Notes under the pieces: model-generated
Databases searched by the model: none
What the model was told of the DNA's origin: nothing
The model's input: only the letters and a program-made list of their open reading frames with translations
Sequence record: MZ234024.1
Length of the DNA stretch: 39,375 nt
Direction: 5' to 3' (one strand)
From: Escherichia phage vB_EcoP-101136BS1
Position numbers and translations under genes: made by a program
Part shown: positions 1 to 39,375 of the stretch, piece after piece
How positions within the stretch are numbered: the first letter of the stretch is position 1
How the letters are laid out: each line of letters starts with the position of its first letter

Positions 1-3000
1 ATGCAGGAACGAGAGGATCGCTCTACGTGGTTCGGTTTCGGCTCGGCTACAGAAGCTGAAGTGAAGAACTCTATGGTCGGCGTGGCTATCCGCGCTGGTC
101 AGACCGAGGACTCACTGGATGTCATTGGCGATGTGTTCAACCCAACCCGATGGAATAACCATAAGTGGTCTCGTGAGGAGCTGGACCAGATTCGTAACGC
201 TGGGGTTCTGCCTCAGTATTACGGAGTCATCACTGGTGGTTCCCCTCAGAACCTGACTGAGCTGATTAACTTGGCGCTTGAGAACCAGAAGTTGGACCAA
301 GAGAAGGCCAAGGCCGGGACTGGTGCTCAACTGGCGGCTGGTGTGATTGGTGCTGGCGTGGACCCTCTGACCTACGTTCCTATTGCTGGGCAGGTAGGTA
401 AAGGTGGGAAGCTAGTCAACAAGATGTTCACTGTGGCTGCTCAGTCTGGTGCTCTGGCTGGGGCATCCGAGATTGCTCGAACCTCAGTTGCTGGTGGGGA
501 CGCTCATGTGGCTGAGGCAATTATGGGCGGTGCTCTCTTCGGTGGGGGAATGACAGCTATCGGGGACGCTATCGGCAAGGCCTTAGGCAAGTCAACCAAC
601 GAGTTCGCCGGACCAGCCACACGTCTGGAAGCCCGTGAGACTGCACGTAATGTTGATGGTCAGGACCTGTCGCGTATGCCAATCCGTGAAGGAGAGGAGA
701 CCTTTAGTCATCAAGGTGTTAAGTTCGCAGACGTTCCGAACGAGCCGGGTAGTGTACGACTGGAAGATGGTTCAATCCTGATTGGTGAGAATCCTCTGAA
801 CCCTAAGACACGTAAAGTCTTTGACGAAGTGATTGAGCCTGAACGTGCCGCTGCTGGTGTGAACCTTGGTGGGCTGACTGAGATTGGCCTGAAGCTGCTT
901 CGGTCCGAGAACCCTGAGATTCGTGGAGTAGCTGCTGACTTAGTACGTTCACCGACTGGTATGCAGTCTGGGGCCTCAGGTAAAATAGGGACAACTGCGT
1001 CAGACGTATTCGAGAGACTTCGTGCTGTGGACCATCGGTTCTACAATGACATCGACGATGCGGTTACTGAGGCACTAAAGGACCCGTACTTCCAGACAGC
1101 ATTCTGGCGAGACTCTGGCGCATTCCGTCAAGACATCTATCAGCGCGTGTCTATGGCTATCGAAGATGGTAGCGGAAACCTGAAGGCTGAATTGACTCCG
1201 GGAGAACTGAAAGTCTATGACCTGCTGAAGAACCAGTTTGACGCCAAGCGTGAGATGATGGAGAACCCGGCGATGTTTGGTCGCCCAGACGCTCAGTCTA
1301 TCTTTCCGGGTAGCCGCTTCAAGGGAACATACGTCCCGCATGTGTATAGCAACCAGATGAAGGAGCTGTACATCAAGGAGCTTGGGAGTCCAGAGGCACT
1401 ACAGGAGGCCATCAAGAAGTCATGGTTGACCAGCTATGCGTCTCGACCTGAAGTCAAGAAACGTGTGGACGAGGCACTCTTAGAGGCTGACCCTACGTTG
1501 ACTCCAGAAGGACTTGCGGCTGCGGTCGATAAGTACGCCAACGATAAGGCTTATGGTATCTCTCACACCGAGCAGTTCGAGCGTTCATCCGTAATGGAAG
1601 AGAACATCAATGGTCTGGTGGGTCTGGAGAACAACAGCTTCCTTGAGGCTCGTAACCTGTTCGATAGCGATATGTCAATCGTCCTACCTAACGGTCAGAC
1701 CTTCAGTGTCAACAACCTGCGTGAGTGGGACATGGACAAGATTGTCCCGGCCTACAACCGTCGAGTTAATGGCGATATTGCTATCATGGCTGGTACAGGC
1801 AAGACCACGAAGGACATGAAGGACTTGGTTGAGACCCTGATGAACAAGGCTGGGGATGACGGTAAGTTGAAAGGTGAAGTATCTACATTACGTGACACTT
1901 TGAAGATTCTAACTGGTCGTGCTCGACGTGATGGTGCTGATGATGCGGCCTTCGCTACCGTGATGCGCACAATGACAGACCTATCGTTCTTCGCTAAGAA
2001 TGCCTACATGGGTGTTCAGAACTTAACGGAGATTGGTGGTATGCTGGCTCGTGGTAACGTTCGTGCAATGCTTCATGGAGTCCCAATTTTCCGTGACCTA
2101 GCCTTCCGTAACAAGAAGGTTGGGGCCTCAGAGATTAAGGACCTGCACAATGTTATCTTCGGTAAGGAACTGGATGACTCAATCCGTCCGTCTAAACAGG
2201 ATGTCATTGACCGTCTGCGATCTTACAGTGACCTCGGTCGTGGTACAGCTACAGCTCTGGGGACTGCCAAGTATTACACTGGCGAACTTGCAGTACGCTC
2301 TCCGTTCACTAAAGTCCTCAACGGTACGACCAACTACCTGTTAGATGCTGGACGTCAGGGCTTCCTGTCTGACATCGTGGAGCATAGCCTGACTGGTAGT
2401 AAGCGTAAGTTCGATGACCGCTGGCTGAAGACCGCTGGTATCTCTGACGAGCAGTGGAAGGGCATTAAGTCCCTAATCCGTGAGTCAGTGACTCGTGGTC
2501 CAGACGGGAAGTACACCATCAAGGATAAGAAGGCGTTCAGTCAGGACCCAAGGGCTATGGACCTCTGGCGTATGGGTGACACCATCGCTGATGAGACCCT
2601 GCTACGTCCCCACAAGCTGAGCAACATGGACGCCAAGGCTTATGGTCCGATAGCGAAGACTGTCTTGCAGTTTAAGAACTTCGTTATCAAGTCTATCAAC
2701 GGTCGAACCATGCGTACCTTCTACAATGCCACCAAGAACAACCGAGCTATGGACGCTGCGCTGTCAACGGTTATGTCTATGGGTCTGGCTGGAATGTACT
2801 ACATGGCTCAGGCGCACATAAAGGCTTACGCTATGCAGGACGGTCGTGACCGAGAGTATCTGAAGCAAGCCCTTAACCCAACAATGATTGGCTATGCGGC
2901 GCTGTCCCGTAGCTCCCACTTAGGTGGTCCTCTTGGGGTCGCCAACATTCTGGGTGGAATCGCTGGGTATGAGGACACTAAGATGCTCCGCTCGTCAATC

Positions 3001-3303
3001 CTTCCGCGCTCACCTACCGAGAAGACGGAGAAGCCAATCGCCTTTGGTGCTGCTTCCAGTGGTCCGGTAATGAATGTGGTCGGCAACTTCCTTGAGCAGG
3101 TCCCGGCTTTCGGCTATGCTGCTAACGTTGGTGCTACGGCTTACAACTTGGCGGGATACCTCAAGGCGGATACCCGTGTCAACGAGCGAGACTACATGAC
3201 CGGGATGTATAACACGTTCCGTGAACTTGTACCGAATGACCCGATTACCCAGAAGTTGCTGCTTGGAACGTTTGAGGAGCAGGGCATCCACATCAAGGAC
3301 TAA
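1..3303 (+). CDS. gp16: internal virion protein D (gp16), C-terminal 1100 codons; the 5' part of the same gene is at 38791..39375
   Basis: ORF is open from base 1 with no start. Translation shares long conserved blocks with T7 gp16 as recalled (LEARETARN, RSPTGMQSGASGK, RRVNGDIAIM, FFAKNAYMG, NGTTNYLLDA, DPRAMDLWR, ELVPNDP). Frame is continuous with the ORF running off the window end. Confidence 0.9.
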   Translation: MQEREDRSTWFGFGSATEAEVKNSMVGVAIRAGQTEDSLDVIGDVFNPTRWNNHKWSREELDQIRNAGVLPQYYGVITGGSPQNLTELINLALENQKLDQEKAKAGTGAQLAAGVIGAGVDPLTYVPIAGQVGKGGKLVNKMFTVAAQSGALAGASEIARTSVAGGDAHVAEAIMGGALFGGGMTAIGDAIGKALGKSTNEFAGPATRLEARETARNVDGQDLSRMPIREGEETFSHQGVKFADVPNEPGSVRLEDGSILIGENPLNPKTRKVFDEVIEPERAAAGVNLGGLTEIGLKLLRSENPEIRGVAADLVRSPTGMQSGASGKIGTTASDVFERLRAVDHRFYNDIDDAVTEALKDPYFQTAFWRDSGAFRQDIYQRVSMAIEDGSGNLKAELTPGELKVYDLLKNQFDAKREMMENPAMFGRPDAQSIFPGSRFKGTYVPHVYSNQMKELYIKELGSPEALQEAIKKSWLTSYASRPEVKKRVDEALLEADPTLTPEGLAAAVDKYANDKAYGISHTEQFERSSVMEENINGLVGLENNSFLEARNLFDSDMSIVLPNGQTFSVNNLREWDMDKIVPAYNRRVNGDIAIMAGTGKTTKDMKDLVETLMNKAGDDGKLKGEVSTLRDTLKILTGRARRDGADDAAFATVMRTMTDLSFFAKNAYMGVQNLTEIGGMLARGNVRAMLHGVPIFRDLAFRNKKVGASEIKDLHNVIFGKELDDSIRPSKQDVIDRLRSYSDLGRGTATALGTAKYYTGELAVRSPFTKVLNGTTNYLLDAGRQGFLSDIVEHSLTGSKRKFDDRWLKTAGISDEQWKGIKSLIRESVTRGPDGKYTIKDKKAFSQDPRAMDLWRMGDTIADETLLRPHKLSNMDAKAYGPIAKTVLQFKNFVIKSINGRTMRTFYNATKNNRAMDAALSTVMSMGLAGMYYMAQAHIKAYAMQDGRDREYLKQALNPTMIGYAALSRSSHLGGPLGVANILGGIAGYEDTKMLRSSILPRSPTEKTEKPIAFGAASSGPVMNVVGNFLEQVPAFGYAANVGATAYNLAGYLKADTRVNERDYMTGMYNTFRELVPNDPITQKLLLGTFEEQGIHIKD

Positions 3304-3321
3304 ACTATCACTATAGGAAAC
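3299..3321 (+). promoter_or_regulatory. phage RNAP promoter (phi17 position), CTAAACTATCACTATAGGAAAC
   Basis: One of 11 copies of the same ~20-nt motif with a TATAGG initiation region, placed just upstream of the tailspike gene as phi17 is in T7. Confidence 0.8.
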
Positions 3322-3367
3322 TGGAGGCGCTACCATAGGTCTCCGTTTAAATCACAAAGGAGGCATA

Positions 3368-5548
3368 ATGTCCACGATTACACAATTCCCTTCAGGAAAC
3401 ACTCAGTACAGGATAGAGTTCGACTACCTAGCCAGAACGTTTGTTGTTGTTACGCTGGTGAATAGCTCTAACCCTACCCTGAACCGTGTACTGGAAGTTG
3501 GTCGAGATTACCGATTCCTTAATCCAACGATGATTGAGATGTTGGCTGACCAATCAGGTTTCGACATCGTTCGTATTCACCGTCAGACTGGAACTGACTT
3601 AGTGGTAGACTTCAGGAATGGCTCAGTGTTGACAGCTAGTGACCTGACCAATTCAGAGCTTCAGGCTATCCATATTGCAGAAGAAGGTCGAGACCAAACG
3701 GTTGACTTAGCTAAGGAATATGCCGATGCTGCTGGTAGCTCTGCTGGCAACGCTAAGGATAGCGAGGACGAAGCACGCCGAATCGCTGCGAGTATCAAGG
3801 CAGCTGGTAAAATTGGCTATATTACCCGTCGCTCCTTCGAGAAAGGCTTCAACGTTACAACATGGAACGAGGTCCTGCTATGGGAAGAGGATGGTGATTA
3901 TTACCGCTGGGATGGTACGCTTCCAAAGAACGTTCCCGCTGGTTCAACTCCTGAATCATCTGGTGGTATTGGGCTGAGTGCGTGGGTTAGTGTTGGTGAT
4001 GCGTCACTTAGAGCAAACCTGGCTGATAGTGATGGCGCTAAATACATAGGCAGTGGAGAAAGGACATTACTTGAGCACAACAATGATGTTTTGCACTCAA
4101 AAGACTTTCCAACACTGCAGGCAGCTATAGATGCATCTTTGCAAAAAAATGATCTACTGGTGTCTCCTGGCAATTATACTGAAAAAGTTACTATTGGAAA
4201 CGCGCAGTTAAAAGGTGTTGGCGGGGCCACGGTACTAAAAACTCCGGCAGACTTTACAAACACTGTTCAGGTTAATTTAGCTACACCTCATTGGCAATTC
4301 CGCCATAGTGGTGGTTTTGCTATAGATGGTTCCGGGACAACCGGGGCCGTAGGTATTAGTTTTGACCCGTCAGACCAATATTCCGGACGTCATAATTTTA
4401 GTGATGTATACATCCACAACATCAACAAGGCCATTCAGAAGCCTTCCGGGAACATCGGCAATACTTGGAGAAATATTGGGATATCTACGTGTGATTGGGG
4501 GTATTACGCGATTAGTGGCTCAGAGATGCATTGCGGGGCCGATACCCTCTACAATATCCACTTCGATGGCATCTCCACCTATGCAGTCTATCTAGACGGC
4601 ACTGTCGATAATGGCGGGGGGGGCGCATGGTGGCTTAAAGACTCCATTATTGAGGCTTCCGGAGGTGGCGGGATATACTTAAAAAGTAAATCGGGCGACT
4701 GTCCTACATCTCCATGCGGGGTATCCAATATATGGATGGAAGCGATCGCAACATCACCGGCTGTTCAGGTAGACGGCGTGGCGCAAAAACCGCGAGTTCT
4801 CAAGTTGGTAGACACAGCGATATTCTTTGCTGAGTATTCTTATCTCAACAACATCGAGCTATCCAACTCCAACTTAGTAACTTATGGTTGCCGTTTTGAC
4901 AACGCTGATGGCAATCAGGATATTGTCGTGGATGCACAAAGTACCATTGTAGCCCATGACGTGTATTTAAACGGCAGTTCTGGAAAGGACGTTATTGTGG
5001 AGTCCGTAGCATCGCAATCTGCAACGATAGCTGCCACAAACTTATCTCTGAGGGGCAACTTAACAAGAGGGAGAGTATTTAATACGCCGACAGGGAATAA
5101 ATTAATGGCTATCACATTTGACTCAGGTAGCCATAATTTTTCTGGCAGCGGCACCGTTAACGGTTCGACTGTATCTGACGGACTTCACGCCGCTACATGT
5201 ACCGAATTTTCATTCCCCGGAGCCGGTTTATATGAAATGATAGCGACAAGAACAACCATTACATCCGGTAGATGGTACGTGTGGGGAGTTAACTCACGCC
5301 TACAATCTGGCTCGGCGGATATTAGTATAACGTTAGGTATTACCATGGGTAGTGTTTACACAAAGCCGGGGGAGTGGATTAGCACTTTCGGTGTAGGAAA
5401 GGCATCTACCACTGGCACTGTAGCGCTATACGTTTCCACAGGAGGAGGTTCGGGAGCTACGGTCAGATTCAGTGACTTTTTCATCGCTGAGTTTACGACG
5501 CAAGCTCAGGCTTTAGCTTTCGCCAATTCAAGGATGTCGTTATCATAA
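3368..5548 (+). CDS. gp17: tail fiber/tailspike (gp17) with T7-like N-terminal anchor and a long non-T7 C-terminal domain, possibly a beta-helix polysaccharide depolymerase
   Basis: Strong RBS AAAGGAGG upstream. N-terminal ~150 aa resemble the T7 gp17 adaptor region (EFDYLARTFVVVTL, LVDFRNGSVL). Remainder is Gly/Asn/Ser/Thr-rich with no T7 fiber similarity. Confidence 0.85.
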   Translation: MSTITQFPSGNTQYRIEFDYLARTFVVVTLVNSSNPTLNRVLEVGRDYRFLNPTMIEMLADQSGFDIVRIHRQTGTDLVVDFRNGSVLTASDLTNSELQAIHIAEEGRDQTVDLAKEYADAAGSSAGNAKDSEDEARRIAASIKAAGKIGYITRRSFEKGFNVTTWNEVLLWEEDGDYYRWDGTLPKNVPAGSTPESSGGIGLSAWVSVGDASLRANLADSDGAKYIGSGERTLLEHNNDVLHSKDFPTLQAAIDASLQKNDLLVSPGNYTEKVTIGNAQLKGVGGATVLKTPADFTNTVQVNLATPHWQFRHSGGFAIDGSGTTGAVGISFDPSDQYSGRHNFSDVYIHNINKAIQKPSGNIGNTWRNIGISTCDWGYYAISGSEMHCGADTLYNIHFDGISTYAVYLDGTVDNGGGGAWWLKDSIIEASGGGGIYLKSKSGDCPTSPCGVSNIWMEAIATSPAVQVDGVAQKPRVLKLVDTAIFFAEYSYLNNIELSNSNLVTYGCRFDNADGNQDIVVDAQSTIVAHDVYLNGSSGKDVIVESVASQSATIAATNLSLRGNLTRGRVFNTPTGNKLMAITFDSGSHNFSGSGTVNGSTVSDGLHAATCTEFSFPGAGLYEMIATRTTITSGRWYVWGVNSRLQSGSADISITLGITMGSVYTKPGEWISTFGVGKASTTGTVALYVSTGGGSGATVRFSDFFIAEFTTQAQALAFANSRMSLS

Positions 5549-5692
5549 AAACAACCTCAGCCGAATCGGGTTATTTATCATCAGAACGGTATTGAATCAT
5601 CGAAGGTTGTGGAGGTAGAGGCTAACTACACGTTGACCAACGTATGATAACAACTTTGGGTCACGGACGACCCGCTTTAAACTGGAGGTTTT

Positions 5693-5887
5693 ATGATTGA
5701 GTTAGACTTCAAGAATGAGGTCCTCAAAGCCTCGCCTATCGTCGGGACCGCTGCGGCTGATGGTGCCAGTCGGTTCTTCTTTGGGCTAACGCTCAACGAA
5801 TGGTTCTACGTCGCTGCTATCGCGTACACCGTGGTGCAGATTGGCGTCCTAATTTACAAGACGATTAAGAGCGGAGGTAAGACATGA
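5693..5887 (+). CDS. gp17.5: class II holin (gp17.5)
   Basis: 64 aa; near-identical block to T7 holin as recalled (FFGLTLNEWFYVAAIAYTVVQIG). Confidence 0.9.
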   Translation: MIELDFKNEVLKASPIVGTAAADGASRFFFGLTLNEWFYVAAIAYTVVQIGVLIYKTIKSGGKT

Positions 5888-6147
5888 CGCAGATGGACTT
5901 AGAGAAGTTCCTGTTAATGCTGGACACAGAACGTGCTAGACTAATGCTGCAAGACCTGCGGGATGACTCTAAGCGTTCGCCCCAGCTCTACAACGCCATT
6001 GAGAAGCTACTGGCTCGTCACAACTTCGTGCTAAGCAAGGTGTCTGTTGACGAGAAGACGCTCGCTGATATGGAGGCCCTGAACGCAGAGTACGATAAGG
6101 TGCTCTCCGCTACGGAAGATAATGACACTGGGTATGGAGTGCAGTAA
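5884..6147 (+). CDS. gp18: terminase small subunit (gp18)
   Basis: 87 aa; shares LMLDT and RSPQLYNAI with T7 gp18; start overlaps the holin stop. Confidence 0.85.
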   Translation: MTQMDLEKFLLMLDTERARLMLQDLRDDSKRSPQLYNAIEKLLARHNFVLSKVSVDEKTLADMEALNAEYDKVLSATEDNDTGYGVQ

Positions 6148-6160
6148 ATCTCTTAAGTGT

Positions 6161-6205
6161 TAGACTCAAGGTCATTACTGTGTGTAGTGGCCTTTATGGT
6201 TAACA
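6161..6205 (+). promoter_or_regulatory. conserved intergenic element GACTCAAGGTCAT...GTGGCCTTTATGGTTA, candidate RNase III site (T7 R18.5 position)
   Basis: Same motif recurs at 15320-15362 and 22385-22430, and in part at 11997-12012. AAGGTC and GGCCTT can pair with one G-U wobble. Confidence 0.45.
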
Positions 6206-6257
6206 CTAACTAGTGGAGGAGACTCTACGTGAAATCTGATAAACCGGGAGGGCAACT

Positions 6258-6707
6258 ATGCTCGAATTTTTAAAGAGAGCGGCTCCGTGGTTACTTGCAG
6301 CAGTGATGTTTGCTGGTGGCTACCGCACCGCTAACAATAAGTGGGAGGCTAAGGTCAATGCAGAATACACCTCGAATCTTAAGGCATCGGAAGATACAAG
6401 GCTTGCTGTCCAAGCTGAAGTCAACAAAGTGTCCAAACGGTTTCAGGACGAAATGTCCTCGCTGGAAGGCAGCACTGATAGGATTATTGCTGACCTTCAG
6501 TCTGACAATAAGCGGTTGCGCATCCGAGTCAAACCAACGAGTGGAACCACGCAAAGTGACGGTCGATGCTTCATTGATGGTTACGCCGAACTTGACGAAC
6601 GAGATGCTAAACGTCTTATCGCCATCGGAGTGAAAGGAGACAAGTGGATTAAGGCCCTTCAAGACACTGTGAGAGCCTTACAGCAAGAGAAGGAGGTGAC
6701 GCATTGA
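6258..6707 (+). CDS. gp18.5: Rz-like i-spanin (gp18.5)
   Basis: 149 aa; N-terminal membrane anchor; matches T7 gp18.5 ([29 protein letters not shown]). Confidence 0.85.
6358..6633 (+). CDS. gp18.7: Rz1-like o-spanin lipoprotein (gp18.7) embedded in the +1 frame of Rz
   Basis: Matches T7 gp18.7 ([18 protein letters not shown] lipobox, [10 protein letters not shown]). Start is uncertain; the open frame begins at 6310. Confidence 0.7.
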   Translation: MQNTPRILRHRKIQGLLSKLKSTKCPNGFRTKCPRWKAALIGLLLTFSLTISGCASESNQRVEPRKVTVDASLMVTPNLTNEMLNVLSPSE

Positions 6708-8467
6708 GTAAAGACTTAGTGGCGCGTCAGGCGCTAATGACTGCACGTATGAAGTCAGACTTCGTGTTCTTCCTGTTCGTCCTGTGGAAAGCTCTGTCGC
6801 TCCCAGTCCCTACTCGCTGTCAGATTGACATGGCGAAGAAACTATCGGCTGGGGACAACAGGCGCTTCATCCTACAAGCGTTCCGTGGTATAGGGAAGTC
6901 CTTCATTACGTGTGCCTTCGTTGTCTGGAAGCTATGGAACAACCCAGACTTGAAGTTCATGATTGTGTCGGCCTCAAAGGAACGAGCCGATGCTAACTCC
7001 ATCTTCATCAAGCGAATCATCGACCTCATGCCTCAGCTTCAGGAACTCAAACCTAAGCAGGGTCAGCGAGATGCGGTTATCAGCTTCGACGTTGGACCGG
7101 CTAAGCCAGACCACTCACCTTCGGTTAAGTCCGTTGGTATCACTGGTCAGTTGACTGGTAGTCGTGCTGACATCCTGATTGCCGATGACGTGGAGGTTCC
7201 GAACAACTCAGCGACTCAGGCTGCACGAGACCGTCTATCAGAGCTTGTGAAAGAGTTCGACGCTATCCTGAAGCCGGGAGGTACGATCATCTATCTGGGT
7301 ACTCCTCAGAACGAGATGACACTGTATCGTGAGCTGGAAGGTCGTGGGTACACCACTACTATCTGGCCCGCTCGTTATCCACGCGACAGGAAGGACTGGC
7401 AGTCTTACGGTGACCGTCTGGCACCGATGCTTCAGGCAGAGCTTGAAGAGGACCCTGAGTCCTTCTACTGGCGTCCGACTGATGAAGTACGCTTCGATGA
7501 TACGGACCTGAAGGAGCGTGAGCTGTCCTACGGTAAAGCTGGCTTCGCTCTACAGTTCATGCTTAACCCGAACCTGAGTGATGCTGAGAAGTATCCTCTT
7601 AAGCTCCGTGACCTTATCGTAGCCGACTTGGACCCAGCGTCCAGCCCAATGGTCTACCAATGGTTGCCAAACCCTCAGAACAAGCGTGAGGACGTTCCTA
7701 ACGTGGGACTCATGGGTGACTCGTACCACACGTATCAGACTGTAGGTTCTGCCTTCAGCTCATACACCCAGAAGATTCTGGTCATTGACCCTAGTGGTCG
7801 TGGTAAGGATGAAACTGGTTATGCGGTACTGTATCAGCTCAACGGCTACATCTTCGCTATGGAAGTAGGTGGTATGCGTGGTGGCTATGAAGACTCTACT
7901 CTGGAAGCACTGGCTAAGATTGGTCGTAAGTGGAAGGTCAACGAATACGTCATTGAGGGTAACTTCGGTGATGGTATGTACCTTGAGCTATTCAAGCCTG
8001 TAGCGGCCCGTATCCATCCTGCTGCTGTAACCGAAGTGAAGAGTAAGGGTCAGAAAGAACTCCGCATCTGTGACGTTCTTGAGCCTATCATGGGGTCTCA
8101 CCGACTTATCGTCAACGCTGCTGCTATCGTCCAAGACTATCAGACAGCCTCTGACAAGGATGGTGTTCGTAACCCTATCTACTCTCTCTTCTACCAGATG
8201 ACACGTATCTCTCGTGAACGTGGAGCCTTGGCACACGATGACCGACTTGATGCGCTAGCTATAGGTGTACAGTTCTTCGTTGAGTCTATGGCTAAGGATG
8301 CCAACAAGGGAGAACGTGAAGTCACTGAGGAGTGGCTGGAGGAACAGATGGAGAACCCACGGAAAGGCTTCGAGTCCATCCACACTGAGTTCTGGGACAA
8401 TGGGGTCCGGGTAACTCACAATACGGACGACGAGCTTGGACTAGGGTCATACGTTACGTTCCACTAG
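6704..8467 (+). CDS. gp19: terminase large subunit (gp19)
   Basis: 587 aa (T7 gp19 is 586); extensive identity including [69 protein letters not shown]. Confidence 0.95.
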
Positions 8468-8507
8468 CTGAATGAATAACTATAGGTGAAAGCTGCATGA
8501 ATAAGCA

Positions 8508-8530
8508 GGTAGTAACCTATAGTTACTACC
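8508..8530 (+). other. perfect hairpin GGTAGTAAC-CTATA-GTTACTACC downstream of gp19
   Basis: 9-bp perfect inverted repeat with a 5-nt loop, read directly from the sequence; no U-tract follows. Confidence 0.5.
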
Positions 8531-8561
8531 AGTCTAACATACTGTTTTACAAGGAGTTTGG

Positions 8562-8584
8562 ACTTAACTATCACTATAGGGAAG
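8562..8584 (+). promoter_or_regulatory. phage RNAP promoter near the genome right end (phiOR position), TTAACTATCACTATAGGGAAG
   Basis: Matches the window's promoter consensus including a GGG start. Confidence 0.75.
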
Positions 8585-8764
8585 ACCCCCGGTTACTTAT
8601 AGTATTACTGTAGTGAATATACATATGCAGACTTTATGCAAGACCTTAGGAGGCAGACTCCGAGTTCTTACCTAAGGCTTGCACCGATGGAAGGAGGGTG
8701 ATATTAATCATAATCCCTCCAATACAGATAGTCACCGACCATAGATACAGGAGGTATGTAGCAT

Positions 8765-8923
8765 ATGGCAAAGACCAAAGCTGTACTTAAAGCTCTGGCG
8801 ACCAATCGAGCTACATACAGGTTTCTTGCTGCTGTTCTACTTGCTGCTGGCGTTACTGCTGGAAGTCAGTGGGTCGGGTGGGTCGAGACTCTCGTATGTA
8901 CTCTGGTCTCTCAGTGTAATTAA
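8765..8923 (+). CDS. small hypothetical protein (gene 19.5 position), 52 aa
   Basis: AGGAGG RBS 10 nt upstream of the ATG. Hydrophobic core LAAVLLAAGVTAG. Below the ORF-track size cutoff; assignment is by position only. Confidence 0.4.
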   Translation: MAKTKAVLKALATNRATYRFLAAVLLAAGVTAGSQWVGWVETLVCTLVSQCN

Positions 8924-8956
8924 CGCAATCATGGTAACGATTCATGAGCGGAAGAC

Positions 8957-8999
8957 CTAAGGTCAGTACGTGGATAAAGACTCACTATACTGACCTTAG
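8957..8999 (+). repeat. 12-bp perfect inverted repeat CTAAGGTCAGTA / TACTGACCTTAG with a 19-nt spacer
   Basis: Seen directly; the spacer contains GACTCACTATA, a T7-type promoter core without a GGG start. Confidence 0.5.
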
Positions 9000-9084
9000 C
9001 TACTGTAGTCAAGGACTTTAGGTAACACCTTAAGAGAAGCTCACTTAGGGTCATCCTACTTATTGGTCTATCCTAGTGTCGCCT

Positions 9085-9126
9085 GACCTACGGTCCTTGA
9101 CCTACAGTGGCTGTGGCCTACAGTAG
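9085..9126. repeat. short direct repeats of (G)ACCTAC(A/G)GT, 3 copies
   Basis: GACCTACGGTC, GACCTACAGTG and GCCTACAGTAG within 42 nt; analogous to the CCTAAAG-type arrays at T7 genome ends. Confidence 0.5.
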
Positions 9127-9163
9127 TGACGATGAGTTTTGGACCAAAAGTTTGAGACCACAT

Positions 9164-9346
9164 CTCACACTTCAAGAACCTCAAGTCTCCCCATAGGCCC
9201 TCTTTAAGTCCAGACCAAAGGCCCTACCCCAGTCTATCATAAGGTTAGACCGATGGTCCAGACTTCAGGTCAACGATAGGTCTAGGCTATGGCTTAGGGA
9301 AGGACGATAGGTTGGGACTATGGGTCTTCTTTGAGTCTCTATCTGT
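9164..9346. repeat. candidate terminal-repeat region with the genome left end near TCTCACA (9164)
   Basis: TCTCACA followed ~29 nt later by CCCCATAGG, and ending near CTATCTGT, mirrors landmarks of the T7 160-bp terminal repeat as recalled. Boundaries cannot be fixed from a collapsed assembly. Confidence 0.3.
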
Positions 9347-9480
9347 ATAACCATAAGTCACAACCATAGGTCACAGCCTACCTCTCACAACCATAAGTCA
9401 TAACCTACAGTCTCACTAACCTACAGTCTCAACCATAAGACACCAACACCTACAGTCATAGACCTACAGTTAATAGACAC
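9335..9480. repeat. array of short direct repeats (ACCTACAGTC x4, ACCATAAG(T/A)C x3) in the left-end non-coding region
   Basis: Repeats read directly at 9403, 9417, 9447 and 9461, and 9351, 9379 and 9431. Confidence 0.6.
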
Positions 9481-9580
9481 AGGCTATAGACTTAAGGTCT
9501 AAGACATGTTAGTCAAAGACTATATCCTCTTACACCATGGGGCCGACGATAGCTTAATCAATATTATTTCAAATTACCTA

Positions 9581-9610
9581 TTGACTATAGGTCCAGACTA
9601 TGGCCTAATA
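9581..9610 (+). promoter_or_regulatory. candidate host sigma70 early promoter (T7 A1 position)
   Basis: TTGACT at 9581-9586 as in the T7 A1 -35; the -10 is weak (CCTAAT at 17-nt spacing). Downstream ACACGACACGG...AACCGGATA aligns with sequence after T7 A1. Confidence 0.4.
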
Positions 9611-9720
9611 GCTTCCGTCAACACGACACGGCAACAACCGGATAGTGAAGACGCCGGTCCGGTCCGGTTAAGTAGTCAGCCTGTAAGACATACGAACAAC
9701 AGGCAACCGACAGAAAGTAG

Positions 9721-9750
9721 TTGACAGGCAGTAACGACTTAAAGTAATAT
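9721..9750 (+). promoter_or_regulatory. candidate host sigma70 early promoter (T7 A3-like): TTGACA, 18 nt, TAATAT
   Basis: Consensus -35 and near-consensus -10, followed by GTACCACATCGAAAC, which matches the T7 A3 transcribed region. Confidence 0.65.
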
Positions 9751-9804
9751 GTACCACATCGAAACAACGGTGATGACCAACACTGAATGGTCTACCTGAA
9801 GTCC

Positions 9805-9850
9805 TCTGACTGAAGGGAATGCTCTTTAACAATCTGGATAAACTCTTAAT
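9805..9850 (+). promoter_or_regulatory. leader segment matching the T7 R0.3 RNase III site region (GCTCTTTAACAATCTGG)
   Basis: 17-nt identity with the T7 early leader sequence as recalled. Confidence 0.45.
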
Positions 9851-9863
9851 GTGCGCCGATAGC

Positions 9864-9920
9864 GACTAACTACAGGGCCTTTGAGTCTACATCTGAAGGC
9901 CCTGACTGATAGTCACTAAC
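9864..9920 (+). repeat. repeated structured element, copy 1 (ACTAACTACAGG ... GGCCCTGACTGATAGTCACTAAC); candidate RNase III site
   Basis: Contains hairpin AGGGCC-N18-GGCCCT. The 22-nt core recurs at 10216-10237 and 10944-10965, each ~30-45 nt upstream of an early start codon. Confidence 0.5.
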
Positions 9921-9936
9921 TTAAAGGATGGACACT

Positions 9937-10182
9937 ATGAAACACTTAAGCACAATCACTAATCGCAATGAAGTATTCGTGAACACTAAAGGTTATGCGT
10001 GGATTCAGCTTAAAGAGATGACAGGAGCGCGTCACCGTGTGGTAGTGCGCAAGGTATCAAGCAAGCAGTTCAGCAACTACAGCGTCGATACTGTGCGTAT
10101 AGACAACGAGACATACCTGATAGACTCGCAGATAACCGTGAGTCCTACAGTGGGCGTCTCAGCTCCTTATTTCGCTAACTGA
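9937..10182 (+). CDS. hypothetical early protein, 81 aa (first cistron after the host promoters)
   Basis: ORF-track frame 9928..10182; the second ATG at 9937 has better RBS spacing (AAAGGA, 8 nt). No similarity recognised. Confidence 0.55.
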   Translation: MKHLSTITNRNEVFVNTKGYAWIQLKEMTGARHRVVVRKVSSKQFSNYSVDTVRIDNETYLIDSQITVSPTVGVSAPYFAN

Positions 10183-10184
10183 GA

Positions 10185-10240
10185 GTGATTAACTACAGGT
10201 CGTTAGACTGATAGCGGCCTGACTGATAGTCACTAACACA
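10185..10240 (+). repeat. repeated structured element, copy 2; candidate RNase III site
   Basis: TTAACTACAGG can pair with CCTG(ACUGA)UAGU as an 8-bp stem with a bulge; core GGCCTGACTGATAGTCACTAAC. Confidence 0.5.
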
Positions 10241-10265
10241 TAATTAACTTTGAGAGGATATAACT

Positions 10266-10772
10266 ATGGAACGTAATGCTAACGCATACTATGAGCTGCT
10301 GGCTGCAACCGTTGAGGCATTTATCGAGCGTATTCAGTACGACCACCTGACTCAAGATGACGACTACAGCGATGCGCTGCATGAGGTCGTAGACGGTCAG
10401 GTTCCTCACTATTACCACGAGATTTTTACGGTGATGGCTGCTGATGGTATAGACAACGAGTTCGAAGACTCTGGGATGATACCTGAAACCAAGGACGTAA
10501 CGCGTATCCTACAAGCTCGCATCTATGAGGCACTTTATAACGACGTGTCTAATAGCTTGGATGTAGTCTGGTTTGAGGATGAAGAGGCAGACGAAGAGGA
10601 TGAATATTGGGTAGTTGACGCTAAAACAGGCGCAATAATTGTGCAAGCTGTAGCTCTTGAGGTCGCTACTGCATGTGCCAAGGTTAACTATGCGGCAGGT
10701 CGCCACCTGAAGGTGGAAGACACCAATGATAACGTAGTGTTCGACCCTGCGGCTGAGGACTGCGAGCGATGA
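10266..10772 (+). CDS. ocr: Ocr-like anti-restriction DNA-mimic protein (gene 0.3) with a ~50-aa C-terminal extension
   Basis: [45 protein letters not shown] is near-identical to T7 Ocr as recalled. T7 Ocr is 117 aa; this ORF is 168 aa, continuing past the acidic tail. Confidence 0.85.
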
Positions 10773-10914
10773 TAACTTACGGTTTATGCCAGCACCACGT
10801 CACCAACGCCCGGCTTATGGTCAAGACCGGGCAGTTAGACCACGATTGGGCTATGCGTCTCTTGAAAGTGGTCTACAGGAGACGCAAGCGTATACACGAC
10901 AGTTTACACGCTAA

Positions 10915-10968
10915 GTGACAGACTACAGGTCATCAATGCTGGTGGCCTGACTGATAGTCATTAACAAC
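10915..10968 (+). repeat. repeated structured element, copy 3; candidate RNase III site
   Basis: AGACTACAGG ... GGCCTGACTGATAGTCATTAAC upstream of the 10982 start. Confidence 0.5.
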
Positions 10969-10981
10969 TGAGAGGGAAGAT

Positions 10982-11209
10982 ATGAACACAATCACTGGTG
11001 CCATAACCAAAGGTTTTCGAGCAATTTTCGGTGAAACGCAAGAAGTATGCACCAATCATAAATTCGTACTTTCTTGCGTAGCAGGTGACGAGTTTGACGG
11101 GTTCGATAAACTGGTGGTTTGCGACCATTGCGGACAAGAGGCTATCCAACACTCAAACGGTAAATTTGAATTAATAGACGATAGCCTTACAGAAGGAGAC
11201 GGCGAGTAA
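10982..11209 (+). CDS. hypothetical early protein, 75 aa, Cys-containing and acidic
   Basis: RBS GAGGGA; contains VCTNH and VVCDHCGQE, a possible small metal-binding fold. No homolog recognised. Confidence 0.55.
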   Translation: MNTITGAITKGFRAIFGETQEVCTNHKFVLSCVAGDEFDGFDKLVVCDHCGQEAIQHSNGKFELIDDSLTEGDGE

Positions 11210-11341
11210 CCTAAATAAACAGGAGAGAACCAAATCATAGCTTGACCATAACACTGACGTGATGGTACTGAGTGATAGACGAGAGGTCATCGACTGATAG
11301 GTGGCCTCAAAGATTACCACTTACATTGATAGGAGTTAACT

Positions 11342-11446
11342 ATGAGCACTGCAATCATCTGGACTATCTCAGGCTTCGTAGCGTGGGGAATGTTTACTCT
11401 AGTCTGCAAACTACCGGTCCTTACTCAACTGTTATGGGGCTTATGA
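11342..11446 (+). CDS. possible small hydrophobic peptide, 34 aa
   Basis: AGGAG RBS 6 nt upstream; MSTAIIWTISGFVAWGMFTLVCKLPVLTQLLWGL; stop overlaps the next ATG (ATGA). Too short to score. Confidence 0.3.
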   Translation: MSTAIIWTISGFVAWGMFTLVCKLPVLTQLLWGL

Positions 11447-11646
11447 CTATGAGTATCGCACTATTGATAGCCATAGGCTATGGACTTATCGCCTACGTGC
11501 TGGTGAGAGACATCAACAAAGCGCGTAAAGTCTACAAATTCAACTATGTACGTCTGGGTAGCTGGACTGTACGTCAACCTAACGGACGATTCATGCGTAA
11601 CTTAGCGAACGTCTGGGATATAGCAACACTTGGGAGCAAACTGTAA
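11443..11646 (+). CDS. hypothetical early membrane protein, 67 aa
   Basis: In-frame part of ORF 11272..11646. The 11272 start lies inside a repeated structured element, so the ATG at 11443 is preferred. One predicted transmembrane segment. Confidence 0.45.
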   Translation: MTMSIALLIAIGYGLIAYVLVRDINKARKVYKFNYVRLGSWTVRQPNGRFMRNLANVWDIATLGSKL

Positions 11647-11972
11647 TGAACAAGTCATACGGGATTAATCTGGTACACTCTATGGACGCAGACATGCAAA
11701 TGTTAAGCCTACTGGCTACCGGGTATCGTCACGGAACGTCAAGTCACTCCGCACGTCAACAGCAGGAGCGGGACCGGGTACTGCAAGCAAGACTCCGGGC
11801 TGAGGGCCATAAGTCCGAACTAATGTGTCTGGCGTATGGTGGACGACCAATCACTGACGATGGTAAACTTTTAGTCTCAGGCTGGAAGGCGATAGACCAA
11901 CGGTCAACCATCAAGCACACGACTCATGGTGACTTCAGTCATCTCCACGCTAACCCGCTGATATGCAAGTAA
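11646..11972 (+). CDS. hypothetical early protein, 108 aa, in the slot where T7 carries gene 0.7
   Basis: ORF with ATG overlapping the upstream stop. No kinase motifs and too short for a gp0.7 kinase. Confidence 0.5.
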   Translation: MNKSYGINLVHSMDADMQMLSLLATGYRHGTSSHSARQQQERDRVLQARLRAEGHKSELMCLAYGGRPITDDGKLLVSGWKAIDQRSTIKHTTHGDFSHLHANPLICK

Positions 11973-11978
11973 TTCTGA

Positions 11979-12001
11979 CTTAACTATCACTATAGGACTC
12001 A
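11979..12001 (+). promoter_or_regulatory. phage RNAP promoter immediately upstream of the RNAP gene (TTAACTATCACTATAGGACTC)
   Basis: Matches the window consensus with a GGA start, ~75 nt upstream of the gene 1 ATG. Confidence 0.7.
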
Positions 12002-12069
12002 AGGTCTAAGACTCCAAGTGAAAGACCAAAGAGACTTTAAGTGAAAGACTAATAACAAGGACTTTAAGT

Positions 12070-14751
12070 ATGAGCGTCATCTCTATTGACAAGCACGACT
12101 TCTCTGATGTGTCGAACGCCATTGAGCCGTTTAACCTACTGGCTGACCACTACGGGCAAGACCTTGCAGTCAAACAGCTTCAGCTTGAGCACGAGGCATA
12201 CACTGAAGGCGAGCGACGTTTCATCAAGAACCTTGAGAGACAGACTGAGCGAGGGGAACTGGCAGACAATCAGGTCGCCAAGCCTTTGATGCAGACTCTA
12301 GTCCCTAAGATTGCGCAAGCCGTCAAGGAGTGGCATGAAGGTCCAGACGGGAAGCTGTCAACCTCTCGTCCGAGCGTAGCGTTCACCATGTTGAGCACTG
12401 AAGAGAAGGCCGTAAAGGTCCGCTCTTTGCGCATCTCCTGCGAGTCTGCTGCGGTTATCATACTGAAGGTCATACTCTCCAAGCTGGTCAAGCCTGAAGG
12501 GATACCGATTACACCGATGGCCTCAGCGATAGGTCGCACACTTGAGGACGAAATCCGCTTCGGTCGCATCCGTGACAAGGAGAAAGAGCACTTCAAGAAG
12601 GCGATAGCTGATAACCTGAATAAGCGGGCCGGGGCGTCCTACAAGAAAGCCTACATGCAAGCGGTCGAGGCATCCATGCTGGAGCAAGGCCAACTGGAAG
12701 ATGCGTGGGGGACTTGGAGTCCGACCGAGGCTGTCCACGTTGGAATCAAGATGCTGGAGATTGTCATCCAGTCCACACAACTGGTCGAGCTTAAGCGTTA
12801 CGGTGCTGGCAATGCAGCGGCTGACGTTGAGATGGTCCACCTGTCAGACTTCTGGGTCAAGAAGATGGCACAACGAGGATTCAGCCTTGCGGGTATAGCT
12901 CCAGTCTACCAGCCTTGCGTCGTTCCACCTAAGCCGTGGACTGGTGTCGTAGGCGGTGGGTACTGGGCCAAAGGACGCAGACCATTACCACTGATTCGCT
13001 TAGGGTCTAAGTCTGCGGTAGCACGCTACGAAGACGTGTATATGCCTGAAGTCTATGACGCTGTGAACATCATTCAGAATACACCTTGGAAAGTGAACAA
13101 GAAGGTTCTGGAAGTGGTGAACATGGTCGAGAAGCTGAACAACACGCCTATTGATGACATCCCTCAGATGGAACCGCTGAAGCCTGAGGACTATGCGGGT
13201 GAGACTGAAGAAGAACTCAAGGCATGGAAGAAGGCTGCTGCTGGTATCTATCGCCGCGAGAAGGCCAGACAGTCACGAAGATTGTCACTGAGCTTTATCG
13301 TCAACCAAGCGAACAAGTTCTCTCAGTTCAAGGCCATCTGGTTCCCGTATAACATGGACTGGCGCGGTCGCGTCTACGCTGTGCCGATGTTCAACCCTCA
13401 GGGTAACGACATGCAAAAGGGTCTTCTGACTCTGGCAGTCGGTAAGCCTATTGGTGCTGATGGTTTCAAATGGCTGAAGGTCCACGGTGCAAACTGCGCG
13501 GGTGTCGATAAAGTCACCTTCGAGGAGCGTATCAAGTGGGTGGAAGATAACCACGACAACATCATGGCTGCTGCCAAGGCACCGATGGATAGCATTGAGT
13601 GGTGGGGCAAGTTAGACTCTCCGTTCTGCTTCCTAGCGTTCTGCTTCGAGTATGCTGGCGCAATGCACCACGGCTTGTCTTACTCCTGCTCGCTGCCGAT
13701 AGCGTTCGATGGGTCCTGCTCTGGGATTCAGCACTTCAGCGCTATGCTTCGCGACCACATCGGTGGACATGCAGTAAACCTGACGCCATCCGGTAAGGTC
13801 CAAGACATCTACCGCATCGTGTCTGACCGCATTGAGGAGGAGCTTAAAGTCCTACTGGTTAACGGTACGGACAACGAGATGGTAACTCACGAGGACAAGA
13901 AAACTGGTGAGATTACCGAGCGTCTCAAGCTGGGGACACGAGAGCTTGCCCGTCAGTGGCTGACCTACGGTATGTCACGAAAGGTCACTAAGCGTTCGGT
14001 CATGACTCTGGCCTACGGGTCGAAAGAGTACGGCTTCGCAGACCAAGTTTACGAGGACATCGTGATGCCAGCGATTGACTCAGGGTCTGGCGCTATGTTC
14101 ACTGAACCAAGCCAAGCATCTCGCTTCATGGCTAAGATGATTTGGGAAGCTGTGAGTGTGACCGTAGTTGCTGCGGTTGACGCGATGAAATGGCTTCAGG
14201 GTGCTGCCAAGCTGCTTGCTGCTGAAGTGAAGGACAAGAAGACTGGAGAAATCCTGAAGCCTTGTCTTCCGGTACACTGGGTCACACCTGATGGTTTCCC
14301 TGTCTGGCAGGAATACCGCAAGAAGGACACCACTCGTCTGAACCTGATGTTCTTAGGGTCATTCAACCTTCAGCCTACCGTCAACAAAGGCACGAAGAAA
14401 GAGCTGGACAAGCACAAGCAGGAGTCAGGCATTAGCCCGAACTTCGTCCACTCACAAGATGGTAGCCACCTGCGGAAGACTGTAGTCCACACTCACCGCA
14501 AGTATGGCGTGATGTCATTCGCAGTGATTCACGATAGCTTCGGGACCATCCCTGCTGACGCTGAGTATCTGTTCCGTGGTGTCCGTGAGACGATGGTCGA
14601 GACATACCGCGATAACGATGTGCTGCTTGACTTCTACGAGCAGTTTGAATACCAGCTTCATGAAAGCCAGCGCGACAAGTTGCCTGAGCTTCCGAAGAAA
14701 GGTAAACTGAATATCGAAGACATCTTGTCTTCAGACTTTGCATTCGCTTAA
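12070..14751 (+). CDS. gp1: single-subunit DNA-directed RNA polymerase (gene 1)
   Basis: 893 aa (T7 RNAP is 883); conserved C-terminus ...HDSFGTIPADA...DFAFA and specificity-loop region TRLNLMFLGSFNLQPT (T7: TRLNLMFLGQFRLQPT). Confidence 0.97.
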   Translation: MSVISIDKHDFSDVSNAIEPFNLLADHYGQDLAVKQLQLEHEAYTEGERRFIKNLERQTERGELADNQVAKPLMQTLVPKIAQAVKEWHEGPDGKLSTSRPSVAFTMLSTEEKAVKVRSLRISCESAAVIILKVILSKLVKPEGIPITPMASAIGRTLEDEIRFGRIRDKEKEHFKKAIADNLNKRAGASYKKAYMQAVEASMLEQGQLEDAWGTWSPTEAVHVGIKMLEIVIQSTQLVELKRYGAGNAAADVEMVHLSDFWVKKMAQRGFSLAGIAPVYQPCVVPPKPWTGVVGGGYWAKGRRPLPLIRLGSKSAVARYEDVYMPEVYDAVNIIQNTPWKVNKKVLEVVNMVEKLNNTPIDDIPQMEPLKPEDYAGETEEELKAWKKAAAGIYRREKARQSRRLSLSFIVNQANKFSQFKAIWFPYNMDWRGRVYAVPMFNPQGNDMQKGLLTLAVGKPIGADGFKWLKVHGANCAGVDKVTFEERIKWVEDNHDNIMAAAKAPMDSIEWWGKLDSPFCFLAFCFEYAGAMHHGLSYSCSLPIAFDGSCSGIQHFSAMLRDHIGGHAVNLTPSGKVQDIYRIVSDRIEEELKVLLVNGTDNEMVTHEDKKTGEITERLKLGTRELARQWLTYGMSRKVTKRSVMTLAYGSKEYGFADQVYEDIVMPAIDSGSGAMFTEPSQASRFMAKMIWEAVSVTVVAAVDAMKWLQGAAKLLAAEVKDKKTGEILKPCLPVHWVTPDGFPVWQEYRKKDTTRLNLMFLGSFNLQPTVNKGTKKELDKHKQESGISPNFVHSQDGSHLRKTVVHTHRKYGVMSFAVIHDSFGTIPADAEYLFRGVRETMVETYRDNDVLLDFYEQFEYQLHESQRDKLPELPKKGKLNIEDILSSDFAFA

Positions 14752-14766
14752 CAGGAGGAGAAGTAT

Positions 14767-14997
14767 ATGCCAATGAAACTTGTAGCACACAACAGAGTAT
14801 TCAACGATGGGTCGGGAAGCTGCCATGTAGAGCTGACTTATAAGGATTTAGTCATTCTCCGAGACAGATTACAAGCGGGTGTGACTGGGTGGATTCAACC
14901 TAACGAGTACAACCTTATAGCTTCGATTGATGAAGTTCTTAACGCGTGGATGGAAGACGAGCGCATTCAGTATCCGTCATTCCCTAAAATTAGATAA
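14767..14997 (+). CDS. hypothetical protein, 76 aa
   Basis: Strong RBS AGGAGGAG; between RNAP and the phi1.1 promoter. Confidence 0.55.
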   Translation: MPMKLVAHNRVFNDGSGSCHVELTYKDLVILRDRLQAGVTGWIQPNEYNLIASIDEVLNAWMEDERIQYPSFPKIR

Positions 14998-15007
14998 GGA
15001 GAGAGTT

Positions 15008-15223
15008 ATGAAATTTGCACACAAGCAGAGCGGCGTTAAGGGTGGGACTCAAATCGTGACCGTAACAGAACACAACGGCAAGGGTCTGGTGAAGACCACG
15101 GTCATCCCTACCGAGATGTCCAAGCAGCTTAACATCCAGTTCAAGACTCTTGTATATCTGGTCGAGTCCAGCCACGAGAAGTACCTGAAGGACGCAGTGT
15201 CCAAGCTGGAGCAGGCCAAATGA
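15008..15223 (+). CDS. hypothetical protein, 71 aa
   Basis: RBS TAAGGAGAGAG then ATG at 15008; the ORF-track frame 14927..15223 extends upstream into the previous gene. Confidence 0.5.
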   Translation: MKFAHKQSGVKGGTQIVTVTEHNGKGLVKTTVIPTEMSKQLNIQFKTLVYLVESSHEKYLKDAVSKLEQAK

Positions 15224-15298
15224 CAGACATACAGTTACTGGCCCTGTGGCTGGGAGCACTCGCAGTATTCACTTTAATCCAACGCAGAAGAGGTTAAC

Positions 15299-15321
15299 CC
15301 TAAACTATCACTATAGGATTA
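15299..15321 (+). promoter_or_regulatory. phage RNAP promoter (phi1.1 position)
   Basis: CCTAAACTATCACTATAGGATTA. Confidence 0.8.
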
Positions 15322-15362
15322 GACTCAAGGTCATGACTCAAAGTCGTGGCCTTCATGATTAA
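15320..15362 (+). promoter_or_regulatory. conserved element AGACTCAAGGTCAT...GTGGCCTTCATGATTA, candidate RNase III site (R1.1 position)
   Basis: Second copy of the 6161 motif, directly downstream of a promoter. Confidence 0.45.
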
Positions 15363-15394
15363 CCCTAAATAAACACTACTGGAGATTTAACCGT

Positions 15395-15574
15395 ATGTAT
15401 CAGAACACTATCAACTTCGAGCGCATCCGTGAACGTCAGCAGACTGAAGGTTACATCCCGAAGGGCCGCAAGCTGAACAAGACCAAGCGTGGCGGGGGTA
15501 TCAAAGGCGCTTTCAGAAACGCTGAAGGTAAAGACTCTCTGGTCAACCAAGAGAAATACTTCGTAGGAGCATAA
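15395..15574 (+). CDS. gp1.1: gp1.1-like small basic protein, 59 aa
   Basis: KGRKLNKTKR matches T7 gp1.1 as recalled; below the ORF-track size cutoff. Confidence 0.6.
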   Translation: MYQNTINFERIRERQQTEGYIPKGRKLNKTKRGGGIKGAFRNAEGKDSLVNQEKYFVGA

Positions 15575-15578
15575 CTCT

Positions 15579-15836
15579 ATGGGCCGACTTTATAGTGGCA
15601 ACCTCAACGCTTTCAGAGCAGCGTGTAACAGGCTTTATCAGTTAGACTTCTGCGTGATACAGCAGGACTGGTACGACGCGCATCTTCGGAAAGAGTGCAT
15701 GAGACTTCAAGTCGAGGACCGAGCTGGTAACATCTTCGCGCTTAAGACCTTCGCACACCGCGATGAAGACGTACTGTACAACACTGCAACAGGCTTCCTT
15801 AACTGTCTCGCTAACCAACTCGACACATGGAGATAA
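15579..15836 (+). CDS. gp1.2: gp1.2-like protein (host dGTPase inhibitor in T7)
   Basis: 85 aa, the same length as T7 gp1.2; MGRLYSGNL, QLD, DWYDA, HRDEDVLYN conserved. Confidence 0.85.
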   Translation: MGRLYSGNLNAFRAACNRLYQLDFCVIQQDWYDAHLRKECMRLQVEDRAGNIFALKTFAHRDEDVLYNTATGFLNCLANQLDTWR

Positions 15837-15840
15837 CACA

Positions 15841-16929
15841 ATGACAACTATTAAAACTAACCCGCACCGCGCTGTAGATTACTCTGAGTCAGGCGTTACG
15901 AAAGCACTGGCAGCAGCCGGGTCGCTGGAAGCTGAAGTTAAGTATGACGGTGTGCGGCTGAACCTCCTGGTCCTGCGTGAAGGTGAGACCTACTGGCTTA
16001 GCCGCGAGTCGAAACCTCTACCAGCCTTGGAGTGGATGAACTCTGAGTTAGGTAATGCGTGGACCCAAGCTGACTGGCGATGGTTCCTGCGTCAATCCGG
16101 CTACGAAGGTGTGGGCATGATGATTGATGGCGAGGTCATGGTCAAAGGTGTAGACTTCAACACCTCCTCAGGTCTCATCCGAACGAAGTGGCTCAAGCCT
16201 AACAACGAGGAGTTCGCTGAATACTATTCGCCGGCGACTGGTGGAAAGAAGCTCCCGTTCTGGGGATCCCGGTCACGACTTCAGGTTGTGGTCTACGGTG
16301 TCATCGACATGACAACCATTGCTGACCCGAAAGCCGAAGGTCCTATCCATAGCGTCACACGCCTGAAGGCCGAAGCTATCGTCCCTCTCCTCCAGAAATA
16401 CTTCCCGGAAATCGACTGGGTTCTGTCTGAGTCACACACGGTCTATGACCTTGAGTCGCTCAACTCCCTGTACGAACAGAAGCGTATGGAAGGACACGAG
16501 GGTCTGGTAGTCAAGGACCCGCTTGGTAAATACAAGCGTGGCAAGAAGTCAGGCATGTGGAAAATGAAGCCTGAGGAGACCATCGACGGGACCGTGTGTG
16601 GCCTCGTGTGGGGGACTCCTGGTAAGGCTAACGAAGGTAAGGTCATCGGCTTTGAGGTTCTACTGGAGGATGGCATGGTGGTCAACGCCTGTGGTCTGAC
16701 TGAAGAACAGAAGGACGAGTTTACGGCTAAGGTCAAGGAGGACACGCTTGCTGCGGTTGGAATCTTTGCGCCGTACGGCATTGGTGGTAACGAACCTTGC
16801 TTCGATAACCCATACGAAGGCTGGCAGTGTGAAGTCCTCTTCATGGAGAGGTTCCCTGATGGCTCCCTTCGTCACCCCAGCTTCAAGTGCTGGCGTGGAA
16901 CCGAAGACAACCCAACGGTGAAGTCATGA
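15841..16929 (+). CDS. gp1.3: ATP-dependent DNA ligase (gene 1.3)
   Basis: Start taken at the ATG at 15841, after the gp1.2 stop. KTNP, active-site EVKYDGVR, GEGHEGLVVKDP, YKRGKKSGMWKMKPE, EGKVIGFEVLLE, DGSLRHPSF match T7 ligase. Confidence 0.92.
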   Translation: MTTIKTNPHRAVDYSESGVTKALAAAGSLEAEVKYDGVRLNLLVLREGETYWLSRESKPLPALEWMNSELGNAWTQADWRWFLRQSGYEGVGMMIDGEVMVKGVDFNTSSGLIRTKWLKPNNEEFAEYYSPATGGKKLPFWGSRSRLQVVVYGVIDMTTIADPKAEGPIHSVTRLKAEAIVPLLQKYFPEIDWVLSESHTVYDLESLNSLYEQKRMEGHEGLVVKDPLGKYKRGKKSGMWKMKPEETIDGTVCGLVWGTPGKANEGKVIGFEVLLEDGMVVNACGLTEEQKDEFTAKVKEDTLAAVGIFAPYGIGGNEPCFDNPYEGWQCEVLFMERFPDGSLRHPSFKCWRGTEDNPTVKS

Positions 16930-17105
16930 GTACACAACTTTATATCAACATAGCAAGTGGTCAACTCTACGCTGTGGTAAATGGCGAGCTGTGGTATCGT
17001 AAACTCAAGAAGTGGGCCAAGTCCTACTACGATGAAGAGACAATATCAACCATGAGTCATCGCTACCGTAAGGCTGCTAAGGTGAACAACTTTAAGATGC
17101 GTTAA
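16926..17105 (+). CDS. hypothetical small protein, 59 aa
   Basis: ATG overlaps the ligase stop (ATGA); ORF-track frame 16887..17105. Confidence 0.45.
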   Translation: MSTQLYINIASGQLYAVVNGELWYRKLKKWAKSYYDEETISTMSHRYRKAAKVNNFKMR

Positions 17106-17109
17106 CGTC

Positions 17110-17148
17110 AACCCAGTGGTCTTAGGACTGCTGGGTTTCTTTGCGTCT
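17110..17148 (+). terminator. candidate intrinsic terminator (T7 TE-like position)
   Basis: Hairpin CCCAGUGGUC-UUAG-GACUGCUGGG (10-bp stem with G-U pairs) followed by UUUCUUUGCG. Confidence 0.45.
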
Positions 17149-17164
17149 GGGCCACCAGCTAGAC

Positions 17165-17187
17165 CCTAAGCTATCACTATAGGACAA
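17165..17187 (+). promoter_or_regulatory. phage RNAP promoter (CTAAGCTATCACTATAGGACAAC)
   Basis: Consensus match with one mismatch. Confidence 0.75.
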
Positions 17188-17215
17188 CCCCCTAACCGAC
17201 CAAAGGAGAAACCTT

Positions 17216-17470
17216 ATGTATAAAAACTTAATGTTCAACCGATTTACTCGAAGCTTCCACCTGTCGCATAGCCCATTCAGCTTCCATAAATCTAATCAAC
17301 CATTACCCCGCTTTGGTAAGACAGTGGCTCTGTCTCCCACAGTTCATGCGCTAGTCACCCGCAAGTCTATGCTGAAGGCTATGGATAAAGAACAAGTCGA
17401 TGTACCTGTGGTCGTTACAAAATGGCCTCGCATTAAGCTGGCCCTTCTGGTAATTAAGGAGGTGTTTTGA
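17216..17470 (+). CDS. gp1.6: gp1.6-like protein
   Basis: 84 aa; SPTVHALVTR and C-terminal IKEVF resemble T7 gp1.6 as recalled. Confidence 0.55.
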   Translation: MYKNLMFNRFTRSFHLSHSPFSFHKSNQPLPRFGKTVALSPTVHALVTRKSMLKAMDKEQVDVPVVVTKWPRIKLALLVIKEVF

Positions 17471-17808
17471 TGGCATATTGTGATAGCACCACATACTGTG
17501 AAGCATGTAATGGTGATGACCGCTTCCCACACGTTGGTAAACTTGTAGGTAACAAGCTGCAAGAAATTGATGGTGTACGCAAGCCATCCCACTATCAGGT
17601 CTTTGATGGCGTGGAATCCATTGAGATTATCGCACGGTCAATGACTGTGAGTGAGTTCCGTGGGTTCTGCATGGGTAACGTCCTGAAGTATCGACTCCGG
17701 GCTGGTAAGAAGTCAGAGCTGGCAACTATGGAGAAGGACCTGAACAAAGCAGCCTTCTATCAGGAGCTGTTCGACCTGCATAAAGGTAAGTGCTATGCTT
17801 CCGAGTGA
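17467..17808 (+). CDS. gp1.7: gp1.7-like protein (nucleotide kinase family), 113 aa, shorter than T7 gp1.7
   Basis: KPSHYQVFDGVESIEIIARSMTVSEFRGFCMGNVLKYRLRAGKKSELATMEKDL closely matches the C-terminal half of T7 gp1.7 as recalled. Confidence 0.75.
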   Translation: MMAYCDSTTYCEACNGDDRFPHVGKLVGNKLQEIDGVRKPSHYQVFDGVESIEIIARSMTVSEFRGFCMGNVLKYRLRAGKKSELATMEKDLNKAAFYQELFDLHKGKCYASE

Positions 17809-17890
17809 GTGGTGTGAAATGATGTTCGAGAAGACAGGTAACACTGACTACCTTGAATTGTATAACCAGTGGAAGGAGCGCGGTTTATGA
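17795..17890 (+). CDS. possible gp1.8-like small protein, 31 aa
   Basis: Short ORF between gp1.7 and gp2 whose stop overlaps the gp2 ATG. Confidence 0.3.
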
Positions 17891-18045
17891 CTGAGGTTGA
17901 GAAGAAATACATCGTGGAGCTTGAGGGTCGCGTTCAGTCCTTCGAGGTTCCGTTGTACGCAAAGTCTCTTGAAGAGGCTACACTGAAGTCCCAAGAGTAT
18001 GAGGACGCTGGGTTTGTGGTCGGACGGATTCGCCCTGAGACCTAA
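17887..18045 (+). CDS. gp2: Gp2-like inhibitor of host RNA polymerase
   Basis: 52 aa; [14 protein letters not shown]...[10 protein letters not shown] matches T7 Gp2 SFEVPIYAETLDEA...AGFEVTRVRP. Below the ORF-track size cutoff. Confidence 0.7.
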
Positions 18046-18062
18046 CTATCACTGTAGGACAG
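18040..18062 (+). promoter_or_regulatory. variant phage promoter (CTAACTATCACTGTAGGACAG; phi2.5 position)
   Basis: Consensus with TGTAGG in place of TATAGG, located before the SSB gene. Confidence 0.5.
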
Positions 18063-18102
18063 ACGTCCAGTTAGTAACTTTTAAATTAGGAGATTTACAC
18101 CG

Positions 18103-18795
18103 ATGGCTAAAGAGAAACTGAAGACTTTCACCACTCCGGTAGCTGGTATCGTTGAGCCTTACGCATGGCTGAACAAAGCAGACACCAAGTTTAACGAGCG
18201 TGGTGAGCATAAGGTTAACCTGACATTCGACCTGAGCGACCCGAAGGTCCGTAAGATGATTGATGTCTTACAGAAGATTCACGACGATGCGTATGCGAAA
18301 GCACTCGCAGACCACGAGAAGAACCCACCTCAGGTTCAGCGTGGCAAGAAGCCTATTGAACCACGTGAAGGCGACATGCCGTGGATTGAGAATGGTGACG
18401 GTACTGTTACCCTTAAGTTTAAATGCTTTGCGTCTTACCTGAAAGACGGCAAGTCCGAGCCTATCGTATTACGGTTCTACGACACCGATGCTAAACTCAT
18501 CCGTGACGTCCCGAATATCTGCGCTGGGTCTAAGATGAAGGTCAAGTTTAAAGTCCTGCCGTTCAAGTGGAACGCTGCGACTGGTGCAAGCGTTAAGCTC
18601 CAGCTTGAGTCCTGCCTTCTGGTAGAACTGAAGGAGTGGAAAGGCGATGGTGGTGATGGTGGCTGGGGTGATGATGAAGACCTTGGTACTGGCTACAAAG
18701 CGCCAACCGATGGTGACTTCGGTGACGATGACTTCGGTGACGATGGTTCCGAAGGTGGTGACGACTCCAACTCTGGTGGCGATTACGACTTCTAA
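18103..18795 (+). CDS. gp2.5: single-stranded DNA-binding protein (gp2.5) with an extended Gly/Asp-rich acidic C-terminal tail ending in DF
   Basis: 230 aa; acidic tail ...GDDDFGDDGSEGGDDSNSGGDYDF with a terminal Phe as in T7 gp2.5; position between gp2 and endonuclease I. Confidence 0.85.
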   Translation: MAKEKLKTFTTPVAGIVEPYAWLNKADTKFNERGEHKVNLTFDLSDPKVRKMIDVLQKIHDDAYAKALADHEKNPPQVQRGKKPIEPREGDMPWIENGDGTVTLKFKCFASYLKDGKSEPIVLRFYDTDAKLIRDVPNICAGSKMKVKFKVLPFKWNAATGASVKLQLESCLLVELKEWKGDGGDGGWGDDEDLGTGYKAPTDGDFGDDDFGDDGSEGGDDSNSGGDYDF

Positions 18796-19247
18796 TGGCC
18801 CAATGGTCTGCAAAACGGGGGCACTCTGTGGGTGCCTACCGCTCTGGACTTGAAGCCAAGAACCAGCAGTGGCTGGAACAGAACGGCGTCAAAGCGGAGT
18901 ACGAAAGCCATTATATCAACTATGTGATTCCGGCTTCCGACCACAAGTACACACCAGACTTTATCCTTCCAAACGGTATCATCGTGGAGACCAAAGGTAT
19001 CTTCGATAGTGATGACCGTAAGAAGCACCTTCTGGTACGAGAACAGCACCCAGAGTTAGACATCCGGTTCGTGTTCTCAAGTTCACGCTCCAAGTTATAC
19101 AAAGGGTCTCCAACCACGTATGGCGCATGGTGCGAAAAGAACGGCTATAAGTATGCCGATAAATTCATCCCGGTTGAGTGGCTTCGAGAGGCGACTGTAC
19201 GTCTGCCTTCAGGTATACTCATCCCCAAGAAGAAAGGAGTTAAGTGA
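18795..19247 (+). CDS. gp3: endonuclease I (Holliday junction resolvase, gp3)
   Basis: 150 aa (T7 is 149); YTPDFILPNGIIVETKG...EWL conserved. Confidence 0.9.
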   Translation: MAQWSAKRGHSVGAYRSGLEAKNQQWLEQNGVKAEYESHYINYVIPASDHKYTPDFILPNGIIVETKGIFDSDDRKKHLLVREQHPELDIRFVFSSSRSKLYKGSPTTYGAWCEKNGYKYADKFIPVEWLREATVRLPSGILIPKKKGVK

Positions 19248-19738
19248 TGAGCAAGAAGTTTAAACTGTTAGTAGATGCGCATGGCTGGCCTAGTGGGACT
19301 ATAGTTACCAAGTGTGAGAATGACCCCGTACCAGATTCAAGAATGACCCTAGTTGAGTGCCAGATTCCAGGCGCATACAAACATGGGTCTAACGGCGGCA
19401 ATACTCAGCCTGAGGGTATGTGGGGAGCATGGGTCCTTAATTGGAAACTTGAGGAAATCAAGCCGGAAGAGAAACTCACTGGTGTCCAAACCACTCAAGT
19501 CCTGCCAGCTTCGAGCGTACCGCCTGTGACTTTGAAGCGTGAAGTCCTGACCATCGACAAGATTGGTGTAGGCCAGACGTTCATCGTCCATGGAAAGCCT
19601 GAAGAAGTTTACGTGAAGATTAGCAACTCACACGTCTTCAACCATAAGCATCTCCAGATGCACACCACGGACGCACAACGCTTCACCCAGCACCTGAATC
19701 TGGTTGTCGTAGAATTGGTGGTGTACAATGGTAAGTAA
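19244..19738 (+). CDS. hypothetical protein, 164 aa, between endonuclease I and the amidase
   Basis: Start overlaps the gp3 stop and the stop overlaps the amidase start; no recognisable motif. Confidence 0.6.
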   Translation: MMSKKFKLLVDAHGWPSGTIVTKCENDPVPDSRMTLVECQIPGAYKHGSNGGNTQPEGMWGAWVLNWKLEEIKPEEKLTGVQTTQVLPASSVPPVTLKREVLTIDKIGVGQTFIVHGKPEEVYVKISNSHVFNHKHLQMHTTDAQRFTQHLNLVVVELVVYNGK

Positions 19739-20186
19739 GGTACAGTTCAATCCACGGTCCCGGACCGACGCTATCTTCGTACACTGTTCGGCTACCAAGC
19801 CAGAGATGGACATCGGGGTAGAGACCATCCGTATGTGGCACAAGCAGCAAGGCTGGCTGGACGTAGGCTACCACTTTATCATCAAGCGCGATGGCACTGT
19901 GGAAGAGGGACGCCCGGTCAATGTCGTAGGGTCACACGTTAAGGACTGGAACTCACGGTCTGTAGGCGTCTGCCTTGTAGGTGGAATTGACGCTAAGGGC
20001 AAGTTTGAAGCTAACTTCACTCCGGCCCAGATGAACTCCCTGCGCAACAAGCTGGCTGACCTGAAGGTCCTGTATCCTCAGGCAGAAATCAAAGCACACC
20101 ATGACGTAGCACCTAAGGCGTGTCCAAGTTTTGACTTGCAACGCTGGCTGTCTACCAATGAACTGGTCACTTCCGACCGTGGTTAA
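19728..20186 (+). CDS. gp3.5: N-acetylmuramoyl-L-alanine amidase / T7 lysozyme (gp3.5)
   Basis: 152 aa; DAIFVHCSATKP, WLDVGYHFIIKRDGTVEEGR, GVCLVGGID, HHDVAPKACPSFDL, NELVTSDRG nearly identical to T7 lysozyme. Confidence 0.95.
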   Translation: MVSKVQFNPRSRTDAIFVHCSATKPEMDIGVETIRMWHKQQGWLDVGYHFIIKRDGTVEEGRPVNVVGSHVKDWNSRSVGVCLVGGIDAKGKFEANFTPAQMNSLRNKLADLKVLYPQAEIKAHHDVAPKACPSFDLQRWLSTNELVTSDRG

Positions 20187-20210
20187 TAAACTCTAAGGGA
20201 GAACAACCCA

Positions 20211-20426
20211 ATGATTAAACTTATCGAATTTCTTGGTCGTCTGGTGGTGCGTGGTTATCGTCGTGCTGCGGTACGGGAACGAAAGGTAGAAAAGAAGACT
20301 GCGGACGGTGCGGCTGATGCTGCTGCTCTGGCTGACAAGCTGACCATCGCGTCACTGGAAGCTGGCATGAAGGCGCGTCAGGCTGACACCAAAGCCGACC
20401 AGTTGTCTCAGTTCTTCAAAGCCTAA
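20211..20426 (+). CDS. hypothetical protein, 71 aa (T7 gene 3.8 position, but no HNH motifs)
   Basis: ORF with N-terminal hydrophobic segment and Ala/Lys-rich helix. Confidence 0.5.
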   Translation: MIKLIEFLGRLVVRGYRRAAVRERKVEKKTADGAADAAALADKLTIASLEAGMKARQADTKADQLSQFFKA

Positions 20427-20444
20427 ACTATCACCTTAGGGATG
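20422..20444 (+). promoter_or_regulatory. variant phage promoter (CCTAAACTATCACCTTAGGGATG)
   Basis: Upstream consensus intact, but the -4..-1 region is CTTA instead of TATA. Confidence 0.45.
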
Positions 20445-20491
20445 GGACCGTGAGTCCTGTCCCTCTGTTCGCATTTGTGATTAAGGAGTGA

Positions 20492-22195
<1,704 letters not shown>

Positions 22196-22206
22196 GGAGG
22201 AGTACA

Positions 22207-22371
22207 TTGCTAAGAAAACTTAAAGCTCGCTACCATCGGTTCATGTACAAATGGTGGAGCGACGAAGCAACCTGCCTGTCGAACATTCTGGGAGACCAGC
22301 GGTTCAACTCTGAGGCATGGAAGAAAGCTAACCGGAAGTTCATGTATCACTTCTTGCGTACAGACTTCTAG
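22207..22371 (+). CDS. hypothetical small basic protein (gene 4.3/4.5 region)
   Basis: ORF-track 22174..22371 overlaps gp4; a TTG at 22207 follows AGGAGG by 5 nt. Start is uncertain. Confidence 0.35.
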   Translation: MLRKLKARYHRFMYKWWSDEATCLSNILGDQRFNSEAWKKANRKFMYHFLRTDF

Positions 22372-22384
22372 GTCTAGACTCAAG

Positions 22385-22430
22385 GTCATTCATAGCGAGT
22401 GGCCTTTATGATTAGACTAAAGCGGAGGAT
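22385..22430 (+). promoter_or_regulatory. conserved element TAGACTCAAGGTCAT...GTGGCCTTTATGATTA, candidate RNase III site upstream of the DNA polymerase gene
   Basis: Third copy of the 6161 motif. Confidence 0.45.
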
Positions 22431-22435
22431 TAACC

Positions 22436-24607
22436 ATGTTTGACCTTAAGAGTATCTGGGGTTCTGACATCGAGACCAACGGTCTCCTTGATACAGTCTC
22501 CCAGTTTCACTGTGGGGTCCTGATTAACGCCGAGTCGAATGAGACCCTTAAGTATGGGGTAGCTCCGATGGTCGGTATCGTCGGCGGCTTCAAAGAGTAT
22601 GTTCATAAAGTGGAAGAGATTGCCGCATCACCTGATGGTATGCTGGTATTCCATAACGGTATCAACTATGACGTCCCGGCTATAGACAAGCTGAAGCGTT
22701 TGTACTTTGGGAAACGCTTTAACTTCCCGAAACATAAGATGATTGATACCTTGGTGCTGGGACGCTTGATGTATCCAAACATTAAGTTCTCAGACATGGG
22801 CGCGGTAAAAGCTGGTCGTCTGCCACCTAAGATGATGGGACGCCAGTCTCTTGAGGCTTGGGGCTATCGTCTCGGTGAGATGAAAGGTGAGTACAAACAC
22901 GATTACGTTGCCAAGTGCAAGGCTGAAGGTATCGAATATAAGGCTGGGGACGAATGGTTGTTCCCGTCTCAGGAGATGCTGGACTATAACGTTCAAGACG
23001 TTGTGGTCACACTGGCGTTGTTCAAGAAGTTCCTGACTGACAAGTATTACTTCCAGTCTGAACAGTTCGCTTTCGACCAGATTTATGCGTTGCGTCTGGA
23101 ACATGATGCTGCGTGGACCTGTGCGAAGATGGAGTGTAACGGCTATCCGATGAACACCGAGATGGTCGAAGGCTTATATCGTGAACTCACTGTCAAACGT
23201 GCAGAGTTGCTGGACAAGCTGCGTTCGACTTTCGGTAGCTGGTACGCACCAAAGGGAGGCAAGGAGTTCTTCAGGCATCCACGGACAGGTAAGGACCTTC
23301 CGAAGTATCCGAGGGTCGTGTATCCTAAGGTCGGTGGCATCTTTAAGAAGCCGAAGAACAAAGCTCAACGCTTAGGTCTTGAACCTTGTGAACGCGATAC
23401 GCGAGACACGATGGAAGGAGCACCATTCACGCCAATCACTTACGTTGAGTTTAATCCGGGAAGCGGAGACCACTTAGCGAAAGTCCTGATGGAGCGTGGC
23501 TGGGAGCCTGTTGACTTCACTGACACCGGGAAACCTGTAGTCGATGACGAGACGTTGGAACACGTTAAGTTACCAGACGCAGAGGCTCAGGCTTGCGTAG
23601 AGCTGGTCCGTGAGTATCTGGTAGTCCAGAAGCGCATCGGTCAGGCTGCTGAAGGTAAGAACGCATGGTTGAAACTTGTAGGTCCAGACGGACGTATGCA
23701 CGGCTCAATAAACCCATGCGGGGCAGTAACCGGACGTGCGACCCATAGTTCACCAAACATGGCTCAGGTCCCGGCTAACGGTGCTCCATATGGTGAGACT
23801 TGCCGTGGTGCTTTCGGTGCAGCGTGGAACAAGAAGGACGGTAAGCCAGACCCTTGGATTCAAGTTGGTGTGGATGCCTCAGGTCTTGAGCTTCGTTGTC
23901 TTGGGAACAGAGCGGCTACGTTTGATGGTGGTGCATATGCGAAGACTGTGGTAGAAGGTGACATCCACTGGGCCAACGCAGTAAACGCTGGGTTAGCACC
24001 TAACGTCCAACGCGATAAGTCTAACCACGACCATGAGGCTTTCCGTAACAACGCTAAGACGTTCATCTACGCGTTCCTGTATGGTGCAGGGGCCGCTAAG
24101 ATTGGACTGATAGTAGGCGGTGGTAAGAAGGAAGGTTCAGCGCTAATGAAGAAATTCATTGAGGGTACACCAGCTATCAAGGACCTCAGGGAAGCTGTAA
24201 GTAATACGTTAATCTCAGACTCTAAGTGGGTGGACGGAGAGAACATCGTTAAATGGAAACGTCGCTGGCTGAAAGGTCTGGATGGTCGTCGTATTCACAT
24301 CCGGTCTCCACACTCAGCACTTAACGCCCTACTTCAGGGGGACGGTGCGGTTGTCTGTAAGCACTGGATGGTACTGACTGAGAAGAAACTTGAAGAGGCT
24401 GGTTACGGTAACGGATGGGACGGCGACTTTGCGCTAATGGCTTGGATTCACGATGAATTGCAGATAGCGTGCCGTACTCAGGAGATAGCAGAAGATGTCG
24501 TCCGTATTGCTCAAGAGGCGATGCGCGAGGTCGGACGCTTCTATAACTTCAAGTGTGAACTTGATACGGAGGGTAAGATTGGACCAACGTGGAAAGAGTG
24601 TCATTGA
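22436..24607 (+). CDS. gp5: DNA polymerase (gp5), family A with 3'-5' exonuclease
   Basis: 723 aa; exonuclease motif DIETNGL, polymerase motifs NFKCELDTEGKIGPTWKECH, KTFIYAFLYGAG, HDELQ. Confidence 0.95.
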   Translation: MFDLKSIWGSDIETNGLLDTVSQFHCGVLINAESNETLKYGVAPMVGIVGGFKEYVHKVEEIAASPDGMLVFHNGINYDVPAIDKLKRLYFGKRFNFPKHKMIDTLVLGRLMYPNIKFSDMGAVKAGRLPPKMMGRQSLEAWGYRLGEMKGEYKHDYVAKCKAEGIEYKAGDEWLFPSQEMLDYNVQDVVVTLALFKKFLTDKYYFQSEQFAFDQIYALRLEHDAAWTCAKMECNGYPMNTEMVEGLYRELTVKRAELLDKLRSTFGSWYAPKGGKEFFRHPRTGKDLPKYPRVVYPKVGGIFKKPKNKAQRLGLEPCERDTRDTMEGAPFTPITYVEFNPGSGDHLAKVLMERGWEPVDFTDTGKPVVDDETLEHVKLPDAEAQACVELVREYLVVQKRIGQAAEGKNAWLKLVGPDGRMHGSINPCGAVTGRATHSSPNMAQVPANGAPYGETCRGAFGAAWNKKDGKPDPWIQVGVDASGLELRCLGNRAATFDGGAYAKTVVEGDIHWANAVNAGLAPNVQRDKSNHDHEAFRNNAKTFIYAFLYGAGAAKIGLIVGGGKKEGSALMKKFIEGTPAIKDLREAVSNTLISDSKWVDGENIVKWKRRWLKGLDGRRIHIRSPHSALNALLQGDGAVVCKHWMVLTEKKLEEAGYGNGWDGDFALMAWIHDELQIACRTQEIAEDVVRIAQEAMREVGRFYNFKCELDTEGKIGPTWKECH

Positions 24608-24638
24608 CCCTCGAACCCAGACCCTACGCTTCCACACC

Positions 24639-24920
24639 ATGCCTACCGGATGTATCGTCTGCGTGTCCCACAAGAGGAACCAAGATGGGTACTTCCGGTA
24701 CTCCATGGGAAGCTACAGGAAGGGCAACAAGTTCGCCTTCATGTTCCACCGATGGGTGTGGGAGCAGAAGCGCGTACCTATACCAAATGGCTACGAAATA
24801 GACCATTTGTGCTTGAACCGTGGGTGCTGCAACATAGAGCATCTACAGTGTATTCCAAAACGCGAACACGTCATTAAGACGAACCGTGAGCGCAAACTTG
24901 TTAAGAAGGAGTGTCACTAA
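24639..24920 (+). CDS. HNH endonuclease-like protein (gene 5.3 position)
   Basis: 93 aa from the ATG at 24639 (ORF-track frame begins inside gp5); motif YEIDHLCLNRGCCNIEHLQ. Confidence 0.65.
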   Translation: MPTGCIVCVSHKRNQDGYFRYSMGSYRKGNKFAFMFHRWVWEQKRVPIPNGYEIDHLCLNRGCCNIEHLQCIPKREHVIKTNRERKLVKKECH

Positions 24921-25204
24921 TGGCTATTACTAAACGTATTCGTGTGAGTTTTGATCTGAAGATGGTTGTTAACTCAAAGGAAGAAGATACCATGTGTCGC
25001 CAACTGGCCGAGATGACTAAAGCCTACGCTGAGGGTGAGGAGCTGGATGGTCTTCAGTTGGCTATGGTCAAAACCGCAATCGAGTCAGGCCCTGAGTCTG
25101 CCCTTGAAATTGCCCTCAAGAAGACCATCAAGGATGAGCTGGTAGACGACTTTGGTTATGGCCAGTTCGGAGTATCTAACCTGCGATTCGAGGTCAAGCA
25201 ATGA
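24920..25204 (+). CDS. gp5.5: gp5.5-like protein
   Basis: MAITKRIRVSFDL resembles the T7 gp5.5 N-terminus MAMTKKFKVSFDV; ~94 aa. Confidence 0.6.
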   Translation: MAITKRIRVSFDLKMVVNSKEEDTMCRQLAEMTKAYAEGEELDGLQLAMVKTAIESGPESALEIALKKTIKDELVDDFGYGQFGVSNLRFEVKQ

Positions 25205-25410
25205 GTGAATACTTACGGGTCCTAGCGGCCCTTAAGTCCTGCCCGAAGACCTTCCAGTCCAACTATGTGCGCAACAACGCTGCACTTGTGGCTGAGGCTG
25301 CGAGTCGTGGACATCTAAGCTGCCTGTCTATGGATGGGCGTAACAACGGTGCGTGGGAGATTACCGCTGCTGGCACCAAGTTCCTGAACCAACACGGAGG
25401 ATGCCTGTGA
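25201..25410 (+). CDS. gp5.7: gp5.7-like protein
   Basis: 69 aa, the same length as T7 gp5.7; KSCPKTFQSNYVRNNA.LVAEAASRGH.SCL...GAWEITA.GT.FL near-identical. Confidence 0.85.
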   Translation: MSEYLRVLAALKSCPKTFQSNYVRNNAALVAEAASRGHLSCLSMDGRNNGAWEITAAGTKFLNQHGGCL

Positions 25411-26273
25411 GCGAAAAGAAAATAGCTCTGGTGCTAGACGGTGACTACTTAGTGTTCTCTTCTATGGCTGCTGCCGAGGACGAGACAGACTGGGGTGATG
25501 GCATCTGGACCCTTATCTGCGACCATGAGAAGGCTCGTCGTATCCTTGAGAACACCATCGCTGAAATCGTTAAGAAGCGTAAGGCGTGGAAAGACGCTAA
25601 GATTGTGATGTGCTTTACTGACGATAACAACTGGCGTAAGGACGTGCTACCTACCTATAAGGCCAATCGTAAAGGTTCCCGCAAGCCTGTAGGTTACAAG
25701 AAGTTCGTAGCCGAAGTGATGGCTGACCCACGGTTCAACAGCTTCCTGCGTCCTACGCTTGAGGGCGATGACTGTATGGGTATCATCGGGACCAGACCTC
25801 AGATTGTTGGATGTGACCATGCGGTTCTGGTGTCCTGTGATAAGGACTTCAAGACCATCCCGAACTGTGAGTTCTTCTGGTTAACCACTGGTGAAATTCT
25901 GAGTCATACGACTGCTGAGGCAGACTACTGGCACATGGAGCAGACCATCAAGGGTGACACTACAGATGGCTACGGCGGGATTCCGGGGATGGGTGAGGAC
26001 ACCACTCGTGCGTTCCTTGACGAGCCGTACTACTTCGTGCAGGAGAGCCGTGAGCTTAAGACTGGAAAGAACAAAGGCCAGATTAAGACTGAGTGGAAGA
26101 AGTATCCTAAGCGTGAAGACATGACGCTGTGGGACTGCATGGTGACTCTGGCTGCTAAAGCTGGGATGACCGAGGAGGAACTTCTGGTCCAAGCTCAGGT
26201 AGCTCGTATTTGCCGAGCCTCCGACTACGACCCTAAGTCCAAGGAGGTCATCCTATGGACACCATCCATGTAA
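25401..26273 (+). CDS. gp6: 5'-3' exonuclease (gp6)
   Basis: KANRK, KPVGY, SCDKDFKTIPNC, QTIKGDTTDGY, LWDC, KAGMTEEEL match T7 gp6. Start may be the ATG at 25401 or the GTG at 25407. Confidence 0.9.
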   Translation: MPVSEKKIALVLDGDYLVFSSMAAAEDETDWGDGIWTLICDHEKARRILENTIAEIVKKRKAWKDAKIVMCFTDDNNWRKDVLPTYKANRKGSRKPVGYKKFVAEVMADPRFNSFLRPTLEGDDCMGIIGTRPQIVGCDHAVLVSCDKDFKTIPNCEFFWLTTGEILSHTTAEADYWHMEQTIKGDTTDGYGGIPGMGEDTTRAFLDEPYYFVQESRELKTGKNKGQIKTEWKKYPKREDMTLWDCMVTLAAKAGMTEEELLVQAQVARICRASDYDPKSKEVILWTPSM

Positions 26274-26347
26274 TTTACTGGGCCGGACTTCTGGCCCTTT
26301 ACTGCATGTACAAGTGGTTCGGGTCGAACAACCGTCCTAAACACTAA
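26255..26347 (+). CDS. possible small membrane peptide, 30 aa (gene 6.3 position)
   Basis: AAGGAGG RBS 7 nt upstream; hydrophobic VIYWAGLLALYCMYKWF; overlaps the gp6 3' end in another frame. Confidence 0.35.
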   Translation: MDTIHVIYWAGLLALYCMYKWFGSNNRPKH

Positions 26348-26399
26348 GTCTAACCGATAGTCATATACTATCAATCCAACAGTCATCCATAGGTGAAAC

Positions 26400-26422
26400 A
26401 CTAAACTATCACTATAGGGACT
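26400..26422 (+). promoter_or_regulatory. phage RNAP promoter (phi6.5 position)
   Basis: CTAAACTATCACTATAGGGACT, full consensus. Confidence 0.85.
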
Positions 26423-26483
26423 TTAGGACCTAAGATATGACTATAAGATAGACTTTAGTCTTAACTTAAAGAGGAGATTCAAG

Positions 26484-26756
26484 ATGGCGCTTAATGCTAT
26501 TGAAAACGTTGTTAAGCAATTACAGGAAGAAAGACTTGATGTCCCGAACATCTCCCAGTCTGCCATCCAGTTCCTGCACGTACTGTTCAACGCAAGCTAC
26601 GCTGAGAAGATGGGAGCTATCAGTCTCCTCAAGCAGCAAGGCTACAGCGATGCGTTCATTGCCGGGTTCATCAAGGGTCTCCAGTATTGTTCTGACACTC
26701 TCGACTCTGCGATTGCTATGCGTCGTGAGCTGAAAGATACCGTTCAGTTCGATTAA
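26484..26756 (+). CDS. gp6.5: gp6.5-like protein
   Basis: 90 aa; GFIKGLQYCS matches T7 gp6.5 GFIQGLQYAS. Confidence 0.6.
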   Translation: MALNAIENVVKQLQEERLDVPNISQSAIQFLHVLFNASYAEKMGAISLLKQQGYSDAFIAGFIKGLQYCSDTLDSAIAMRRELKDTVQFD

Positions 26757-26770
26757 CTGTAGGAGGGACT

Positions 26771-26995
26771 ATGTGTTTCAGTCCAAAGATTAGCACTCCG
26801 AAGCCTTCGGTCCAAGCACCTGAACCAGCACCTCTGAGTGAGGAAGTTGCGTCAGTTGACATCGGGGCTGAATCGGATGTGGACACCAACGAGACCAAAG
26901 GTATCAAAGACCTTAAGGTTAAGAAGGAGTCTGCACCTAAAGATAAATCGTCAGTTAGCCGCGCTATGCGAGCCTCTGGCGTCAACATGGGGTAA
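26771..26995 (+). CDS. gp6.7: gp6.7-like virion protein
   Basis: MCFSPKISTPK ... EPAPLSEEV matches T7 gp6.7 MCFSPKIKTPK ... EPAPLTQEV. Confidence 0.75.
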   Translation: MCFSPKISTPKPSVQAPEPAPLSEEVASVDIGAESDVDTNETKGIKDLKVKKESAPKDKSSVSRAMRASGVNMG

Positions 26996-26999
26996 GACA

Positions 27000-27422
27000 A
27001 TGCTACCATATCTCAACTCACGCGAAGGTCGCCACATGTGCGCTTGCCTCCTCTGGGAAGACGGGCAGTCTAACTTCAAGTCATTCGAGGACTTCAAGGC
27101 TCATACTTACCGTATGGCTGACGAGTTCGATGGTGAAGAGTACACAATCTACGATGTCTCAGGTCAACCAGTAGCGTATCTCTACATGCTGGCTACCGCA
27201 TCTTGGCACCGACCGACTCCCGGTCTTGACCTTTCAATCGTCGCTATTCGTCGTGACTCGCAGTCCTCCCGCAAGGTTCTTGAGACGGTCAGACACATCA
27301 TAGACGAAGAGTGCAAGCGTTGGGGTCTTGGCTGGTATTCTCGTATCAAGCATGTTTCCGGGTCGGTAGACATCGTAACAACCAAGTGCGTTAGCACGAA
27401 CAAGGAGATTAATCGTGGGTAA
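27000..27422 (+). CDS. gp7-like protein (assigned by position)
   Basis: 140 aa from the ATG at 27000, following the gp6.7 stop; the ORF-track frame begins upstream at 26838. Confidence 0.5.
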   Translation: MLPYLNSREGRHMCACLLWEDGQSNFKSFEDFKAHTYRMADEFDGEEYTIYDVSGQPVAYLYMLATASWHRPTPGLDLSIVAIRRDSQSSRKVLETVRHIIDEECKRWGLGWYSRIKHVSGSVDIVTTKCVSTNKEINRG

Positions 27423-27663
27423 ATCAATCAGTAAGGCCTTCAAGAAAGTGGTGAAAAGTACGTTAGGGACAGTGGGTCTTGGCTCTGACGATGCACCTAA
27501 GGTTGTTGAGGCTCAGACCCCAGCAGCACCAGTGGAAGTACCGAACGACAAAGTGGAGGATGTGGATACTGAAACAACCGCATCTGACGAGAAGAAAGTG
27601 AAGCGTTCCGGTAAGCGTAGCCTTCAGGTCTCTCGCACCTCTGGTGGCGGTATTTCTATTTAA
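27415..27663 (+). CDS. gp7.3: gp7.3-like tail/virion protein
   Basis: GTG start with AAGGAG RBS; MGKSISKAFKK ... RTSGGGISI matches T7 gp7.3 MGKK ... RSSGGGINI. Confidence 0.7.
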   Translation: MGKSISKAFKKVVKSTLGTVGLGSDDAPKVVEAQTPAAPVEVPNDKVEDVDTETTASDEKKVKRSGKRSLQVSRTSGGGISI

Positions 27664-27674
27664 GGAGGTGACGA

Positions 27675-29243
27675 ATGGCTGAACGTGAAGGGTTCGCTGC
27701 TGAAGGCGCGAAGTCAGTTTATGATAGATTGAAGAACGGACGACAGCCTTACGAGACCCGCGCACAGAACTGTGCTGCCGTGACTATCCCCTCGCTATTT
27801 CCTAAGGAGTCCGACAACTCGTCTACTGAGTACACCACTCCGTGGCAAGCTGTAGGTGCTCGCTGTTTGAACAACTTGGCTGCAAAGCTGATGTTGGCGT
27901 TATTCCCTCAGTCACCGTGGATGCGACTTACAGTCTCCGAATACGAGGCAAAGACCTTGAGTCAGGACTCAGAGGCGGCTGCTCGTGTTGATGAAGGGCT
28001 GGCTATGGTCGAGCGTGTGTTGATGGCTTACATGGAGACTAACAGTTTCCGTGTCCCATTATTCGAGGCGCTGAAGCAGCTTATCGTCTCAGGTAACTGC
28101 CTGCTCTACATCCCTCCTCCAGAACAAGGAACCTACAGTCCTATGCGAATGTACCGCTTAGTGTCCTACGTTGTTCAACGTGATGCTTTCGGTAACATCT
28201 TACAGATTGTGACTCTCGACAAGGTAGCGTTTAGTGCTCTACCGGAAGACGTGAAGTCTCAACTCAACGCAGACGACTATGAGCCTGACACCGAGCTTGA
28301 AGTGTATACGCACATCTACCGTCAGGACGACGAGTATCTGCGCTACGAGGAAGTGGAAGGCATTGAGGTGACAGGTACCGATGGTTCCTACCCGCTGACT
28401 GCATGTCCATACATCCCGGTACGAATGGTTCGACTGGATGGTGAAGACTACGGTCGTTCTTACTGCGAGGAGTATCTGGGCGACCTCAACTCGCTGGAGA
28501 CGATTACAGAAGCTATCACAAAAATGGCTAAGGTAGCCTCCAAGGTGGTGGGCCTCGTTAACCCGAACGGTATCACGCAACCTAGACGTCTGAACAAGGC
28601 GGCTACAGGTGAGTTCGTGGCTGGTCGCGTTGAGGACATCAACTTCCTGCAACTGACGAAAGGTCAGGACTTTACGATTGCTAAGTCGGTGGCTGACGCT
28701 ATCGAGCAACGTTTAGGCTGGGCCTTCCTTCTTAATAGTGCTGTTCAGCGTAATGCCGAGCGTGTCACTGCTGAAGAGATTCGTTATGTTGCTGGCGAAC
28801 TGGAGGCGACCTTAGGTGGCGTGTACTCAGTACAGTCACAAGAGCTTCAGTTACCTATCGTCCGTGTGCTGATGAACCAACTTCAGTCTGCTGGCATGAT
28901 TCCTGACCTTCCGAAAGAAGCGGTAGAGCCTACTGTCTCAACTGGTCTGGAAGCTCTGGGCCGTGGTCAGGACTTGGAGAAGCTGACTCAGGCGGTTAAC
29001 ATGATGACTGGTCTTCAGCCTCTACAACAGGACCCAGACATTAACTTGCCTACACTGAAGCTGCGACTGCTGAATGCCTTAGGCATTGACACCGCTGGTC
29101 TGCTACTGACTCAGGACGAGAAGTTGCAACGCATGGCTGAACAATCCGCTCAAGGAGCTGTGGTCAACGGTGCGTCTGCTGCTGGTGCTAACATGGGTGC
29201 TGCTGTAGGTCAGGGAGCTGGTGAGGACATGGCTCAAGCCTAA
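27675..29243 (+). CDS. gp8: head-to-tail connector / portal protein (gp8)
   Basis: 522 aa (T7 gp8 is 536); strong RBS; position between gp7.3 and scaffold. Confidence 0.9.
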   Translation: MAEREGFAAEGAKSVYDRLKNGRQPYETRAQNCAAVTIPSLFPKESDNSSTEYTTPWQAVGARCLNNLAAKLMLALFPQSPWMRLTVSEYEAKTLSQDSEAAARVDEGLAMVERVLMAYMETNSFRVPLFEALKQLIVSGNCLLYIPPPEQGTYSPMRMYRLVSYVVQRDAFGNILQIVTLDKVAFSALPEDVKSQLNADDYEPDTELEVYTHIYRQDDEYLRYEEVEGIEVTGTDGSYPLTACPYIPVRMVRLDGEDYGRSYCEEYLGDLNSLETITEAITKMAKVASKVVGLVNPNGITQPRRLNKAATGEFVAGRVEDINFLQLTKGQDFTIAKSVADAIEQRLGWAFLLNSAVQRNAERVTAEEIRYVAGELEATLGGVYSVQSQELQLPIVRVLMNQLQSAGMIPDLPKEAVEPTVSTGLEALGRGQDLEKLTQAVNMMTGLQPLQQDPDINLPTLKLRLLNALGIDTAGLLLTQDEKLQRMAEQSAQGAVVNGASAAGANMGAAVGQGAGEDMAQA

Positions 29244-29262
29244 ACTATCACTATAGGAACAA
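29240..29262 (+). promoter_or_regulatory. phage RNAP promoter (phi9 position)
   Basis: CTAAACTATCACTATAGGAACA, overlapping the gp8 stop. Confidence 0.85.
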
Positions 29263-29296
29263 CGTCTGGTCTACAATTTGTAGGTTTCTAGTCCAG

Positions 29297-30217
29297 TTGT
29301 TCCTACCATTTCAATCAAAGGAGAATGACTCAATGTCTCAATCAGTTTATGCCGAGTTCGGCGTTAGCTCTAATGCAATCACTGGTTCCGTTGAGGACCT
29401 GAACGAACACCAGAAGTCTATGCTTGAACAGGACGTAGCTGTTCGTGATGGCGATGACGCTATTACCTTCAAGCAACTGGAAGCCGAAAACGAAGAGGCG
29501 ACCGAAGAAGACGAGAACGTCGAAGAGACTGAGGGTGCTGAAGACAACGAGTCCGATGACGAAGAGTCTGAGACCGATGGTGAGCAGCCTGAGTTCATTG
29601 AACTGGGTGATGCACCGAAAGAGCTGACCGAAAGTGTCACCGCTCTGGATGAAAACGAAGCTGCATTTGACGACATGGTGTCTTCCGCTGTAGAAGCTGG
29701 CAAGGTCACTGCTGATGAAATTACCGCTATCAAGGCTGAATACGCCAAGGACGGTAAGCTGTCTGACGCATCCTACGCTAAGTTGCAGGAAGCAGGTTAC
29801 ACCAAGCGTTTCGTAGATTCGTTTGTACGTGGTCAGGAAGCTCTGGCTGAACAGTATGCTGCTGGTGTGGTTCGCTATGCTGGTGGTGCTGAACAGTTTA
29901 ATCGAATCCTGTCACACCTTGAGTCCAACGACCCGTCAACTCGTGAAGCACTGGAAGCTGCTATCGTTCGTAAGGACATTGCGACTACCAAAGCTCTGCT
30001 GAATCTTGCTGGAAAGACACTTGGCAAAGCTGTAGGCGTTAAACCTCAGCGTACAATCACCACTCAGGCTAAACCTGTGGTAGCACCTAAGGCTCCTCAG
30101 ACAGAAGCATTCAGCTCTAAGGCTGACATGATTAAGGCTATGAGTGACCCGCGATACCTGCGTGACGCTAAGTACACGATGGAAGTTCGCGCTAAGGTAG
30201 CTGCCTCAAGCCTGTAG
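29297..30217 (+). CDS. gp9: capsid assembly scaffolding protein (gp9)
   Basis: 306 aa (T7 is 307); highly acidic, Glu/Asp-rich N-terminal half. Confidence 0.85.
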   Translation: MFLPFQSKENDSMSQSVYAEFGVSSNAITGSVEDLNEHQKSMLEQDVAVRDGDDAITFKQLEAENEEATEEDENVEETEGAEDNESDDEESETDGEQPEFIELGDAPKELTESVTALDENEAAFDDMVSSAVEAGKVTADEITAIKAEYAKDGKLSDASYAKLQEAGYTKRFVDSFVRGQEALAEQYAAGVVRYAGGAEQFNRILSHLESNDPSTREALEAAIVRKDIATTKALLNLAGKTLGKAVGVKPQRTITTQAKPVVAPKAPQTEAFSSKADMIKAMSDPRYLRDAKYTMEVRAKVAASSL

Positions 30218-30219
30218 TT

Positions 30220-30242
30220 GACTAAACTATCACTATAGGGAG
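30220..30242 (+). promoter_or_regulatory. phage RNAP promoter (phi10 position), best consensus copy
   Basis: CTAAACTATCACTATAGGGAGAC, with the same +1 to +6 GGGAGA as T7. Confidence 0.9.
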
Positions 30243-30345
30243 ACCAAGAGACAGACTCAAGGTTTCCCTATTACTTCAGTCCATACGGATTGGGCATACA
30301 GTAAGTAATAAACTTTATCTTTCAATTGAATAGGAGAATTATCAT

Positions 30346-31395
30346 ATGGCAAACGTTCCGGGTCAGAAAGTTGGTACAGACCAAGGTAAAGGCAAATCTG
30401 GTTCCGACGCTCTGGCGTTGTTCCTGAAGGTCTTTGCTGGCGAAGTCCTGACAGCATTCACTCGCCGCTCTGTAACTGCTGACAAGCATATTGTCCGTAC
30501 CATTCAGAACGGTAAGTCTGCTCAGTTCCCGGTCATGGGTCGCACCTCTGGTGTGTATCTGGCTCCGGGTGAGCGACTGTCCGATAAGCGTAAAGGTATC
30601 AAACATACCGAGAAAGTGATTACCATTGATGGTCTGCTGACTGCCGATGTGATGATTTTCGACATTGAAGACGCGATGAACCACTATGACGTGGCTGGCG
30701 AGTACTCCAACCAGTTGGGCGAAGCTCTGGCTATCGCTGCCGATGGTGCGGTACTGGCTGAGATGGCTATTCTGTGTAACCTACCGGCTGCATCTGATGA
30801 AAACATCGCTGGTCTTGGCAAAGCGTCTGTGCTGGAAGTTGGTACTAAAGCAGACCTGAACACTCCGGCTAAGCTGGGTGAAGCAATCATCGGTCAACTG
30901 ACCATTGCTCGTGCGAAGCTGACATCCAACTACGTTCCTGCTGGCGACCGTTACTTCTACACCACGCCGGACAACTACTCTGCAATCCTCGCGGCTCTGA
31001 TGCCGAACGCTGCTAACTATGCTGCGCTGATTGACCCAGAGACTGGTAACATCCGTAACGTAATGGGCTTCGTGGTTGTTGAAGTTCCACACTTGACTCA
31101 GGGTGGTGCTGGGGAAACTCGTGGTGCCGATGGTATCACTATTGCGACTGGTCAGAAGCACGCCTTCCCAGCTACTGCTACTGGTGATGTTAAAGTTGCT
31201 CTGGACAACGTTGTGGGCCTGTTCTCTCACCGTTCTGCTGTAGGTACTGTTAAGCTGCGTGACTTGGCGCTGGAACGTGACCGTGACGTCGATGCTCAGG
31301 GCGACCTGATTGTTGGTAAGTACGCTATGGGTCACGGTGGTCTGCGTCCAGAAGCAGCAGGCGCACTGGTTTTCACAGCGGCGTCAGCGGGTTAA
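30346..31395 (+). CDS. gp10A: major capsid protein (gp10A)
   Basis: 349 aa; ALFLKVFAGEVLTAF, KSAQFPV, YLAPGE, KHTEKVITIDGLLTADV, DIEDAMNHYDV, SAILAALMPNAANYAALIDPE, RNVMGF, VVEVPHLT, RSAVGTVKLRDLALER, KYAMGHGGLRPEAAGA match T7 gp10A. Confidence 0.97.
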   Translation: MANVPGQKVGTDQGKGKSGSDALALFLKVFAGEVLTAFTRRSVTADKHIVRTIQNGKSAQFPVMGRTSGVYLAPGERLSDKRKGIKHTEKVITIDGLLTADVMIFDIEDAMNHYDVAGEYSNQLGEALAIAADGAVLAEMAILCNLPAASDENIAGLGKASVLEVGTKADLNTPAKLGEAIIGQLTIARAKLTSNYVPAGDRYFYTTPDNYSAILAALMPNAANYAALIDPETGNIRNVMGFVVVEVPHLTQGGAGETRGADGITIATGQKHAFPATATGDVKVALDNVVGLFSHRSAVGTVKLRDLALERDRDVDAQGDLIVGKYAMGHGGLRPEAAGALVFTAASAG

Positions 31396-31658
31396 CGACC
31401 TTTAAGGCCCTCTCTACAGAGGGTCCTACCTTAGAGACGTATAGTTCTACGGTGGGAACCAGCCTGAAGGTTGACTTCCCTGAGCTTTCAGATGTGACCG
31501 ATTGGTCGCTGCTTGAGGTGACTACGCCTGATGGTGTTAGCTACTCCCGTAGAACCAACAGTCTCTACTTCAAGGCCACCTCTGGCGTGGAAGGTCTGGT
31601 GATTGTTGGGTATGACGGGACGCCTGTGCGTTCCTTCAACGTATCTTTCACAAACTAA
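31371..31658 (+). CDS. gp10B: predicted -1 frameshift extension of the capsid protein (gp10B-like minor capsid), 96 codons
   Basis: Heptamer G GTT TTC at 31368-31374, 7 codons before the gp10A stop. The -1 frame is open from there to 31658 (checked codon by codon), ending just before the terminator. Confidence 0.6.
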   Translation, partial: FHSGVSGLTTFKALSTEGPTLETYSSTVGTSLKVDFPELSDVTDWSLLEVTTPDGVSYSRRTNSLYFKATSGVEGLVIVGYDGTPVRSFNVSFTN

Positions 31659-31659
31659 T

Positions 31660-31703
31660 TGAAACCCCTTGGGTGCCTTCGGGTGCTTGAGGGGTTTTTT
31701 TTG
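31660..31703 (+). terminator. intrinsic terminator (T7 T-phi-like)
   Basis: GAAACCCCTTGGGTGCC-TTCG-GGTGCTTGAGGGGTT followed by U8; resembles T7 T-phi (AACCCCTTGGGGCCTCTAAACGGGTCTTGAGGGGTTTTTTG). Confidence 0.85.
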
Positions 31704-31717
31704 CTTAAGGAGGGACT

Positions 31718-31807
31718 ATGGTCCTTATTTACACAGGGTTAGCACTATTCGTCTTATTCTGGGCGTACCTGCTGTCCAGCTCACCGTCTAGCGCCTATGA
31801 CCGTTAA
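31718..31807 (+). CDS. possible small hydrophobic peptide, 29 aa
   Basis: Strong RBS TAAGGAGGG, 4 nt spacer; MVLIYTGLALFVLFWAYLLSSSPSSAYDR. Too short to score. Confidence 0.3.
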   Translation: MVLIYTGLALFVLFWAYLLSSSPSSAYDR

Positions 31808-31818
31808 GGAGTAAACCT

Positions 31819-32385
31819 ATGGCTCAATACATTCCACTGAATGCTAACGATGACTTAGATGCCATCAACGATATGTTAGCAGCTATCGGTGAACCAGCAG
31901 TCCTACAGCTTGACGAAGGTAACGCTGACGTCTCGAACGCTCAACGTATCCTGCATCGTGTCAATCGTCAGGTCCAAGCTAAAGGCTGGAACTTTAACAT
32001 CAACGAAGCTGCTGTCCTGACACCTGATGTCCAAGACAATAGGATTCGATTCCTGCCGTCTTACCTTCGGGTCATGACTGCTGGTGCTACCAGTTACTAC
32101 AGCAACATGGGGGGCTATCTCTATGACCTGTCCACTCAGTCCACGACCTTCACTGGACCAATTACAGTCGAACTGGTGGAGATGAAACCGTTCGCTGAGA
32201 TGCCTGTAGTATTCCGTGACTACATCGTTACCAAGGCTAGCCGTGAGTTCAACGCTAAGTTCTTCGGTAGCCCAGAGTCTGAACTGTACCTTCGTGAGCA
32301 GGAAGCAGAACTCTACCAGCAGGTGATGGAGTACGAGATGGACACTGGTCGCTACAACATGATGTCCGACATCGGGAGGGACTAA
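31819..32385 (+). CDS. gp11: tail tubular protein A (gp11)
   Basis: 188 aa; ILASIGEP, ANA.RIL..NRQ.Q..GW.FNI.E, IVTKASR.FN..FFG.PE, EYEMD.G.YNM shared with T7 gp11. Confidence 0.92.
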   Translation: MAQYIPLNANDDLDAINDMLAAIGEPAVLQLDEGNADVSNAQRILHRVNRQVQAKGWNFNINEAAVLTPDVQDNRIRFLPSYLRVMTAGATSYYSNMGGYLYDLSTQSTTFTGPITVELVEMKPFAEMPVVFRDYIVTKASREFNAKFFGSPESELYLREQEAELYQQVMEYEMDTGRYNMMSDIGRD

Positions 32386-32612
32386 TGGCTAGTCACAACC
32401 TGAAGATTCACCGCCAGCACTTTGGTCCGGTACAACTGGGTCTAAAGACAGCAGAGCTGAGACTTAACGACCGGGACTTTAAGGTTGGCGACTGGCTTAT
32501 CCTGAATGAGTGGGACAACGGGTATACTGGACAACAGGTAGCACGTAAGGTTGTCCACATTGCTGACGTTGGTGACATCGCTGAGGGATACGTCCTAATG
32601 AGTATGATTTAA
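32385..32612 (+). CDS. ASCH/PUA-like small protein (DUF3850-like), 75 aa
   Basis: Contains GLKTAELR, matching the ASCH GxKxxExR signature, then DRDFKVGDWLIL. Start overlaps the gp11 stop; ends 10 nt before gp12. Confidence 0.6.
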   Translation: MASHNLKIHRQHFGPVQLGLKTAELRLNDRDFKVGDWLILNEWDNGYTGQQVARKVVHIADVGDIAEGYVLMSMI

Positions 32613-32621
32613 GGAGAGCCT

Positions 32622-34979
32622 ATGCCATTAATTACGCAAAGCATAAAAAATCTTAAAGGTGGTATTAGCCAGCAGCCAGACATACTGAGGTTCTCAGACC
32701 AAGGCGAGGCACAAGTTAACTGCTGGTCATCCGAAAGTGATGGACTCCAGAAGCGTCCACCTACAGTCTTCAAGCGACGTCTTAACATCGACGTTGGGAG
32801 CAACCCCAAGTTCCACCTGATTAACCGTGATGAGCAGGAGCAGTATTACATAGTGTTCAACGGGTCCAACATTCAGGTAGTTGACTTGAGCGGTAATCAA
32901 TACTCAGTTTCCGGTGAGGTAGACTACGTTAAATCGTCCAACCCGCGAGATGACATCCGTGTCGTTACCGTTGCAGACTATACGTTCATCGTGAACCGTA
33001 AGGTTGTCGTTAAAGGTGGAAGCGAGAAGTCACACTCTGGTTATAATCGTAAAGCACGCGCTTTAATTAACCTGCGCGGTGGACAGTATGGTCGCACCCT
33101 TAAGGTAGGAATCAACGGTGGAGTTAAGGTCTCGCATAAGCTGCCAGCAGGTAATGATGCCGAGAATGACCCACCTAAGGTGGACGCTCAAGCCATTGGT
33201 GCAGCTCTGAGAGACCTTCTTGTTGCTGCCTATCCTACCTTCACGTTCGACCTTGGGTCTGGCTTCCTGCTAATCACAGCTCCTTCAGGGACCGACATTA
33301 ACTCAGTGGAGACTGAGGATGGATACGCTAACCAGCTAATCAGCCCAGTCCTCGACACGGTGCAAACAATCTCTAAGTTGCCTCTTGCGGCTCCAAATGG
33401 GTACATCATTAAGATTCAAGGTGAGACCAACAGTAGCTCCGATGAATATTACGTGATGTATGACTCCAATACTAAGACGTGGAAGGAGACAGTAGAGCCG
33501 GGAGTGGTCACTGGGTTCGATAACACCACAATGCCACATGCTCTGGTGAGACAATCTGACGGCTCCTTTGAGTTCAAGACTCTGGACTGGTCTAAGCGGG
33601 GTGCTGGTAATGATGACACAAACCCTATGCCTAGCTTCGTGGATGCTACGATTAACGATGTGTTCTTCTACAGGAACAGGCTAGGGTTCTTGTCAGGAGA
33701 GAACGTAATCATGAGCCGTTCAGCCAGCTACTTTGCGTTCTTCCCTAAGAGTGTGGCGACATTGAGTGATGATGACCCTATTGACGTAGCTGTAAGTCAC
33801 CCTAGAATCTCAATACTTAAGTATGCCGTTCCGTTTAGCGAGCAGCTACTACTTTGGTCGGATGAGGTTCAGTTCGTGATGACAAGCTCTGGTGTCCTTA
33901 CCTCGAAGTCTATCCAGCTTGATGTAGGCTCAGAGTTTGCCTTAGGAGATAATGCCCGACCGTTCGCTGTAGGACGCTCAGTCTTCTTCTCAGCGCCTCG
34001 TGGGTCATTCACCAGCATTAAGCGATACTTCGCTGTAGCAGATGTGTCTGACGTGAAGGATGCCGATGATACCACAGGCCACGTACTGTCCTATATTCCT
34101 AACGGGGTGTTTGACATTCAAGGTACAGGGACTGAGAACTACATCTGCGTCAACTCTACAGGTGCATACAACCGAATCTACATCTACAAGTTCTTGTTTA
34201 AGGACGGCGTACAACTTCAAGCCTCTTGGTCGCACTGGGAGTTCCCTAAAGCTGATAAGATTCTGGCGTCTGCGTCGATTGGCTCTACCATGTTCATTGT
34301 TCGTCAGCACCAAGGGGGTGTGGACATTGAGCACCTTAAGTTCATCAAGGAGGCAACCGACTTTCCATTAGAGCCGTATAGACTCCACGTTGACTCCAAG
34401 GTGTCTATGGTAATCCCAATTGGCTCATATAACGCTGACACCTATGAGACTACGGTCGACATTGGTTCTGCTTATGGTGGAAACGCTCCGTCTCCCGGTC
34501 GGTACTATCTGATTGACAGTCAGGGTGCCTATGTGGACCTTGGTGAACTGACCAACATCTCAACTGTGGCTATACTCAATGGCGATTGGTCGGGACGTAC
34601 AGTGTTCATCGGACGGTCTTATCTGATGTCCTACAAGTTCTCACGGTTCCTGATTAAGATTGAAGACGATAGTGGCACTCAGTCTGAAGACACTGGACGT
34701 CTACAGCTTCGTAGGGCTTGGGTCAACTACAAGGACACTGGCGCTCTTAGACTCATTGTCAGAAACGGTGAGCGGGAGTTCGTGAACACCTTTAATGGGT
34801 ACACCCTTGGTCAGCAACCCATCGGGACTACCAACATTGGGGACGGTCAGTATCGCTTCGCTATGAATGGTAACGCATTAACCACGAGTCTAACCTTAGA
34901 GTCAGACTATCCTACCCCAGTGTCCATCGTTGGGTGTGGCTGGGAGGCGTCATACGCTAAGAAAGCTCGTTCCGTCTAA
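32622..34979 (+). CDS. gp12: tail tubular protein B (gp12)
   Basis: 785 aa (T7 gp12 is 794); position between gp11 and the phi13 promoter. Confidence 0.9.
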   Translation: MPLITQSIKNLKGGISQQPDILRFSDQGEAQVNCWSSESDGLQKRPPTVFKRRLNIDVGSNPKFHLINRDEQEQYYIVFNGSNIQVVDLSGNQYSVSGEVDYVKSSNPRDDIRVVTVADYTFIVNRKVVVKGGSEKSHSGYNRKARALINLRGGQYGRTLKVGINGGVKVSHKLPAGNDAENDPPKVDAQAIGAALRDLLVAAYPTFTFDLGSGFLLITAPSGTDINSVETEDGYANQLISPVLDTVQTISKLPLAAPNGYIIKIQGETNSSSDEYYVMYDSNTKTWKETVEPGVVTGFDNTTMPHALVRQSDGSFEFKTLDWSKRGAGNDDTNPMPSFVDATINDVFFYRNRLGFLSGENVIMSRSASYFAFFPKSVATLSDDDPIDVAVSHPRISILKYAVPFSEQLLLWSDEVQFVMTSSGVLTSKSIQLDVGSEFALGDNARPFAVGRSVFFSAPRGSFTSIKRYFAVADVSDVKDADDTTGHVLSYIPNGVFDIQGTGTENYICVNSTGAYNRIYIYKFLFKDGVQLQASWSHWEFPKADKILASASIGSTMFIVRQHQGGVDIEHLKFIKEATDFPLEPYRLHVDSKVSMVIPIGSYNADTYETTVDIGSAYGGNAPSPGRYYLIDSQGAYVDLGELTNISTVAILNGDWSGRTVFIGRSYLMSYKFSRFLIKIEDDSGTQSEDTGRLQLRRAWVNYKDTGALRLIVRNGEREFVNTFNGYTLGQQPIGTTNIGDGQYRFAMNGNALTTSLTLESDYPTPVSIVGCGWEASYAKKARSV

Positions 34980-35003
34980 CTTATTGAAGGGCCTATAGAT
35001 TTA

Positions 35004-35026
35004 CCTTAACTATCACTATAGGGACT
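35004..35026 (+). promoter_or_regulatory. phage RNAP promoter (phi13 position) bracketed by a 10-bp inverted repeat
   Basis: CTTAACTATCACTATAGGGACT; flanked by GGGCCTATAG (34989-34998) and CTATAGGCCC (35026-35035). Confidence 0.8.
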
Positions 35027-35055
35027 ATAGGCCCTTAAGGTTATAAGGAGACTTT

Positions 35056-35514
35056 ATGTATATTCGCAAGGCTACGGAACCAGATGTCCACTACTTTATG
35101 CGGCATCTTTCAGCAGATGATGTTAATGAGTGCAAAGCAAACTATGGGTCAACCGTGGGTCTCTCTGAAAGACTGCTCAAGCACCTATCTCCTTCATCTG
35201 TGGTTTTAACGAACTGTGTAGGCGAAGTGTTTGCCTATGGTGGAAACCAAGGGGATAACGTATGGTTCTTGACTTCCGGTCTGGTCTATAAGCTGAGACC
35301 TAAAGAGAAGCGAGAGTTCATAAAGTGTATCTCTGAGTACAGGGACTTAATGTTAGACCAATACGGGACCATCTGGAACTACGTGTGGTCAGACAATAAG
35401 TCTCACATTAAATTCTTGAAGTTGCTTGGGGCTAAGTTCCATGATGATTGGACTATCAGCCCGGTAACTGGTGAGCGTTTTCAATTATTCACTATCTCTA
35501 AGGAGGACGTATGA
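35056..35514 (+). CDS. hypothetical protein, 152 aa; possible gp13 internal virion protein A by position only
   Basis: First ORF after the phi13-position promoter and before gp14; no sequence match could be confirmed from memory. Confidence 0.5.
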   Translation: MYIRKATEPDVHYFMRHLSADDVNECKANYGSTVGLSERLLKHLSPSSVVLTNCVGEVFAYGGNQGDNVWFLTSGLVYKLRPKEKREFIKCISEYRDLMLDQYGTIWNYVWSDNKSHIKFLKLLGAKFHDDWTISPVTGERFQLFTISKEDV

Positions 35515-35912
35515 CGAAGGTCTGTTTAACTTGTGGTCTGGAGAAACCAATCACTGAGTTTCACAAACAGGCCACCAAGAAAGACCCGAACAGGCGTAAG
35601 CCTCATTGTAGAAGCTGCTGGTCCAAGATACGTAAGGATAGAACCCCAGAGCACAACAGGCGATATAACCTGAAGAGATGCTATGGAATAACACCTGAGG
35701 AGTATGATAAAATGCTTCGTGAGCAAGGTGGGACATGTGCTATTTGTCATGGTACAGAGTCTGTAGGAAGACTAGCGGTAGACCATTGCCATTCAACTGG
35801 AAAGGTTAGAGGGCTGCTATGTACCAACTGCAATCAAGCTATAGGCAAGCTGAAGGATGACGCTCAGTTGCTTAGAAACGCTATCAACTATCTGGAGGTG
35901 AACCGTGTGTGA
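35511..35912 (+). CDS. endonuclease VII-like (T4 gp49 family) zinc-binding nuclease
   Basis: GGTCAICHG...LAVDHCHSTGKVRGLLCTNCNQAIGKL matches the endonuclease VII signature, plus an upstream Cys pair (CLTCG). ATG overlaps the upstream stop (ATGA). Confidence 0.75.
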   Translation: MTKVCLTCGLEKPITEFHKQATKKDPNRRKPHCRSCWSKIRKDRTPEHNRRYNLKRCYGITPEEYDKMLREQGGTCAICHGTESVGRLAVDHCHSTGKVRGLLCTNCNQAIGKLKDDAQLLRNAINYLEVNRV

Positions 35913-36492
35913 ACCAGTATCCATCGGTCTAGGAGTAATGGCTGTAGCAGGGGCCACTATGTCCGCATCCCAACAGGCCAAGGCTGAAGGAGCAGCAATT
36001 GACGCTCAGAACCGACAGGCTCAGGAAATGGTTAAGCAGATGAACTACTCTGACGCCAACCTGAAGATGCAGGAGCGAGACCTGAAGGAGCAGCAGATGG
36101 CTGAACTGACAGAGACCACTCTAAACGGTATCCGCAATCAGGGGATGGTCCGAGCTGCAGTGGCTGAGTCAGGTCTGGAAGGTAACTCTATGGACAGGAT
36201 TGAACGTCAGGTCGAAGGAGATACAGTCAAGGAGCGAGCAGGGATTACCGAAAGTTACAACCGCGACTATGCGGCTATCTTCGGGAACCGTATCGCCAAC
36301 ATTGAGAACACAAAGTCTGCTATCCGTGGTCAAGGTAAAATCATCAAGACCAGCCCACTGGCTCATGCACTTAATGTTGCTAACGCCGGGATGCAAGGTT
36401 ACGCTGCTGGTGAATCAATGTCTGGGTCATCCAGCTCTGGCGGTTCTGCACCAATTAGGGCTGCTAAAGGAACACCTACAGGTCATAGCTAA
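35905..36492 (+). CDS. gp14: internal virion protein B (gp14)
   Basis: 195 aa (T7 gp14 is 196); GTG start giving MCEPV (T7 MCWAA); MLEGSSMDRI-like GLEGNSMDRIER, YNRDY.AIF, PI.AAKGT.TG conserved. Confidence 0.85.
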   Translation: MCEPVSIGLGVMAVAGATMSASQQAKAEGAAIDAQNRQAQEMVKQMNYSDANLKMQERDLKEQQMAELTETTLNGIRNQGMVRAAVAESGLEGNSMDRIERQVEGDTVKERAGITESYNRDYAAIFGNRIANIENTKSAIRGQGKIIKTSPLAHALNVANAGMQGYAAGESMSGSSSSGGSAPIRAAKGTPTGHS

Positions 36493-36503
36493 GAGGAGGA
36501 CTA

Positions 36504-38786
36504 ATGGCTAGTAATATTGAATCAGCTCTGGCTAATCGGACTATGGGTCGTGGCAGAGCGCCTGGTAAAACTATCGCCGTCAACTATCAAGCAGCCAGCG
36601 TTCAGGCTCCAACTGGCGACTCCGGTCTGGCTCGTGCGTTAACCAACTTCGTTGAGTCTGGGACAGGATTGTACAAGCAGTTCAAGGACGATGAGAAGAC
36701 CAGAGCTGACGAGCGGTCTAACGAGATTATCCGTAAGCTGACACCACAGCAAAGACGTGAGGCTATCCAGAACGGCACATTGCTGTATCAGGATGACCCT
36801 TACGCTATGGAAGCACTTCGAGTCAAGACTGGTCGTAATGCTGCCTTTGCTGTAGACGACGAGATTAACGTTAAGATTCAGAACGGTGAGTTCCGTACAC
36901 GTCAGGACATGGAAGAGTATCGCCACCAGCGACTTCAGGACGCCGCTAAGTCCTATGCTGAAGAGGCGGGTATCAACCCTACCGACGAGTTCTTCCAGCG
37001 TGGATTCAACGATAACATCACAGACCGCAACATCGCCATCTATGGGTCTTTCAATAAGTATTTCAGCAAGCAGTCTGAAGAGACAGCAATGTTGAACACT
37101 CGTATTGAGATGAACTCATTCCTGAACGATGGGGACCTGATGCGTTCTCCTGAGTCTGGAAAGACCTTCATGGCCTACCTTCGGGATGGACTAACGACTG
37201 CTGCTATCCCTTCGGACCAGCGAGCACGAGAGGTCATTACCCAGACGGTCCGTGACGCAATCCAGAAGTCAGGTGGCTCAAACTTCCTACAGCAAGTACG
37301 AGGCGAGCGAATCACCCTTAACGGTGTGGATGCTACAGTCGAAGAGATTGTAGGACCAGATGTCTTCAACGCTGCTATTGTAGAGGCCCAAGGTACTGAG
37401 TACAAGCTGGTGGCTAAGTATCAGGAAGACTTGTCGTTAGGCGTTCAGTCTGCGATTCTTCAGGATGACCCAACCATCGGTCTGGCCCAGATTCAGAAAC
37501 TCAAGGAGCAGAACAACCTGCTTCAACCGGGTGAAGAACTCACGCCTCAGCGTCAGATGCTTATTAATGCCGAAGCCAGCTTACTGGAAGCGGTCAAGCG
37601 TAAGTCTGCTGAACAAGCGAAGGAGAACACTAAGTTAATCCAGACCCAGAACAAGCAACTGGTCATCGACCAAGTGTATCAGCGACGTCTGGCCGGTGAC
37701 AACGTATCCACCAACTATGAGGACCTTCCGGTCTCTGACGCTACAGGGGAGTTCAAGCGTTCAGACATGAACAACTATGCGTCTTCCAAGCTACAGCAGA
37801 TTGACCAGATGGACATCCCTGAGGCTGCTAAGGACGCTCAGAAGGTGGCATTGTTAAGAGCTGACACTAATAACGGTCCGTTCCGTAATGCCTTCCAGAC
37901 GCTGACTCAGGACGCTGCTGGTGAGTGGCAAGCTGCGGTCATCCGTGGGCAGTACGACCCAGACAAGATGCAACGCTTCGAGTCTCTTCGTCGTGCCTAC
38001 ACTCAGGACCCTTCAAGTTTTGCTGCTCTATATCCTGACCAAGCTCAGTTGTTCTCTACGTTCGACCAGATGGACAAGATGGGTCTGGACCCTCAGACGA
38101 TGATTGAGGCTGATAAGCAAGCTGCAAGTCAAAGCCGTGAGATGCGCATGGAGTCAGACAAGGCGTGGCAGGAGTTGAAGAACGACTCTCGGAATAAGGA
38201 CCTTTCGCGTCTTCCTACGTCTCTAGACTCAAGTGCTCGTAAGGTCTGGGACTCATGGTACTATCGTACAGGTAACGCTGATGCTGCAACTCAGCAGACT
38301 CAACGCTGGCTGAATGAGAACACCGTAACGTTCCAGTCTGAAGGTTCTGATGGTAAGTCCCTCGGCATGGTGTCCAAGCACCAGCTTATGGTCGGGGATA
38401 ACCCAGAGTCGTGGCAGGTGGGTCGAGACATTATCGACACAGCTCGTCAGCAGCTCATTAAGGCCAACCCTTGGGTAGTGAACTCTCAGTTGTCCGTTGT
38501 TGAACAGAACGGCTCTATCTTCCTCCAAGACGCTACGGGGACTATTCGTATTCGATACGATAAAGAACTTGTAGGTAAACTCTACCGCGAACAACAGCAG
38601 AAGGCACAAGATGCCGCATATGCTCAGGCAGAACGTGACGCTAACAAGCGAGCGCGTATCGTCGGGACTAAAGCTGCTGGTGACAAACGTCGAGCTGACC
38701 GAGAGGCCAACATCGAGAAGCGTGGTGGGATGTACAATGACGTCTCACTGGAGGGTATCGCAAACGTACTAATCGGTAAGGAGTAA
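36504..38786 (+). CDS. gp15: internal virion protein C (gp15)
   Basis: 760 aa (T7 gp15 is 747); position between gp14 and gp16; strong RBS GAGGAGG. Confidence 0.85.
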   Translation: MASNIESALANRTMGRGRAPGKTIAVNYQAASVQAPTGDSGLARALTNFVESGTGLYKQFKDDEKTRADERSNEIIRKLTPQQRREAIQNGTLLYQDDPYAMEALRVKTGRNAAFAVDDEINVKIQNGEFRTRQDMEEYRHQRLQDAAKSYAEEAGINPTDEFFQRGFNDNITDRNIAIYGSFNKYFSKQSEETAMLNTRIEMNSFLNDGDLMRSPESGKTFMAYLRDGLTTAAIPSDQRAREVITQTVRDAIQKSGGSNFLQQVRGERITLNGVDATVEEIVGPDVFNAAIVEAQGTEYKLVAKYQEDLSLGVQSAILQDDPTIGLAQIQKLKEQNNLLQPGEELTPQRQMLINAEASLLEAVKRKSAEQAKENTKLIQTQNKQLVIDQVYQRRLAGDNVSTNYEDLPVSDATGEFKRSDMNNYASSKLQQIDQMDIPEAAKDAQKVALLRADTNNGPFRNAFQTLTQDAAGEWQAAVIRGQYDPDKMQRFESLRRAYTQDPSSFAALYPDQAQLFSTFDQMDKMGLDPQTMIEADKQAASQSREMRMESDKAWQELKNDSRNKDLSRLPTSLDSSARKVWDSWYYRTGNADAATQQTQRWLNENTVTFQSEGSDGKSLGMVSKHQLMVGDNPESWQVGRDIIDTARQQLIKANPWVVNSQLSVVEQNGSIFLQDATGTIRIRYDKELVGKLYREQQQKAQDAAYAQAERDANKRARIVGTKAAGDKRRADREANIEKRGGMYNDVSLEGIANVLIGKE

Positions 38787-38790
38787 CATA

Positions 38791-39375
38791 ATGGCGACTC
38801 GTGGTATTCGCAATAACAATCCGGGTAACATCCGGGTAAGTAAGGACCAATGGGAAGGAATGACTGGAGATGATGGCGCATTCGTCACCTTCGATAGTCC
38901 AGAGTCTGGCGTCCGAGCTTTAGGTAAAAACCTGCTGTCCTACGGTCGCCAAGGTTATGATTCCATCGAGAAGATTATCAACAGATGGGCACCTCCTAAC
39001 GAGAACGACACTAAGGCTTATATTGACTCAGTGGTGGCTGCAACTGGTATTCCAGCTACACAGAGTCTCGACCTATCGGACCCTGACACCCTGTCTTCTC
39101 TGGCTCAAGCTATCAGCTTCCATGAGACAGGCTCCCGGTACGACCCTGAAGTCTATCAGAAGGGAGTCGCACGAGCACTCAATGGCATTAGCCCAAAGAC
39201 TCCACCAGTAAGCGCTAACGTATTTGACGCACTCACGGAAGGACTCAAGGCTAAACCTAAAGTAGCTCTTGGCGAGAACCTTCCGACCGCTGCTGGTCTA
39301 AACATTGAGGGTCAAGCACCTGAAGCTCCCAACGAATCGTTCGGTGAGATGTTCTATAAGTCTACTGGCGAGACC
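38791..39375 (+). CDS. gp16: internal virion protein D (gp16), N-terminal 195 codons, running off the window end and continuing in frame at 1..3303
   Basis: ATG at 38791 after RBS AAGGAG; no stop before the window end; 585 nt is exactly 195 codons, so base 1 starts a new codon. N-terminus (RNNNPGNIR...) does not resemble the T7 gp16 SLT domain. Confidence 0.8.
   Translation, partial: MATRGIRNNNPGNIRVSKDQWEGMTGDDGAFVTFDSPESGVRALGKNLLSYGRQGYDSIEKIINRWAPPNENDTKAYIDSVVAATGIPATQSLDLSDPDTLSSLAQAISFHETGSRYDPEVYQKGVARALNGISPKTPPVSANVFDALTEGLKAKPKVALGENLPTAAGLNIEGQAPEAPNESFGEMFYKSTGET

What the first reader, a model, noticed from the sequence alone, without database searches (positions are those of the whole stretch)
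1..39375. Window is a whole T7-like phage genome opened inside gp16
The ORF at 38791..39375 has a start but no stop, and the ORF at 1..3303 has a stop but no start. Length 585 nt is exactly 195 codons, so the two join in frame into a ~1295-aa gp16 (T7 gp16 is 1318 aa). The 39.4-kb length and the complete T7 gene order support a circularised assembly of a linear, terminally redundant genome.
Basis: partly seen in the sequence, partly recalled or inferred. Interest (0 to 1): 0.45.

Follow-up and report, generated by a model that had tools for sequence, protein, structure and literature searches.

The report
Phage genome record opened inside gene 16
The window is the complete genome of a known T7-like E. 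coli phage (Kayfunavirus vB_EcoP-101136BS1) written out from an arbitrary point inside gene 16, which splits that gene across the two ends; this is an ordinary record-layout artefact, not biology.

Summary
ORF 38791..39375 (ATG, 585 nt, no stop) and ORF 1..3303 join in frame. The result is a 3888-nt, 1295-aa gene with a single stop at its end.

The joined protein aligns without gaps to gp16 of K1F (97.9%) and LM33_P1 (98.4%), both also 1295 aa, and to the 1295-aa PDB chain 9vvp_L. The 120 nt around the junction are identical to LM33_P1. The junction is continuous in 195 phage records.

The window is GenBank MZ234024, phage vB_EcoP-101136BS1, 39,375 bp. Its 1100-aa product of 1..3303 is exactly QZI79868.1.

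The real genome ends are far from the junction. A single collapsed copy of the about 177-bp direct terminal repeat lies at 9163..9339, matching K1F's exact 178-bp repeat. The packaged DNA would be about 39,552 bp.

Three corrections:
- Positions 1-3 are an ATG (Met196), so the deposited record calls a truncated gp16.
- At least nine sister records share this origin, so it is a deliberate convention, not a random break.
- The severed N-terminal 195 aa carry an Enc34-type muralytic domain, not T7's SLT transglycosylase.

This is already known and of low interest, apart from the annotation error.

The parts
38791..39375 (+). gene 16, 5' part: codons 1-195. Residues about 3-122 form an Enc34-type (PHA02564) lysozyme-fold muralytic domain. 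Residues about 125-195 begin the region homologous to T7 gp16.
   Evidence: ATG with a GGAG 7 nt upstream, open to the last base. Residues 1-195 align with residues 1-195 of PDB 9vvp_L at E 3e-125, and with the Enc34 endolysin 7q47 at E 5e-15. No Pfam SLT match, unlike T7 gp16.
1..3303 (+). gene 16, 3' part: codons 196-1295 plus the TAA stop. The ATG at 1-3 is the internal Met196. GenBank annotates this piece alone as a 1100-aa CDS (QZI79868.1).
   Evidence: 53.5% identity to T7 gp16 residues 152-1315. PHROG 342 'internal virion protein with endolysin domain' covers residues 6-1293 of the joined protein.
39375..39375 (.). Artificial record origin: the 39375/1 junction lies between codons 195 and 196 of gene 16.
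   Evidence: No gap and no lost or duplicated base relative to K1F and LM33_P1; 120/120 nt identical to LM33_P1. A single 12.4-kb BLAST alignment runs across it. No end overlap of 10 nt or more. Same origin in MZ234009, 11, 21-23 and 44-47.
9163..9339 (.). Single collapsed copy of the direct terminal repeat (about 177 bp). The inferred physical left end is at 9163 (TCTCACAC...). The inferred right end is at 9339 (...TTTGAGTCTC).
   Evidence: K1F carries an exact 178-bp repeat at both ends. K1F bases 1-178 and 39527-39704 both map to window 9163-9339 at 94.9% identity. The first bases match the T7 and K1F termini TCTCACAG. There is only one copy in the window. The LM33_P1 record starts at window 9171 and ends at window 9170.
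9349..9443 (.). Array of about seven 13-bp repeats (AACCATAAGTCAC) directly to the right of the terminal repeat.
   Evidence: Tandem Repeats Finder, also visible in the alignment. That it corresponds to the short-repeat arrays beside the T7 terminal repeat is an inference from knowledge of T7.
36504..38786 (+). gene 15 (internal virion protein C), immediately upstream of gene 16.
   Evidence: 46% identity to T7 gp15. Annotated as gp15 in K1F and 22664BS1.
3368..5548 (+). gene 17 (tail fibre or spike, 726 aa), immediately downstream of gene 16.
   Evidence: Pfam Phage_T7_tail N-terminal domain and Tail_spike_N. PHROG 27367. 99.6% amino-acid identity to the LM33_P1 tail fibre.
6704..8467 (+). 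gene 19 (terminase large subunit), the last large gene before the physical right end.
   Evidence: 65% identity to T7 gp19. Annotated as terminase in relatives.
12070..14751 (+). gene 1 (single-subunit RNA polymerase), the hallmark of T7-like phages.
   Evidence: 62.6% identity to T7 gp1 over its full length.

Best explanation
The window is the deposited genome of the lytic E. coli podophage vB_EcoP-101136BS1 (GenBank MZ234024; Autographiviridae, Studiervirinae, Kayfunavirus, LM33_P1/K1F group).

The virion DNA is linear, with a direct terminal repeat of about 177 bp (inferred from K1F). Short-read assembly merged the two repeat copies, so the contig closed on itself (inferred). The sequence was then written out from an origin shared by the whole series of phages from that study: the ATG of codon 196 of gene 16.

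As a result, gene 16 is split. Codons 1-195 lie at 38791..39375 and codons 196-1295 at 1..3303.

The true ends are at about 9163 (left) and 9339 (right), between gene 19 and the early region. The packaged molecule would be about 39,552 bp.

Intact gp16 is the 1295-aa internal core and ejectosome protein. It has an N-terminal Enc34-type cell-wall hydrolase domain and a C-terminal body homologous to T7 gp16. That body is known from T7 to form part of the DNA-ejection channel.
For: The join is in frame and 1295 aa long, with one stop at the end.

It aligns without gaps to K1F gp16 (97.9%) and LM33_P1 gp43 (98.4%), both 1295 aa. The 120 nt across the junction are identical to LM33_P1.

PDB 9vvp_L, also 1295 aa, aligns over residues 1-1295.

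The junction is continuous in 195 phage records, including K1F.

The whole genome is collinear with LM33_P1 (96.8% over 38.4 kb), K1F and 22664BS1. One alignment runs straight across 39375/1.

The T7 core gene order 0.3 to 19 is recovered after rotating the window to 9163.

K1F's exact 178-bp terminal repeat maps once, to 9163-9339.

K1F-group repeats of 179-190 bp were reported, and those of SH3-SH5 were determined by run-off sequencing, in PMC4925675.

The product of 1..3303 is exactly QZI79868.1 of vB_EcoP-101136BS1, from a contig of 39,375 bp. Table 1 of PMC8614997 lists 101136BS1 at 39,375 bp as MZ234024.

That study's methods were MiSeq, SPAdes and Prokka, with no mention of termini.

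At least nine sister records are opened at the same base.
Against: No reads are available, so collapse of the repeat and circularisation are inferred, not observed.

The window ends share no overlap of 10 nt or more. Any assembler overlap had therefore been trimmed already.

The repeat boundaries are transferred from K1F at 95% identity and could differ by a few bases in this phage.

Why this particular ATG was chosen as origin is a guess: probably the first CDS that Prokka called on an earlier broken contig.
Confidence: 0.95

Rival explanations
1. The window ends are the real physical ends of the virion DNA, so 38791..39375 and 1..3303 are two separate or truncated genes.
For: The record is deposited as linear. 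Bases 1-3 are an ATG, so a gene caller accepts 1..3303 as a CDS.
Against: The upstream ORF has no stop. The join reproduces a 1295-aa protein found intact in K1F, LM33_P1, PDB 9vvp and 195 records. The window ends carry no terminal repeat. The K1F terminal sequence lies at 9163-9339 instead. Met196 has no Shine-Dalgarno sequence upstream.
Confidence: 0.01
2. The genome is circularly permuted and packaged by a headful mechanism, so it has no fixed ends and any opening point is equally valid.
For: The sequence closes on itself seamlessly. No read data are available to exclude permutation.
Against: The region 9163-9339 is 95% identical to K1F's exact terminal repeat. It begins with the conserved T7/K1F terminal motif TCTCACA. 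Close relatives SH3-SH5 had fixed ends with 183-190 bp repeats shown by run-off sequencing. The terminase is 65% identical to that of T7, which is known to cut concatemers at specific sites.
Confidence: 0.02
3. The opening is simply the random break point of the assembler's contig, not a chosen origin.
For: SPAdes contigs of repeat-ended phage genomes break at arbitrary positions. This is general knowledge; the use of SPAdes is.
Against: Only 1.9% of positions begin an ATG, and fewer are in frame in a gene. At least nine independently assembled sister genomes, with different tail genes and lengths, start at the homologous base. There is no k-mer overlap at the ends.
Confidence: 0.03

Closest known systems
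Escherichia phage LM33_P1 (LT594300) and vB_EcoP-22664BS1 (MZ234009), species Kayfunavirus LM33P1
   Same: Collinear over the whole genome: 96.8% identity over 38.4 kb to LM33_P1 and 97.8% over 39.1 kb to 22664BS1. gp16 has the same length and is 98.4% identical. The tail fibre is 99.4-99.6% identical.
   Different: The window has an extra 392-bp endonuclease VII gene between genes 13 and 14. It also has diverged patches around 19.8-20.5 kb and 24.8-25.2 kb. The LM33_P1 record is opened near the left physical end, so its gp16 is intact.
Escherichia phage K1F (DQ111067), type member of Kayfunavirus
   Same: Same gene order. gp16 is 1295 aa and 97.9% identical. The terminal-repeat sequence is 95% identical.
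   Different: The K1F record carries both copies of the 178-bp repeat. K1F also has an endosialidase tail spike and a homing endonuclease inside its DNA polymerase gene. The window has one repeat copy, an LM33_P1-type tail fibre and an uninterrupted polymerase gene.
Phage T7 gp16 (internal virion protein D, ejectosome; PDB 7eyb, 7k5c)
   Same: Same position between genes 15 and 17. Similar size, 1295 against 1318 aa. 53.5% identity over residues 125-1295.
   Different: T7's N-terminus is a Pfam SLT lytic transglycosylase domain. The window's N-terminal about 125 aa do not align with it. Instead they match the Enc34 endolysin catalytic domain, PDB 7q47, family PHA02564.
Collapsed-repeat ('circular') short-read assemblies of phages with direct terminal repeats
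   Same: One repeat copy, a seamless closure and an arbitrary origin that cuts a gene.
   Different: No assembler overlap remains at the ends. The origin was standardised across a series of records.

Membership tests
T7-like phages (Autographiviridae, Studiervirinae) | Encodes a single-subunit T7-type RNA polymerase in the early region | tested here: met
   Window 12070..14751 is 62.6% identical to T7 gp1 over residues 1-883.
T7-like phages (Autographiviridae, Studiervirinae) | All genes on one strand, in the conserved order early, then DNA metabolism, then structural and packaging (0.3 to 19) | tested here: met
   31 of 44 T7 proteins have homologues. All are on the + strand and collinear after rotation to 9163, except a mobile HNH. 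Collinear with K1F and LM33_P1.
T7-like phages (Autographiviridae, Studiervirinae) | Conserved phage-polymerase promoters spread along the genome | tested here: met
   10-12 copies of CTAAACTATCACTATAGG on the + strand, in intergenic positions such as 3300, 8563, 15300, 26401, 29240, 30222 and 35012. Promoter activity itself was not tested.
T7-like phages (Autographiviridae, Studiervirinae) | Linear virion DNA with short direct terminal repeats | tested here: inconclusive
   A homologue of K1F's exact 178-bp repeat is present once, at 9163-9339. Duplication at the two ends cannot be seen in a collapsed record and needs reads or run-off sequencing.
Genus Kayfunavirus, species Kayfunavirus LM33P1 | Nucleotide identity over the whole genome above the genus (about 70%) and species (about 95%) thresholds | tested here: inconclusive
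   The genus threshold is clearly met. For 22664BS1, which NCBI places in species LM33P1, identity is 97.8% over 39,067 of 39,375 bases. For LM33_P1 itself it is 96.8% over 38,365 bases, so identity times coverage is about 94%, which is borderline.
gp16 / internal virion protein D (ejectosome) | A protein of about 1300 aa encoded between genes 15 and 17, homologous to T7 gp16 over its body | tested here: met
   1295 aa after the join. 53.5% identity to T7 gp16 residues 152-1315. PHROG 342 over residues 6-1293. Matches PDB 7eyb, 7k5c and 9vvp.
gp16 / internal virion protein D (ejectosome) | N-terminal SLT-type lytic transglycosylase domain, as in T7 | tested here: not met
   T7 gp16 residues 15-127 match Pfam SLT at E 5e-31. 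Window residues 1-195 match no Pfam family. They match the Enc34 endolysin domain 7q47 at E 5e-15. The protein is a gp16 orthologue with a swapped enzyme domain, so the GenBank name 'lytic exotransglycosylase' is unsupported.
Circularised assembly of a terminally redundant linear genome | The two record ends abut without gain or loss of bases when compared with independently sequenced relatives | tested here: met
   Ungapped protein and DNA alignment across the junction. Continuous in 195 records.
Circularised assembly of a terminally redundant linear genome | Reads span the junction, with roughly two-fold coverage and read-start peaks at the true repeat | not testable with these tools
   No read data are available. 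Only the methods (MiSeq, SPAdes) are known.

The most novel reading that the evidence does not exclude
The in-frame ATG at window 1-3 (Met196) might be a real internal start. It would give a 1100-aa gp16 isoform without the muralytic domain, in the way T7 makes gp4A and gp4B. In that case the deposited 'truncated' CDS would correspond to a real second product. Nothing here supports this: there is no Shine-Dalgarno sequence upstream, and no such isoform is known to me for T7 gp16. Sequence alone cannot exclude it.
Probability: 0.02. Interest if true: 0.3.

Novelty: already known. Interest (0 to 1): 0.07.

Why it matters
The biological significance is small. This is a known phage of a well-studied genus, and the split gene is a bookkeeping artefact.

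The practical value lies in curation:
- MZ234024 and at least nine sister records give gp16 as a 1100-aa protein.
- The last 585 nt of each record are left unannotated.
- The missing 195 residues are exactly the ones that carry the cell-wall-degrading domain.
- The product name 'lytic exotransglycosylase' does not fit the domain family actually present.

The original paper also counted point mutations in 'CDS 001', which is this truncated gene. Anyone using these records should rotate them to the terminal repeat at about window 9163 and re-call gene 16. That applies to protein databases, endolysin surveys and phage engineering alike.

Tried and rejected
- Exact overlap between the two window ends, as an assembler signature: none of 10 nt or more.
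- A second copy of the terminal repeat in the window: none, only chance matches of 11-12 nt.
- Pfam and NCBIfam on gp16 or its N-terminal 195 aa: no family matched. The domain was identified only through PHROGs and the PDB sequence search.
- Fetching MZ234024 from the local collections: not held. Identity was established instead by an exact protein look-up.
- Exact look-up of the joined 1295-aa protein: not in the collection.
- Reading Scholl and Merril 2005 (the K1F genome paper) by DOI: not held. The K1F repeat length comes from the sequence itself and from the citation in PMC4925675.
- An IMG/VR scan with the 41-nt junction sequence: one contig of 39,300 bp that holds it internally. This adds little beyond and was not pursued.
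- Separate genes, real ends inside gene 16 and headful permutation were all considered and rejected (see the rival explanations).
Full report
**1. The observation**

The sequence at 38780-38793 reads GGAG TAA CATA ATG. That is the gp15 stop at 38784-38786, a Shine-Dalgarno sequence, and an ATG at 38791. The frame from this ATG stays open to the last base of the window, 585 nt or 195 codons. The frame that begins at base 1 is open to a TAA at 3301-3303.

Joining the end to the start gives 3888 nt. The product is 1295 aa with a single stop, at the end.

One statement is literally wrong. The ORF at 1..3303 does have a start codon, because bases 1-3 are ATG. This is codon 196 of the joined gene. 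The 20 nt before it (ATAAGTCTACTGGCGAGACC) hold no ribosome-binding site, whereas the 38791 ATG has a GGAG.

**2. Is the join real?**

An in-frame join alone has a 1-in-3 chance. The comparison with relatives is decisive.

- The gp16 genes of K1F (28714..32601) and LM33_P1 (29165..33052) are also exactly 3888 nt.
- The joined protein aligns to them end to end with no gap, at 97.9% and 98.4% identity.
- The residues around the junction (EMFYKSTGET|MQEREDRSTWF) are the same as in LM33_P1. The 120 nt around the junction are identical to LM33_P1 and differ from K1F at 4 positions, without indels.
- A 1323-nt query built across the junction is continuous in 195 phage records.
- A solved structure, PDB 9vvp chain L ('Gp29', 1295 aa), aligns over residues 1-1295.

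No base has been lost or duplicated at 39375/1.

**3. What the window is**

The nearest records are Kayfunavirus phages (Autographiviridae, Studiervirinae): 22664BS1, 101118UKE1, LM33_P1 and K1F.

After rotating the window to start at 9163, it is collinear with LM33_P1 (96.8% over 38.4 kb), 22664BS1 (97.8% over 39.1 kb) and K1F (93.8% over 34.4 kb). One 12.4-kb alignment runs straight across 39375/1.

Of 44 T7 proteins tested, 31 have homologues. All are in T7 order from 0.3 to 19, except an HNH endonuclease in a different place. gp0.7 and a dozen small accessory proteins have no match.

A family of 10-12 copies of CTAAACTATCACTATAGG lies in intergenic positions on the coding strand. This is the expected set of phage-polymerase promoters.

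The 1100-aa product of 1..3303 is exactly GenBank QZI79868.1, 'peptidoglycan lytic exotransglycosylase [Escherichia phage vB_EcoP-101136BS1]'. It is recorded on one contig of 39,375 bp. Table 1 of Loose et al. 2021 (PMC8614997) lists 101136BS1 at 39,375 bp under accession MZ234024. The window is therefore that record. It is not held in the local phage collection.

**4. Where the real ends are**

K1F's record has an exact 178-bp direct repeat at its two ends. PMC4925675 cites 179 bp for K1F. It also determined 183-190 bp repeats in the K1F-like phages SH3-SH5 by run-off sequencing.

K1F bases 1-178 and 39527-39704 both map to window 9163-9339, at 94.9% identity. The window sequence there begins TCTCACAC. 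K1F and T7 begin TCTCACAG. The LM33_P1 record starts at window 9171 and ends at window 9170.

The 177-bp stretch occurs only once in the window. An array of 13-bp repeats follows it at 9349-9443.

So the window holds one collapsed copy of the terminal repeat, between gene 19 (which ends at 8467) and the early region. The packaged molecule is inferred to run 9163 to 39375, then 1 to 9339, about 39,552 bp.

This is what a short-read assembler produces from a terminally redundant linear genome. The paper used MiSeq, SPAdes and Prokka, and never mentions termini or circularity. The collapse itself is inferred, because no reads can be examined here.

**5. Why this opening point**

The window ends share no overlap, and the first base is the A of an in-frame ATG. 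Only 1.9% of positions start an ATG.

Nine sister records from the same study are opened at the homologous base: MZ234009, 11, 21, 22, 23 and 44-47. They differ in length and in their tail genes. Where I looked, they annotate 1..3303 as CDS 001 and leave the last 585 nt without a feature.

The origin is therefore a shared convention, not a random break. My guess is that the first genome's contig broke inside gene 16, that Prokka called the first in-frame ATG, and that all the genomes were then set to start at 'CDS 001'. This guess is untested.

**6. What was cut off**

BLASTP aligns the joined protein to T7 gp16 only from residue 125 (T7 residue 152) onward, at 53.5% identity. The T7 gp16 structures 7eyb and 7k5c match the same range.

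T7's N-terminus is a Pfam SLT lytic transglycosylase domain (E 5e-31). The window's N-terminal 195 aa match no Pfam or NCBIfam model. They do match the catalytic domain of the Hafnia phage Enc34 endolysin (PDB 7q47, E 5e-15, residues 3-122).

The Enc34 domain belongs to family PHA02564. It has a lysozyme-like fold, shows muralytic activity, and was proposed to be a beta-N-acetylglucosaminidase (PMC8943055).

The enzyme domain of this gp16 therefore lies entirely in the 585-nt piece at the window's 3' end. The deposited 1100-aa 'lytic exotransglycosylase' lacks it, and the name does not fit the domain family. The full 1295-aa sequence is absent from the 15-billion-protein collection.

**7. Mechanism**

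Shown here:
- one gene, split by the record origin;
- a single internal repeat copy;
- whole-genome collinearity with relatives.

From established knowledge of T7:
- Concatemers are cut by terminase at specific sites, producing direct terminal repeats.
- gp14, gp15 and gp16 leave the capsid core and form the ejection channel.
- The gp16 N-terminal enzyme opens the peptidoglycan.

Inferred:
- repeat collapse and circularisation during assembly;
- the reason for the choice of origin;
- the exact repeat boundaries in this phage.

**8. Rivals**

- Real ends inside gene 16, or two separate genes. Rejected: the upstream ORF has no stop, the join is seamless, there is no repeat at the window ends, and the K1F terminal sequence lies elsewhere.
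- Headful packaging with circular permutation. Unlikely: the terminal sequence is conserved, the terminase is T7-type, and relatives have experimentally fixed ends.
- A random assembler break. Unlikely: the origin is shared across the sister records and falls on an ATG.

**9. Verdict**

The finding is an ordinary artefact in a known, deposited phage genome. Its only value is as a curation flag for MZ234024 and its sister records.

Noticed in passing
window 35511-35912 (insertion 35513-35906): A 133-aa endonuclease VII-type gene (Pfam Endonuclease_7, E 9e-28; PHROG 2633) sits between genes 13 and 14. It is absent from the three nearest relatives, K1F, LM33_P1 and 22664BS1. Only 7 of 128 matching records carry it at this site, among them EcoDS1 gp13.5 and Hafnia phage yong1. 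The sporadic distribution suggests a mobile (homing) endonuclease.
   Followed up: partly
window 38791-39375 (gp16 residues 1-195): The N-terminal enzyme domain of gp16 is of the Enc34 endolysin type (PHA02564, PDB 7q47), not the SLT transglycosylase of T7 gp16. The GenBank product name 'peptidoglycan lytic exotransglycosylase' is attached to the 1100-aa fragment, which lacks any muralytic domain.
   Followed up: yes
GenBank MZ234009, MZ234011, MZ234021-23, MZ234044-47 (loci L001, L006): At least nine sister records from the same study are opened at the same base. Where checked, they annotate gp16 as a 1100-aa CDS at 1..3303 and leave the last 585 nt unannotated. The paper reports point mutations accumulating in this 'CDS 001'.
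   Followed up: partly
window 3368-5548: The tail fibre or spike (726 aa) is 99.6% identical to that of LM33_P1. From memory, LM33_P1 is reported to be specific for O25b E. coli (ST131). The same receptor specificity would be predicted here. The host-range data in the paper were not checked.
   Followed up: no
window 3300, 8563, 11979, 15300, 17166, 18041, 20423, 26401, 29240, 30222, 35012 (+ strand): A family of 10-12 conserved sites, CTAAACTATCACTATAGG(G/A)A, lies in intergenic positions. These are presumably the phage RNA polymerase promoters. One lies just upstream of gene 1 (11979), a position where the T7 record annotates no phage promoter.
   Followed up: no
window 6148-6212, 15307-15371 and 22369-22389: A 65-nt element, 77% identical between its two full copies, contains an inverted repeat (GGTCATnACT...AGTGGCC). 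It lies between genes 18 and 18.5 and again after the promoter downstream of gene 1. A 21-nt partial third copy lies before gene 5. From my own knowledge of T7, the two full copies lie where T7 has RNase III processing sites. This was not tested.
   Followed up: no
window 9349-9443 and 9100-9162: About seven copies of a 13-bp unit (AACCATAAGTCAC) follow the terminal repeat directly. Repeated CCTACAGT motifs precede it. The arrangement recalls the short-repeat arrays that flank the T7 terminal repeat at the concatemer junction.
   Followed up: partly
window 24495-24920: An HNH endonuclease ORF (PHROG 1872, E 9e-26) overlaps the 3' end of the DNA polymerase gene. It lies in the least conserved stretch relative to LM33_P1 (90.6% identity, then a gap at 24854-25190). 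K1F instead has a homing endonuclease inside its polymerase gene.
   Followed up: no
window 10266-12070 (early region): No homologue of the T7 gp0.7 protein kinase, or of about a dozen small T7 accessory genes, was found by tblastn. An Ocr (gp0.3) homologue is present at 10266-10772.
   Followed up: no

Follow-up and report, generated by a model that had tools for sequence, protein, structure and literature searches.

Almost certainly, the eleven repeats in the phage DNA analysed here are cognate promoters of the T7-type RNA polymerase that it encodes, and polymerase and promoters form a pair with its own specificity, that of the K1F class. The pair is not new. The K1F class is already described, and since 2012 it has been put to the test and to use in synthetic biology; it has been catalogued, grafted into T7 RNAP, employed in orthogonal gene circuits and targeted mutagenesis, and followed by covariation over hundreds of phage genomes. 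As a discovery, the pair has little value.

The window (the whole stretch of 39,375 nucleotides from Escherichia phage vB_EcoP-101136BS1, MZ234024.1) contains a whole phage genome in circularly permuted form; the phage is a K1F-like coliphage of the genus Kayfunavirus (Studiervirinae), as seen from whole-genome nucleotide similarity and a K1F-like gene order. It is 98% identical over 25 kb to vB_EcoP-22664BS1, which is classified as Kayfunavirus LM33P1, and its gene 1 has 99.4% nucleotide identity to those of vB_EcoP-U8 and LM33P1. Compared with K1F (NC_007456), the tail spike gene is shorter (726 aa; K1F gene 17, 1064 aa), and the DNA polymerase gene is one unbroken ORF; the K1F annotation joins this gene from two pieces that flank an HNH endonuclease gene. 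The genome layout is shared with T7, as is a terminator:

31661..31708, plus strand: terminator of Tphi type between genes 10 and 11, made up of a 17-bp GC-rich hairpin with a T-run behind it

This is the position of Tphi in T7, T3 and K11, and of the annotated terminator of Ro45lw, a phage of another species in the genus.

Promoter copies and their placement

The 20-mer CTAAACTATCACTATAGGGA was used for a string search of the window. Ten matches with three or fewer mismatches were found, all on the plus strand, against 0.00 expected from 100 shuffled sequences. A weight-matrix scan returned the same ten and an eleventh, with +1 at 18057 (CCTAACTATCACTGTAGGAC, 25 bits). The eleven sites score 25 to 39 bits, the top score in 30 shuffles was 11.4, and the scan found no site of 8 bits or above on the minus strand. 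An earlier note, made from the letters of the sequence, had placed eleven promoter copies between 3299 and 35026, and the interval from -17 of our first site to +6 of our last is exactly that span. The 20-mer quoted in it is matched perfectly by only two copies; position +3 is A in six of the eleven. The sites are as follows, with the +1 positions of K1F counterparts where these were assigned.

3299..3321, plus strand: phi17, +1 at 3316; 37 bits; K1F +1 32614; overlaps the stop codon of gene 16, with an SD downstream and the gene 17 ATG 52 nt away
8562..8584, plus strand: phiOR, +1 at 8579; 36 bits; K1F +1 38869; after terminase gene 19, reading towards the terminal repeat
11978..12000, plus strand: phi1, +1 at 11995; 35 bits; 75 nt upstream of the polymerase gene ATG
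15299..15321, plus strand: phi1.1, +1 at 15316; 36 bits; K1F +1 5569; upstream of the gp1.1/1.2/ligase cluster
17165..17187, plus strand: phi1.6, +1 at 17182; 34 bits; G at -12; K1F +1 7200, with the same variant
18040..18062, plus strand: phi2.5, +1 at 18057; 25 bits, the weakest; G at -3; overlaps the stop codon of gp2, with the gp2.5 ATG 46 nt downstream
20422..20444, plus strand: phi4, +1 at 20439; 33 bits; deviant CACCTTAGG; upstream of the primase/helicase
26400..26422, plus strand: phi6.5, +1 at 26417; 38 bits; K1F +1 17194
29239..29261, plus strand: phi9, +1 at 29256; 39 bits, the top-scoring copy; K1F +1 20015
30221..30243, plus strand: phi10, +1 at 30238; 37 bits; K1F +1 21014; upstream of the major capsid gene
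35004..35026, plus strand: phi13, +1 at 35021; 35 bits; K1F +1 25338

Every site lies at a gene boundary in the coding orientation, with an SD and ATG 34 to 108 nt downstream, and the eleven pair one-to-one with the eleven promoters of K1F at syntenic positions. The consensus, aCTaAACTATCACTATAGGa, is that of K1F, and the sites have the form that defines K1F-class promoters, ACTAT at -12 to -8 followed by CACTATAGG. C at -16, A at -13, CTATCAC from -11 to -5, T at -2, A at -1 and G at +1 and +2 are invariant. The core from -8 to +2 is common to T7, but between -12 and -7 four bases out of six are different. The values for -12 to -9 given in the earlier note, CGAC in T7 and ACCC in T3 against ACTA here, agree with the annotated promoters of those phages.

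Some copies have individual features. In phi2.5 the upstream A-run has a 1-nt deletion relative to K1F and Ro45lw; the K1F counterpart (+1 8516) scores 31 bits. The deviation in phi4 is conserved, being the same in K1F, 22664BS1 and Ro45lw, and phi10 alone has GGGAGA, the start of T7 class III promoters. The one further candidate for a twelfth promoter, with +1 at 26446, lies 29 nt downstream of phi6.5; at 13 bits, against the shuffle maximum of 11.4, it is weak and was left uncounted, and it is conserved in K1F, Ro45lw and 22664BS1. Ro45lw has an additional promoter before its DNA polymerase gene, with +1 at 12462.

No equivalent of phiOL was detected in the interval from the physical left end (9163) to gene 0.3 (10266). 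The sequence TGACTATAGG at 9582 was considered for this role and rejected, as it scores below 8 bits. Two near-matches, found as TAACTATAGG at 8477 (plus strand) and 8516 (minus strand), have no CAC core and are not promoters by the matrix; the latter sits inside a palindrome with a 10-bp stem (8508-8530).

Repeats of this kind might alternatively act in RNA processing, as origins of replication or as signals for packaging. In T7, phiOL and phiOR take part in replication and packaging as well, and hairpins resembling RNase III sites occur close to several of the copies. These hairpins are, however, separate elements downstream of +1, and the copies agree with the annotated promoters of T7, T3 and K11 in the TCACTATAGG core, in lying on one strand only and in standing before gene clusters. 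Moreover, a near-identical sequence has been shown biochemically to be a promoter, with its +1 mapped: the Ro45lw RNAP was purified and found active, its minimal promoter is ACTTAACTATCACTATAGGGA, and the +1 G was mapped by sequencing (PMC12272871). This minimal promoter is identical to the phiOR/phi13-type copies in the window. A function other than promotion is thus barely conceivable. As promoters, the eleven sites, which precede gene clusters and lie on the coding strand, would serve middle and late transcription by the gene 1 polymerase, and the Tphi hairpin after the capsid gene would terminate it.

The polymerase and its specificity loop

The gene for the polymerase and the part of it that encodes the specificity loop are located as follows.

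12070..14751, plus strand: gene 1, single-subunit T7-like RNA polymerase of K1F type, 893 aa, assigned by Pfam and homology
14332..14385, plus strand: specificity loop codons, TRLNLMFLGSFNLQPTVN, corresponding to T7 residues 745-762 by alignment; loop identical to that of K1F

The gene 1 product matches both Pfam domains of the family (RNA_pol, PF00940, 6.7e-107; RPOL_N, PF14700, 7.8e-15) and is homologous over its full length to T7 gp1, as expected for an Autographiviridae gp1. It is 99% identical to K1F gp1, 95% to the Ro45lw enzyme and 64% to that of T7. The six residues by which it differs from K1F gp1 are all outside both recognition loops. Its best solved homologue is T7 RNAP (1cez/1aro, a full-length match), and no K1F-type polymerase was found among solved structures. 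The T7 fold and catalytic residues are retained: T7 D537, K631, Y639, H784 and D812 are all conserved in the alignment, as D547, K641, Y649, H794 and D822 of the window enzyme.

Loop residues were equated by alignment with the T7, T3, K11, SP6 and K1F polymerases. The loop reads TRLNLMFLGSFNLQPTV, identical to K1F, and the Ro45lw loop differs from it only by M750L. S764 corresponds to T7 Q754, N766 to R756 and V771 to I761, so that the changes from T7 are Q754S, R756N and I761V, while R746, N748 and Q758 are the same in both enzymes. The residues characteristic of the K1F class (N748, S754, N756, Q758 and V761 in T7 numbering) are therefore all present. Loop regions with 95% identity or more to that of the window occur in about 204 phage records.

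The Arg to Asn change that had been proposed at the equivalent of T7 R756 is borne out by the alignment, which shows Asn there; a conserved Arg would have spoken against the proposal. That account of the loop was nevertheless incomplete, leaving out Q754S and I761V as well as the unchanged R746, N748 and Q758. A specificity switch was correctly deduced from sequence alone, and one (756) of the two covarying residues was named, the other being 748.

If it acts as in the T7 initiation complex, the beta-hairpin of the specificity loop reads the major groove at -12 to -7. The lineage has Asn at 756 with N748 kept, its promoters having T at -10 and A at -9 where T7 has A and C and T3 has C and C. 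N748 is kept as in T7, yet both -11 and -10 differ from the T7 promoter. For N756 itself, we infer the atomic contacts.

Covariation and orthogonality

Covariation of loop and promoter was followed in eight Kayfunavirus genomes, with polymerases 85-100% identical to that of the window. In five phages N748/N756 goes with ACTAT, and in three (EcpYZU01, GW1 and Ro103C3lw) D748/R756 goes with ACCCT. The polymerases of these three are 85-89% identical to that of the window and have a T3-like specificity (D748/T754/R756); their promoters are placed as in the window, including the gene 1 promoter, and carry an AT-rich ATTAA upstream. The contrast within the genus shows cleanly, in nature, a polymerase that has switched together with its entire set of promoters.

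The code does not reduce to one residue and one base. A simple correspondence of R756 with -9 was rejected because K11 has N756 and yet C at -9. Q754S looks irrelevant, as EclP_26, with T754 and N756, still uses ACTAT. In published DCA, residue 756 is coupled to positions 8 and 9 of the promoter, taken here as -10 and -9. The sequences do not isolate R756N as the sole determinant: in nature it goes together with residue 748. Nor is R756N alone separated in the published graft, where three loop residues were changed at once.

That graft is the closest experimental parallel. T7 polymerase with 754S, 756N and 761V, described in 2012 by Temme as the orthogonal variant "T7(K1F)", is reported to activate a promoter with ACTAT at -12 to -8 and to be orthogonal to T7, T3 and N4-type pairs (PMC3458549; PMC11880802 Table 2). 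This is exactly the combination found in the window. The variant is listed as 632S/754S/756N/761V with ACTAT as cognate in NAR 2025 (PMC11880802 Table 2). A K1FR sigma fragment needed an additional M750R to work well in a split T7 scaffold. The idea of a co-evolved, possibly orthogonal pair, put forward in the earlier note, is thus supported by published experiments on T7 polymerase carrying the same loop residues. The reported orthogonality also speaks against T7 RNAP transcribing this promoter as well as its own, the second outcome that would have counted against the idea. Initiation and discrimination by the window enzyme itself would be expected from this and other literature on near-identical proteins (loop graft, K1F RNAP and Ro45lw RNAP).

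The pair could be distinct in sequence without being meaningfully orthogonal, T7- and K1F-type enzymes reading each other's promoters at useful levels. The Temme set is described as orthogonal to a modest degree only (minimum ratio 8), non-cognate pairings still having relatively high activity (PMC11880802), variable background has been ascribed to cross-reactivity of T7 RNAP with test promoters (PMC12272871), and the -8 to +2 core is the one held in common with T7. On the other hand, T7(K1F) gave 17-fold induction in a set in which each RNAP is reported as highly orthogonal (PMC3458549). Native K1F RNAP, paired with PK1F, serves as an expression system orthogonal to those of MmP1 and VP4, and K1F-based mutators gave on-target increases of about 46,000-fold against 6-27-fold off-target, a comparison with MmP1/VP4 and not with T7 (PMC12218169). 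Given also the base differences from T7 at -12 to -7, we consider such cross-reading unlikely.

The AT-rich recognition loop and the gene 1 promoter

The polymerase differs from that of T7 in a second region with a probable part in recognition:

12340..12381, plus strand: AT-rich recognition loop codons, GPDGKLSTSRPSVA, corresponding to T7 residues ~91-102; two-residue insertion, and Thr in place of T7 R96

The T7 loop has R96 and lacks the insertion, and T7 promoters have TAAT at -17 to -14 where the window has aCTa; loop and upstream promoter sequence have both diverged from T7. The loop is identical in K1F, and in the Kayfunavirus genomes examined it covaries with C at -16. By analogy with T7, it may have a role in promoter recognition.

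The difference in specificity from T7 might accordingly be set mainly outside residue 756, by this loop reading -17 to -13 or by the context of the specificity loop, with R756N a passenger. The insertion, the loss of R96, the altered -17 to -14 with its invariant C-16, and the K11 combination all fit this, as does the finding that 5' truncation of the Ro45lw promoter is not tolerated (PMC12272871). Against it, the 754S/756N/761V graft alone, with the T7 upstream TAATA kept, is enough for activation of ACTAT, and within Kayfunavirus a change at 748 and 756 is accompanied by one at -10 and -9. Kc166A, with a different AT-rich loop and ATTAA upstream, still has Asn at both 748 and 756 and uses ACTAT. 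We therefore regard a main determinant outside 756 as very improbable, and retain the specificity loop as the basis of the K1F-class pair.

Since Kc166A differs in the AT-rich loop and upstream sequence yet keeps both Asn residues with ACTAT, the two recognition modules are separable. A tentative possibility is that the native K1F-type system depends on two separately co-adapted modules, a specificity loop in which N748/N756 would read T-10/A-9 and a remodelled AT-rich loop (GPDGK-LS-TSRPSV, without R96) that would read the invariant C-16/T-15, together with a genus-wide gene 1 promoter that would make a natural autogene. If the two-module reading is true, the published loop grafts use only the specificity-loop module. 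No experimental dissection of the two modules or of a gene 1 autogene was apparent in the literature reached, and a literature search for such a promoter before gene 1 gave no relevant results.

A promoter ahead of gene 1 is absent in T7, T3 and K11. All eight Kayfunavirus genomes have one 74-82 nt before gene 1, in each case of the phage's own specificity class. If phi1 does form an autogene, the polymerase would be under positive feedback, an arrangement without counterpart in those three phages.

Phage promoters and their consensus

A search of the window with the 20-mer promoter sequence proposed in an earlier note gave 10 matches at ≤3 mismatches, all on the + strand, where none is expected by chance. 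A weight matrix was made from those ten sites, and its scores were compared with those for shuffled sequence. The matrix recovered an eleventh copy (+1 = 18057), which had escaped the mismatch search because it carries G at -3 and lacks 1 nt of the upstream A-run. Scores of the eleven sites range from 25 to 39 bits, against a shuffled-sequence maximum of 11.4, and no site on the minus strand of the window reaches 8 bits. The eleven copies counted in the earlier note are thus all accounted for (ten by mismatch search and one by matrix), and the span that it gave, 3299-35026, runs exactly from -17 of the first site through +6 of the last.

C-16, A-13, CTATCAC (-11 to -5), T-2, A-1, G+1 and G+2 are invariant in 11/11 copies. 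All eleven are placed at gene boundaries, some overlapping the preceding stop codon, and every copy is followed 34-108 nt downstream by a Shine-Dalgarno sequence and ATG. In T7-style positions, they lie before genes 1, 1.1, 1.6, 2.5, 4, 6.5, 9, 10, 13 and 17, with phiOR after gene 19. A terminator-like hairpin occupies the Tphi position.
31661-31708: 17-bp GC-rich hairpin and T-run, after the capsid gene

For comparison, consensus sequences were derived from the promoters annotated in T7, T3 and K11.

Promoter consensus sequences
T7: TAATACGACTCACTATAGGgaga
T3: AtTaACCCTCACTAAAGGGAga
K11: AATTAGGaCaCACTATAGGGAga
Window: aCTaAACTATCACTATAGGa

The derived sequences agree with the -12 to -9 values given in the earlier note, ACTA in the window versus CGAC in T7 and ACCC in T3. 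Farther upstream, at -17 to -14, T7 has TAAT whereas the window has aCTa.

Polymerase recognition loops and promoter covariation

The window polymerase matches T7 RNA polymerase structures over its full length, with D537, K631, Y639, H784 and D812 conserved.
12070-14751: gene 1 polymerase, 893 aa, both T7-RNAP Pfam domains
12340-12381: AT-rich recognition loop, GPDGKLSTSRPSV
14332-14382: specificity-loop segment, TRLNLMFLGSFNLQPTV, aligned without gaps to T7 745-761

Alignments that took in K1F, T7, T3, K11 and SP6 place an Asn, N766 of the window, at the T7 R756 equivalent; the Arg to Asn change described from the sequence is real, and the T7 loop sequence and numbering given with it were correct. 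T7 Q754 is replaced by Ser and I761 by Val, while R746, N748 and Q758 are unchanged. In T7, R756 contacts a guanine. By homology, N766 would lie at the position from which R756 contacts base pair -9, and the change from C-9 to A-9 would remove the guanine that an Arg would read. The T7 initiation complex has base-specific hydrogen bonds from R746, N748, R756 and Q758 in the major groove (restated in PMC11880802). No K1F-type polymerase is among the solved structures, so what N766 itself contacts is inferred.

For eight Kayfunavirus-type genomes, with polymerases sharing 85-100% identity with the window's, the two recognition loops and the promoter consensus were extracted.

Loop residues 748/754/756 (T7 numbering) and promoter positions -12 to -8
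Window, K1F, 22664BS1, Ro45lw, Kc166A: N/S/N, ACTAT
EclP_26: N/T/N, ACTAT
Ro103C3lw, GW1, EcpYZU01: D/T/R, ACCCT

Residues 748 and 756 thus switch together with the whole promoter set inside one genus; residue 754 does not follow the switch. T3 has the same solution as the last three phages, ACCCT with D748/R756. The interpretation of a co-evolved, possibly orthogonal pair is supported, and its co-evolution part by this covariation, with the refinement that the determinant would be the residue pair 748/756 rather than R756N alone. K11 combines N756 with C at -9, and its loop has further differences at 748, 755, 757 and 758; there is no context-free residue-base code.

The K1F class

The window pair belongs to the K1F polymerase/promoter class, which is well known, and the genome is a routine Kayfunavirus one. 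K1F gp1 differs from the window polymerase at six residues (113, 117, 330, 348, 374, 531), none in the recognition loops, and scanning the K1F genome with the window matrix recovers all eleven promoters in unchanged order, together with the weak extra site found in the window. The Ro45lw polymerase shares 95% identity with that of the window, and its loop departs only by M750L; the enzyme has been purified, ACTTAACTATCACTATAGGGA was defined as its minimal promoter, and sequencing located the +1 G (PMC12272871). The same repeat, CTWAACTATCACTATAGG, is reported as dispersed copies, termed promoters, in a 2026 genome note on another Kayfunavirus (PMC13298934). A 79-aa loop region with at least 95% identity to that of the window is present in 204 records of the phage collection.

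Temme et al. 2012 searched T7-family phages, sorted the polymerases by beta-hairpin and found one consensus binding region per group; the K1F hairpin grafted into T7 RNA polymerase gave 17-fold induction on the matching promoter and was orthogonal to T7, T3 and N4-type pairs (PMC3458549). A 2025 NAR table (PMC11880802) lists the Temme variant as 632S, 754S, 756N, 761V and gives its cognate promoter as ACTAT over positions 6-10, taken here as -12 to -8; the 754/756/761 and ACTAT combination is exactly that of the window. In that paper, analysis of covariation links residue 756 with positions 8 and 9 of the promoter. Split-polymerase "sigma fragments" made further use of the K1F loop (PMC4299498), and an orthogonal expression and mutagenesis system was built on native K1F polymerase with PK1F (PMC12218169). 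Reports of orthogonality range from "highly orthogonal" (PMC3458549) to a minimum ratio of 8 in a four-member set (PMC11880802).

Relative to T7, the AT-rich loop of the window has a two-residue insertion and a Thr at R96. Among the eight Kayfunavirus-type genomes, C is found at -16 in those sharing the window-type loop and upstream ATTAA in those with RGK/RGR-type loops, as well as in Kc166A, whose loop is different again from both; in these sequences loop type and upstream promoter sequence are correlated only. The Temme graft retained the T7 upstream TAATA and was still functional, so the specificity loop is sufficient for switching; the upstream module may add extra discrimination in the native system.

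Individual sites, other repeats and genome ends

Several sites have features of their own.
11978-12069: phi1 region; full-strength phage promoter, +1 = 11995, 75 nt upstream of the gene 1 ATG (12070)
18040-18062: phi2.5; one A lost from the upstream run (CCTAAACT to CCTAACT) relative to K1F, Ro45lw and 22664BS1
20422-20444: phi4, before primase/helicase; conserved non-consensus core CACCTTAGG in place of CACTATAGG
26429-26451: degenerate promoter-like CCTAAGATATGACTATAAGATAG, +1 about 26446, 29 nt downstream of the phi6.5 start
8474-8530: two TAACTATAGG near-matches in opposite orientation (8477 +, 8516 -), just upstream of phiOR

A promoter of the phage's own class (ACTAT or ACCCT) lies 74-82 nt upstream of gene 1 in 8/8 Kayfunavirus genomes examined; none was found within 600 nt upstream of gene 1 in T7, T3 or K11. 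Judged from sequence, a promoter before the polymerase's own gene implies putative positive autoregulation. Our literature search found no discussion of a promoter upstream of gene 1. The gene 1 promoter of the window is the first phage promoter counted from the left end: the matrix detected no phiOL-type promoter in 9163-10266 (left genome end to gene 0.3), unlike T7, T3 and K11, where one is present.

With one A fewer, the -16 to -14 module of phi2.5 is shifted out of register and the site scores 25 bits instead of 31; the loss reflects either genuine weakening in this strain or a sequencing error in the homopolymer. The phi4 deviation is the same or similar in K1F, 22664BS1 and Ro45lw, suggesting that selection maintains a deliberately weak promoter. 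The site at 26446 (13 bits versus the shuffle maximum of 11.4) is conserved in position in K1F, Ro45lw and 22664BS1. It may be a weak tandem promoter, the decayed remnant of a duplication, or an element of some RNA structure. The near-matches at 8477 and 8516 are promoter-like but have no CAC core; that at 8516 is inside a perfect 10-bp-stem palindrome, GGTAGTAACCTATAGTTACTACC (8508-8530).

The motif AGACTCAAGGT has 14 matches at ≤1 mismatch in the window versus 1.2 expected, with sites at 6156-6207, 15322-15353 and 22371-22417, and also at 11995, 30253 and 9488. In 3/4 exact copies it is the 5' arm of stable hairpins, AAGGUCAU...GGCCUUUAUGAUUA (z about -2.6 to -2.7). The hairpin positions match T7/T3 RNase III sites R18.5, R1.1 and R4.7, and processing by RNase III at these hairpins is probable.

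The 39,375-bp window is the whole phage genome, with gene order common to K1F and T7. Its first 25 kb are 98% identical to Escherichia phage vB_EcoP-22664BS1 (Kayfunavirus LM33P1), with the same starting base. The record is circularly permuted, with the break inside gene 16, which starts at 38791, runs off the record end at 39375 and continues in frame at 1-3303; the product (195 + 1,100 = 1,295 aa) equals K1F gp16 in length. In vB_EcoP-22664BS1, the nearest GenBank record, which has the same start base, the annotation shows gene 16 as a CDS truncated to 1-3303. A single match, at about 9163-9339, was found for the K1F left end with its 178-bp terminal repeat, so the window has one copy of a ~177-bp direct terminal repeat, and its physical left end lies at 9163. 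Immediately inside, at 9340-9500, is an array of short degenerate repeats of ACCATAAGTCACAACC and CCTACAGTCTCA types, resembling those adjoining the ends of T7-family genomes.

The product of gene 17 (3368-5548) is a tail spike of 726 aa, with an N-terminal adaptor of the T7 tail-fibre type and a Tail_spike_N domain; it is much shorter than the 1,064-aa K1F product. Its receptor-binding part was evidently swapped, an exchange usual for the genus; the counterpart in vB_EcoP-22664BS1 carries the label 'hypothetical protein'.

Follow-up and report, generated by a model that had tools for sequence, protein, structure and literature searches.

A tailspike gene joining a genus-conserved anchor to an exchanged β-helix head in Escherichia phage vB_EcoP-101136BS1

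Gene 17 and its expression signals

The window analysed here is a stretch of 39,375 nucleotides (MZ234024.1) and represents the complete genome of the Kayfunavirus vB_EcoP-101136BS1. Gene 17 (Table 1), an open reading frame that begins with ATG and ends with TAA as read from the sequence, lies next to gene 16, which encodes an internal virion protein (1..3303), and is followed by genes for the holin, small terminase, Rz and large terminase, based on PHROG assignments. This is the place of gene 17 in T7 and in T7-like late operons, and PHROG 27367, "tail fiber protein", covers its product end to end with 1334 bits.

The first base of a promoter-like motif, AACTATCACTATAGGAAAC, is also the final base of the stop codon of gene 16, and the motif ends 47 nt 5' of the gene 17 ATG. 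With up to 3 mismatches allowed, ten copies were found, all ten on the + strand, where 100 shuffles gave an expectation of 0. Its likeness to the T7 promoter class suggests that the motif may act as a promoter for the phage RNA polymerase. Matches to sigma-70 promoters and terminator-like matches around gene 17 were at chance level, and no intrinsic terminator was detected 3' of the gene in 150 nt across the stop codon and intergenic region (folding z = -0.55 against shuffles). Overlapping and antisense open reading frames of 53-90 aa within 3368-5548 were dismissed as frame noise because the + frame is fully accounted for by the conserved protein.

Table 1. Positions in the window of gene 17, its upstream signals and the modules and candidate residues of its product
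Feature	Position	Strand	Residues	Basis and remarks
Phage RNA-polymerase promoter-like motif AACTATCACTATAGGAAAC	3303..3321	+		resemblance to T7-class promoters
Shine-Dalgarno AAGGAGG	3357..3363	+		read from sequence; strong ribosome-binding site, 4 nt 5' of the gene 17 ATG
Gene 17 (tailspike / receptor-binding protein)	3368..5548	+	726 aa + stop codon	open reading frame list
T7 gp17-type N-terminal anchor and charged helix-like neck	3368..3817	+	1-150 (neck ~104-150)	measurable similarity at 6-116
Tail_spike_N domain (TSP1/Gp66-type N-terminal domain)	3818..4000	+	151-211	PF18668
Module exchange point (...RANLADSDGAKYIG...)	4010..4047	+	~215-226	60-nt identity windows, megablast breakpoints
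Capping helix and right-handed parallel β-helix (presumed enzymatic receptor-binding domain)	4115..5062	+	~250-565	boundaries approximate
E429 codon (motif IIEA), candidate catalytic carboxylate	4652..4654	+	429	93% conserved; codon verified
E458 codon (motif WMEA), candidate catalytic carboxylate	4739..4741	+	458	100% conserved; codon verified
C-terminal CBM-like β-sandwich with a conserved helix (aa ~712-721) at its end	5096..5545	+	~577-726	model and Foldseek; boundaries approximate

Modular architecture of gp17 and exchange of its head

The N-terminal part of gp17 consists of two conserved modules. Residues 10-115 match PF03906 (E 3e-16, 59.9 bits against a Pfam cut-off of 25.2), and residues 6-116 match the solved T7 gp17 chains 7boz, 8dsp and 8e4g with E values of 1.7e-17 to 3e-16 (3e-16 for 7boz_a). 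Both the profile score above the curated cut-off and the gene-17 position place the protein in the PF03906 family. The next module, residues 151-211, belongs to PF18668 (E 1.5e-19, 70.3 bits against a cut-off of 25), and residues 145-229 match chains of CBA120 TSP4, TSP1 and TSP3 (5w6h, 4oj5 and 5w6f). An earlier note on this DNA had confined the likeness to T7 gp17 to the N-terminus, with a limit at about residue 150 and a variable region thereafter. The N-terminal restriction holds, but the limit between conserved and variable sequence lies at residues ~215-226, and residues 151-211 are part of the conserved Tail_spike_N module rather than of the variable region. Residues 1-225 are nearly identical to the solved tailspike 9vvr_A. 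The 18 chains of the 9vvr entry all have the same sequence, a number consistent with six trimers, and a homologue has been solved as 3 chains in 9lna.

The head (residues ~226-726) is a horizontally exchanged cassette, and sequence identity changes abruptly at gene nt ~645-677. Compared in 60-nt windows with IMEP24, a Kayfunavirus carrying a different head, the gene shows 97-100% identity as far as gene nt 600, 72% at nt 601-660 and 33-65% thereafter. Compared in the same way with the Kagunavirus Golestan, no window as far as gene nt 660 exceeds 43% identity; the value is 72% for nt 661-780 and 67-98% beyond. Megablast breakpoints fall at gene nt 643-647 and 677, and many Kayfunaviruses share gene nt 1 to ~645 at 96-98% identity. 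The same head is found on T7-type, Tail_spike_N-only, P22 head-binding, Kuravirus and N4-like N-termini, is matched by 41 phage records, and has a GC content (46.4%) in the lowest 4% of windows of the same size. No prophage copy was found when the head DNA was compared with 5,426 complete E. coli genomes (blastn, distant mode), and scanning 185,579 species genomes for a pattern returned no confirmed relative; one P22-like prophage copy was present in a sequencing-run assembly without serotype information.

The gp17 of the Kayfunavirus LM33_P1 (SBT28132.1 / YP_009324518.1) is the same gene at the same genomic position, with 99.8% identity over 2181 nt. The 4 nucleotide differences give 3 amino acid differences, A136S, I625V and L656S (window residue first), the latter two in the C-terminal β-sandwich; the 300-nt flanks are 99.7% and 100% identical, and the remaining genome ~96%. 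The near-identity extends over the full length and places gp17 among the LM33_P1-type receptor-binding proteins. The tailspikes of Kagunaviruses (VB_EcoS-Golestan ORF30, phiEc3/phiEc4 and 22664BS2; 661 aa) carry the head at 90-92% protein identity, and their DNA 3' of the junction is ~88% identical. These are siphophages with a long non-contractile tail; their spike anchor comprises Tail_spike_N only, without a T7 gp17 domain, and N-terminal DNA identity is 0-43%. The Kuravirus ES17 tail fibre protein (QPL11059.1, 1021 aa) has a 64% identical head (model TM 0.95) behind an unrelated N-terminus of 500 aa, and ES17 targets ST131 strains. Within the genus, the K1F gp17 endosialidase and other Kayfunavirus spikes (for example IMEP24 and the split receptor-binding protein of CLB_P1) combine the same genus-level anchor with an exchangeable, glycan-specific head. 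Their heads are unrelated or distant (39% identity for IMEP24), and in vB_EcoP_F a β-propeller endosialidase domain is annotated beneath the anchor match.

In an AlphaFold2 single-chain model, residues 226-726 fold mainly into short β-strands, and the central domain is a right-handed parallel β-helix, the tailspike depolymerase fold that the earlier note had proposed. The top Foldseek matches of the model are the Klebsiella spikes K2-2 TSP (8iq9, E 1.4e-8) and KP32gp38 (9qrm, E 1.5e-8). With 10-12% identity and a global TM of 0.3-0.4, these have only the fold class in common with the head, and their substrates are acidic capsules as opposed to a neutral O-antigen. The P22, Sf6 and HK620 tailspikes, which are O-antigen endoglycosidases, and CBA120 TSP2/TSP4 are 9-15% identical, are not detected by sequence over the head and differ from gp17 in their C-terminal domains. 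The richness in Gly, Asn, Ser and Thr that had first drawn attention to this region is borne out: these residues make up 37.5% of residues 151-726, while the 13 other open reading frames of at least 200 aa average 23.9% (sd 2.8; z = 4.9). As for the repeated β-strand-like segments also described, the short strands are present in the model, but no 5-mer occurs twice, so that the repetition is one of structural rungs and not of sequence.

The C-terminal part of the model has long strands (model residues 352-484) followed by a helix (487-496). Foldseek matches to CBM22 (4xuo), CBM16 (2zey) and a porphyran CBM (8xmz), with target-normalised TM scores of 0.52-0.61, were assigned to residues ~577-726 through the secondary structure of the model, and we therefore describe this domain as CBM-like. 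Conservation here and below refers to 117 non-redundant relatives at 24-70% identity, in which F709 and A715 are conserved in at least 91% and N720 in 85%. No Pfam model matches the head, and no solved structure matches it by sequence. When alignment A1 was searched as a profile against solved structures, the matches came mostly from heterogeneous N-terminal overhangs (P22/Sf6 head-binding, Tail_spike_N), and the head itself gave nothing informative apart from a weak match to a pectinesterase. The head family comprises at least 300 clusters at 50% identity.

Candidate active site and receptor

Across the relatives, E458 is invariant, as it also is in alignment A1, and E429 is kept in 93%, together with R341 (95%), H388 (93%), K358 (88%) and D392 (84% D/E). 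All candidate active-site residues are kept in the Kagunavirus tailspikes, and E429, E458, H388, R341 and K358 in both Golestan and ES17. In the model, E429 and E458 are 29 residues, or one coil, apart in the same strand register and in matching motifs (IIEA and WMEA); only two residues separate E429 from the end of its long strand. Sequence conservation and the model together suggest that E429 and E458, with H388, R341 and K358, form a candidate glycosidase site. The earlier note's reading would have been contradicted by the lack of a β-helix or of a catalytic site; a β-helix and a plausible constellation of residues were both found.

The O25B repeat unit contains 2 Glc, 2 Rha (one of them 2-O-acetylated) and 1 GlcNAc, and no uronic acid (PMC9516715). 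Because of this composition, β-elimination by a polysaccharide lyase, which acts on uronic acid, is chemically excluded and hydrolysis is expected, provided that O25b is the substrate. The hydrolase chemistry and the identity of the catalytic residues are inferred, as are the trimer state and the O25b specificity. In the literature consulted we found no report of depolymerase activity for an LM33_P1-type gp17, and neither "halo" nor "depolymerase" appears in the paper on Golestan or in that of Loose et al. The ES17 tail fibre protein binds human heparan sulfate proteoglycans experimentally; for its head, heparan-sulfate binding is the only activity reported, and capsule-degrading activity was not detected (PMC7885116).

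The expectation that the receptor differs from that of T7 agrees with the isolation hosts of the closest relatives. The confirmed head carriers 22664BS1, 101118UKE1 and 22664BS2, and 101136BS1 itself, were isolated on O25b-positive strains (Loose et al.). Three of these four phages are podoviruses and the fourth is a siphovirus, and they form plaques on 41-44% of a panel of 79 strains, 39 of which are O25; the other three Kayfunaviruses of that study, whose records are outside the 41 that match the head, plaque on 19-61% (Loose et al.). The 41-44% host ranges stay within the O25 share of the panel (39/79), these being overall percentages with all strains pooled. The siphovirus 22664BS2 and the podovirus 22664BS1 have the same O25b isolation host and host ranges of 43% and 42%. 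LM33_P1 is presented in its publication (Dufour et al. 2016) as an ST131-O25b phage, a therapeutic phage specific for O25b/ST131, and papers citing that work yielded no detail of receptor experiments. The record of LNA5, with a 98.6% identical head, lists the rough K-12 strain MG1655 as host. Hosts and host ranges are consistent with the O25(b) O-antigen being the target, and the most likely role of the head is to bind the O25b sugar on the surface of the pandemic E. coli clone ST131 and to cut it.

Proposed function and its alternatives

We consider it probable that gp17 is the sole tailspike of the virion, in which a conserved docking part carries an exchanged β-helix/CBM-like cassette that cleaves the O25(b) O-antigen. 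The protein would most likely be a homotrimer, judging from the solved relatives, with six copies per tail. The first ~215 residues (T7 gp17-type anchor, neck and Tail_spike_N), conserved in the genus, would dock the spike to the tail. The cassette, residues ~226-726, predicted to form a right-handed parallel β-helix and then a CBM-like β-sandwich, would recognize the E. coli O25(b) O-antigen, a neutral pentasaccharide repeat of Glc, Rha and GlcNAc. Cleavage is most likely hydrolytic, in a groove that would be lined by E429 and E458 with H388, D392, R341 and K358, and may let this short-tailed phage reach the outer membrane by crossing the LPS layer.

The head could instead be a lectin-like adhesin that, as some β-helix adhesins do, binds O25b or another glycan reversibly and without cleavage. 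We regard this as unlikely, since the invariance of E458 and the near-invariance of E429, H388 and R341 extend over 117 relatives that presumably bind different glycans, where shared catalytic machinery is expected to be conserved but diverse binding sites are not. The fold neighbours of the head are, moreover, mostly enzymes, and short-tailed phages such as P22, Sf6 and HK620 generally need passage through the long O-antigen layer, which also counts against binding alone. It is very unlikely that the substrate is a common ST131 capsule such as K5 heparosan, possibly attacked by a lyase: the isolation hosts were defined through O25b PCR, the 41-44% host range fits the O25 share of the panel, and a K5 lyase ranks only 34th among generic β-helix matches. 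LM33_P1 is, in addition, reportedly strictly O25b-specific. A capsule is again disfavoured by the presence of the head on P22-like prophage tailspikes, since O-antigen is the classical target of that group (BASEL paper).

Cleavage of the O25b chain could also be replaced by removal of the 2-O-acetyl group from its rhamnose, by a pectinesterase-like carbohydrate esterase that leaves the chain uncut, an alternative that we hold to be very improbable. In its favour, the CE8 pectinesterases are β-helix enzymes. O25B does carry 2-O-acetyl-rhamnose (PMC9516715), the profile search gave a weak match to the pectinesterase 8tne_A (E 0.086), and a "putative pectinesterase" domain was reported at E 7e-3 (Green et al.).

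On the preferred reading of an O-antigen-cleaving spike, the head could further represent a new glycoside-hydrolase family (Glu429/Glu458/His388), large and structurally unsolved, that always joins a β-helix to a CBM-like sandwich and perhaps also binds mammalian heparan-sulfate-type glycans like ES17. This is a tentative and rather doubtful proposal. If true, heparan-sulfate-type binding would place an O25b-specific therapeutic phage on mucosal surfaces.

In summary, the tailspike reading of gene 17 is supported, and the whole architecture has already been published for LM33_P1 and its relatives. The association with O25b and the mobility of the head have likewise been described already, in work on LM33_P1, Golestan and ES17. 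Our analysis adds the nominated residues E429, E458, H388, D392, R341 and K358 and the swap point at residues ~215-226. The gp17 protein decides which E. coli the phage can kill, and O25b, with which its head is associated, is the O-type of the pandemic multidrug-resistant ST131 clone. Since the head has moved among at least five phage lineages, it offers a ready-made cassette for the retargeting of therapeutic phages or for diagnostics.

Modular layout of gene 17 and its exchange point

Gene 17 of vB_EcoP-101136BS1 occupies the T7 gene-17 position, with the order gene 16 (internal virion protein, 1..3303), gene 17, holin, small terminase, Rz spanin and large terminase. The reading frame claimed in the earlier note was recovered in full, from start to stop codon (see table). 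Ten copies of its upstream motif, with ≤3 mismatches to the one preceding gene 17, are spread over the window (3303, 8566, 11982, 15303, 17169, 18044, 26404, 29243, 30225 and 35008), all of them on the + strand; none would be expected by chance. They share the form A[A/G]CTATCACT[A/G]TAGG.... From its resemblance to T7-type promoters, we read the motif as a putative phage RNA-polymerase promoter, and together the ten copies probably serve as the late and middle promoters of the phage itself. No terminator was found 3' of gene 17, either by folding a 150-nt stretch against shuffles or among terminator-like matches in the region.

Gene 17, its signals and the modules of its protein
Feature	Position	Strand	Detail
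Gene 17	3368-5548	+	ATG start, TAA stop, 726 aa
Shine-Dalgarno AAGGAGG	3357-3363	+	read in the sequence
Phage RNA-polymerase promoter-like motif AACTATCACTATAGGAAAC	3303-3321	+	recurring motif
Module 1, T7 gp17-type anchor and charged neck	aa 1-~150
Module 2, Tail_spike_N (PF18668)	aa 151-211		70.3 bits
Module exchange point ...RANLADSDGAKYIG...	aa ~215-226		3' of Tail_spike_N; windowed identity and megablast breakpoints
Module 3, predicted beta-helix	aa ~250-565
Module 4, predicted beta-sandwich with conserved helix at its end	aa ~577-726

The protein consists of four modules, not two. Matches to PF03906 (aa 10-115; 59.9 bits, cut-off 25.2) and to T7 gp17 chain 7boz (aa 6-116) place it in the T7 gp17 anchor family and agree with the earlier claim that likeness to gp17 is confined to the N-terminus. 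The second module belongs to Tail_spike_N, a domain shared with the CBA120 tailspikes. Over residues 1-225 the protein is nearly the same as the solved 843-aa tailspike 9vvr_A, a likeness that ends at residue 225; the 18 chains of that one entry fit six trimers per tail.

The junction was mapped by nucleotide identity in 60-nt windows along gene 17. Against the gene of Kayfunavirus IMEP24, identity is 97-100% to gene nt 600, 72% at nt 601-660 and 33-65% thereafter, whereas with the tailspike gene of Kagunavirus Golestan no window up to nt 660 exceeds 43%, nt 661-780 reach 72% and later windows 67-98%. Together with megablast breakpoints at gene nt 643-647 and 677, this switch puts the exchange point beyond Tail_spike_N and not at ~150 residues, as had been proposed. 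At 46.4%, the GC content of the head region (4043-5548) ranks among the lowest 4% of windows of equal size, and gene 17 overall has a GC3 of ~44% compared with 50-63% in eight other large ORFs, values consistent with a horizontally exchanged cassette.

Fold and candidate active site of the head

The richness in Gly, Asn, Ser and Thr noted earlier was confirmed: these four residues make up 37.5% of aa 151-726, whereas the 13 remaining ORFs of ≥200 aa average 23.9 ± 2.8% (z = 4.9). The repeated segments described with it hold as structural periodicity but not as repetition in sequence, since every 5-mer of the protein occurs only once. In a profile search against solved structures, N-terminal overhangs dominated the matches. 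An AlphaFold2 model of the head, built on a 38-sequence alignment (pLDDT 91.9, pTM 0.87), bears out the proposed beta-helix: Foldseek matched it at probability 1.0 to K2-2 TSP, KP32gp38, CBA120 TSP4/TSP2 and the Sf6 and P22 tailspikes, which places it in the beta-helix tailspike fold. Predicted viral structures of ES17, PD38 and pYD6-A superimpose on the model at TM 0.91-0.95. Separate matches to CBM22, CBM16 and a porphyran-binding CBM (TM 0.52-0.61, target-normalised) are ones that we assign, from the secondary structure of the model, to the predicted C-terminal sandwich.

Among 117 relatives (161 full-coverage sequences reduced at <70% identity), the most conserved polar residues are E458 (100%), R341 (95%), H388 and E429 (93% each) and N362 (91%), followed by K358 and N365 (88% each), D522 (80%) and D392 (78%; D/E 84%). 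All candidate active-site residues are retained in Golestan and ES17. E429 and E458, spaced 29 residues apart, stand in the matching motifs IIEA and WMEA. Both lie on the first long strand of their coil, two positions short of its end, and the two coils are consecutive (model strands 197-206 and 225-235, numbered within aa 226-726). From this we infer that they may stack on adjacent rungs, facing solvent, a predicted arrangement resembling the Glu/Asp pairs carried by the P22, Sf6 and HK620 tailspikes.

Distribution, probable receptor and proposed mechanism

A tblastn search with the head matched 41 phage records. Identity is 96-99.6% in the Kayfunaviruses LM33_P1, 22664BS1, 101118UKE1, HC12/13, 6925, LNA5, Emlis and SHAK9454, and 90-92% in the Kagunavirus siphophages Golestan, phiEc3/4, 22664BS2, fEg-Eco06, K-02, BEU33/35 and SCS44. 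It is 65% in siphophage fFiEco03, 64% in the Kuraviruses ES17 and myPSH1131/2311, 40-46% in the other siphophages AN_ECEAS, ES and XT34, 41% in the N4-like phages Bp4 and PD38, 39% in Kayfunavirus IMEP24 and 31% in Pseudoalteromonas phage pYD6-A. Metagenome-derived proteins join the head to the P22 head-binding domain (identity of 82-83% in P0017-P0027, lower in others), and one of these fusions stands last in a P22-like prophage, beside its integrase and enterobacterial chromosomal genes. The N-termini of the 38 aligned members match Tail_spike_N in 11 cases and Head_binding in 7; over the head, none of the 38 has a Pfam match. Exhaustive phmmer returned at least 300 cluster representatives at E ≤ 1e-3, 74 of them reaching E ≤ 1e-30. 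Among the 150 matches listed, most cover query residues ~20-500; beta-helix and sandwich therefore travel as a unit. No copy was found by blastn in 5,426 complete E. coli genomes, and none was confirmed in a species-genome pattern scan of 185,579 genomes.

Two records are irregular. A 25-kb entry labelled as a Microviridae mycobacteriophage (MZ417522.1, 'UNVERIFIED: Mycolicibacterium phage J1') has a tail-fibre gene at 3465-6215 that is 71% identical to the head and the gene layout of ES17; almost certainly, a coliphage fragment has here been mislabelled or has entered as contamination. In OR594184.1 (vB_EcoM_SHAK9454), terminase and spanin names are annotated under the tailspike match and the name reads 'EcoM' despite a 39-kb Kayfunavirus-like genome; its annotation appears shifted or mislabelled.

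The phages with this head described by Loose et al. had isolation hosts that were O25b-positive by PCR, that of vB_EcoP-101136BS1 (MZ234024) being strain DSM101136 (Loose et al. 2021, PMC8614997). On their 79-strain urinary-tract panel, the Kayfunaviruses (podoviruses) 101118UKE1, 22664BS1 and 101136BS1 plaqued on 41%, 42% and 44% of strains and the Kagunavirus siphovirus 22664BS2 on 43%, a near-equal host range (PMC8614997, Table 1 / Table S1). The study's three other Kayfunaviruses, none with a record in the set of 41, plaqued on 19, 34 and 61% (PMC8614997). The panel holds 37 O25:H4 and 2 O25:H1 strains (39 O25, 49%; PMC8614997), so host ranges of 41-44% fit within an O25-restricted range. 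LM33_P1 is presented, in the title of its publication, as a phage against ST131-O25b:H4.

Kayfunavirus vB_EcoP_LNA5 (MZ311861.1; head 98.6% identical) is recorded with E. coli K-12 MG1655, a strain without O-antigen, as host. Either the host entry is nominal only, or LNA5 is able to infect rough strains, a possibility that would bear on strict O25b dependence. In 2016, Dufour et al. reportedly found LM33_P1 to be strictly O25b-specific and inhibited by O25b LPS.

Gene 17 probably encodes a trimeric tailspike that docks through a conserved N-terminus and uses an exchangeable head to bind and hydrolyse the O25(b) O-antigen. The genus-conserved N-terminal ~215 residues would dock the spike on the tail, the head would bind the O-antigen and hydrolyse it in a groove with the candidate residues E429 and E458, and hydrolysis would clear a path to the outer membrane. 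Beta-elimination requires a uronic acid. The repeat unit of O25B is neutral and consists of five sugars, 2 Glc, 2 Rha (one of them 2-O-acetylated) and 1 GlcNAc (PMC9516715); lacking uronic acid, it excludes a lyase mechanism for this substrate, and hydrolysis is expected.

An adhesin that only binds would agree with the head having no demonstrated activity and with the detection, for ES17, of heparan-sulfate binding alone (PMC7885116), but the invariance of the acidic residues across a diverse family makes this unlikely. Modelling of ES17 and K5 lyase suggests a depolymerase or lyase acting on a capsule such as K5; with hosts linked to O25 and K5 lyase ranking only generically among the fold matches, we regard this as quite improbable. 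Least probable is an O-acetyl esterase, as the weak pectinesterase matches are confined to the cap region and the esterase-type constellation is absent.

Genome context and relation to known phages

The record covers the whole genome of a Kayfunavirus (a K1F-like relative of T7), with 97.4% identity to vB_EcoP-22664BS1 over 24 kb and ~96% to LM33_P1. Gene 16, whose product is an internal virion protein with a lytic-transglycosylase-like N-terminal start (MATRGIRNNNPGNIR...), runs without a stop through the window end (38782-39375) and resumes in frame at 1-3303; the record is therefore a linear T7-like genome, circularly permuted and opened inside gene 16. Short direct repeats (ACCTACAGT-type, TCACAACCATAGGTCA-type and a 20-nt exact pair) cluster at 9086-9470 and 9858-10237, just after the large terminase gene, inside and just past the only kilobase with negative GC skew, which has low GC (44.5%). 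The concatemer junction, and with it the real ends of the genome, probably lies here, as does the early region.

Gene 17 is the same gene as LM33_P1 gp17: the two are 99.8% identical, with 4 nt differences and three substitutions (A136S, I625V and L656S, the window residue being given first). Sharing of the head with Golestan, at 88% according to its authors, and with ES17 (PMC7885116) has been published, and the principle of an anchor with an exchangeable head is textbook knowledge in Kayfunaviruses; the finding is hence correct but already known. No solved structure or Pfam model covers the head family, and a 64%-identical relative, that of ES17, binds a mammalian glycan.

Follow-up and report, generated by a model that had tools for sequence, protein, structure and literature searches.

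The window, i.e., the whole stretch of 39,375 nucleotides that was analyzed (Escherichia phage vB_EcoP-101136BS1, MZ234024.1), encodes the terminase large subunit (gene 19, 587 aa) at 6704-8467 on the plus strand. The protein matches phrog_38 (E = 1.3e-131), and the gene is ~94.6% identical to the gene 19 region of phage K1F at the nucleotide level. The gene 19 stop at 8467 is the start of the region 8468-9580, which is placed between the late end of the genome (genes 19 and 19.5) and the host early promoters with the first early gene. An RNA polymerase ORF at 12070-14751 is aligned to K1F gene 1. The original prediction described the ~1.1 kb after gene 19 as almost entirely non-coding and as the probable site of the physical genome ends and the terminal repeat. 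The elements it listed are all present, each at or no more than 1-2 nt from its predicted position. About 86% of the region is indeed non-coding, but gene 19.5 had been overlooked.

Just 3' of gene 19, a stem-loop region at 8477-8530 on the plus strand can adopt two mutually exclusive folds. The perfect 9-bp stem that had been proposed, GGTAGTAAC-CTATA-GTTACTACC at 8508-8530 (8508-8516 and 8522-8530), is present and folds with z = -3.8 against shuffles. However, the wider context and the alignment prefer a competing 11-bp pairing between 8477-8487 and 8515-8525, which is accompanied by an inner stem (8491-8496 and 8505-8510). In the minimum free energy structure of 8465-8545, it is the long-range pairing that forms (z = -3.1). 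The consensus fold of the alignment is also the long-range stem, with compensatory changes in 7 of the 17 pairs (n = 8), whereas the local 9-bp hairpin is 87% paired with little covariation. A role in RNA, at the 3' terminus of the gene 19 transcript, is probable for this stem-loop. A terminator at 8508-8530 was considered and rejected, as the T-rich tail is found on the minus strand only. The Rfam search of 8300-10300, with E-values up to 1, returned no family.

The phage RNA-polymerase promoter expected at 8562-8584 was confirmed. The motif (C/T)TAA(A/G)CTATCACTATAGG occurs nine times in the window, on the plus strand in every case, and this promoter is one of the copies. The promoter carries the phage's own 23-bp consensus and lies about 100 bp after gene 19; the predicted +1 (G8579) is 112 bp past the gene 19 stop, compared with 99 bp in T7. 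It is 99% conserved across relatives and is the positional equivalent of the phiOR promoters annotated in T7, T3, and K11.

Gene 19.5 follows at 8765-8923 on the plus strand. It encodes a small hydrophobic protein of 52 aa, supported by phrog_2193 (E = 5e-24) and by T7 gp19.5 in BLASTP (E = 6e-5), and the TYRFL motif is shared with T7 gp19.5. The nucleotide sequence is 95-100% conserved over most of its length. It is the only supported coding sequence inside 8468-9580; the ORF starting at 9506 is doubtful.

The inverted repeat predicted at 8957-8999 was found as described and is capable of forming a hairpin or a cruciform. Its 12-bp arms, CTAAGGTCAGTA (8957-8968) and TACTGACCTTAG (8988-8999), are 100% complementary, and the 19-nt loop contains an inner stem of 3-4 bp. 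The element starts 34 bp after the gene 19.5 stop, and 185 bp separate its center at 8978 from the terminal repeat to its right. The fold is stable as DNA (z = -4.8). A search of IMG/VR with a degenerate gene 19.5 anchor gave 38 loci; 18 of them proved unrelated and were left out. Because the arms never vary, no covariation is seen inside the genus. A T7-type promoter in the loop, GACTCACTATA, was rejected: relatives read CACTC there, and the +1 would be C. Directly right of the inverted repeat, a conserved block, CTACTGTAGTCAAGGACTTTAGGTAACACC, occupies 9000-9030; its core, TA(G/C)AGTCAA...TAAAGGT.A.ACC, is common to T7, T3, and K11, and positions 9000-9019 show 99.7% identity across relatives.

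Judged by its position, the inverted repeat is the counterpart of the T7 palindrome at 39568-39608, and likewise of those in T3 and K11, with a different sequence. These palindromes are 190, 184, and 145 bp left of the respective repeats in T7, T3, and K11. They are imperfect and were found by a repeat search; stricter hairpin scoring did not recover them. The T7 and T3 palindromes fold identically despite sequence changes, and all four elements, including that of the window, fold as DNA hairpins (z from -2.4 to -4.8). The element of the window thus shares the size (~41-45 nt), the place shortly after gene 19.5, and the distance of 145-190 bp to the repeat. No sequence similarity to the T7/T3/K11 element (AGGGATTC...CATCCCT) was detected, and only the flank GTAGTCAA...TTTAGGTAACACC is common. 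Chung, Nardone and Hinkle reportedly described, in 1990, a hairpin-forming palindrome left of the T7 concatemer junction and a covalently closed hairpin DNA end during infection. The T7 hairpin model, which ties the palindrome to a hairpin-primed duplication of the repeat, is itself a proposal.

It is possible, but rather unlikely, that the hairpins at 8508-8530 and 8957-8999 both act in RNA only, as 3' stabilizers, RNase III sites or late terminators, and not in DNA end processing. Both are on transcripts from the late promoters and phiOR, and 8957-8999 is a good RNA fold (z = -3.9) as is 8508-8530 (z = -3.8). The compensatory changes after gene 19 are typical of RNA structure, and a consensus scan reports a terminator-like site at 8508-8530, on the minus strand only. 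For 8508-8530, action in RNA only is the preferred reading. Against the same role for 8957-8999, neither hairpin is followed by a U-tract on the plus strand, and the region has no Rfam family. Its arms are invariant in DNA in ~22 Kayfunavirus loci, but three exchangeable alleles of the loop occur, and each allele forms a separate inner stem. The distance between the inverted repeat and the terminal repeat is nearly fixed, mostly 182-195 bp with one locus of 155 bp, even where ORFs are inserted upstream. A palindrome is retained in the corresponding position in T7, T3, and K11, and a DNA hairpin end has been reported for T7; according to PMC4281155 and PMC5923468, a hairpin containing the repeat was found in T7 infection, and the repeat must be duplicated. 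The inverted repeat at 8957-8999 is better read as the counterpart of the T7 palindrome than as an RNA signal.

Short direct repeats are present on both sides of the terminal repeat. The arrays had been predicted at 9085-9126 and 9335-9480, and units were confirmed at 9086-9124 and 9350-9470. The first array, on the side of the right end, consists of ACCTACGGT, ACCTACAGT, and GCCTACAGT at 9086-9124 (plus strand) with spacing of 14 and 16 nt, and is the counterpart of the T7 SRR repeats, CCTAAAG. The second, on the side of the left end, has eight units of the ACCATAAGT / ACCTACAGT type at 9350-9470 (plus strand) with a period of 13-16 nt, and is the counterpart of the T7 SRL repeats. Tandem Repeats Finder (TRF) reported a period of 13 and seven copies for this array. 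Exact ACCTACAGT occurs eight times in the whole window, with five copies within 9100-9470; allowing up to one mismatch, 39 matches were found against 10.8 expected. The generalized unit ACC-W-W-H-R-G-W occurs 12 times in 9000-9500, and eight of these are at 9350-9470 with spacing of 13-16 (27) nt (P ~3e-13). No such unit is found inside 9163-9340; the arrays flank the terminal repeat and never enter it. The stretch 9350-9470 is the most indel-prone among relatives, and identity drops to 28-41% in 9360-9399 through gain and loss of units.

The region matches 223 phage records, mostly from Kayfunavirus together with Escherichia or Salmonella phages, with identity up to 97%. In the alignment, the window and K1F are co-linear throughout, with the window circularly permuted relative to K1F. 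Positions 1-9339 of the window correspond to K1F 29294-39699, the right end of K1F, and the window from 9163 onward corresponds to K1F from position 1 onward. Both K1F ends match window 9163-9339 at ~95% identity. When the end of the window is joined to its start, the sequence runs on without a gap within K1F gene 16. Identity to K1F is ~95% for the terminase as well as for the whole genome.

The terminal repeat, ~178 bp in length, is present once in the window, as a single collapsed copy at 9163-9340. It starts with TCTCACAC and ends in ...GAGTCTCT, with uncertainty at the right edge of 9339-9344. The predicted genome ends fall mid-sequence only because the genome was assembled as circular, with a single repeat copy retained. 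K1F, SH3, and SH4 have been deposited as linear records that include terminal repeats. Their left boundaries all fall on window 9163; the TCTCACA landmark is present as predicted, but starts at 9163 rather than 9164. The right boundaries fall on 9339 (K1F), 9344 (SH3), and 9340 (SH4), just before ATCTGTA, and the right landmark expected near 9346 was recovered as CTATCTGT at 9339-9346. Other isolate records finish in ...GAGTC(T/C)CT, and the deposited repeat lengths across the genus range from 178 to 196 bp. The ends of virion DNA from Citrobacter phages SH3, SH4, and SH5 were reported from run-off Sanger sequencing, with repeats of 184 bp in SH3 and 191 bp in SH4 (PMC4925675). PMC4925675, in which Scholl and Merril 2005 is cited, gives the K1F repeat as 179 bp.

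The boundary sequences were compared with those of T7, T3, and K11. The MAFFT cross-genus alignment misplaced the right boundary of the repeat, and so the boundaries were compared by direct inspection. The pattern examined was a left end in which ...A is followed by TCTCACAG, and a right edge in which ...C(C/T)CT is followed by ATCTGT. In T7, T3, and K11, the left boundary is between ...A and TCTCACAG, reading TCTCA(C/T)AG on inspection, and the right boundary is between ...CCCT, within GTGTCCCT, and ATCTGTT. The window has the same organization, with GAGACCACA followed by TCTCACAC at the left boundary and GAGTCTCT followed by ATCTGTA at the right boundary. The flank of the right-end cutting site, ACCAAAAGTTTGAGACCACA at 9143-9162, directly precedes the repeat and is 99% conserved in loci that were chosen with an anchor overlapping 9143-9162. 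The left flank pattern, AAA(A/G)T(C/T)TGA(G/A)-6 nt-A before TCTCA, is the same in T7, T3, and K11. In T7, the sole essential loci at the genome ends are those hit by insertions at positions 142 and 162, where the left repeat finishes (PMC11482910).

The permutation relative to K1F, the mapped ends of SH3 and SH4, and the boundary pattern shared with T7, T3, and K11 all support the original proposal that the physical ends and the terminal repeat are probably within 8468-9580. It is very likely, from these sequence comparisons, that the region is a T7-type concatemer junction of a K1F-like phage (Kayfunavirus, Studiervirinae) in a circularly permuted assembly with one copy of the terminal repeat. 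Such a junction type is already known and ordinary for the T7 group, and raises no new question that would surprise specialists. The exact boundary of the repeat in this phage is inferred by homology, within ~4 nt.

The junction may be here while this phage has exact ends other than those known for K1F, SH3, and SH4, with its repeat being longer, shorter or shifted owing to the G-to-C change at repeat base 8 or to indels inside the repeat. The variation in repeat lengths (178-196 bp) and in right boundaries (9339-9344) in the genus is consistent with such a shift. So are the middle of the repeat, 9240-9300, which is conserved at only ~70-74% among relatives, and base 8, which is C here and G in 20 of the 21 relatives, making TCTCACAC a rare start (1 of 21). 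However, the two cutting contexts, GAGACCACA before TCTCACA and GAGTCTCT before ATCTGTA, are intact, and no other part of the junction is as well conserved, whether in the genus or across T7, T3, and K11. Shifted ends are considered improbable. Headful packaging of circularly permuted DNA, with the region being merely intergenic and regulatory or the ends being elsewhere, would fit a window that is itself permuted and lacks a duplicated repeat, but is extremely improbable, given that the ~95% identical K1F is linear with the exact 178-bp repeat in two independent records (NC_007456 / NC_007636), that the ends of SH3-SH5 were read directly (PMC4925675), and that the permutation break lies inside gene 16, as expected of an assembler artefact. 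The ends at 9163 and ~9340 remain the preferred reading.

The first bases after the repeat are ATCTGTA at 9341-9347 (plus strand), a 6/7 match to ATCTGTT, the core of the T7 class II pause/termination signal. Its position, at the right edge of the repeat, is the one expected of the class II signal. ATCTGTA is unique on the plus strand of the window and is present in 18 of 18 Kayfunavirus junctions, and ATCTGTT is present in T7, T3, and K11. The K11 record labels the same spot as 'concatemeric junction'. The class II signal at the concatemer junction is described in bioRxiv 10.1101/2021.01.11.426313 and in 10.64898/2026.02.12.705533, the latter for the motif definition. The strict heptamer, ATCTGTT preceded by A, C or T, is not found at this place, where the window reads T-ATCTGTA. 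Any base change in ATCTGTT is reported to abolish class II termination by T7 RNA polymerase (bioRxiv 10.1101/2021.01.11.426313). Because of this reported intolerance, pausing of the K1F-type polymerase at ATCTGTA is only putative.

The start of the early region is marked by an A1-like host (sigma-70) promoter at 9581-9609 on the plus strand, read from the sequence as TTGACT, a 17-nt spacer, and CCTAAT. It is conserved in K1F and SH3, and SH4 has the form TTGACA-17-TTTAAT; T7 and T3 annotate A1 at the equivalent place. This promoter is missing from the output of the consensus scan because its -10 element does not have A at position 2. A second, A2/A3-like host early promoter at 9721-9750 on the plus strand (TTGACA, 18-nt spacer, TAATAT) was found by the consensus scan with 10/12 matches.

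The first base of the linear virion DNA would be 9163 (TCTCACAC...) and its last ~9340 (...GAGTCTCT), with ~178 bp at both ends and a physical genome of ~39.55 kb. The right-end side carries gene 19, the stem-loop, phiOR, gene 19.5, the inverted repeat, and a few short repeats, and the left-end side carries ATCTGTA, the 13-16-nt repeat array, and the host early promoters. If the T7 model holds, replication would generate head-to-tail concatemers in which each junction contains a single repeat. The junction would be marked in part by transcripts that cross it from phiOR, with the polymerase pausing at the ATCTGT motif. The inverted repeat ~185 bp to the left would supply a fold-back hairpin that primes synthesis through the repeat. 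The single repeat would thus be duplicated, so that each neighboring genome receives a copy, and the terminase (gp18/gp19) with the prohead would mature the ends at the conserved boundary sequences.

More tentatively, Kayfunaviruses might process the junction with T7-equivalent signals of different specificity, namely the ATCTGTA variant of the pause signal and a hairpin unrelated in sequence; this is doubtful at present. If true, the K1F-type RNA polymerase would recognize ATCTGTA, and class II signals would have a second specificity in nature. Invariant arms of 11-12 bp with three swapped loop alleles would then suggest a site of protein recognition or nicking, and not a mere fold-back primer. 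The value of the finding is mainly practical: the sequence is a mis-linearized assembly, short of one copy of the terminal repeat. Re-opening the genome at 9163 and appending ~178 bp at the right end would permit correct annotation, comparison, and engineering. K1F-like phages retain the T7 junction layout, including at elements whose sequences have been replaced, and this comparison lends modest support to the model in which ends are formed by way of a hairpin and a pause.

Compared with K1F and SH3-SH5, the window is ~95% identical across the junction; the left end, the right-edge context, the phiOR promoter, gene 19.5, the arms of the inverted repeat, and the repeat arrays on either side are all shared. 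It differs from that group in the loop allele of the inverted repeat, in C at repeat base 8, in the number of units at 9360-9400, and in its deposition or assembly as a permuted circle that has the repeat only once. K1F and SH4 have a small extra ORF between gene 19.5 and the inverted repeat, which the window does not have.

The comparison with T7, T3, and K11 shows differences mainly in sequence. No consensus copy of phiOL was found by the motif scan between the repeat and A1, unlike in T7, T3, and K11, and there are two obvious host early promoters rather than three. The T7 repeat is 160 bp, and the repeat sequence of the window is largely different from it. The palindromes are unrelated in sequence (CTAAGGTCAGTA in the window and AGGGATTC...CATCCCT in T7), the motif after the repeat is ATCTGTA instead of ATCTGTT, and the short-repeat unit is ACCTACAGT / ACCATAAGT instead of CCTAAAG. 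In contrast, the order of elements is the same in all: phiOR, gene 19.5, palindrome, short repeats, terminal repeat, ATCTGT motif, and short repeats. As in T7, T3, and K11, the left end TCTCACA(G) is preceded by AAA(A/G)T(C/T)TGA(G/A)-6 nt-A, the repeat is directly followed by ATCTGT, the short-repeat arrays are outside the repeat only, and the TA(G/C)AGTCAA block is right of the palindrome. The distances are T7-like as well, with 30-34 bp between gene 19.5 and the palindrome, which is 185-190 bp to the left of the repeat.

Both the junction region and the entire window matched Kayfunavirus phages (K1F-like, Autographiviridae/Studiervirinae). For window positions 8400-9950, 223 matching phage records were found, with a top identity of 97%. 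The whole-length comparison with the coliphage K1F showed that the two sequences are co-linear as a circular permutation. Window positions 1-9339 correspond to the right end of K1F (29294-39699), the sequence from 9163 onward corresponds to K1F from position 1 onward, and positions 9163-9339 align with both K1F ends. The last 400 nt and the first 400 nt of the window, when joined, are contiguous within K1F gene 16. With T7-like phages, short-read assemblers are known to keep only one of the two direct terminal repeats and to open the contig anywhere (PMC10438801; PMC9503643). The mid-sequence place of the junction is an assembly convention, and the feature is a terminal-repeat junction of the K1F/T7 type, previously described.

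The terminal repeat is exact and 178 bp long in two independent K1F records, and its boundaries fall at 9163 (left) and 9339 (right) of the window. In the Citrobacter phages SH3 and SH4, whose ends were determined by run-off sequencing on virion DNA (PMC4925675), the repeats are 184 bp and 191 bp; their left boundaries are also at 9163, and their right boundaries are at 9344 and 9340, respectively. Further isolate records terminate in ...GAGTC(T/C)CT. The boundaries (↓) common to T7, T3, and K11, which belong to other genera, are ...A↓TCTCA(C/T)AG on the left and GTGTCCCT↓ATCTGTT on the right. Following this rule, the repeat of the window is placed by homology at 9163-9340 (178 bp; GAGACCACA↓TCTCACAC...GAGTCTCT↓ATCTGTA), and the physical genome would be ~39,553 bp. 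The original prediction that the physical ends and the terminal repeat lie within 8468-9580 is supported by homology with the K1F, SH3, and SH4 boundaries. Both of its landmarks are present, with CTATCTGT at 9339-9346, but TCTCACA begins at 9163, one base before the predicted position.

Position 8 of the repeat (window 9170) is C (TCTCACAC), as in only one of 21 relatives. It is G in the other 20 related junctions, and also in T7 and K11; T3 has TCTCATAG. In the conservation profile across relatives, the most constrained parts are the phage promoter phiOR, the core of gene 19.5, 9000-9019, and 9140 to about 9200, the last of which covers the cutting-site flank and the initial 40 bp of the terminal repeat. 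Conservation is ~70% in the middle of the repeat, and the left-hand short-repeat array is the most variable part of the junction.

The predicted short-repeat arrays are real. Five of the eight exact copies of ACCTACAGT in the 39 kb searched lie within 9100-9470, and 39 matches with at most one mismatch were observed against 10.8 expected. A generalised form of the repeat unit has eight copies at 9350-9470, spaced by a period of 13-16 nt, and another two or three at 9086-9124 (P about 3e-13). TRF likewise recovered the 9350-9470 array (period 13, 7 copies). There is no occurrence of this unit inside the terminal repeat (9163-9340). The high indel rate of the arrays suggests weak constraint.

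The 12-bp inverted repeat (8957-8968/8988-8999) is perfect, as had been predicted. Across about 22 Kayfunavirus loci its 11-12-bp arms are invariant, and three loop alleles are observed, each with its own inner stem of 3-4 bp. The distance from the inverted repeat to TCTCACA is 182-195 bp, also where small ORFs are inserted upstream, and 155 bp in one locus. The T7 palindrome (39568-39608) has 19-nt arms, 79% complementary, and its centre is 190 bp left of the repeat; the distance is 184 bp in T3, 145 bp in K11, and 185 bp in the window. T7 and T3 palindromes have an identical dot-bracket fold although several paired positions differ. The window palindrome shows no sequence similarity to those of T7, T3, and K11. 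The block directly right of it (GTAGTCAAGGACTTTAGGTAACACC) is common to T7, T3, and K11, which ties the palindrome positions in the four phages together.

The loop of the inverted repeat (8972-8994) holds GACTCACTATA, which equals the T7 promoter, not the K1F-type one, from -11 to -1 and is followed by C, not G. This is probably a coincidence, because relatives with the same loop allele carry CACTC, not CACTA. A leftward sigma-70-like promoter on the minus strand (9012-8984; TTGACT-17-TATAGT, 10/12 matches) overlaps the right arm and loop; in relatives its -10 is changed to TAGAGT. The leftward promoter A0 of T7 and T3 is located elsewhere.

Downstream of gene 19, the predicted 9-bp hairpin GGTAGTAAC/GTTACTACC exists at 8508-8530 (fold z = -3.8). 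An alternative 11-bp pairing (8477-8487/8515-8525) uses some of the same bases and is the one adopted when the wider context is folded thermodynamically. The 11-bp pairing also appears in the consensus fold computed from eight distinct relatives, a small sample, with compensatory changes in 7 of 17 pairs. The local hairpin shows little covariation; one divergent relative favours it. The predicted phage promoter at 8562-8584 is one of nine plus-strand copies of (C/T)TAA(A/G)CTATCACTATAGG and is 99% conserved among relatives. Its predicted +1 lies 112 bp past the stop codon of gene 19, at the place annotated as phiOR in T7, T3, and K11. Between phiOR and gene 19.5, there is another hairpin (8693-8720, GGAGGG-TGAT-ATTA-ATCA-TAA-TCCCTCC). 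Its outer stem is GGAGGT...ACCTCC in K1F-type relatives, a G-C to T-A change that looks compensatory by eye, and the T7 sequence at the corresponding position is GGTGAT...ATCACC. Support for this hairpin from the consensus fold is weak (-4.7 kcal/mol, compensatory change in 1 of 11 pairs, positive covariation term). The hairpin may serve RNA processing or the translation of gene 19.5.

The region had been regarded as almost entirely non-coding, which overlooked gene 19.5 (8765-8923), a conserved coding sequence (phrog_2193, E = 5e-24; T7 gp19.5, E = 6e-5). Many relatives (L016, L017, L020, L025, L026, L027, and K1F, L002) have an extra small ORF between gene 19.5 and the inverted repeat (8923-8957). 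Translation by eye distinguished three or more unrelated versions, some 10 to 40 codons long, for example MDEESYGSFSEEDYKTEWEYAH in K1F; the window itself has no such ORF. This site is an insertion hot-spot, and the spacing between the inverted repeat and the terminal repeat is unaffected. A 72-aa ORF at 9506-9724 (plus strand; phrog_30192), which one K1F record annotates as gp0.1, extends across the A1-like host promoter. It is doubtful as a real gene, because it lies upstream of every early promoter.

In the window, as in 18 of 18 Kayfunavirus junctions, the repeat is followed by the heptamer ATCTGTA. T7 RNA polymerase pauses at the class II signal ATCTGTT of the concatemer junction (bioRxiv 10.1101/2021.01.11.426313; 10.64898/2026.02.12.705533), and any change in ATCTGTT reportedly abolishes class II termination (bioRxiv 10.1101/2021.01.11.426313). 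ATCTGTA thus falls outside the strict class II signals, which require ATCTGTT. The exact T7 heptamer is found on the plus strand of the window only at 14567, within gene 1 (12070-14751) close to its 3' end, and at 20697. No consensus promoter corresponding to phiOL of T7, T3, and K11 is present between the repeat and A1, the first host early promoter. By direct reading, a host promoter lies at 9581-9609 (TTGACT-17-CCTAAT), conserved in relatives; a consensus scan gave the second and last clear one at 9721-9750. The RNA-polymerase ORF, gene 1, is preceded at about 80 bp by a consensus phage promoter (11973-11995, CTTAACTATCACTATAGG); T7 is not known to have one at the equivalent position. At 35015-35030, a promoter core (~35015) runs straight into another ACTATAG (CACTATAGGGACTATAGG), so that part of the initiation region is duplicated in tandem.

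The identity, position, and conservation of these elements were observed directly, and their working is extrapolated from the T7 system. Chung, Nardone and Hinkle in 1990 reportedly found a T7 hairpin end ~190 bp left of the mature right end, which is the site of the palindrome. As in T7, concatemers would carry a single repeat per junction. The repeat has to be duplicated in T7-type packaging (PMC5923468; PMC10438801), and a repeat-containing hairpin is seen in T7 infection (PMC4281155, citing Chung and Hinkle papers). The only essential loci at the T7 genome ends are those of insertions at positions 142 and 162 (PMC11482910). From these data on duplication, hairpin, pausing, and essential loci, 8957-8999 is probably the fold-back primer or nicking site in repeat duplication, 9143-9170 and 9330-9347 are probably the end-maturation contexts, and phiOR probably drives transcription across the junction.

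The window and T7 share the same order of elements: gene 19, a ~100 bp spacer, phiOR, gene 19.5, a ~30 bp spacer, the palindrome, short repeats, the terminal repeat, ATCTGT, a short-repeat array, and host early promoters. The window differs from T7 in having ATCTGTA for ATCTGTT, no phiOL, only two clear host promoters, and C at base 8 of the repeat. What remains of mild interest is the ATCTGTA variant and a palindrome at the T7 position with another sequence, whose arms are invariant and whose loops are swapped.

Follow-up and report, generated by a model that had tools for sequence, protein, structure and literature searches.

What are the short repeats that stand upstream of successive early genes in MZ234024.1, a circularly permuted K1F-like (Kayfunavirus) genome with 99% identity to Escherichia phage LM33_P1? 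We analysed all 39,375 bases of the record (the window) and found a 19-nt core, CTGACTGATAGTCAYTAAC, exactly repeated on the + strand at 9902-9920, 10219-10237 and 10947-10965, where 0.02 exact matches would be expected by chance; none of 100 shuffled sequences contained four core matches at three or fewer mismatches. An initial sequence-only reading had placed core copies at 9898-9920, 10216-10237 and 10944-10965; these coordinates are correct and the repeat is real. What it described as a partial fourth copy near 11291 was mis-registered. The nine letters at 11292-11300 (GACTGATAG) fall within the apical loop of a complete fourth hairpin of 33.6 bits, where 11303-11322 (GGCCTCAAAGATTACCACTT) corresponds to the core by homology. 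Thus, there are four complete elements, which we call Ra, Rb, Rc and Rd, all on the + strand between an early promoter and the RNA polymerase gene (Table 1).

The early promoter, a strong one of the host sigma-70 type, would drive a transcript that carries Ra to Rd, and gene 1 closes the region that holds them. Ra lies in the leader before a gene for 81 or 84 aa (start at 9937 or 9928), and Rb directly follows a stop codon (10180-10182), upstream of the ocr-like gene. The lower stem of Rc contains the stop codon (10916-10918) of the 49-aa ORF and has the 75-aa gene downstream, whereas Rd, which has a variant 3' loop, is upstream of ORFs at 11342, 11443 and 11646 and of gene 1. In all four cases the predicted cut is 29-41 nt before the next start codon, and these start codons have Shine-Dalgarno sequences. 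PHROG families could be assigned to six of the seven early-cistron proteins. The sequence-only reading had contrasted this locus with T7 as having one copy per gene, but four elements serve seven small cistrons, after which the transcript continues into gene 1, and the ORFs starting at 10769, 11443 and 11646, as well as gene 1 (12070), have no element directly upstream. The contrast fails because several genes here have no site of their own and because T7 and its relatives carry similar numbers of sites.

Table 1 Features of the early region and RNase III-type elements in MZ234024.1 (arrow or slash, predicted cut; bits and E, covariance model built from T7 and T3 sites)
Feature	Position	Strand	Basis or description
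Host sigma-70-type early promoter, TTGACA-18-TAATAT	9721-9750	+	10/12 consensus match
Ra	9860-9918	+	32.8 bits, E 2.3e-5; fold -25.6 kcal/mol, z -4.5
Ra predicted single cut, CCUGACU↓GAU	9907/9908	+	cut register
Early cistrons between sites	9937-11972	+	81-aa gene; ocr-like gene and 49-aa ORF; 75-aa gene; 34-aa, 67-aa and 108-aa ORFs
Rb	10183-10235	+	38.9 bits, E 7e-7; fold -23.8 kcal/mol, z -3.9
Rb predicted cut, CCUGACU↓GAU	10224/10225	+	
ocr-like gene	10266-10772	+	
Rc	10913-10963	+	36.9 bits, E 2.3e-6; fold -19.3 kcal/mol
Rc predicted cut, CCUGACU↓GAU	10952/10953	+	
75-aa gene	10982-11209	+	
Rd	11270-11322	+	33.6 bits, E 1.4e-5; fold -19.8 kcal/mol, z -2.4
Rd predicted cut, CCUCAAA↓GAU	11311/11312	+	
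Gene 1, single-subunit RNA polymerase, 893 aa	12070-14751	+	ORF; annotated RNA polymerase in relatives
R1.1 equivalent, CCUUCAU↓GAU	15314-15367	+	46.3 bits; predicted cut 15356/15357
R4.7 equivalent, CCUUUAU↓GAU	22369-22419	+	49.6 bits; predicted cut 22409/22410
R18.5 equivalent, canonical	6155-6208	+	51.1 bits; predicted cut 6197/6198

The sequence-only reading had likened the repeats to RNase III sites and proposed folding each unit as a check. The minimum free energy folds of Ra to Rd (z-scores of -1.9 to -4.5) each have 9 bp in the lower stem and 9-12 bp in the upper stem, with a 4x5 internal loop between the two, which is the plan of the T7 and T3 sites. That reading had also paired ACTA(A)CTACAGG with the core. 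This is right for CAGG and CCTG, which form the base of the upper stem, but not for ACTA, which makes up the 5' strand of the internal loop; the lower stem arises from pairing between the core segment TAGTCACT and GAGTGAT(T/A)A upstream of it. For comparison we folded R0.3, R0.5, R1, R1.1 and R1.3 of T7, together with the T3 sites annotated as 'RNase III recognition site' in NC_003298. The T7 sites, which do not appear in the feature tables of NC_001604 or V01146, were located by fold and by cut coordinates that we take to be 890, 1468, 3138, 5887 and 6448, respectively (Dunn & Studier 1983). All five T7 cuts share one hairpin register, in agreement with the geometry of a 2-nt overhang (PMC1540722). 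Ra to Rd and the T7 and T3 sites have in common the motifs GAGUGAUA-ACU(C/A)(A/C)AGGUC...GGCCU....GAU-UAUCACU.

Because an Rfam cmscan of 9000-12500 with E up to 10 found no match to the elements, and only a chance miRNA match on the other strand, we built a covariance model (model R1) from five T7 and seven T3 sites, with no sequence from the window. A search of all 39,375 bases on both strands with filters off gave seven matches of 32.8-51.1 bits, all on the + strand, and the next match scored 13.5 bits (E 1.3). Four of the seven were Ra to Rd (E 7e-7 to 2e-5), and the positions of the other three were, in gene order, those of R1.1, R4.7 and R18.5. In the reciprocal direction, an HMM made from the four window elements matched, on the + strand, R0.5, R1.1, R1 and R0.3 of T7 and R0.5, R0.3, R1 and R1.1 of T3, and all but one of the T7 and T3 sites outranked the best match on the - strand. 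G-U pairs also make most of the folds more stable on the + strand: -23.3 kcal/mol on the + strand versus -10.2 on the - strand for Rb, and -19.3 versus -9.8 for Rc. The + strand is favoured by 6.5-13 kcal/mol in every early element except Ra, which is neutral, and in every canonical site except the R1.1-type one, where the difference is only 2.6 kcal/mol.

We then compared the elements among relatives. When viral contigs were scanned for exact copies of the 14-mer CTGACTGATAGTCA, the matches lay largely at scattered positions; we took most of them as chance and used none. Instead, 80 related loci were collected by way of their RNA polymerase gene. All 207 model matches in the 80 loci were on the strand of gene 1. 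For covariation we aligned 44 distinct Kayfunavirus early elements with MAFFT on sequence only. Base pairs were present in 94.2% of pair cells, compared with 28-51% when the partner was slid, and 9 of the 19 pairs had changes on both sides. The covariation score of 0.507 (0.242 for shuffles) was reached by none of 500 shuffles. Insertions of about 30 nt in the apical part of some relatives leave the base of the hairpin intact, and Rd is kept in relatives, with compensatory changes. The matches to the covariance model and the base pairing preserved in the 44 homologues both support the RNase III reading. The GAU just 3' of the predicted cut was invariant in 46 sequences. By contrast with the T7/T3 consensus UUAUGAU, the 3' loop of the early elements reads GACUGAU or CAAAGAU, and among the 80 loci sampled this was found only in Kayfunavirus-type genomes. 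The highest number of sites upstream of gene 1 was five, in a relative of T7.

The three canonical sites resemble Ra to Rd in fold and strand, but they score higher (46-51 bits) and, unlike Ra to Rd, retain the T7-type loop CCUU(U/C)AU↓G(A/G)U. The R1.1-type site is 3' of gene 1 and upstream of small ORFs at 15395 and 15579, and it overlaps at its 5' end with a phage promoter, CACTATAGG (15309-15317). Another lies between a 566-aa ORF (20495-22195) with the short ORFs that follow it and a 723-aa ORF (22436-24607); from their size and order we read these as gene 4 (primase/helicase) followed by gene 5 (DNA polymerase), and the site between them as the equivalent of R4.7. Similarly, the third lies between ORFs of 87 aa (5884-6147) and 149 aa (6258-6707), taken on the same grounds to be genes 18 and 18.5, and is thus the R18.5 equivalent. 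The four early sites form a separate subfamily, closer to one another than to these canonical sites. Before gene 1, the covariance model had no match in 11323-12069, and the fold of 11975-12070 was not significant (z -1.2); a phage promoter stands directly upstream of the gene instead.

Would the early elements suit the enzyme as well as the model? The proximal and distal boxes that serve as reactivity epitopes were defined on T7 R1.1 (PMC1540722). Boxes compatible with E. coli RNase III have G-C at pb1, A-U or U-A at pb2, A-U at pb3, any pair except G-C at pb4, and U-A/U-G in the distal box (PMC1540722). In the early elements, pb1 is G-C and pb2 is A-U in 44 of 44 sequences. The pb4 position is a non-Watson-Crick A·A (U·C in R1.1), so that the G-C catalytic antideterminant is missing. 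The distal box reads U-A/U-A in Ra and U-G/U-A in Rb; Rc and Rd have U-G/C-G there, which T7 R1 also has. Counted together with pb4, the upper stem is about 11 bp long in the first three elements and 10 bp long in Rd, again as in T7 R1. One feature departs from the optimum: pb3 is C-G or G-C, whereas A-U is optimal in the minimal R1.1 substrate, in which pb3 substitutions weaken binding (PMC1540722). Watson-Crick substitutions in the proximal box of that substrate can lower binding or uncouple it from cleavage (PMC1540722), and the loop sequence here is non-canonical. One could therefore picture Ra to Rd as hairpins that are bound by RNase III, or are generally structural, but stay uncleaved and act as mRNA stabilisers or translation modulators. 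We consider this very improbable: the uncoupling position is pb4, which is A·A here rather than G-C; a C-G pair at pb3 occurs in the natural R1 sites of T7 and T3; and pb1 and pb2 are canonical, with pb2 and the GAU 3' of the cut invariant.

It is also conceivable that the repeats act mainly as DNA, as short homologous joints through which early-gene cassettes are shuffled, in which case the RNA fold would be incidental. In comparisons with 21 relatives, 34% of blast HSP ends fell within 15 nt of the elements (11% expected), and 13 of 44 distinct breakpoint clusters were at elements (p 7e-4), although the excess of HSP ends comes partly from cross-matches between paralogous elements and from a conserved-island effect. 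Six relatives lack the 81-aa gene and one element, and in them the sequence to the left of Ra passes, within the shared core, into the sequence to the right of Rb. Copies within a genome are more alike than orthologues, and two copies in one relative are near-identical. However, compensatory changes and G-U pairs show selection on the structure of the + strand RNA, every model match lies on the transcribed strand, and the elements have proven RNase III substrates among their homologues, which together make a mainly DNA-level function very improbable. Least probable of all, to the point that we give it almost no weight, is that the elements are transcription signals, that is, intrinsic terminators or attenuators, or promoters for the RNA polymerase of the host or the phage. 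In favour of this, the hairpins are rich in G+C and intergenic, and some T7 and T3 RNase III sites overlap promoters; yet there was no terminator-like site in 9100-12100, because the stems have no U-run after them, no sigma-70-like match within the elements, and none of the nine copies of the phage promoter consensus, cT(a/t)AACTATCACTATAGG, within Ra to Rd. Terminator and promoter identities for Ra to Rd were rejected on these grounds.

These results strongly suggest that Ra to Rd are the early-region RNase III processing signals of this K1F-like relative of T7, homologous to R0.3, R0.5, R1 and the other sites of T7 and T3. The homology extends over sequence and structure, strand, position and covariation; from it we infer cleavage, the exact position of the cut, and effects on stability and translation. 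The early precursor of T7, of about 7000 nt, has five signals on which E. coli RNase III acts (PMC3867540), and with internal loops only one strand is cut, so that a hairpin stays on the 3' end as a stabiliser (PMC3867540; PMC1540722). In the phage studied here, host RNA polymerase would start at the early promoter or promoters near 9721-9750 and make one long transcript toward gene 1, in which each lower stem, internal loop and upper stem would fold co-transcriptionally. Host RNase III would bind the quasi-continuous helix of about two turns and cut the 3' strand only, 2 nt past the first loop position, because the internal loop distorts the helix. The predicted cuts (Table 1) would divide the precursor into a leader and four mRNAs, encoding the 81-aa gene, ocr and orf49, orf75, and orf34-orf67-orf108, the last of which probably runs on into gene 1. 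The hairpin would stay at the 3' end of each upstream product and protect it from 3' exonucleases, and each downstream product would start with GAUAGUCACUAAC or GAUUACCACUUAC at 29-41 nt upstream of its start codon. T7 itself can grow when RNase III is missing (PMC6938266), and the contribution of the sites to fitness may therefore be small. Our search of the literature on K1F and Kayfunavirus for transcriptome, RNA-end or RNase III data found none. A gene for a 0.7-type kinase is apparently missing from the early ORFs of MZ234024.1; this phage may therefore lack the stimulation of RNase III that is known in T7.

Relatives gain and lose gene cassettes, with junctions within the shared core. 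We regard recombination at the elements as a side effect or an additional role of the RNase III sites rather than as a competing explanation. The junctions in the core of six relatives, the three-fold enrichment of breakpoints and the similarity of copies within genomes raise the possibility, which we put forward tentatively and at less than even likelihood, that the near-identical cores (19-23 nt, CCUGACUGAUAGUCACUAAC) also serve as portable cassette boundaries. If so, homologous recombination among copies, whether in the same genome or in Kayfunaviruses that infect a cell together, would add, remove and exchange early anti-host genes together with one processing site, and every gene acquired in this way would bring a 3' stabiliser for its mRNA and a processed 5' leader of standard form. 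Cassette junctions in the sites hint at the way in which T7-like phages exchange early anti-defence genes. Short conserved intergenic elements that bound variable early cassettes, with mosaic junctions inside, recall the promoter-early stem-loops (PeSLs) of T4-type phages. PeSLs, proposed mediators of gene shuffling, are promoter-associated DNA or RNA hairpins rather than RNase III substrates. The likeness is one of analogy only, with no relationship in sequence or structure to Ra to Rd.

Each element is, then, most probably an ordinary T7-like RNase III mRNA-processing hairpin with a genus-specific loop, a known feature that is unannotated in database records, and Ra to Rd leave the picture of RNase III processing in T7-like phages unchanged. 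Their practical value is in annotation: knowing where the sites lie would delimit the real early mRNAs, and anything inserted into the early region should leave the sites intact. K1F-like phages are in use for phage therapy and engineering. The loop variants GACU↓GAU and CAAA↓GAU also provide natural tests of how far E. coli RNase III tolerates changes in the internal loop.

The T7 sites precede genes 0.3, 0.5, 1, 1.1 and 1.3, and like them Ra to Rd are intercistronic and on the same strand, and their hairpins have 9 bp in the lower stem, a central C/G in the 4x5 internal loop, and (A/C)AGGUC...GGCCU(U/G) at the start of the upper stem. The predicted single cut is in the same register, at the third nucleotide after the last upper-stem pair, and the cuts at T7 R0.3, R0.5, R1 and R1.3 are 26-34 nt before start codons, compared with 29-41 nt here. 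Rb occupies the same position as R0.3 of T7 and T3, before ocr, whereas the genes beside Ra, Rc and Rd have no counterparts in T7. The lower stem GAGUGAUA...UUAUCACUU of T3 R0.5 and R4.7 is common to the window elements, and T3 R1 shares CAGGUCAUC...GGUGGCCUG with Rc. Sites R0.3 to R18.5 of T3 are annotated in NC_003298, whereas the records of K1F and LM33_P1 have no such features. By contrast, the 3' loop is UUAU↓GAU in T7 and GACU↓GAU or CAAA↓GAU in the early sites here, a difference that holds for T3 as well, and the closing pair of the upper stem is C-G or G-C here, whereas in T7 only R1 has such a pair. T7 has three sites before gene 1, where this phage has four, and the place that R1 takes before gene 1 in T7 is occupied here by a phage promoter without a site.

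The 2.6 kb surrounding the four hairpin units is 99.2% identical to Escherichia phage LM33_P1 of the genus Kayfunavirus, in the K1F-like branch of the T7 subfamily Studiervirinae, and 242 phage records match this region. The window is circularly permuted with respect to the genome, whose left end lies at about position 9146. All four units belong to the early region, with a sigma-70-type promoter on one side of them and gene 1 on the other (see table). Unit 1 lies in the leader 5' of an 81/84-aa gene; unit 2 begins directly after the stop codon of that gene and is followed by an ocr-like gene; unit 3 includes the stop codon of a 49-aa ORF, with a 75-aa gene downstream; and unit 4 lies upstream of three small ORFs reaching to gene 1. 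The sequence-only reading of one copy per gene therefore does not hold: there are four elements for seven small cistrons, after which the transcript runs on into gene 1. None of the early ORFs scanned against PHROGs matched a kinase family, so the phage, in a further difference from T7, seems to have no 0.7-type kinase. The ocr-like protein (10266-10772) has 168 aa, of which the PHROG ocr profile spans only residues 1-142, and within its gene eight HSP ends from blast comparisons with relatives fall together at 10587-10601, suggesting from sequence that its C-terminal part is mosaic or exchangeable. The stretch 9080-9480, close to the left end of the genome and 5' of the early promoters, holds dense short direct-repeat arrays (ACCTACAGT, AACCATAAGTCAC, GATAGGTCnnGnCTATGG); in T7, repeat arrays adjoin the terminal repeat, and the two may be comparable.

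Consistent with the positions first read, the 19-nt core CTGACTGATAGTCAYTAAC has exact copies at 9902, 10219 and 10947, all on the + strand, where 0.02 matches are expected. The fourth copy, taken to be partial, does exist but is a complete element: the GACTGATAG seen near 11291 lies in the apical loop of a fourth hairpin, and its core-homologous segment is GGCCTCAAAGATTACCACTT (11303-11322). Each unit folded into a lower stem of 9 bp (GAGUGAUUA/UAGUCACU) and an upper stem of 9-12 bp that begins with CAGG/CCUG, separated by an internal loop with ACUA (4 nt) on its 5' side and ACUGA (5 nt) on its 3' side. Fold energies were -19.3 to -25.6 kcal/mol (z from -1.9 to -4.5 relative to dinucleotide shuffles), and in three of the four units the + strand folded better than the - strand by 6.5-13 kcal/mol because of G-U pairs. 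In sites 1-3 the 9-mer GACTGATAG makes up the 3' loop and the first part of the lower stem. Further copies stand in the apical loop of site 2 (10206-10214), variable among homologues of that site (GACTCATAG, GAATCATAG), and in that of site 4 (11292-11300), where homologues conserve it. Upstream-gene stop codons lie at the edge of or within the lower-stem 5' strand (10180-10192, 10913-10921), where the motif GAGUGAUAG/AAGUGACAG carries UGA and UAG, the same arrangement as at T7 gene 0.4/R0.5 (T7 1427-1436), and the lower stem would be melted by a ribosome that terminates at such a codon.

The five T7 early sites share this fold and long motifs with the window units, as in R0.5 (GAGUGAUAGACUCAAGGUCGCUC...GAGUGGCCUUUAUGAUUAUCACU) compared with unit 2 (GAGUGAUUAACUACAGGUCGUUA...AGCGGCCUGACUGAUAGUCACU), and the T3 RefSeq record annotates ten similarly folding stem-loops as 'RNase III recognition site'. 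An alignment of 5 T7 and 7 T3 sites confirmed the two-helix structure (93.7% of cells paired; double changes in 10 of 18 pairs). A covariance model built from it, including no window sequence, was searched against both strands of the whole window with filters off and returned seven matches, all on the + strand; the next best scored 13.5 bits (E = 1.3). The top three lie at gene junctions equivalent to R18.5, R4.7 and R1.1 of T7/T3, with the canonical loop CCUU(U/C)AUG; ORFs flanking the R4.7 and R18.5 junctions were named by size and order only. Reciprocally, an HMM of the four window elements alone matched, on the + strand, R0.5, R1.1, R1 and R0.3 in T7 and R0.5, R0.3, R1 and R1.1 in T3.

Features of the window and related loci (bits, scores with the T7/T3 covariance model; L-numbers, loci around gene 1 of related phages)
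Feature	Position	Strand	Detail
Early promoter, sigma-70-type	9721-9750		TTGACA-18-TAATAT
Unit 1	9860-9918	+	32.8 bits
Unit 2	10183-10235	+	38.9 bits
Unit 3	10913-10963	+	36.9 bits
Unit 4	11270-11322	+	33.6 bits
Phage promoter consensus copy	11988-11996		CACTATAGG
Gene 1	12070-14751		ORF; single-subunit RNA polymerase, 893 aa
R1.1 junction	15314-15367	+	46.3 bits
R4.7 junction	22369-22419	+	49.6 bits
R18.5 junction	6155-6208	+	51.1 bits
Junction interval, L137	1360-1480
Junction interval, L139	2020-2140
Junction interval, L129	2070-2190
First early site, L143	788-868		~30-nt apical extension
First early site, L136	730-810		~30-nt apical extension
First early site, L144	835-916		~30-nt apical extension
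First early site, L134	821-902		~30-nt apical extension
First early site, L145	716-797		~30-nt apical extension

Across 80 viral-contig loci surrounding gene 1 (RNA polymerase identity 58-99%), the T7/T3 model found 207 sites, all on the gene-1 strand. In some T7-like loci gene 1 is preceded by five sites (L148); an early region with several sites is thus normal. From 22 Kayfunavirus-type loci we took 52 unique early elements, of which 46 (44 distinct rows) were aligned with MAFFT on sequence alone. Standard pairs filled 94.2% of pair cells, as against 28-51% with the partner slid by 1-3 columns; both sides change in 9 of 19 pairs, and the covariation score of 0.507 (0.242 when shuffled) was reached in none of 500 shuffles. 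In some relatives the first early site has ~30 extra nt apically and its top is predicted to branch; its lower stem, loop and upper-stem base do not change. K1F has three of the elements, which are annotated in neither the K1F nor the LM33_P1 record.

A terminator reading is excluded by the lack of a U-run after the stems and of any terminator-like site in the region, and promoter searches exclude a promoter reading. The elements might instead act purely at the DNA level, and there is real evidence for mosaic junctions at the sites: 34% of blast HSP ends fall at elements against 11% expected, a three-fold enrichment that stems partly from cross-matches between paralogous copies, and 13 of 44 breakpoint clusters lie there (p = 7e-4). 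A purely DNA-level role is nevertheless contradicted by the strand-specific covariation, and marking mosaic junctions is possibly a second role of these elements. In L137, L139, L129, L131, L134 and L145, six relatives without the 81-aa gene and without one of the sites, the flank left of site 1 joins that right of site 2 within the shared core CTGACTGATAGTCACTAAC (the counterpart of 9860-10237 in the window); L127 and L139 lack the 75-aa gene (10982-11209), with sites 3 and 4 merged. Homology, structure, covariation, strand and context support the original reading as RNase III sites: the elements are classic, unannotated T7-type processing signals with a genus-specific loop sequence.

On T7 R1.1, E. 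coli RNase III needs a helix of ~11 bp between cut and loop, a distal box of U-A/U-G and a proximal box with G-C at pb1, A-U or U-A at pb2, A-U at pb3 and no G-C at pb4; G-C blocks binding at pb2 and catalysis at pb4, where native R1.1 has a U.C mismatch (PMC1540722). Internal loops limit cutting to one strand, leaving a protective 3' hairpin (PMC1540722; PMC3867540). The minimal-substrate product is 28 nt (11 bp, tetraloop and 2-nt overhang; PMC1540722), which places the native cut 2 nt 3' of pb4, between CCUUUAU and GAU. Window units have G-C at pb1 and A.A at pb4, and pb2 is A-U in 44 of 44 homologues; pb3, C-G in units 1-3 and G-C in unit 4, is off the minimal-substrate optimum, although C-G is identical in natural T7 R1 and T3 R1. 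The GAU immediately 3' of the predicted cut is invariant (46 of 46 aligned sequences). T7 is reportedly cut at 890, 1468, 3138, 5887 and 6448 (Dunn & Studier 1983), and the T7 sequences there all show exactly this register. Carrying it over, we infer cleavage, its position and its consequences in the window: RNase III would cut at 9907/9908, 10224/10225, 10952/10953 and 11311/11312, and processed mRNAs would begin 29-41 nt upstream of start codons, compared with 26-34 nt at four of five T7 early sites. The literature searched held no RNA-end data for Kayfunavirus.

Among the loci sampled, the 3' loops CCUGACUGAU (24 copies) and CCUCAAAGAU (12 copies), which differ from the T7 loop, occur only in Kayfunavirus-type loci, in none of 58 other Studiervirinae loci and never on the opposite strand. 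Whereas T7 and T3 have R1 just upstream of gene 1, the window has no RNase III site directly there but a full phage RNA polymerase promoter consensus, ttaactatCACTATAGG (+1 at ~11995; 11975-12069), which would let the polymerase transcribe its own gene. After it come ACTCAAGGTC, which resembles a site's 5' half, and repeats of AAGTGAAAGAC; 11975-12069 has no significant fold (z = -1.2). Within 15293-15367, another phage promoter, CACTATAGG at 15309-15317 (+1 at ~15316), overlaps the 5' end of the R1.1-type site (15314-15367), an overlap shared by T7 phi1.1A/R1.1 and T3 phi1.1/R1.1; transcripts starting at this promoter would miss the first two lower-stem bases. The differences from T7 are variations inside a known family and not a new kind of element.

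Follow-up and report, generated by a model that had tools for sequence, protein, structure and literature searches.

The predicted host-transcribed early region of an LM33_P1/K1F-type coliphage holds seven cistrons and no gp0.7 kinase

Seven cistrons lie between positions 9937 and 11972 of Escherichia phage vB_EcoP-101136BS1 (MZ234024.1), each with a Shine-Dalgarno site or a coupled start (Table 1). The stretch of DNA that we analyzed, called the window (39,375 nucleotides), is a permuted Kayfunavirus genome. Over 9400-12100 it is 99.2% identical in nucleotide sequence to Escherichia phage LM33_P1; megablast found 242 records related to the early region, and the order of the shared genes is the same in LM33_P1, 22664BS1, Pipis, K1F, CR44b, and YZ1. 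A preliminary description of this DNA had counted four or five small ORFs in the interval. The coordinates that it gave for four of them (ORFs A, C, D, and E; 81, 75, 67, and 108 aa, all on the + strand) were correct, but three cistrons had not been listed: Ocr, which at 168 aa is the largest ORF in the interval, the 49-aa ORF B, and the 34-aa ORF M. An alternative ATG for ORF A, at 9928, is too near the AGGA. Two pairs of cistrons, ocr-B and D-E, have overlapping stops and starts. All of the cistrons except ORF M belong to PHROG families. No Rfam family matched over 8400-12200, and a literature search by accession number returned no papers on these proteins.

Table 1. Genes and predicted signals in and around the early region (window positions).
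Feature	Position	Strand	Description	Evidence
ORF 'gp0.1'	9506-9724		overlaps promoter region	pN/pS 0.68
Host sigma-70-type early promoter	9721-9750	+	TTGACA, 18 nt spacer, TAATAT	consensus scan, 10/12 matches
RNase III-type hairpin before ORF A	9858-9922	+		fold -25.6 kcal/mol, z -4.4
ORF A	9937-10182	+	81 aa, pI 9.7, 'gp0.2' family, all-beta, accessory	phrog_10124
RNase III-type hairpin before ocr	10181-10240	+	counterpart of R0.3	fold z -4.6; T3/T7 alignment; repeat copy
Ocr (gp0.3)	10266-10772	+	168 aa, DNA-mimic anti-restriction protein	PF08684, 100.7 bits (cut-off 25), E 7e-29; phrog_2568
ORF B	10769-10918	+	49 aa, basic, remote T7 gp0.4 homolog	start overlaps ocr stop (ATGA, 10769-10772)
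RNase III-type hairpin before ORF C	10915-10968	+		fold z -2.1; T3/T7 alignment; repeat copy
ORF C	10982-11209	+	75 aa, acidic (pI 4.5), rare accessory cassette	phrog_32657
Vestigial intergenic stretch with Shine-Dalgarno	11210-11236	+	carried in with C cassette	homology to XY1
Weaker hairpin before M-D-E block	11283-11308	+	9-bp GC-rich stem	fold z only -1.9; not aligned to known sites
ORF M	11342-11446	+	34 aa, hydrophobic peptide	GGAG site 7 nt upstream; Kyte-Doolittle 1.82
ORF D	11443-11646	+	67 aa, one N-terminal transmembrane helix and basic tail, T3/K1F gp0.6 family	phrog_2385 at 2.7e-32
ORF E	11646-11972	+	108 aa, basic, His-rich C-terminus, 'gp0.42' of CR44b	phrog_7066; start overlaps D stop
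Phage-RNAP promoter core	11983-11996	+	directly upstream of gene 1	exact match to ACTATCACTATAGG
Gene 1	12070-14751	+	893 aa, T7-type single-subunit RNA polymerase; downstream boundary	annotated RNAP in all relatives

The cistrons are bounded by a host-type promoter upstream and by gene 1 downstream, as the preliminary description had placed them. The total number of promoter-like matches in the region was no higher than in shuffled sequences, so we assigned the promoter at 9721-9750 by its position and by analogy with the A promoters of T7 and T3. The hairpin upstream of ORF A aligns with the annotated T3 sites R0.3, R0.5, and R1 and with the stretch upstream of T7 gene 0.3. Its 3' arm, CTGACTGATAGTCACTAAC, occurs in three exact copies, all confined to the early region, and the three early hairpins, aligned to T3 R0.3, R0.5, and R1, are predicted to be RNase III sites of the T7 group. 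The hairpin upstream of the M-D-E block is possibly a fourth processing site. The promoter core ACTATCACTATAGG is present in eight exact copies in the window, with three more + strand copies that have 1-2 mismatches, and CR44b has an annotated promoter at the corresponding point before gene 1. We take the copy before gene 1 to mark the end of the host-transcribed block. We conclude that the locus is of an ordinary kind, the early operon that the host transcribes in T7-like coliphages of the K1F/LM33_P1 type, with a gene set that had already been sequenced, and that the interval probably corresponds to the class I (early) operon of a Kayfunavirus like LM33_P1 or K1F.

By analogy with the biology of T7, transcription of the block by host RNA polymerase would start at promoters around 9580-9750 while the DNA is entering the cell. 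RNase III would then cut the transcript into units for A, Ocr plus B, C, and M plus D plus E, and the early products would act ahead of the switch to the phage polymerase at the 11983 promoter.

Ocr is followed by a remote homolog of T7 gp0.4. The Ocr protein is acidic (pI 4.1), scores above the Pfam gathering threshold, is extended at its C-terminus by about 50 aa, and is 80% identical to K1F gp0.3 and 48% identical to T7 Ocr; it would be expected to block type I restriction and BREX. ORF B is 80% identical to K1F gp02, and the corresponding gene is annotated as '0.4' in CR44b. ORF B matched phrog_7202 at 7.6e-4 and T7 gp0.4 matched phrog_5058 at 9e-5 in reciprocal cross-hits, and hhalign aligned the two proteins over 40 columns with a probability of 93% (E 3.5e-7), using shallow profile alignments (Neff about 1.6). 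The two are alike in length, in position, and in overlapping the ocr stop (the end of gene 0.3 and the start of gene 0.4 are both at 1278 in T7). However, they are only about 34% identical (over 41 residues), and ORF B is strongly basic (pI 10.6). With both sequence homology and a gene of about 50 aa that overlaps the stop of gene 0.3, we assigned ORF B to the gp0.4 family.

T7 gp0.4 is described as an inhibitor of FtsZ (Kiro et al. 2013, as cited in PMC9372555). Infection by K1F mislocalizes FtsZ, but the causal K1F protein was not identified in that paper, and BLAST had found no similarity to gp0.4 in K1F (PMC9372555). Its homology to gp0.4 makes ORF B, the 49-aa cistron behind ocr, the obvious candidate for the protein with which K1F disturbs FtsZ, and ORF B is most likely an FtsZ inhibitor like T7 gp0.4.

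ORFs A, C, and E resemble no characterized protein. The preliminary description had recognized no homologs of the four ORFs that it listed. All four belong to PHROG families, and ORF D is the gp0.6 protein of K1F and T3, but searches of characterized families and solved structures found no match for A, C, or E; clear homology to a characterized protein was found only for the previously unlisted ORF B. Sequence and profile searches of Pfam, NCBIfam, PADLOC, and PDB with A, C, M, D, and E gave nothing meaningful.

ORF A is found in 118 phage records, including K1F (where it is unannotated) and members of Przondovirus, Gamaleyavirus, and Phapecoctavirus. Its homolog is the first early gene in Przondovirus, lies among the RNAP1 and RNAP2 genes in the left-end region of Gamaleyavirus, and is within a run of small hypothetical genes in Phapecoctavirus. 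The deep HMMER search recovered only 17 cluster representatives, all small except two very long proteins with short partial matches. The conserved signature is RK-x-x-S-x-x-FSN...YL(I/V)D. The AF2 model, based on co-variation in 31 sequences, is all-beta (pLDDT 88, pTM 0.74); it had no match in PDB, and its fold matched only uncharacterized phage proteins in BFVD. Three groups of virulent phages that are unrelated to one another (T7-like, KP32-like, and N4-like) have ORF A in their early regions.

ORF C is a cassette that has been exchanged with Kagunavirus siphoviruses. Homologs fell into only six clusters among 5.8 billion proteins and are present in 56 phage records, which comprise some Kayfunavirus genomes and Kagunavirus siphoviruses of about 42-45 kb (74-93% amino acid identity). 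Only coliphages have it, and K1 or ExPEC strains were the isolation hosts of some. In the Kagunavirus XY1, the homolog heads an operon, and a DicA-like repressor is encoded divergently from it. Nucleotide homology with XY1 runs from the ribosome-binding site of C to about 25 nt beyond its stop. The adjoining vestigial stretch includes AGGAGAGAA, which in XY1 is the ribosome-binding site of the following gene; the ATG of that gene is ATC here. The CxxH/CxxC-like cluster noted previously is indeed present: all six true homologs retain C23-x2-H26 and C47-x2-C50, and C32 is also among the conserved residues. C is a candidate zinc-ribbon or treble-clef protein; it had no match in Pfam or PDB. A match of the C profile to Ocr was an artifact because the alignment holds a chimeric Ocr-C protein (P0167).

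The last block, M-D-E, contains a T3-type gp0.6. ORF M is a positional analog of T7 gp0.5 and K1F gp03 and is present in LM33_P1, YZ1, and CR44b. It had no match to PHROG, and its pN/pS (0.47, n=4) is based on too few substitutions to judge; its coding status is uncertain. ORF D shares 94% identity with K1F gp0.6 and 36.5% with T3 gp0.6 (E 2e-8). T3 gp0.6 matches phrog_2385, the family of D, at 9e-30, and D is present in 25 of 27 relatives. The designation of D as a membrane protein held up (Kyte-Doolittle 2.35 over residues 3-21). ORF D and T3 gp0.6 share a length of 65-67 aa, a predicted N-terminal transmembrane helix, and a position upstream of gene 1, but gp0.6 is followed in T3 by gp0.65 and the kinase, whereas D is followed by E. 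ORF D is unrelated to T7 gp0.6A, an inhibitor of MreB, which is in a different PHROG. Nearly all of the relatives sampled have ORF E, and all of the phages in which it is found are T7-like, with genomes of about 40 kb. It formed 143 clusters, all at least 60% identical, with a conserved core (residues ~25-108) and a variable N-terminus.

There is no gp0.7 kinase in this phage, as the preliminary description had stated. Searches of the whole window by tblastn with T7 and T3 gp0.7 (phrog_2828) gave only noise (best E 0.32), whereas the same query at E <= 1e-3 found a kinase with 30-32% identity in six SFPH2-type relatives. The kinase is also missing from K1F, LM33_P1, CR44b, and YZ1. It is an accessory gene in the genus, and its absence is not special to this phage. 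T7 gp0.7 is non-essential. Loss of the kinase is tolerated, and the genome retains gp2, gp5.7, and gp1.2.

Comparisons with related phages separated constant from variable parts of the early region. In LM33_P1, the gene order is the same and nothing of substance is different. K1F likewise has A, Ocr, the gp0.4-like ORF, gp0.6, and E without a kinase, but it lacks the C cassette and ORF M and has instead a different membrane ORF of 55 aa (gp03). The SFPH2-type Kayfunavirus phages also have the D-E pair directly upstream of gene 1, but before it they have a SAM lyase (PF23780), a DUF7300 protein, an HTH protein, and a kinase-domain protein of 244 aa in place of A, Ocr, the gp0.4-like ORF, and C. 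The early region of T7 (0.3, 0.4, 0.5, 0.6, 0.7, 1) has in common with this one the host promoters, an mRNA punctuated by RNase III sites, small membrane peptides before gene 1, and Ocr followed by an overlapping gp0.4-type gene of about 50 aa. Unlike T7, this phage is without the gp0.7 kinase/shut-off protein and T7-type gp0.6, and it has in addition the first cistron A, the Zn-motif cassette C, a T3-type gp0.6, and E. It also has a phage promoter directly before gene 1, where none is annotated in T7.

The setting of the small early genes fits the role in host takeover or anti-defense that was proposed for them previously: they lie between the promoter and gene 1, are interspersed with predicted RNase III sites, and are next to Ocr, and A and C are patchy and horizontally exchanged. 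We infer the roles of A, C, and E from this context only, because none matched a characterized family, a defense-related profile, or a solved structure. The D-E pair, nearly constant beside gene 1, probably has a general role in host takeover. A and C would be cassettes that are dispensable and that pass from one group of virulent coliphages to another, unrelated one, and they most likely bind and neutralize a strain-specific host factor, for example a defense system.

Alternatively, A and C might be modulators of host physiology or factors in competition between phages (e.g., superinfection exclusion), as are T7 gp0.4 and gp0.6, and have nothing to do with counter-defense. The characterized small early proteins of T7 other than Ocr target FtsZ and MreB and not defense systems (PMC9372555), and A and C are unlike any known anti-defense protein. 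Additionally, A is accompanied by Ocr in some phages and by the kinase in others, indicating that it is not tied to one defense context. However, patchy, cassette-like spread over unrelated virulent phages that share hosts is the pattern of counter-defense accessory genes (bioRxiv 10.1101/2023.04.06.535777), and homologs of C were found only in coliphages, including some from K1 or ExPEC hosts. We consider the alternative somewhat unlikely. Motif peptides of A, B, C, and E were absent from the supplements of the accessory-gene screen reported in that study. Its Ocr-linked candidates start with MFKHEIY (orf24) and MVLPDNE (orf7/aop1), and neither start matched an ORF of this locus.

A more specific proposal, that A is a counter-defense or host-takeover protein with a new fold that is broadly mobile among early regions, and that the D-E pair may be a Kayfunavirus-specific shut-off module that replaces the C-terminal domain of gp0.7, seems to us doubtful.

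The possibility that E, alone or with D, substitutes for the kinase-independent domain of T7 and T3 gp0.7 (the C-terminus) that shuts off host transcription appeared improbable. ORF E does occupy the slot directly upstream of gene 1, which is that of gp0.7 in T7 and T3; it is found in 221 phage records, compared to 242 with megablast matches to the early region. T7 and T3 have a long gp0.7 and no E. Furthermore, the 244-aa SFPH2-type protein, which covers positions 45-225 of the 366 in the gp0.7 profile and so is kinase-only, is still followed by D-E. This argument is purely positional. Using a 77-sequence alignment, hhalign gave E a probability of 0.4% against full-length gp0.7 and 0.7% against its C-terminal part (residues ~230-359), and we rejected E as a relative or remnant of gp0.7. 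We likewise rejected a relationship to T3 gp0.65 (hhalign probability 0.6%, no blastp match). The AF2 model of E (pLDDT 52) was unusable, and inhibition of host RNA polymerase is already supplied by gp2 and gp5.7.

The ORFs listed previously are more than chance open frames, because their pooled pN/pS values against relatives (A, 0.30; C, 0.07, n=2; D, 0.33; E, 0.30) are below or about that of Ocr (0.30; N-terminus of the RNA polymerase, 0.08). It is very improbable that certain of the small ORFs are non-coding and owe their apparent conservation to constraints on signals in the DNA or RNA, for example promoters or processing sites. 'gp0.1' does overlap the promoter region and, in CR44b, is interrupted by an internal stop and so a pseudogene, M has no PHROG match and few substitutions, and the most conserved part of E adjoins the 11983 promoter, but each of the four ORFs has a Shine-Dalgarno site or a coupled start and an intact frame in 56 to 221 deposited phage genomes, and A has a confidently predicted fold.

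Phages of the LM33_P1 and K1F types are used in phage therapy and engineering against ExPEC and K1 E. coli, and the functions of the genes that they express first therefore bear on host range. A and C, as compact and mobile early genes, are suited to anti-defense screens. The slot before gene 1 alternates within the genus between Ocr plus gp0.4 and SAM lyase plus kinase, and this provides a natural comparison of what each module protects against.

The early-gene locus belongs to a known kind, of which it is a near-identical member, and an ordinary Kayfunavirus early operon is the best-supported reading. The window is a circularly permuted T7-group genome of the genus Kayfunavirus. The related phage LM33_P1 was 99.2% identical to window 9400-12100 over the full length of that stretch, which had megablast matches in 242 deposited phage records. 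The end of the terminase large subunit gene (8467), the correspondence of window ~9147 to LM33_P1 position 1, and the placement of the T7-type RNA polymerase gene identify the interval as the class I early region, from the left end to gene 1. A gp19.5-like ORF was at 8765-8923, a phiOL-type phage promoter at 8567, and T7-like left-end sequence (TCTCACA...CCCCATAGG) began near 9163.

The interval 9937-11972 contained seven cistrons: A, Ocr (the gp0.3 anti-restriction protein), B, C, M, D, and E. A preliminary description had listed A, C, D, and E as orphans; all four were present as described, but B and others had gone unlisted. Pooled pN/pS against 2-26 relatives was 0.30 for A, 0.30 for Ocr, 0.45 for B, 0.07 for C, 0.33 for D, and 0.30 for E (comparison value for the polymerase N-terminus, 0.08), indicating that the listed ORFs are genuine genes under purifying selection; M had too few substitutions for a pN/pS judgement. 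The orphan label held in part: A, C, and E matched nothing in Pfam, NCBIfam, PADLOC, or PDB sequences, but every ORF of the interval except M belonged to a PHROG family. Upstream, the "gp0.1" ORF (9506-9724, phrog_30192) is probably not a functional gene; its pN/pS was 0.68, and in CR44b an internal stop makes it a pseudogene. This ORF shares sequence with the host-promoter region, its last bases lying in the -35 box at 9721.

Coordinates of early-region genes and signals in the window
Feature	Position	Remark
Near-consensus sigma-70 promoter	9721-9750	
Hairpin upstream of A ribosome-binding site	9858-9922	fold z-score -4.4
A	9937-10182	
Hairpin upstream of Ocr ribosome-binding site	10181-10240	fold z-score -4.6
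Ocr	10266-10772	
B	10769-10918	
Hairpin upstream of C ribosome-binding site	10915-10968	fold z-score -2.1
C	10982-11209	
Orphan Shine-Dalgarno AGGAGAGAA, start codon lost	11210-11236	after C stop; homology to XY1
M	11342-11446	
D	11443-11646	
E	11646-11972	
Phage promoter core ACTATCACTATAGG, exact copy	11983-11996 (noted span 11975-11997)	directly before gene 1, block end
T7-type RNA polymerase gene (gene 1)	12070-14751	

The signals of the operon resembled those of T3 and T7. In a column-wise alignment, the three hairpins matched T3 R0.3, R0.5, and R1, which are annotated as RNase III processing sites, and also the equivalent segment preceding T7 gene 0.3. Their common 3' arm, CTGACTGATAGTCAYTAAC, occurred in three exact copies, in the early region only (chance expectation 0.02), and a weaker hairpin preceded M-D-E. 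Start-on-stop overlaps linked ocr to B (ATGA) and D to E (TAATG), and the M stop overlapped the D start codon. On the T7 model, the early block would be transcribed by host RNA polymerase as the DNA enters the cell, and the transcript would be cut by RNase III into A, Ocr+B, C, and M+D+E. In CR44b, a predicted promoter is annotated before gene 1 at the position of the promoter core; T7, by contrast, has no phage promoter annotated there, the next one after phiOL being phi1.1A, which lies beyond gene 1. From the core in the window, the polymerase would transcribe its own gene.

Homology allows three assignments: Ocr, B as gp0.4-like, and D as gp0.6-type. Ocr was an unambiguous PF08684 match (100.7 bits). 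It is 168-169 amino acids here and in K1F versus 117 in T7, and the ~50 extra C-terminal residues (~115-168; window 10608-10772), outside the Pfam domain (residues 8-94), are non-acidic. A 129-amino-acid chimeric protein from an E. coli assembly (P0167) joins the Ocr N-terminus in frame with the last ~24 residues of C (corresponding to window 10266-~10570 and ~11135-11209); this implies that some relative lost the C-terminus of Ocr, the gp0.4-like gene, and the greater part of C by deletion. D had a clear N-terminal hydrophobic helix and was 94% identical to K1F gp0.6 and 36.5% to T3 gp0.6 (E 2e-8). The uncharacterised family phrog_2385 holds both D and T3 gp0.6; T7 gp0.6A is unrelated to it.

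By profile similarity, B and T7 gp0.4 are remote homologs. B matched the T7 gp0.4 family (phrog_7202) at 7.6e-4, T7 gp0.4 matched the B family (phrog_5058) at 9e-5, and the two families aligned profile to profile over 40 of ~50 columns (probability 93%, E 3.5e-7). Both proteins are ~50 amino acids with genes overlapping the gene 0.3 stop codon, and the CR44b homolog is annotated "0.4". K1F infection mislocalises FtsZ, an effect ascribed to an unknown protein because BLAST showed no gp0.4 similarity (Dhanoa et al. 2022, PMC9372555). The obvious candidate for this protein is B, known in K1F as gp02.

The gp0.7 kinase was missing, as the preliminary description had proposed. Searching the whole window by tblastn with T7 and T3 gp0.7 gave only noise (best E 0.32). 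The sensitivity was adequate, since this query did detect a kinase of 30-32% identity in some relatives. The ORFs and the kinase absence of that description were confirmed, the orphan label only partly. The kinase was also absent from K1F, LM33_P1, CR44b, and YZ1. Neither Ocr nor B was present in 6 of 27 related early regions (SFPH2 type). In annotated SFPH2 (322-3027), from which module content was read, the other five regions contributing the kinase match only, a SAM lyase (PF23780), DUF7300, an HTH protein, and a 244-amino-acid protein matching the kinase part only of the gp0.7 profile replace A, Ocr, B, and C. All six regions continued with the same D-E pair; in YZ1-type phages, the Ocr position was taken by a 174-aa gene of phrog_11084. 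Across the genus, then, several accessory modules replace one another in the early slot, and the kinase is one of them; the D-E pair stays nearly constant, and A and C may be present or absent. The genome retained homologs of gp2, gp5.7, and gp1.2, which cover inhibition of host RNA polymerase and dGTPase. Their retention fits a dispensable gp0.7, a property established in T7.

E (108 amino acids, pI 9.3, eight His) occurred in 221 records, all ~40-kb T7-like phages, with a conserved core (residues ~25-108), a variable N-terminus, and an unusable structure model (pLDDT 52). Some family members (P0034, P0041, P0044, P0109) reach 127-139 amino acids through a ~31-residue insertion, LRTFTDKNGVEWEYVGTDSRGRNYWEKTG, that separates the variable N-terminus from the core; others begin at the core (83-86 amino acids). 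One idea, suggested by position and complementary distribution only, is that E might replace the gp0.7 shut-off domain. As relatives of E, gp0.7 (hhalign <1%, full length or C-terminal domain) and T3 gp0.65 (0.6%) were rejected.

A and C were distributed like mobile accessory genes of the defence-countering kind. A (81 amino acids, pI 9.7, phrog_10124; named "gp0.2" in a note attached to its homolog in phage EC1-UPM) was found in 118 phage records, including some Kayfunavirus such as K1F (unannotated there), Klebsiella Przondovirus (first early gene, in a phage with the kinase), N4-like Gamaleyavirus (left-end region, among RNAP1/RNAP2 genes), and the ~150-kb Phapecoctavirus phiWec179. When 1.8 billion cluster representatives were scanned in full with HMMER, only 17 matched, almost all 65-90 amino acids, and AlphaFold2 (31 sequences) gave a confident all-beta model (pLDDT 88, pTM 0.74). 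An exact 14-nt direct repeat, GTATAGACAACGAG, lies inside A (10097-10110) and inside ocr (10447-10460), 350 nt apart, and may be chance.

The C cassette probably came into the podovirus from a siphovirus-like setting. C (75 amino acids, pI 4.5) has the CxxH/CxxC-like cluster noted previously, with C23xxH26 and C47xxC50 kept in six true homologs. It was rare (5.8 billion proteins yielded 6 clusters; 56 phage records), occurring in a Kayfunavirus subset and in unrelated ~42-45 kb Kagunavirus siphoviruses (XY1, Golestan, K1ind1, Bas70/75; 74-93% amino-acid identity). In XY1, C heads an operon that faces away from the gene for a DicA-like repressor. Nucleotide homology between XY1 and the window ran from the C ribosome-binding site to ~25 nt past the stop, including the Shine-Dalgarno of the next XY1 gene, whose ATG is ATC in the window. 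These limits and the vestigial Shine-Dalgarno point to the scar of a transferred cassette.

The pattern of A and C fits accessory regions described in bioRxiv 10.1101/2023.04.06.535777. The Ocr-linked candidates of that work, orf24 and orf7/aop1, are proteins different from A-E, and its supplements contained no motif peptides of A, B, C, or E. The proposed host-takeover or anti-defence role is partly supported. The main value of these results lies in three leads: B is a candidate for the K1F FtsZ inhibitor, and A and C are putative mobile early effectors.

Follow-up and report, generated by a model that had tools for sequence, protein, structure and literature searches.

The gene at positions 10266-10772 (+ strand) of the DNA of Escherichia phage vB_EcoP-101136BS1 (MZ234024.1; the whole stretch of 39,375 nucleotides analysed is hereafter referred to as the window) raises the question of why an ocr gene should code for more than Ocr. 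Ocr is the textbook DNA-mimic anti-restriction protein, which blocks type I restriction-modification (R-M) and BREX systems and is also known to set off back-up suicide systems such as PARIS, Ronin and EcoR22I. T7 Ocr consists of 117 residues and ends in an acidic run, whereas the protein encoded in the window carries, inserted at this very place, a block of 53 residues including a domain predicted to be folded. What this additional domain is, how it has been gained and lost, and what it may contribute to an anti-restriction protein are considered herewith.

Location and organization of the ocr gene

The window represents a complete T7-like phage genome. Its gene order, with the large terminase gene ending at 8467, ocr at 10266 and the RNA polymerase gene starting at 12070, followed by the structural genes, indicates that the genome record is circularly permuted. 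The ocr gene is the first early gene, located upstream of the phage RNA polymerase gene, and the identical arrangement is found in phage K1F, in which the counterpart of this long-form ocr is annotated as gene 0.3. The nearest record is that of Escherichia phage vB_EcoP-22664BS1 (MZ234009; 99.4% identical; species Kayfunavirus LM33P1), which shows the identical permutation and carries the same 168-aa coding sequence under the label 'protein Ocr'.

The long-form ocr gene consists of 168 codons plus a TGA stop in an intact single frame with an ATG start, and a direct reading of the sequence pointed to a Shine-Dalgarno sequence, GAGAGGA (10252-10258, +), 7 nt upstream of this ATG. Two stem-loops, each with an internal loop, were identified on the + strand, one upstream of ocr (10180-10238; MFE -23.6 kcal/mol, z -4.8) and the other downstream (10914-10962; MFE -19.3 kcal/mol, z -2.4). 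Upon alignment the two were found to have ACTACAGGTC...GGCCTGACTGATAGTCAYTAAC in common, and both look like RNase III processing sites of the T7 type, the upstream one lying at what would be the 5' end of ocr mRNA. Sites of this type flanking both ocr and a downstream 49-aa ORF (10769-10918, +) would give a single processed early mRNA for the two. The ATG of this ORF and the stop codon of ocr overlap (ATGA), a hint of translational coupling, and the ORF is probably co-translated with ocr. It shares 76% identity with a 51-aa gene of contig L004 that is annotated as PF26807 (T7 gp0.4 family); a direct Pfam scan of the 49-aa ORF gave no match at E <= 0.01. Elsewhere in the early region, a 124-aa ORF with a GTG start (11272-11646, +) showed a sub-threshold match to Pfam Ninjurin (E 0.0028, 18 bits for a cut-off of 26), which probably reflects a hydrophobic or transmembrane segment and not homology.

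Ocr module in the N-terminal part

By every sequence-level criterion the protein is Ocr. Residues 8-94 match the Pfam ocr family PF08684 with 100.7 bits (cut-off 25; E 7.3e-29), residues 11-113 align with residues 11-116 of T7 Ocr (PDB 1s7z; E 1.4e-24) including both VPHYY...ILQARIYE and the acidic run, and PHROG 2568, 'ocr-like anti-restriction', was matched with E 7.7e-53. The Pfam and PDB matches agree with the preliminary description of this locus, in which the first ~117 residues were regarded as T7 Ocr-like, with a near-identical block and an acidic tail. The Ocr DNA-mimic domain (residues 1-103; 10266-10574, +) carries a net charge of -17, with 22 Asp plus Glu against 5 Lys plus Arg, and a pI of 4.08, while the pI of the whole 168-aa protein, 4.05, equals that of T7 Ocr. 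T7 Ocr (gp0.3) and the protein encoded here are thus alike in the VPHYY...ILQARIYE block, F54, a pI of about 4, the acidic C-terminal run and the position of the gene as the first early gene.

The conserved F54 pairs with F54 of T7 Ocr and is invariant in the alignment of 119 long forms. This dimer-interface residue of Ocr is reported to be needed for dimerisation and full activity, and the F54V change to escape PARIS (PMC9122126). In the AF2 model, the Ocr part is predicted to form helices at residues 2-26, 35-59, 63-67 and 75-95, with a pLDDT of just 51-82.

Reading frame of the extension

After the Ocr part, the reading frame runs on as YWVVDAKTG...DPAAEDCER. This in-frame continuation of ~50 residues had been noticed in the preliminary description, together with three findings that would speak against it, i.e., a sequencing frameshift near 10620, a stop near codon 117, or relatives in which the extension is a separate downstream gene. 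The continuation proved to be real and conserved: the fused frame was found in at least 120 protein clusters (90% identity), with lengths of 162-179 aa, and in about 80 phage genomes reported independently by many laboratories since 2005. By tblastn search with the extension alone, 71 phage records were found to carry it at 64-98% identity, always under a gene annotated as Ocr or gene 0.3, K1F included. There is no sequencing frameshift near 10620, since MZ234009 and the at least 120 clusters show the identical fused frame, and neither the window nor these related clusters have a stop near codon 117. Split ORFs do occur, and were found to be rare 1-nt frameshift derivatives of the fused gene. 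The proposal that the extension was ancestrally a separate gene was rejected, because the sole separate ORFs (P0001 and P0002) are single-base frameshift derivatives of this kind.

For a set of 14 coding sequences, the variable sites within the extension were distributed over codon positions 1, 2 and 3 as 20, 18 and 33, respectively, and the pooled Nei-Gojobori dN/dS was 0.375 for the extension (codons 114-161) and 0.168 for the Ocr part (codons 1-103). This pattern, together with the dN/dS of 0.375, indicates that the extension is translated in the Ocr frame and is under purifying selection weaker than that on Ocr; the extra domain changes faster than the Ocr part. The designation as a C-terminal extension holds in so far as a real extra block is present, but the block precedes the terminal EDCE instead of being appended after the protein end. 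The terminal tail, AAEDCER (10749-10769, +), includes the EDCE end that is common to the short-form relatives and that T7 Ocr lacks.

Predicted structure of the extra domain and its linker

The Ocr part is connected to the extra domain through an acidic linker (residues 104-113; 10575-10604, +), in which 9 of the 10 residues are acidic and which is predicted to be flexible, the pLDDT of residues 107-109 being below 50 in the full-length AF2 model. The length of the linker varies among long forms from 2 to about 26 residues: it is as short as 2 aa in CLB_P1 (L051), includes a tandem duplication of EEEDEKA in Mt1B1_P3 (L050), and carries 16 additional residues, DSGDAYAAFCRENEDE, in P0101.

The core of the extra domain (residues 114-161, YWVVD...VVFDP; 10605-10748, +) is only weakly acidic, with a net charge of about -2, and hence does not extend the DNA-mimic surface. 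Structure prediction of the extension, proposed as a check in the preliminary description, gave a confident independent fold: for the domain alone (50 residues), AF2 returned a pLDDT of 95.3 and a pTM of 0.78, with the predicted order strand-strand-helix-strand-strand (E2-5, E11-13, H18-30, E35-38 and E44-46). In the full-length model, built with 119 aligned sequences (mean pLDDT 72, pTM 0.46), the extension was the best-scoring part (pLDDT 82-87). From the pLDDT below 50 for the linker and the pTM of 0.46 for the whole protein, no fixed packing of the domain on Ocr is predicted. As modelled, the domain forms a globule of its own, tethered through a flexible acidic linker.

Search for relatives of the extra domain

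When the domain alone was compared with Pfam, PHROGs, NCBIfam and PADLOC, no significant match was obtained. The matches to HTH_64, PepSY, Kelch, DUF2188 and YciI-like families were all below threshold and inconsistent between members, and were rejected. PepSY (PF03413) was matched by 3 of the 25 members, with the best E of 0.0018 and 19 bits for a cut-off of 24, and just over a 14-residue hairpin, WVVDAxTGxII. As to DUF2188 (PF09954) or YegP-like proteins, the domain itself gave no Pfam match, the sole signal (E 0.18) being located on an unrelated replacement tail in phage IMEP24 (see below). An exhaustive profile search through 1.84 billion representative proteins detected no free-standing homologue; two matches in this search, a cadherin-like repeat protein and a TPR protein, were spurious, resulting from reiterated short motifs. 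Word-index searches with the domain and its alignment returned only the two frameshift split fragments.

Structural comparison using Foldseek gave nothing with E < 0.07 on BFVD, where the nearest entries were uncharacterised phage proteins of 45-93 aa, and nothing with E < 2 on PDB. The fold of the ClpS core or of the ribosomal L7/L12 C-terminal domain was rejected after no significant structural or sequence similarity was found; in the case of ClpS, the core is of ~80 residues and its N-degron pocket cannot fit within 48 residues. Homology with the T4 antitoxin Dmd was likewise rejected. ClpS, the L7/L12 C-terminal domain, T4 Dmd and AcrIF9 are 9-23% identical to the domain with no signal at the sequence level, the likeness being one of shape alone. 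An EF-hand-like reading of the EDxNDN loop was discarded on inspection, because the consensus is broken at position 6. The domain is thus an orphan; its small alpha/beta shape is a common one, also seen in many small phage inhibitors, which is a likeness and not a family assignment.

Distribution of the long form among T7-like phages

The long form is widespread in Kayfunavirus, including K1F, and is not special to vB_EcoP-101136BS1. The same long architecture, 162-176 aa in length and with a domain of 64-98% identity, was found for K1F gene 0.3 and in LM33_P1, CLB_P1, SH3 and Mt1B1_P3. The gene in the window belongs to this Kayfunavirus 'ocr-like anti-restriction' group, differing only in linker length and T153, and in none of those records is the extra domain annotated.

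A second subfamily, with Ocr of 171-174 aa, was identified in Stenotrophomonas phage IME15, in Escherichia phage Ebrios (Teseptimavirus ebrios) and in several phages of Aeromonas (PZL-Ah1, PZL-Ah152). As in the protein described here, the Ocr domain is followed by an acidic linker and then by the domain at the same place, but the terminal EDCE is missing and a Cys is located before the domain rather than after it. The domain of this subfamily is ~30% identical to that in the window, with the pattern W..D..G....L..A...A..Y..G...VED....P being kept, and hhalign comparison between the kayfunavirus profile and the IME15 domain gave E 4e-4. The presence of this second subfamily with a domain of ~30% identity indicates that the architecture is older than one genus and that the domain evolves much faster than Ocr.

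In contrast, the short Ocr proteins, such as that of phiYIO1-1 (114 aa) and those of the T7-like phages of Klebsiella, Citrobacter and Enterobacter, have an N-terminal domain of 80-90% identity and lack the 53-codon block. Another Ocr homologue, SP6 Gp5, has been shown to inhibit Salmonella BREX, so that anti-BREX activity is retained in Ocr homologues of other T7-like phages; the passages in which Gp5 is described as superposing on T7 Ocr make no mention of an extra domain (PMC11341690).

Repeated loss of the extra domain

The long form and the short form of phiYIO1-1 differ by a single clean in-frame block of 53 codons (159 nt, residues 113-165; 10602-10760, +), which is present in long forms and missing from short kayfunavirus forms. 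The alignment of the two indicated that the block is bounded by direct repeats, GAGGAT (10596-10601) and GAGGAC (10755-10760). The C-termini of short Ocr proteins read ...EEDCE in other kayfunaviruses and ...EEDCDD in the T7-like phages of Klebsiella, Citrobacter and Enterobacter. Among nine short kayfunavirus alleles, at least three junction types were recognized, including EAEEDCE, EAEESDEEDCE and one of 11 residues, and each junction of the short alleles lies within a direct repeat of the GA(A/G)GAGGA type, which long forms carry on either side of the block. The occurrence of at least three junction types within direct repeats points to repeated deletion in kayfunaviruses. Within the first 306 nt of the gene, the short alleles are 92.5-95.8% identical to the long ones, as close as they are to each other. 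Repeat-mediated deletion of the block, taking place several times, would be the simplest history within Kayfunavirus; this history is limited to that genus, and the first event may be an insertion into the ...EEDC[DE] tail.

Two further routes of loss are frameshifts in homopolymer runs. In Logan contigs L003-L005, one additional G in the GGG run (10609-10611, +) gives a 117-aa Ocr and a 59-aa ORF, and in Logan contigs L006-L007, the lack of one A in the AAAA run (10623-10626, +) cuts Ocr to 123 aa and leaves a 41-aa ORF. On reading of the sequence, the ribosome-binding spacing of these split extension ORFs is poor or absent, and thus they may not be expressed.

Deletion fusions were also found. 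In P0098 (167 aa; seven contigs, the longest of 38886 bp), the domain breaks off after ...GRHLK and, through a natural in-frame deletion, runs on into the C-terminal half of the next, gp0.4-like protein (RHLKAVYEG...). This deletion was probably mediated by microhomology within the RHLK coding sequence; it destroys the extra domain as well as the small gene downstream, and the phage genome concerned is apparently complete. In Escherichia phage vB_EcoP_IMEP24 (MZ648215, L057, 462-1022), a 186-aa 'DNA mimic ocr' begins with Ocr, continues with the first half of the domain and ends with the C-terminal 49 residues of another gene, one that stands by itself in phiHAO1-1, SH3, pO2, Mt1B1_P3 and Cronobacter phage Dev2. 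A domain swap was considered for IMEP24 Ocr and rejected, the protein being a deletion fusion with the downstream gene. Altogether the domain has been lost by at least five routes, i.e., direct-repeat deletions, two frameshifts and two deletion fusions, and long and short forms are interleaved.

Possible role of the extra domain

The two-module architecture itself is close to certain. For its function, we propose that the gene product is a two-module early anti-defence protein, in which module 2 binds a protein and works jointly with the Ocr to which it is attached; the probability of this reading is estimated to be about 0.45, slightly below even odds. Module 1, comprising residues 1-103 and the acidic run, would by its homology to T7 Ocr form a dimer mimicking bent B-form DNA, and this dimer would occupy the site at which type I R-M enzymes and the BREX methyltransferase bind DNA. 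Module 2 (residues 114-161) would be a small autonomous domain, held on the flexible and variable acidic linker at the far ends of the Ocr dimer. We infer that its binding partner is a host defence component met by Ocr, with which it would make a second contact, and that its role lies in anti-defence: the contact may widen or strengthen the inhibition, or may blunt Ocr-sensing systems such as PARIS, Ronin and EcoR22I. PARIS (PMC9122126) as well as EcoR22I and Ronin (bioRxiv 10.1101/2023.04.06.535777) are known to sense Ocr, which provides a plausible selective reason for such a module. The repeated loss and the interleaving of short and long forms fit a dispensable accessory that is conditionally useful.

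The best surviving alternative, which we consider somewhat unlikely, would make module 2 a second effector in its own right, directed against an unrelated host factor or defence, fused to Ocr for prompt and equal production and able to work equally as a separate protein. The variation of the linker between 2 and ~26 residues and the lack of predicted docking argue against a precisely positioned shield; an independent effector fits these observations equally, and is kept well alive by them. The tether-dependent role was favoured over an unrelated effector because the domain was never found free-standing, except for the two recent frameshift derivatives, and because the fusion persists in two subfamilies that diverged to ~30% identity. 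The poor or absent ribosome-binding spacing of the split ORFs, which may leave them unexpressed, also speaks against a separate effector, as do the weak and generic fold similarities.

A more specific form of the tether-dependent reading, in which the domain is an Ocr-specific counter-counter-defence module at the tips of the DNA mimic, is unlikely and is offered as speculation. Such a module would stop the firing of PARIS-, Ronin- or EcoR22I-type systems, or would extend the inhibition to a complex that plain Ocr cannot block. If this were true, the repeated loss would reflect hosts sensing the domain itself, and the restriction/anti-restriction arms race would have its third layer within a single protein.

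The frequent loss also fits a nearly neutral passenger, and a dN/dS of 0.38 is only moderate constraint. Module 2 would then be a folded remnant of an old fusion or insertion, contributing little and kept mainly since its loss needs a precise in-frame deletion. Loss by at least five routes in otherwise intact phage genomes, the interleaving of short and long forms and a constraint weaker than that on Ocr are all in line with such a remnant. It is nevertheless improbable, because the dN/dS of 0.375 comes with a surplus of variation at third codon positions, and the fold-defining residues are kept across subfamilies at ~30% identity; moreover, the direct repeats ease in-frame loss, and yet at least 120 clusters keep the domain, which argues for its positive maintenance.

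The C-terminus of T7 Ocr (PDB 1s7z) lies far from the dimer interface. An extra domain attached there would be placed at both far tips of the dimer and, if it were a self-association domain, would link dimers into DNA-like chains or oligomers, thereby changing the enzymes trapped. Small domains with an edge strand often pair, and the lasting fusion to Ocr fits this idea; it is decidedly improbable, however, since the domain was confidently modelled as a monomer and the variable linker length would make such chains irregular.

Finally, an artefact, be it a frameshift arising in sequencing or assembly or the reading through of a separate gene downstream, has practically no probability, and the data already reject it: Ocr and the extension do lie in separate frames in two sets of metagenome contigs, but what distinguishes these split forms from the fused one is a single-base change in a homopolymer run, and at least 120 clusters and ~80 independent phage genomes carry the fused frame.

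Long, short and split alleles as a natural experiment

Long-form sequences have been public since the K1F genome, labelled merely as Ocr, and the extra orphan domain is apparently undescribed; no description of the long form or of the extra domain was found in the searchable literature. A widespread Ocr variant with an orphan domain that is confidently folded in prediction, evolves fast and is repeatedly discarded constitutes a natural experiment. Because alleles of all three kinds, long, short and split, are already available in phage backgrounds that are nearly identical, they are directly comparable, and their comparison could reveal how an anti-defence protein is adjusted by phages to the host systems able to sense it. 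K1F-like phages are in use for phage-therapy work, and the plain 'Ocr' annotation hides the orphan domain in these phages. For specialists the domain should be mildly surprising, and its role easily tested thanks to the natural alleles.

Two single-residue observations were made in the window protein. A cysteine within the last 3-4 residues (EDCE, EDCDD or DCND), corresponding here to Cys166 (10761-10763), is kept in long and short Ocr of several genera and is not present in T7 Ocr. Codon 153 (10722-10724) specifies Thr in the window (VEDTNDN), while Ile (VEDINDN) is found in more than 90% of long-form relatives; residue 153 sits in the most conserved stretch of the domain, and the closest record, 99.4% identical, also has Ile.
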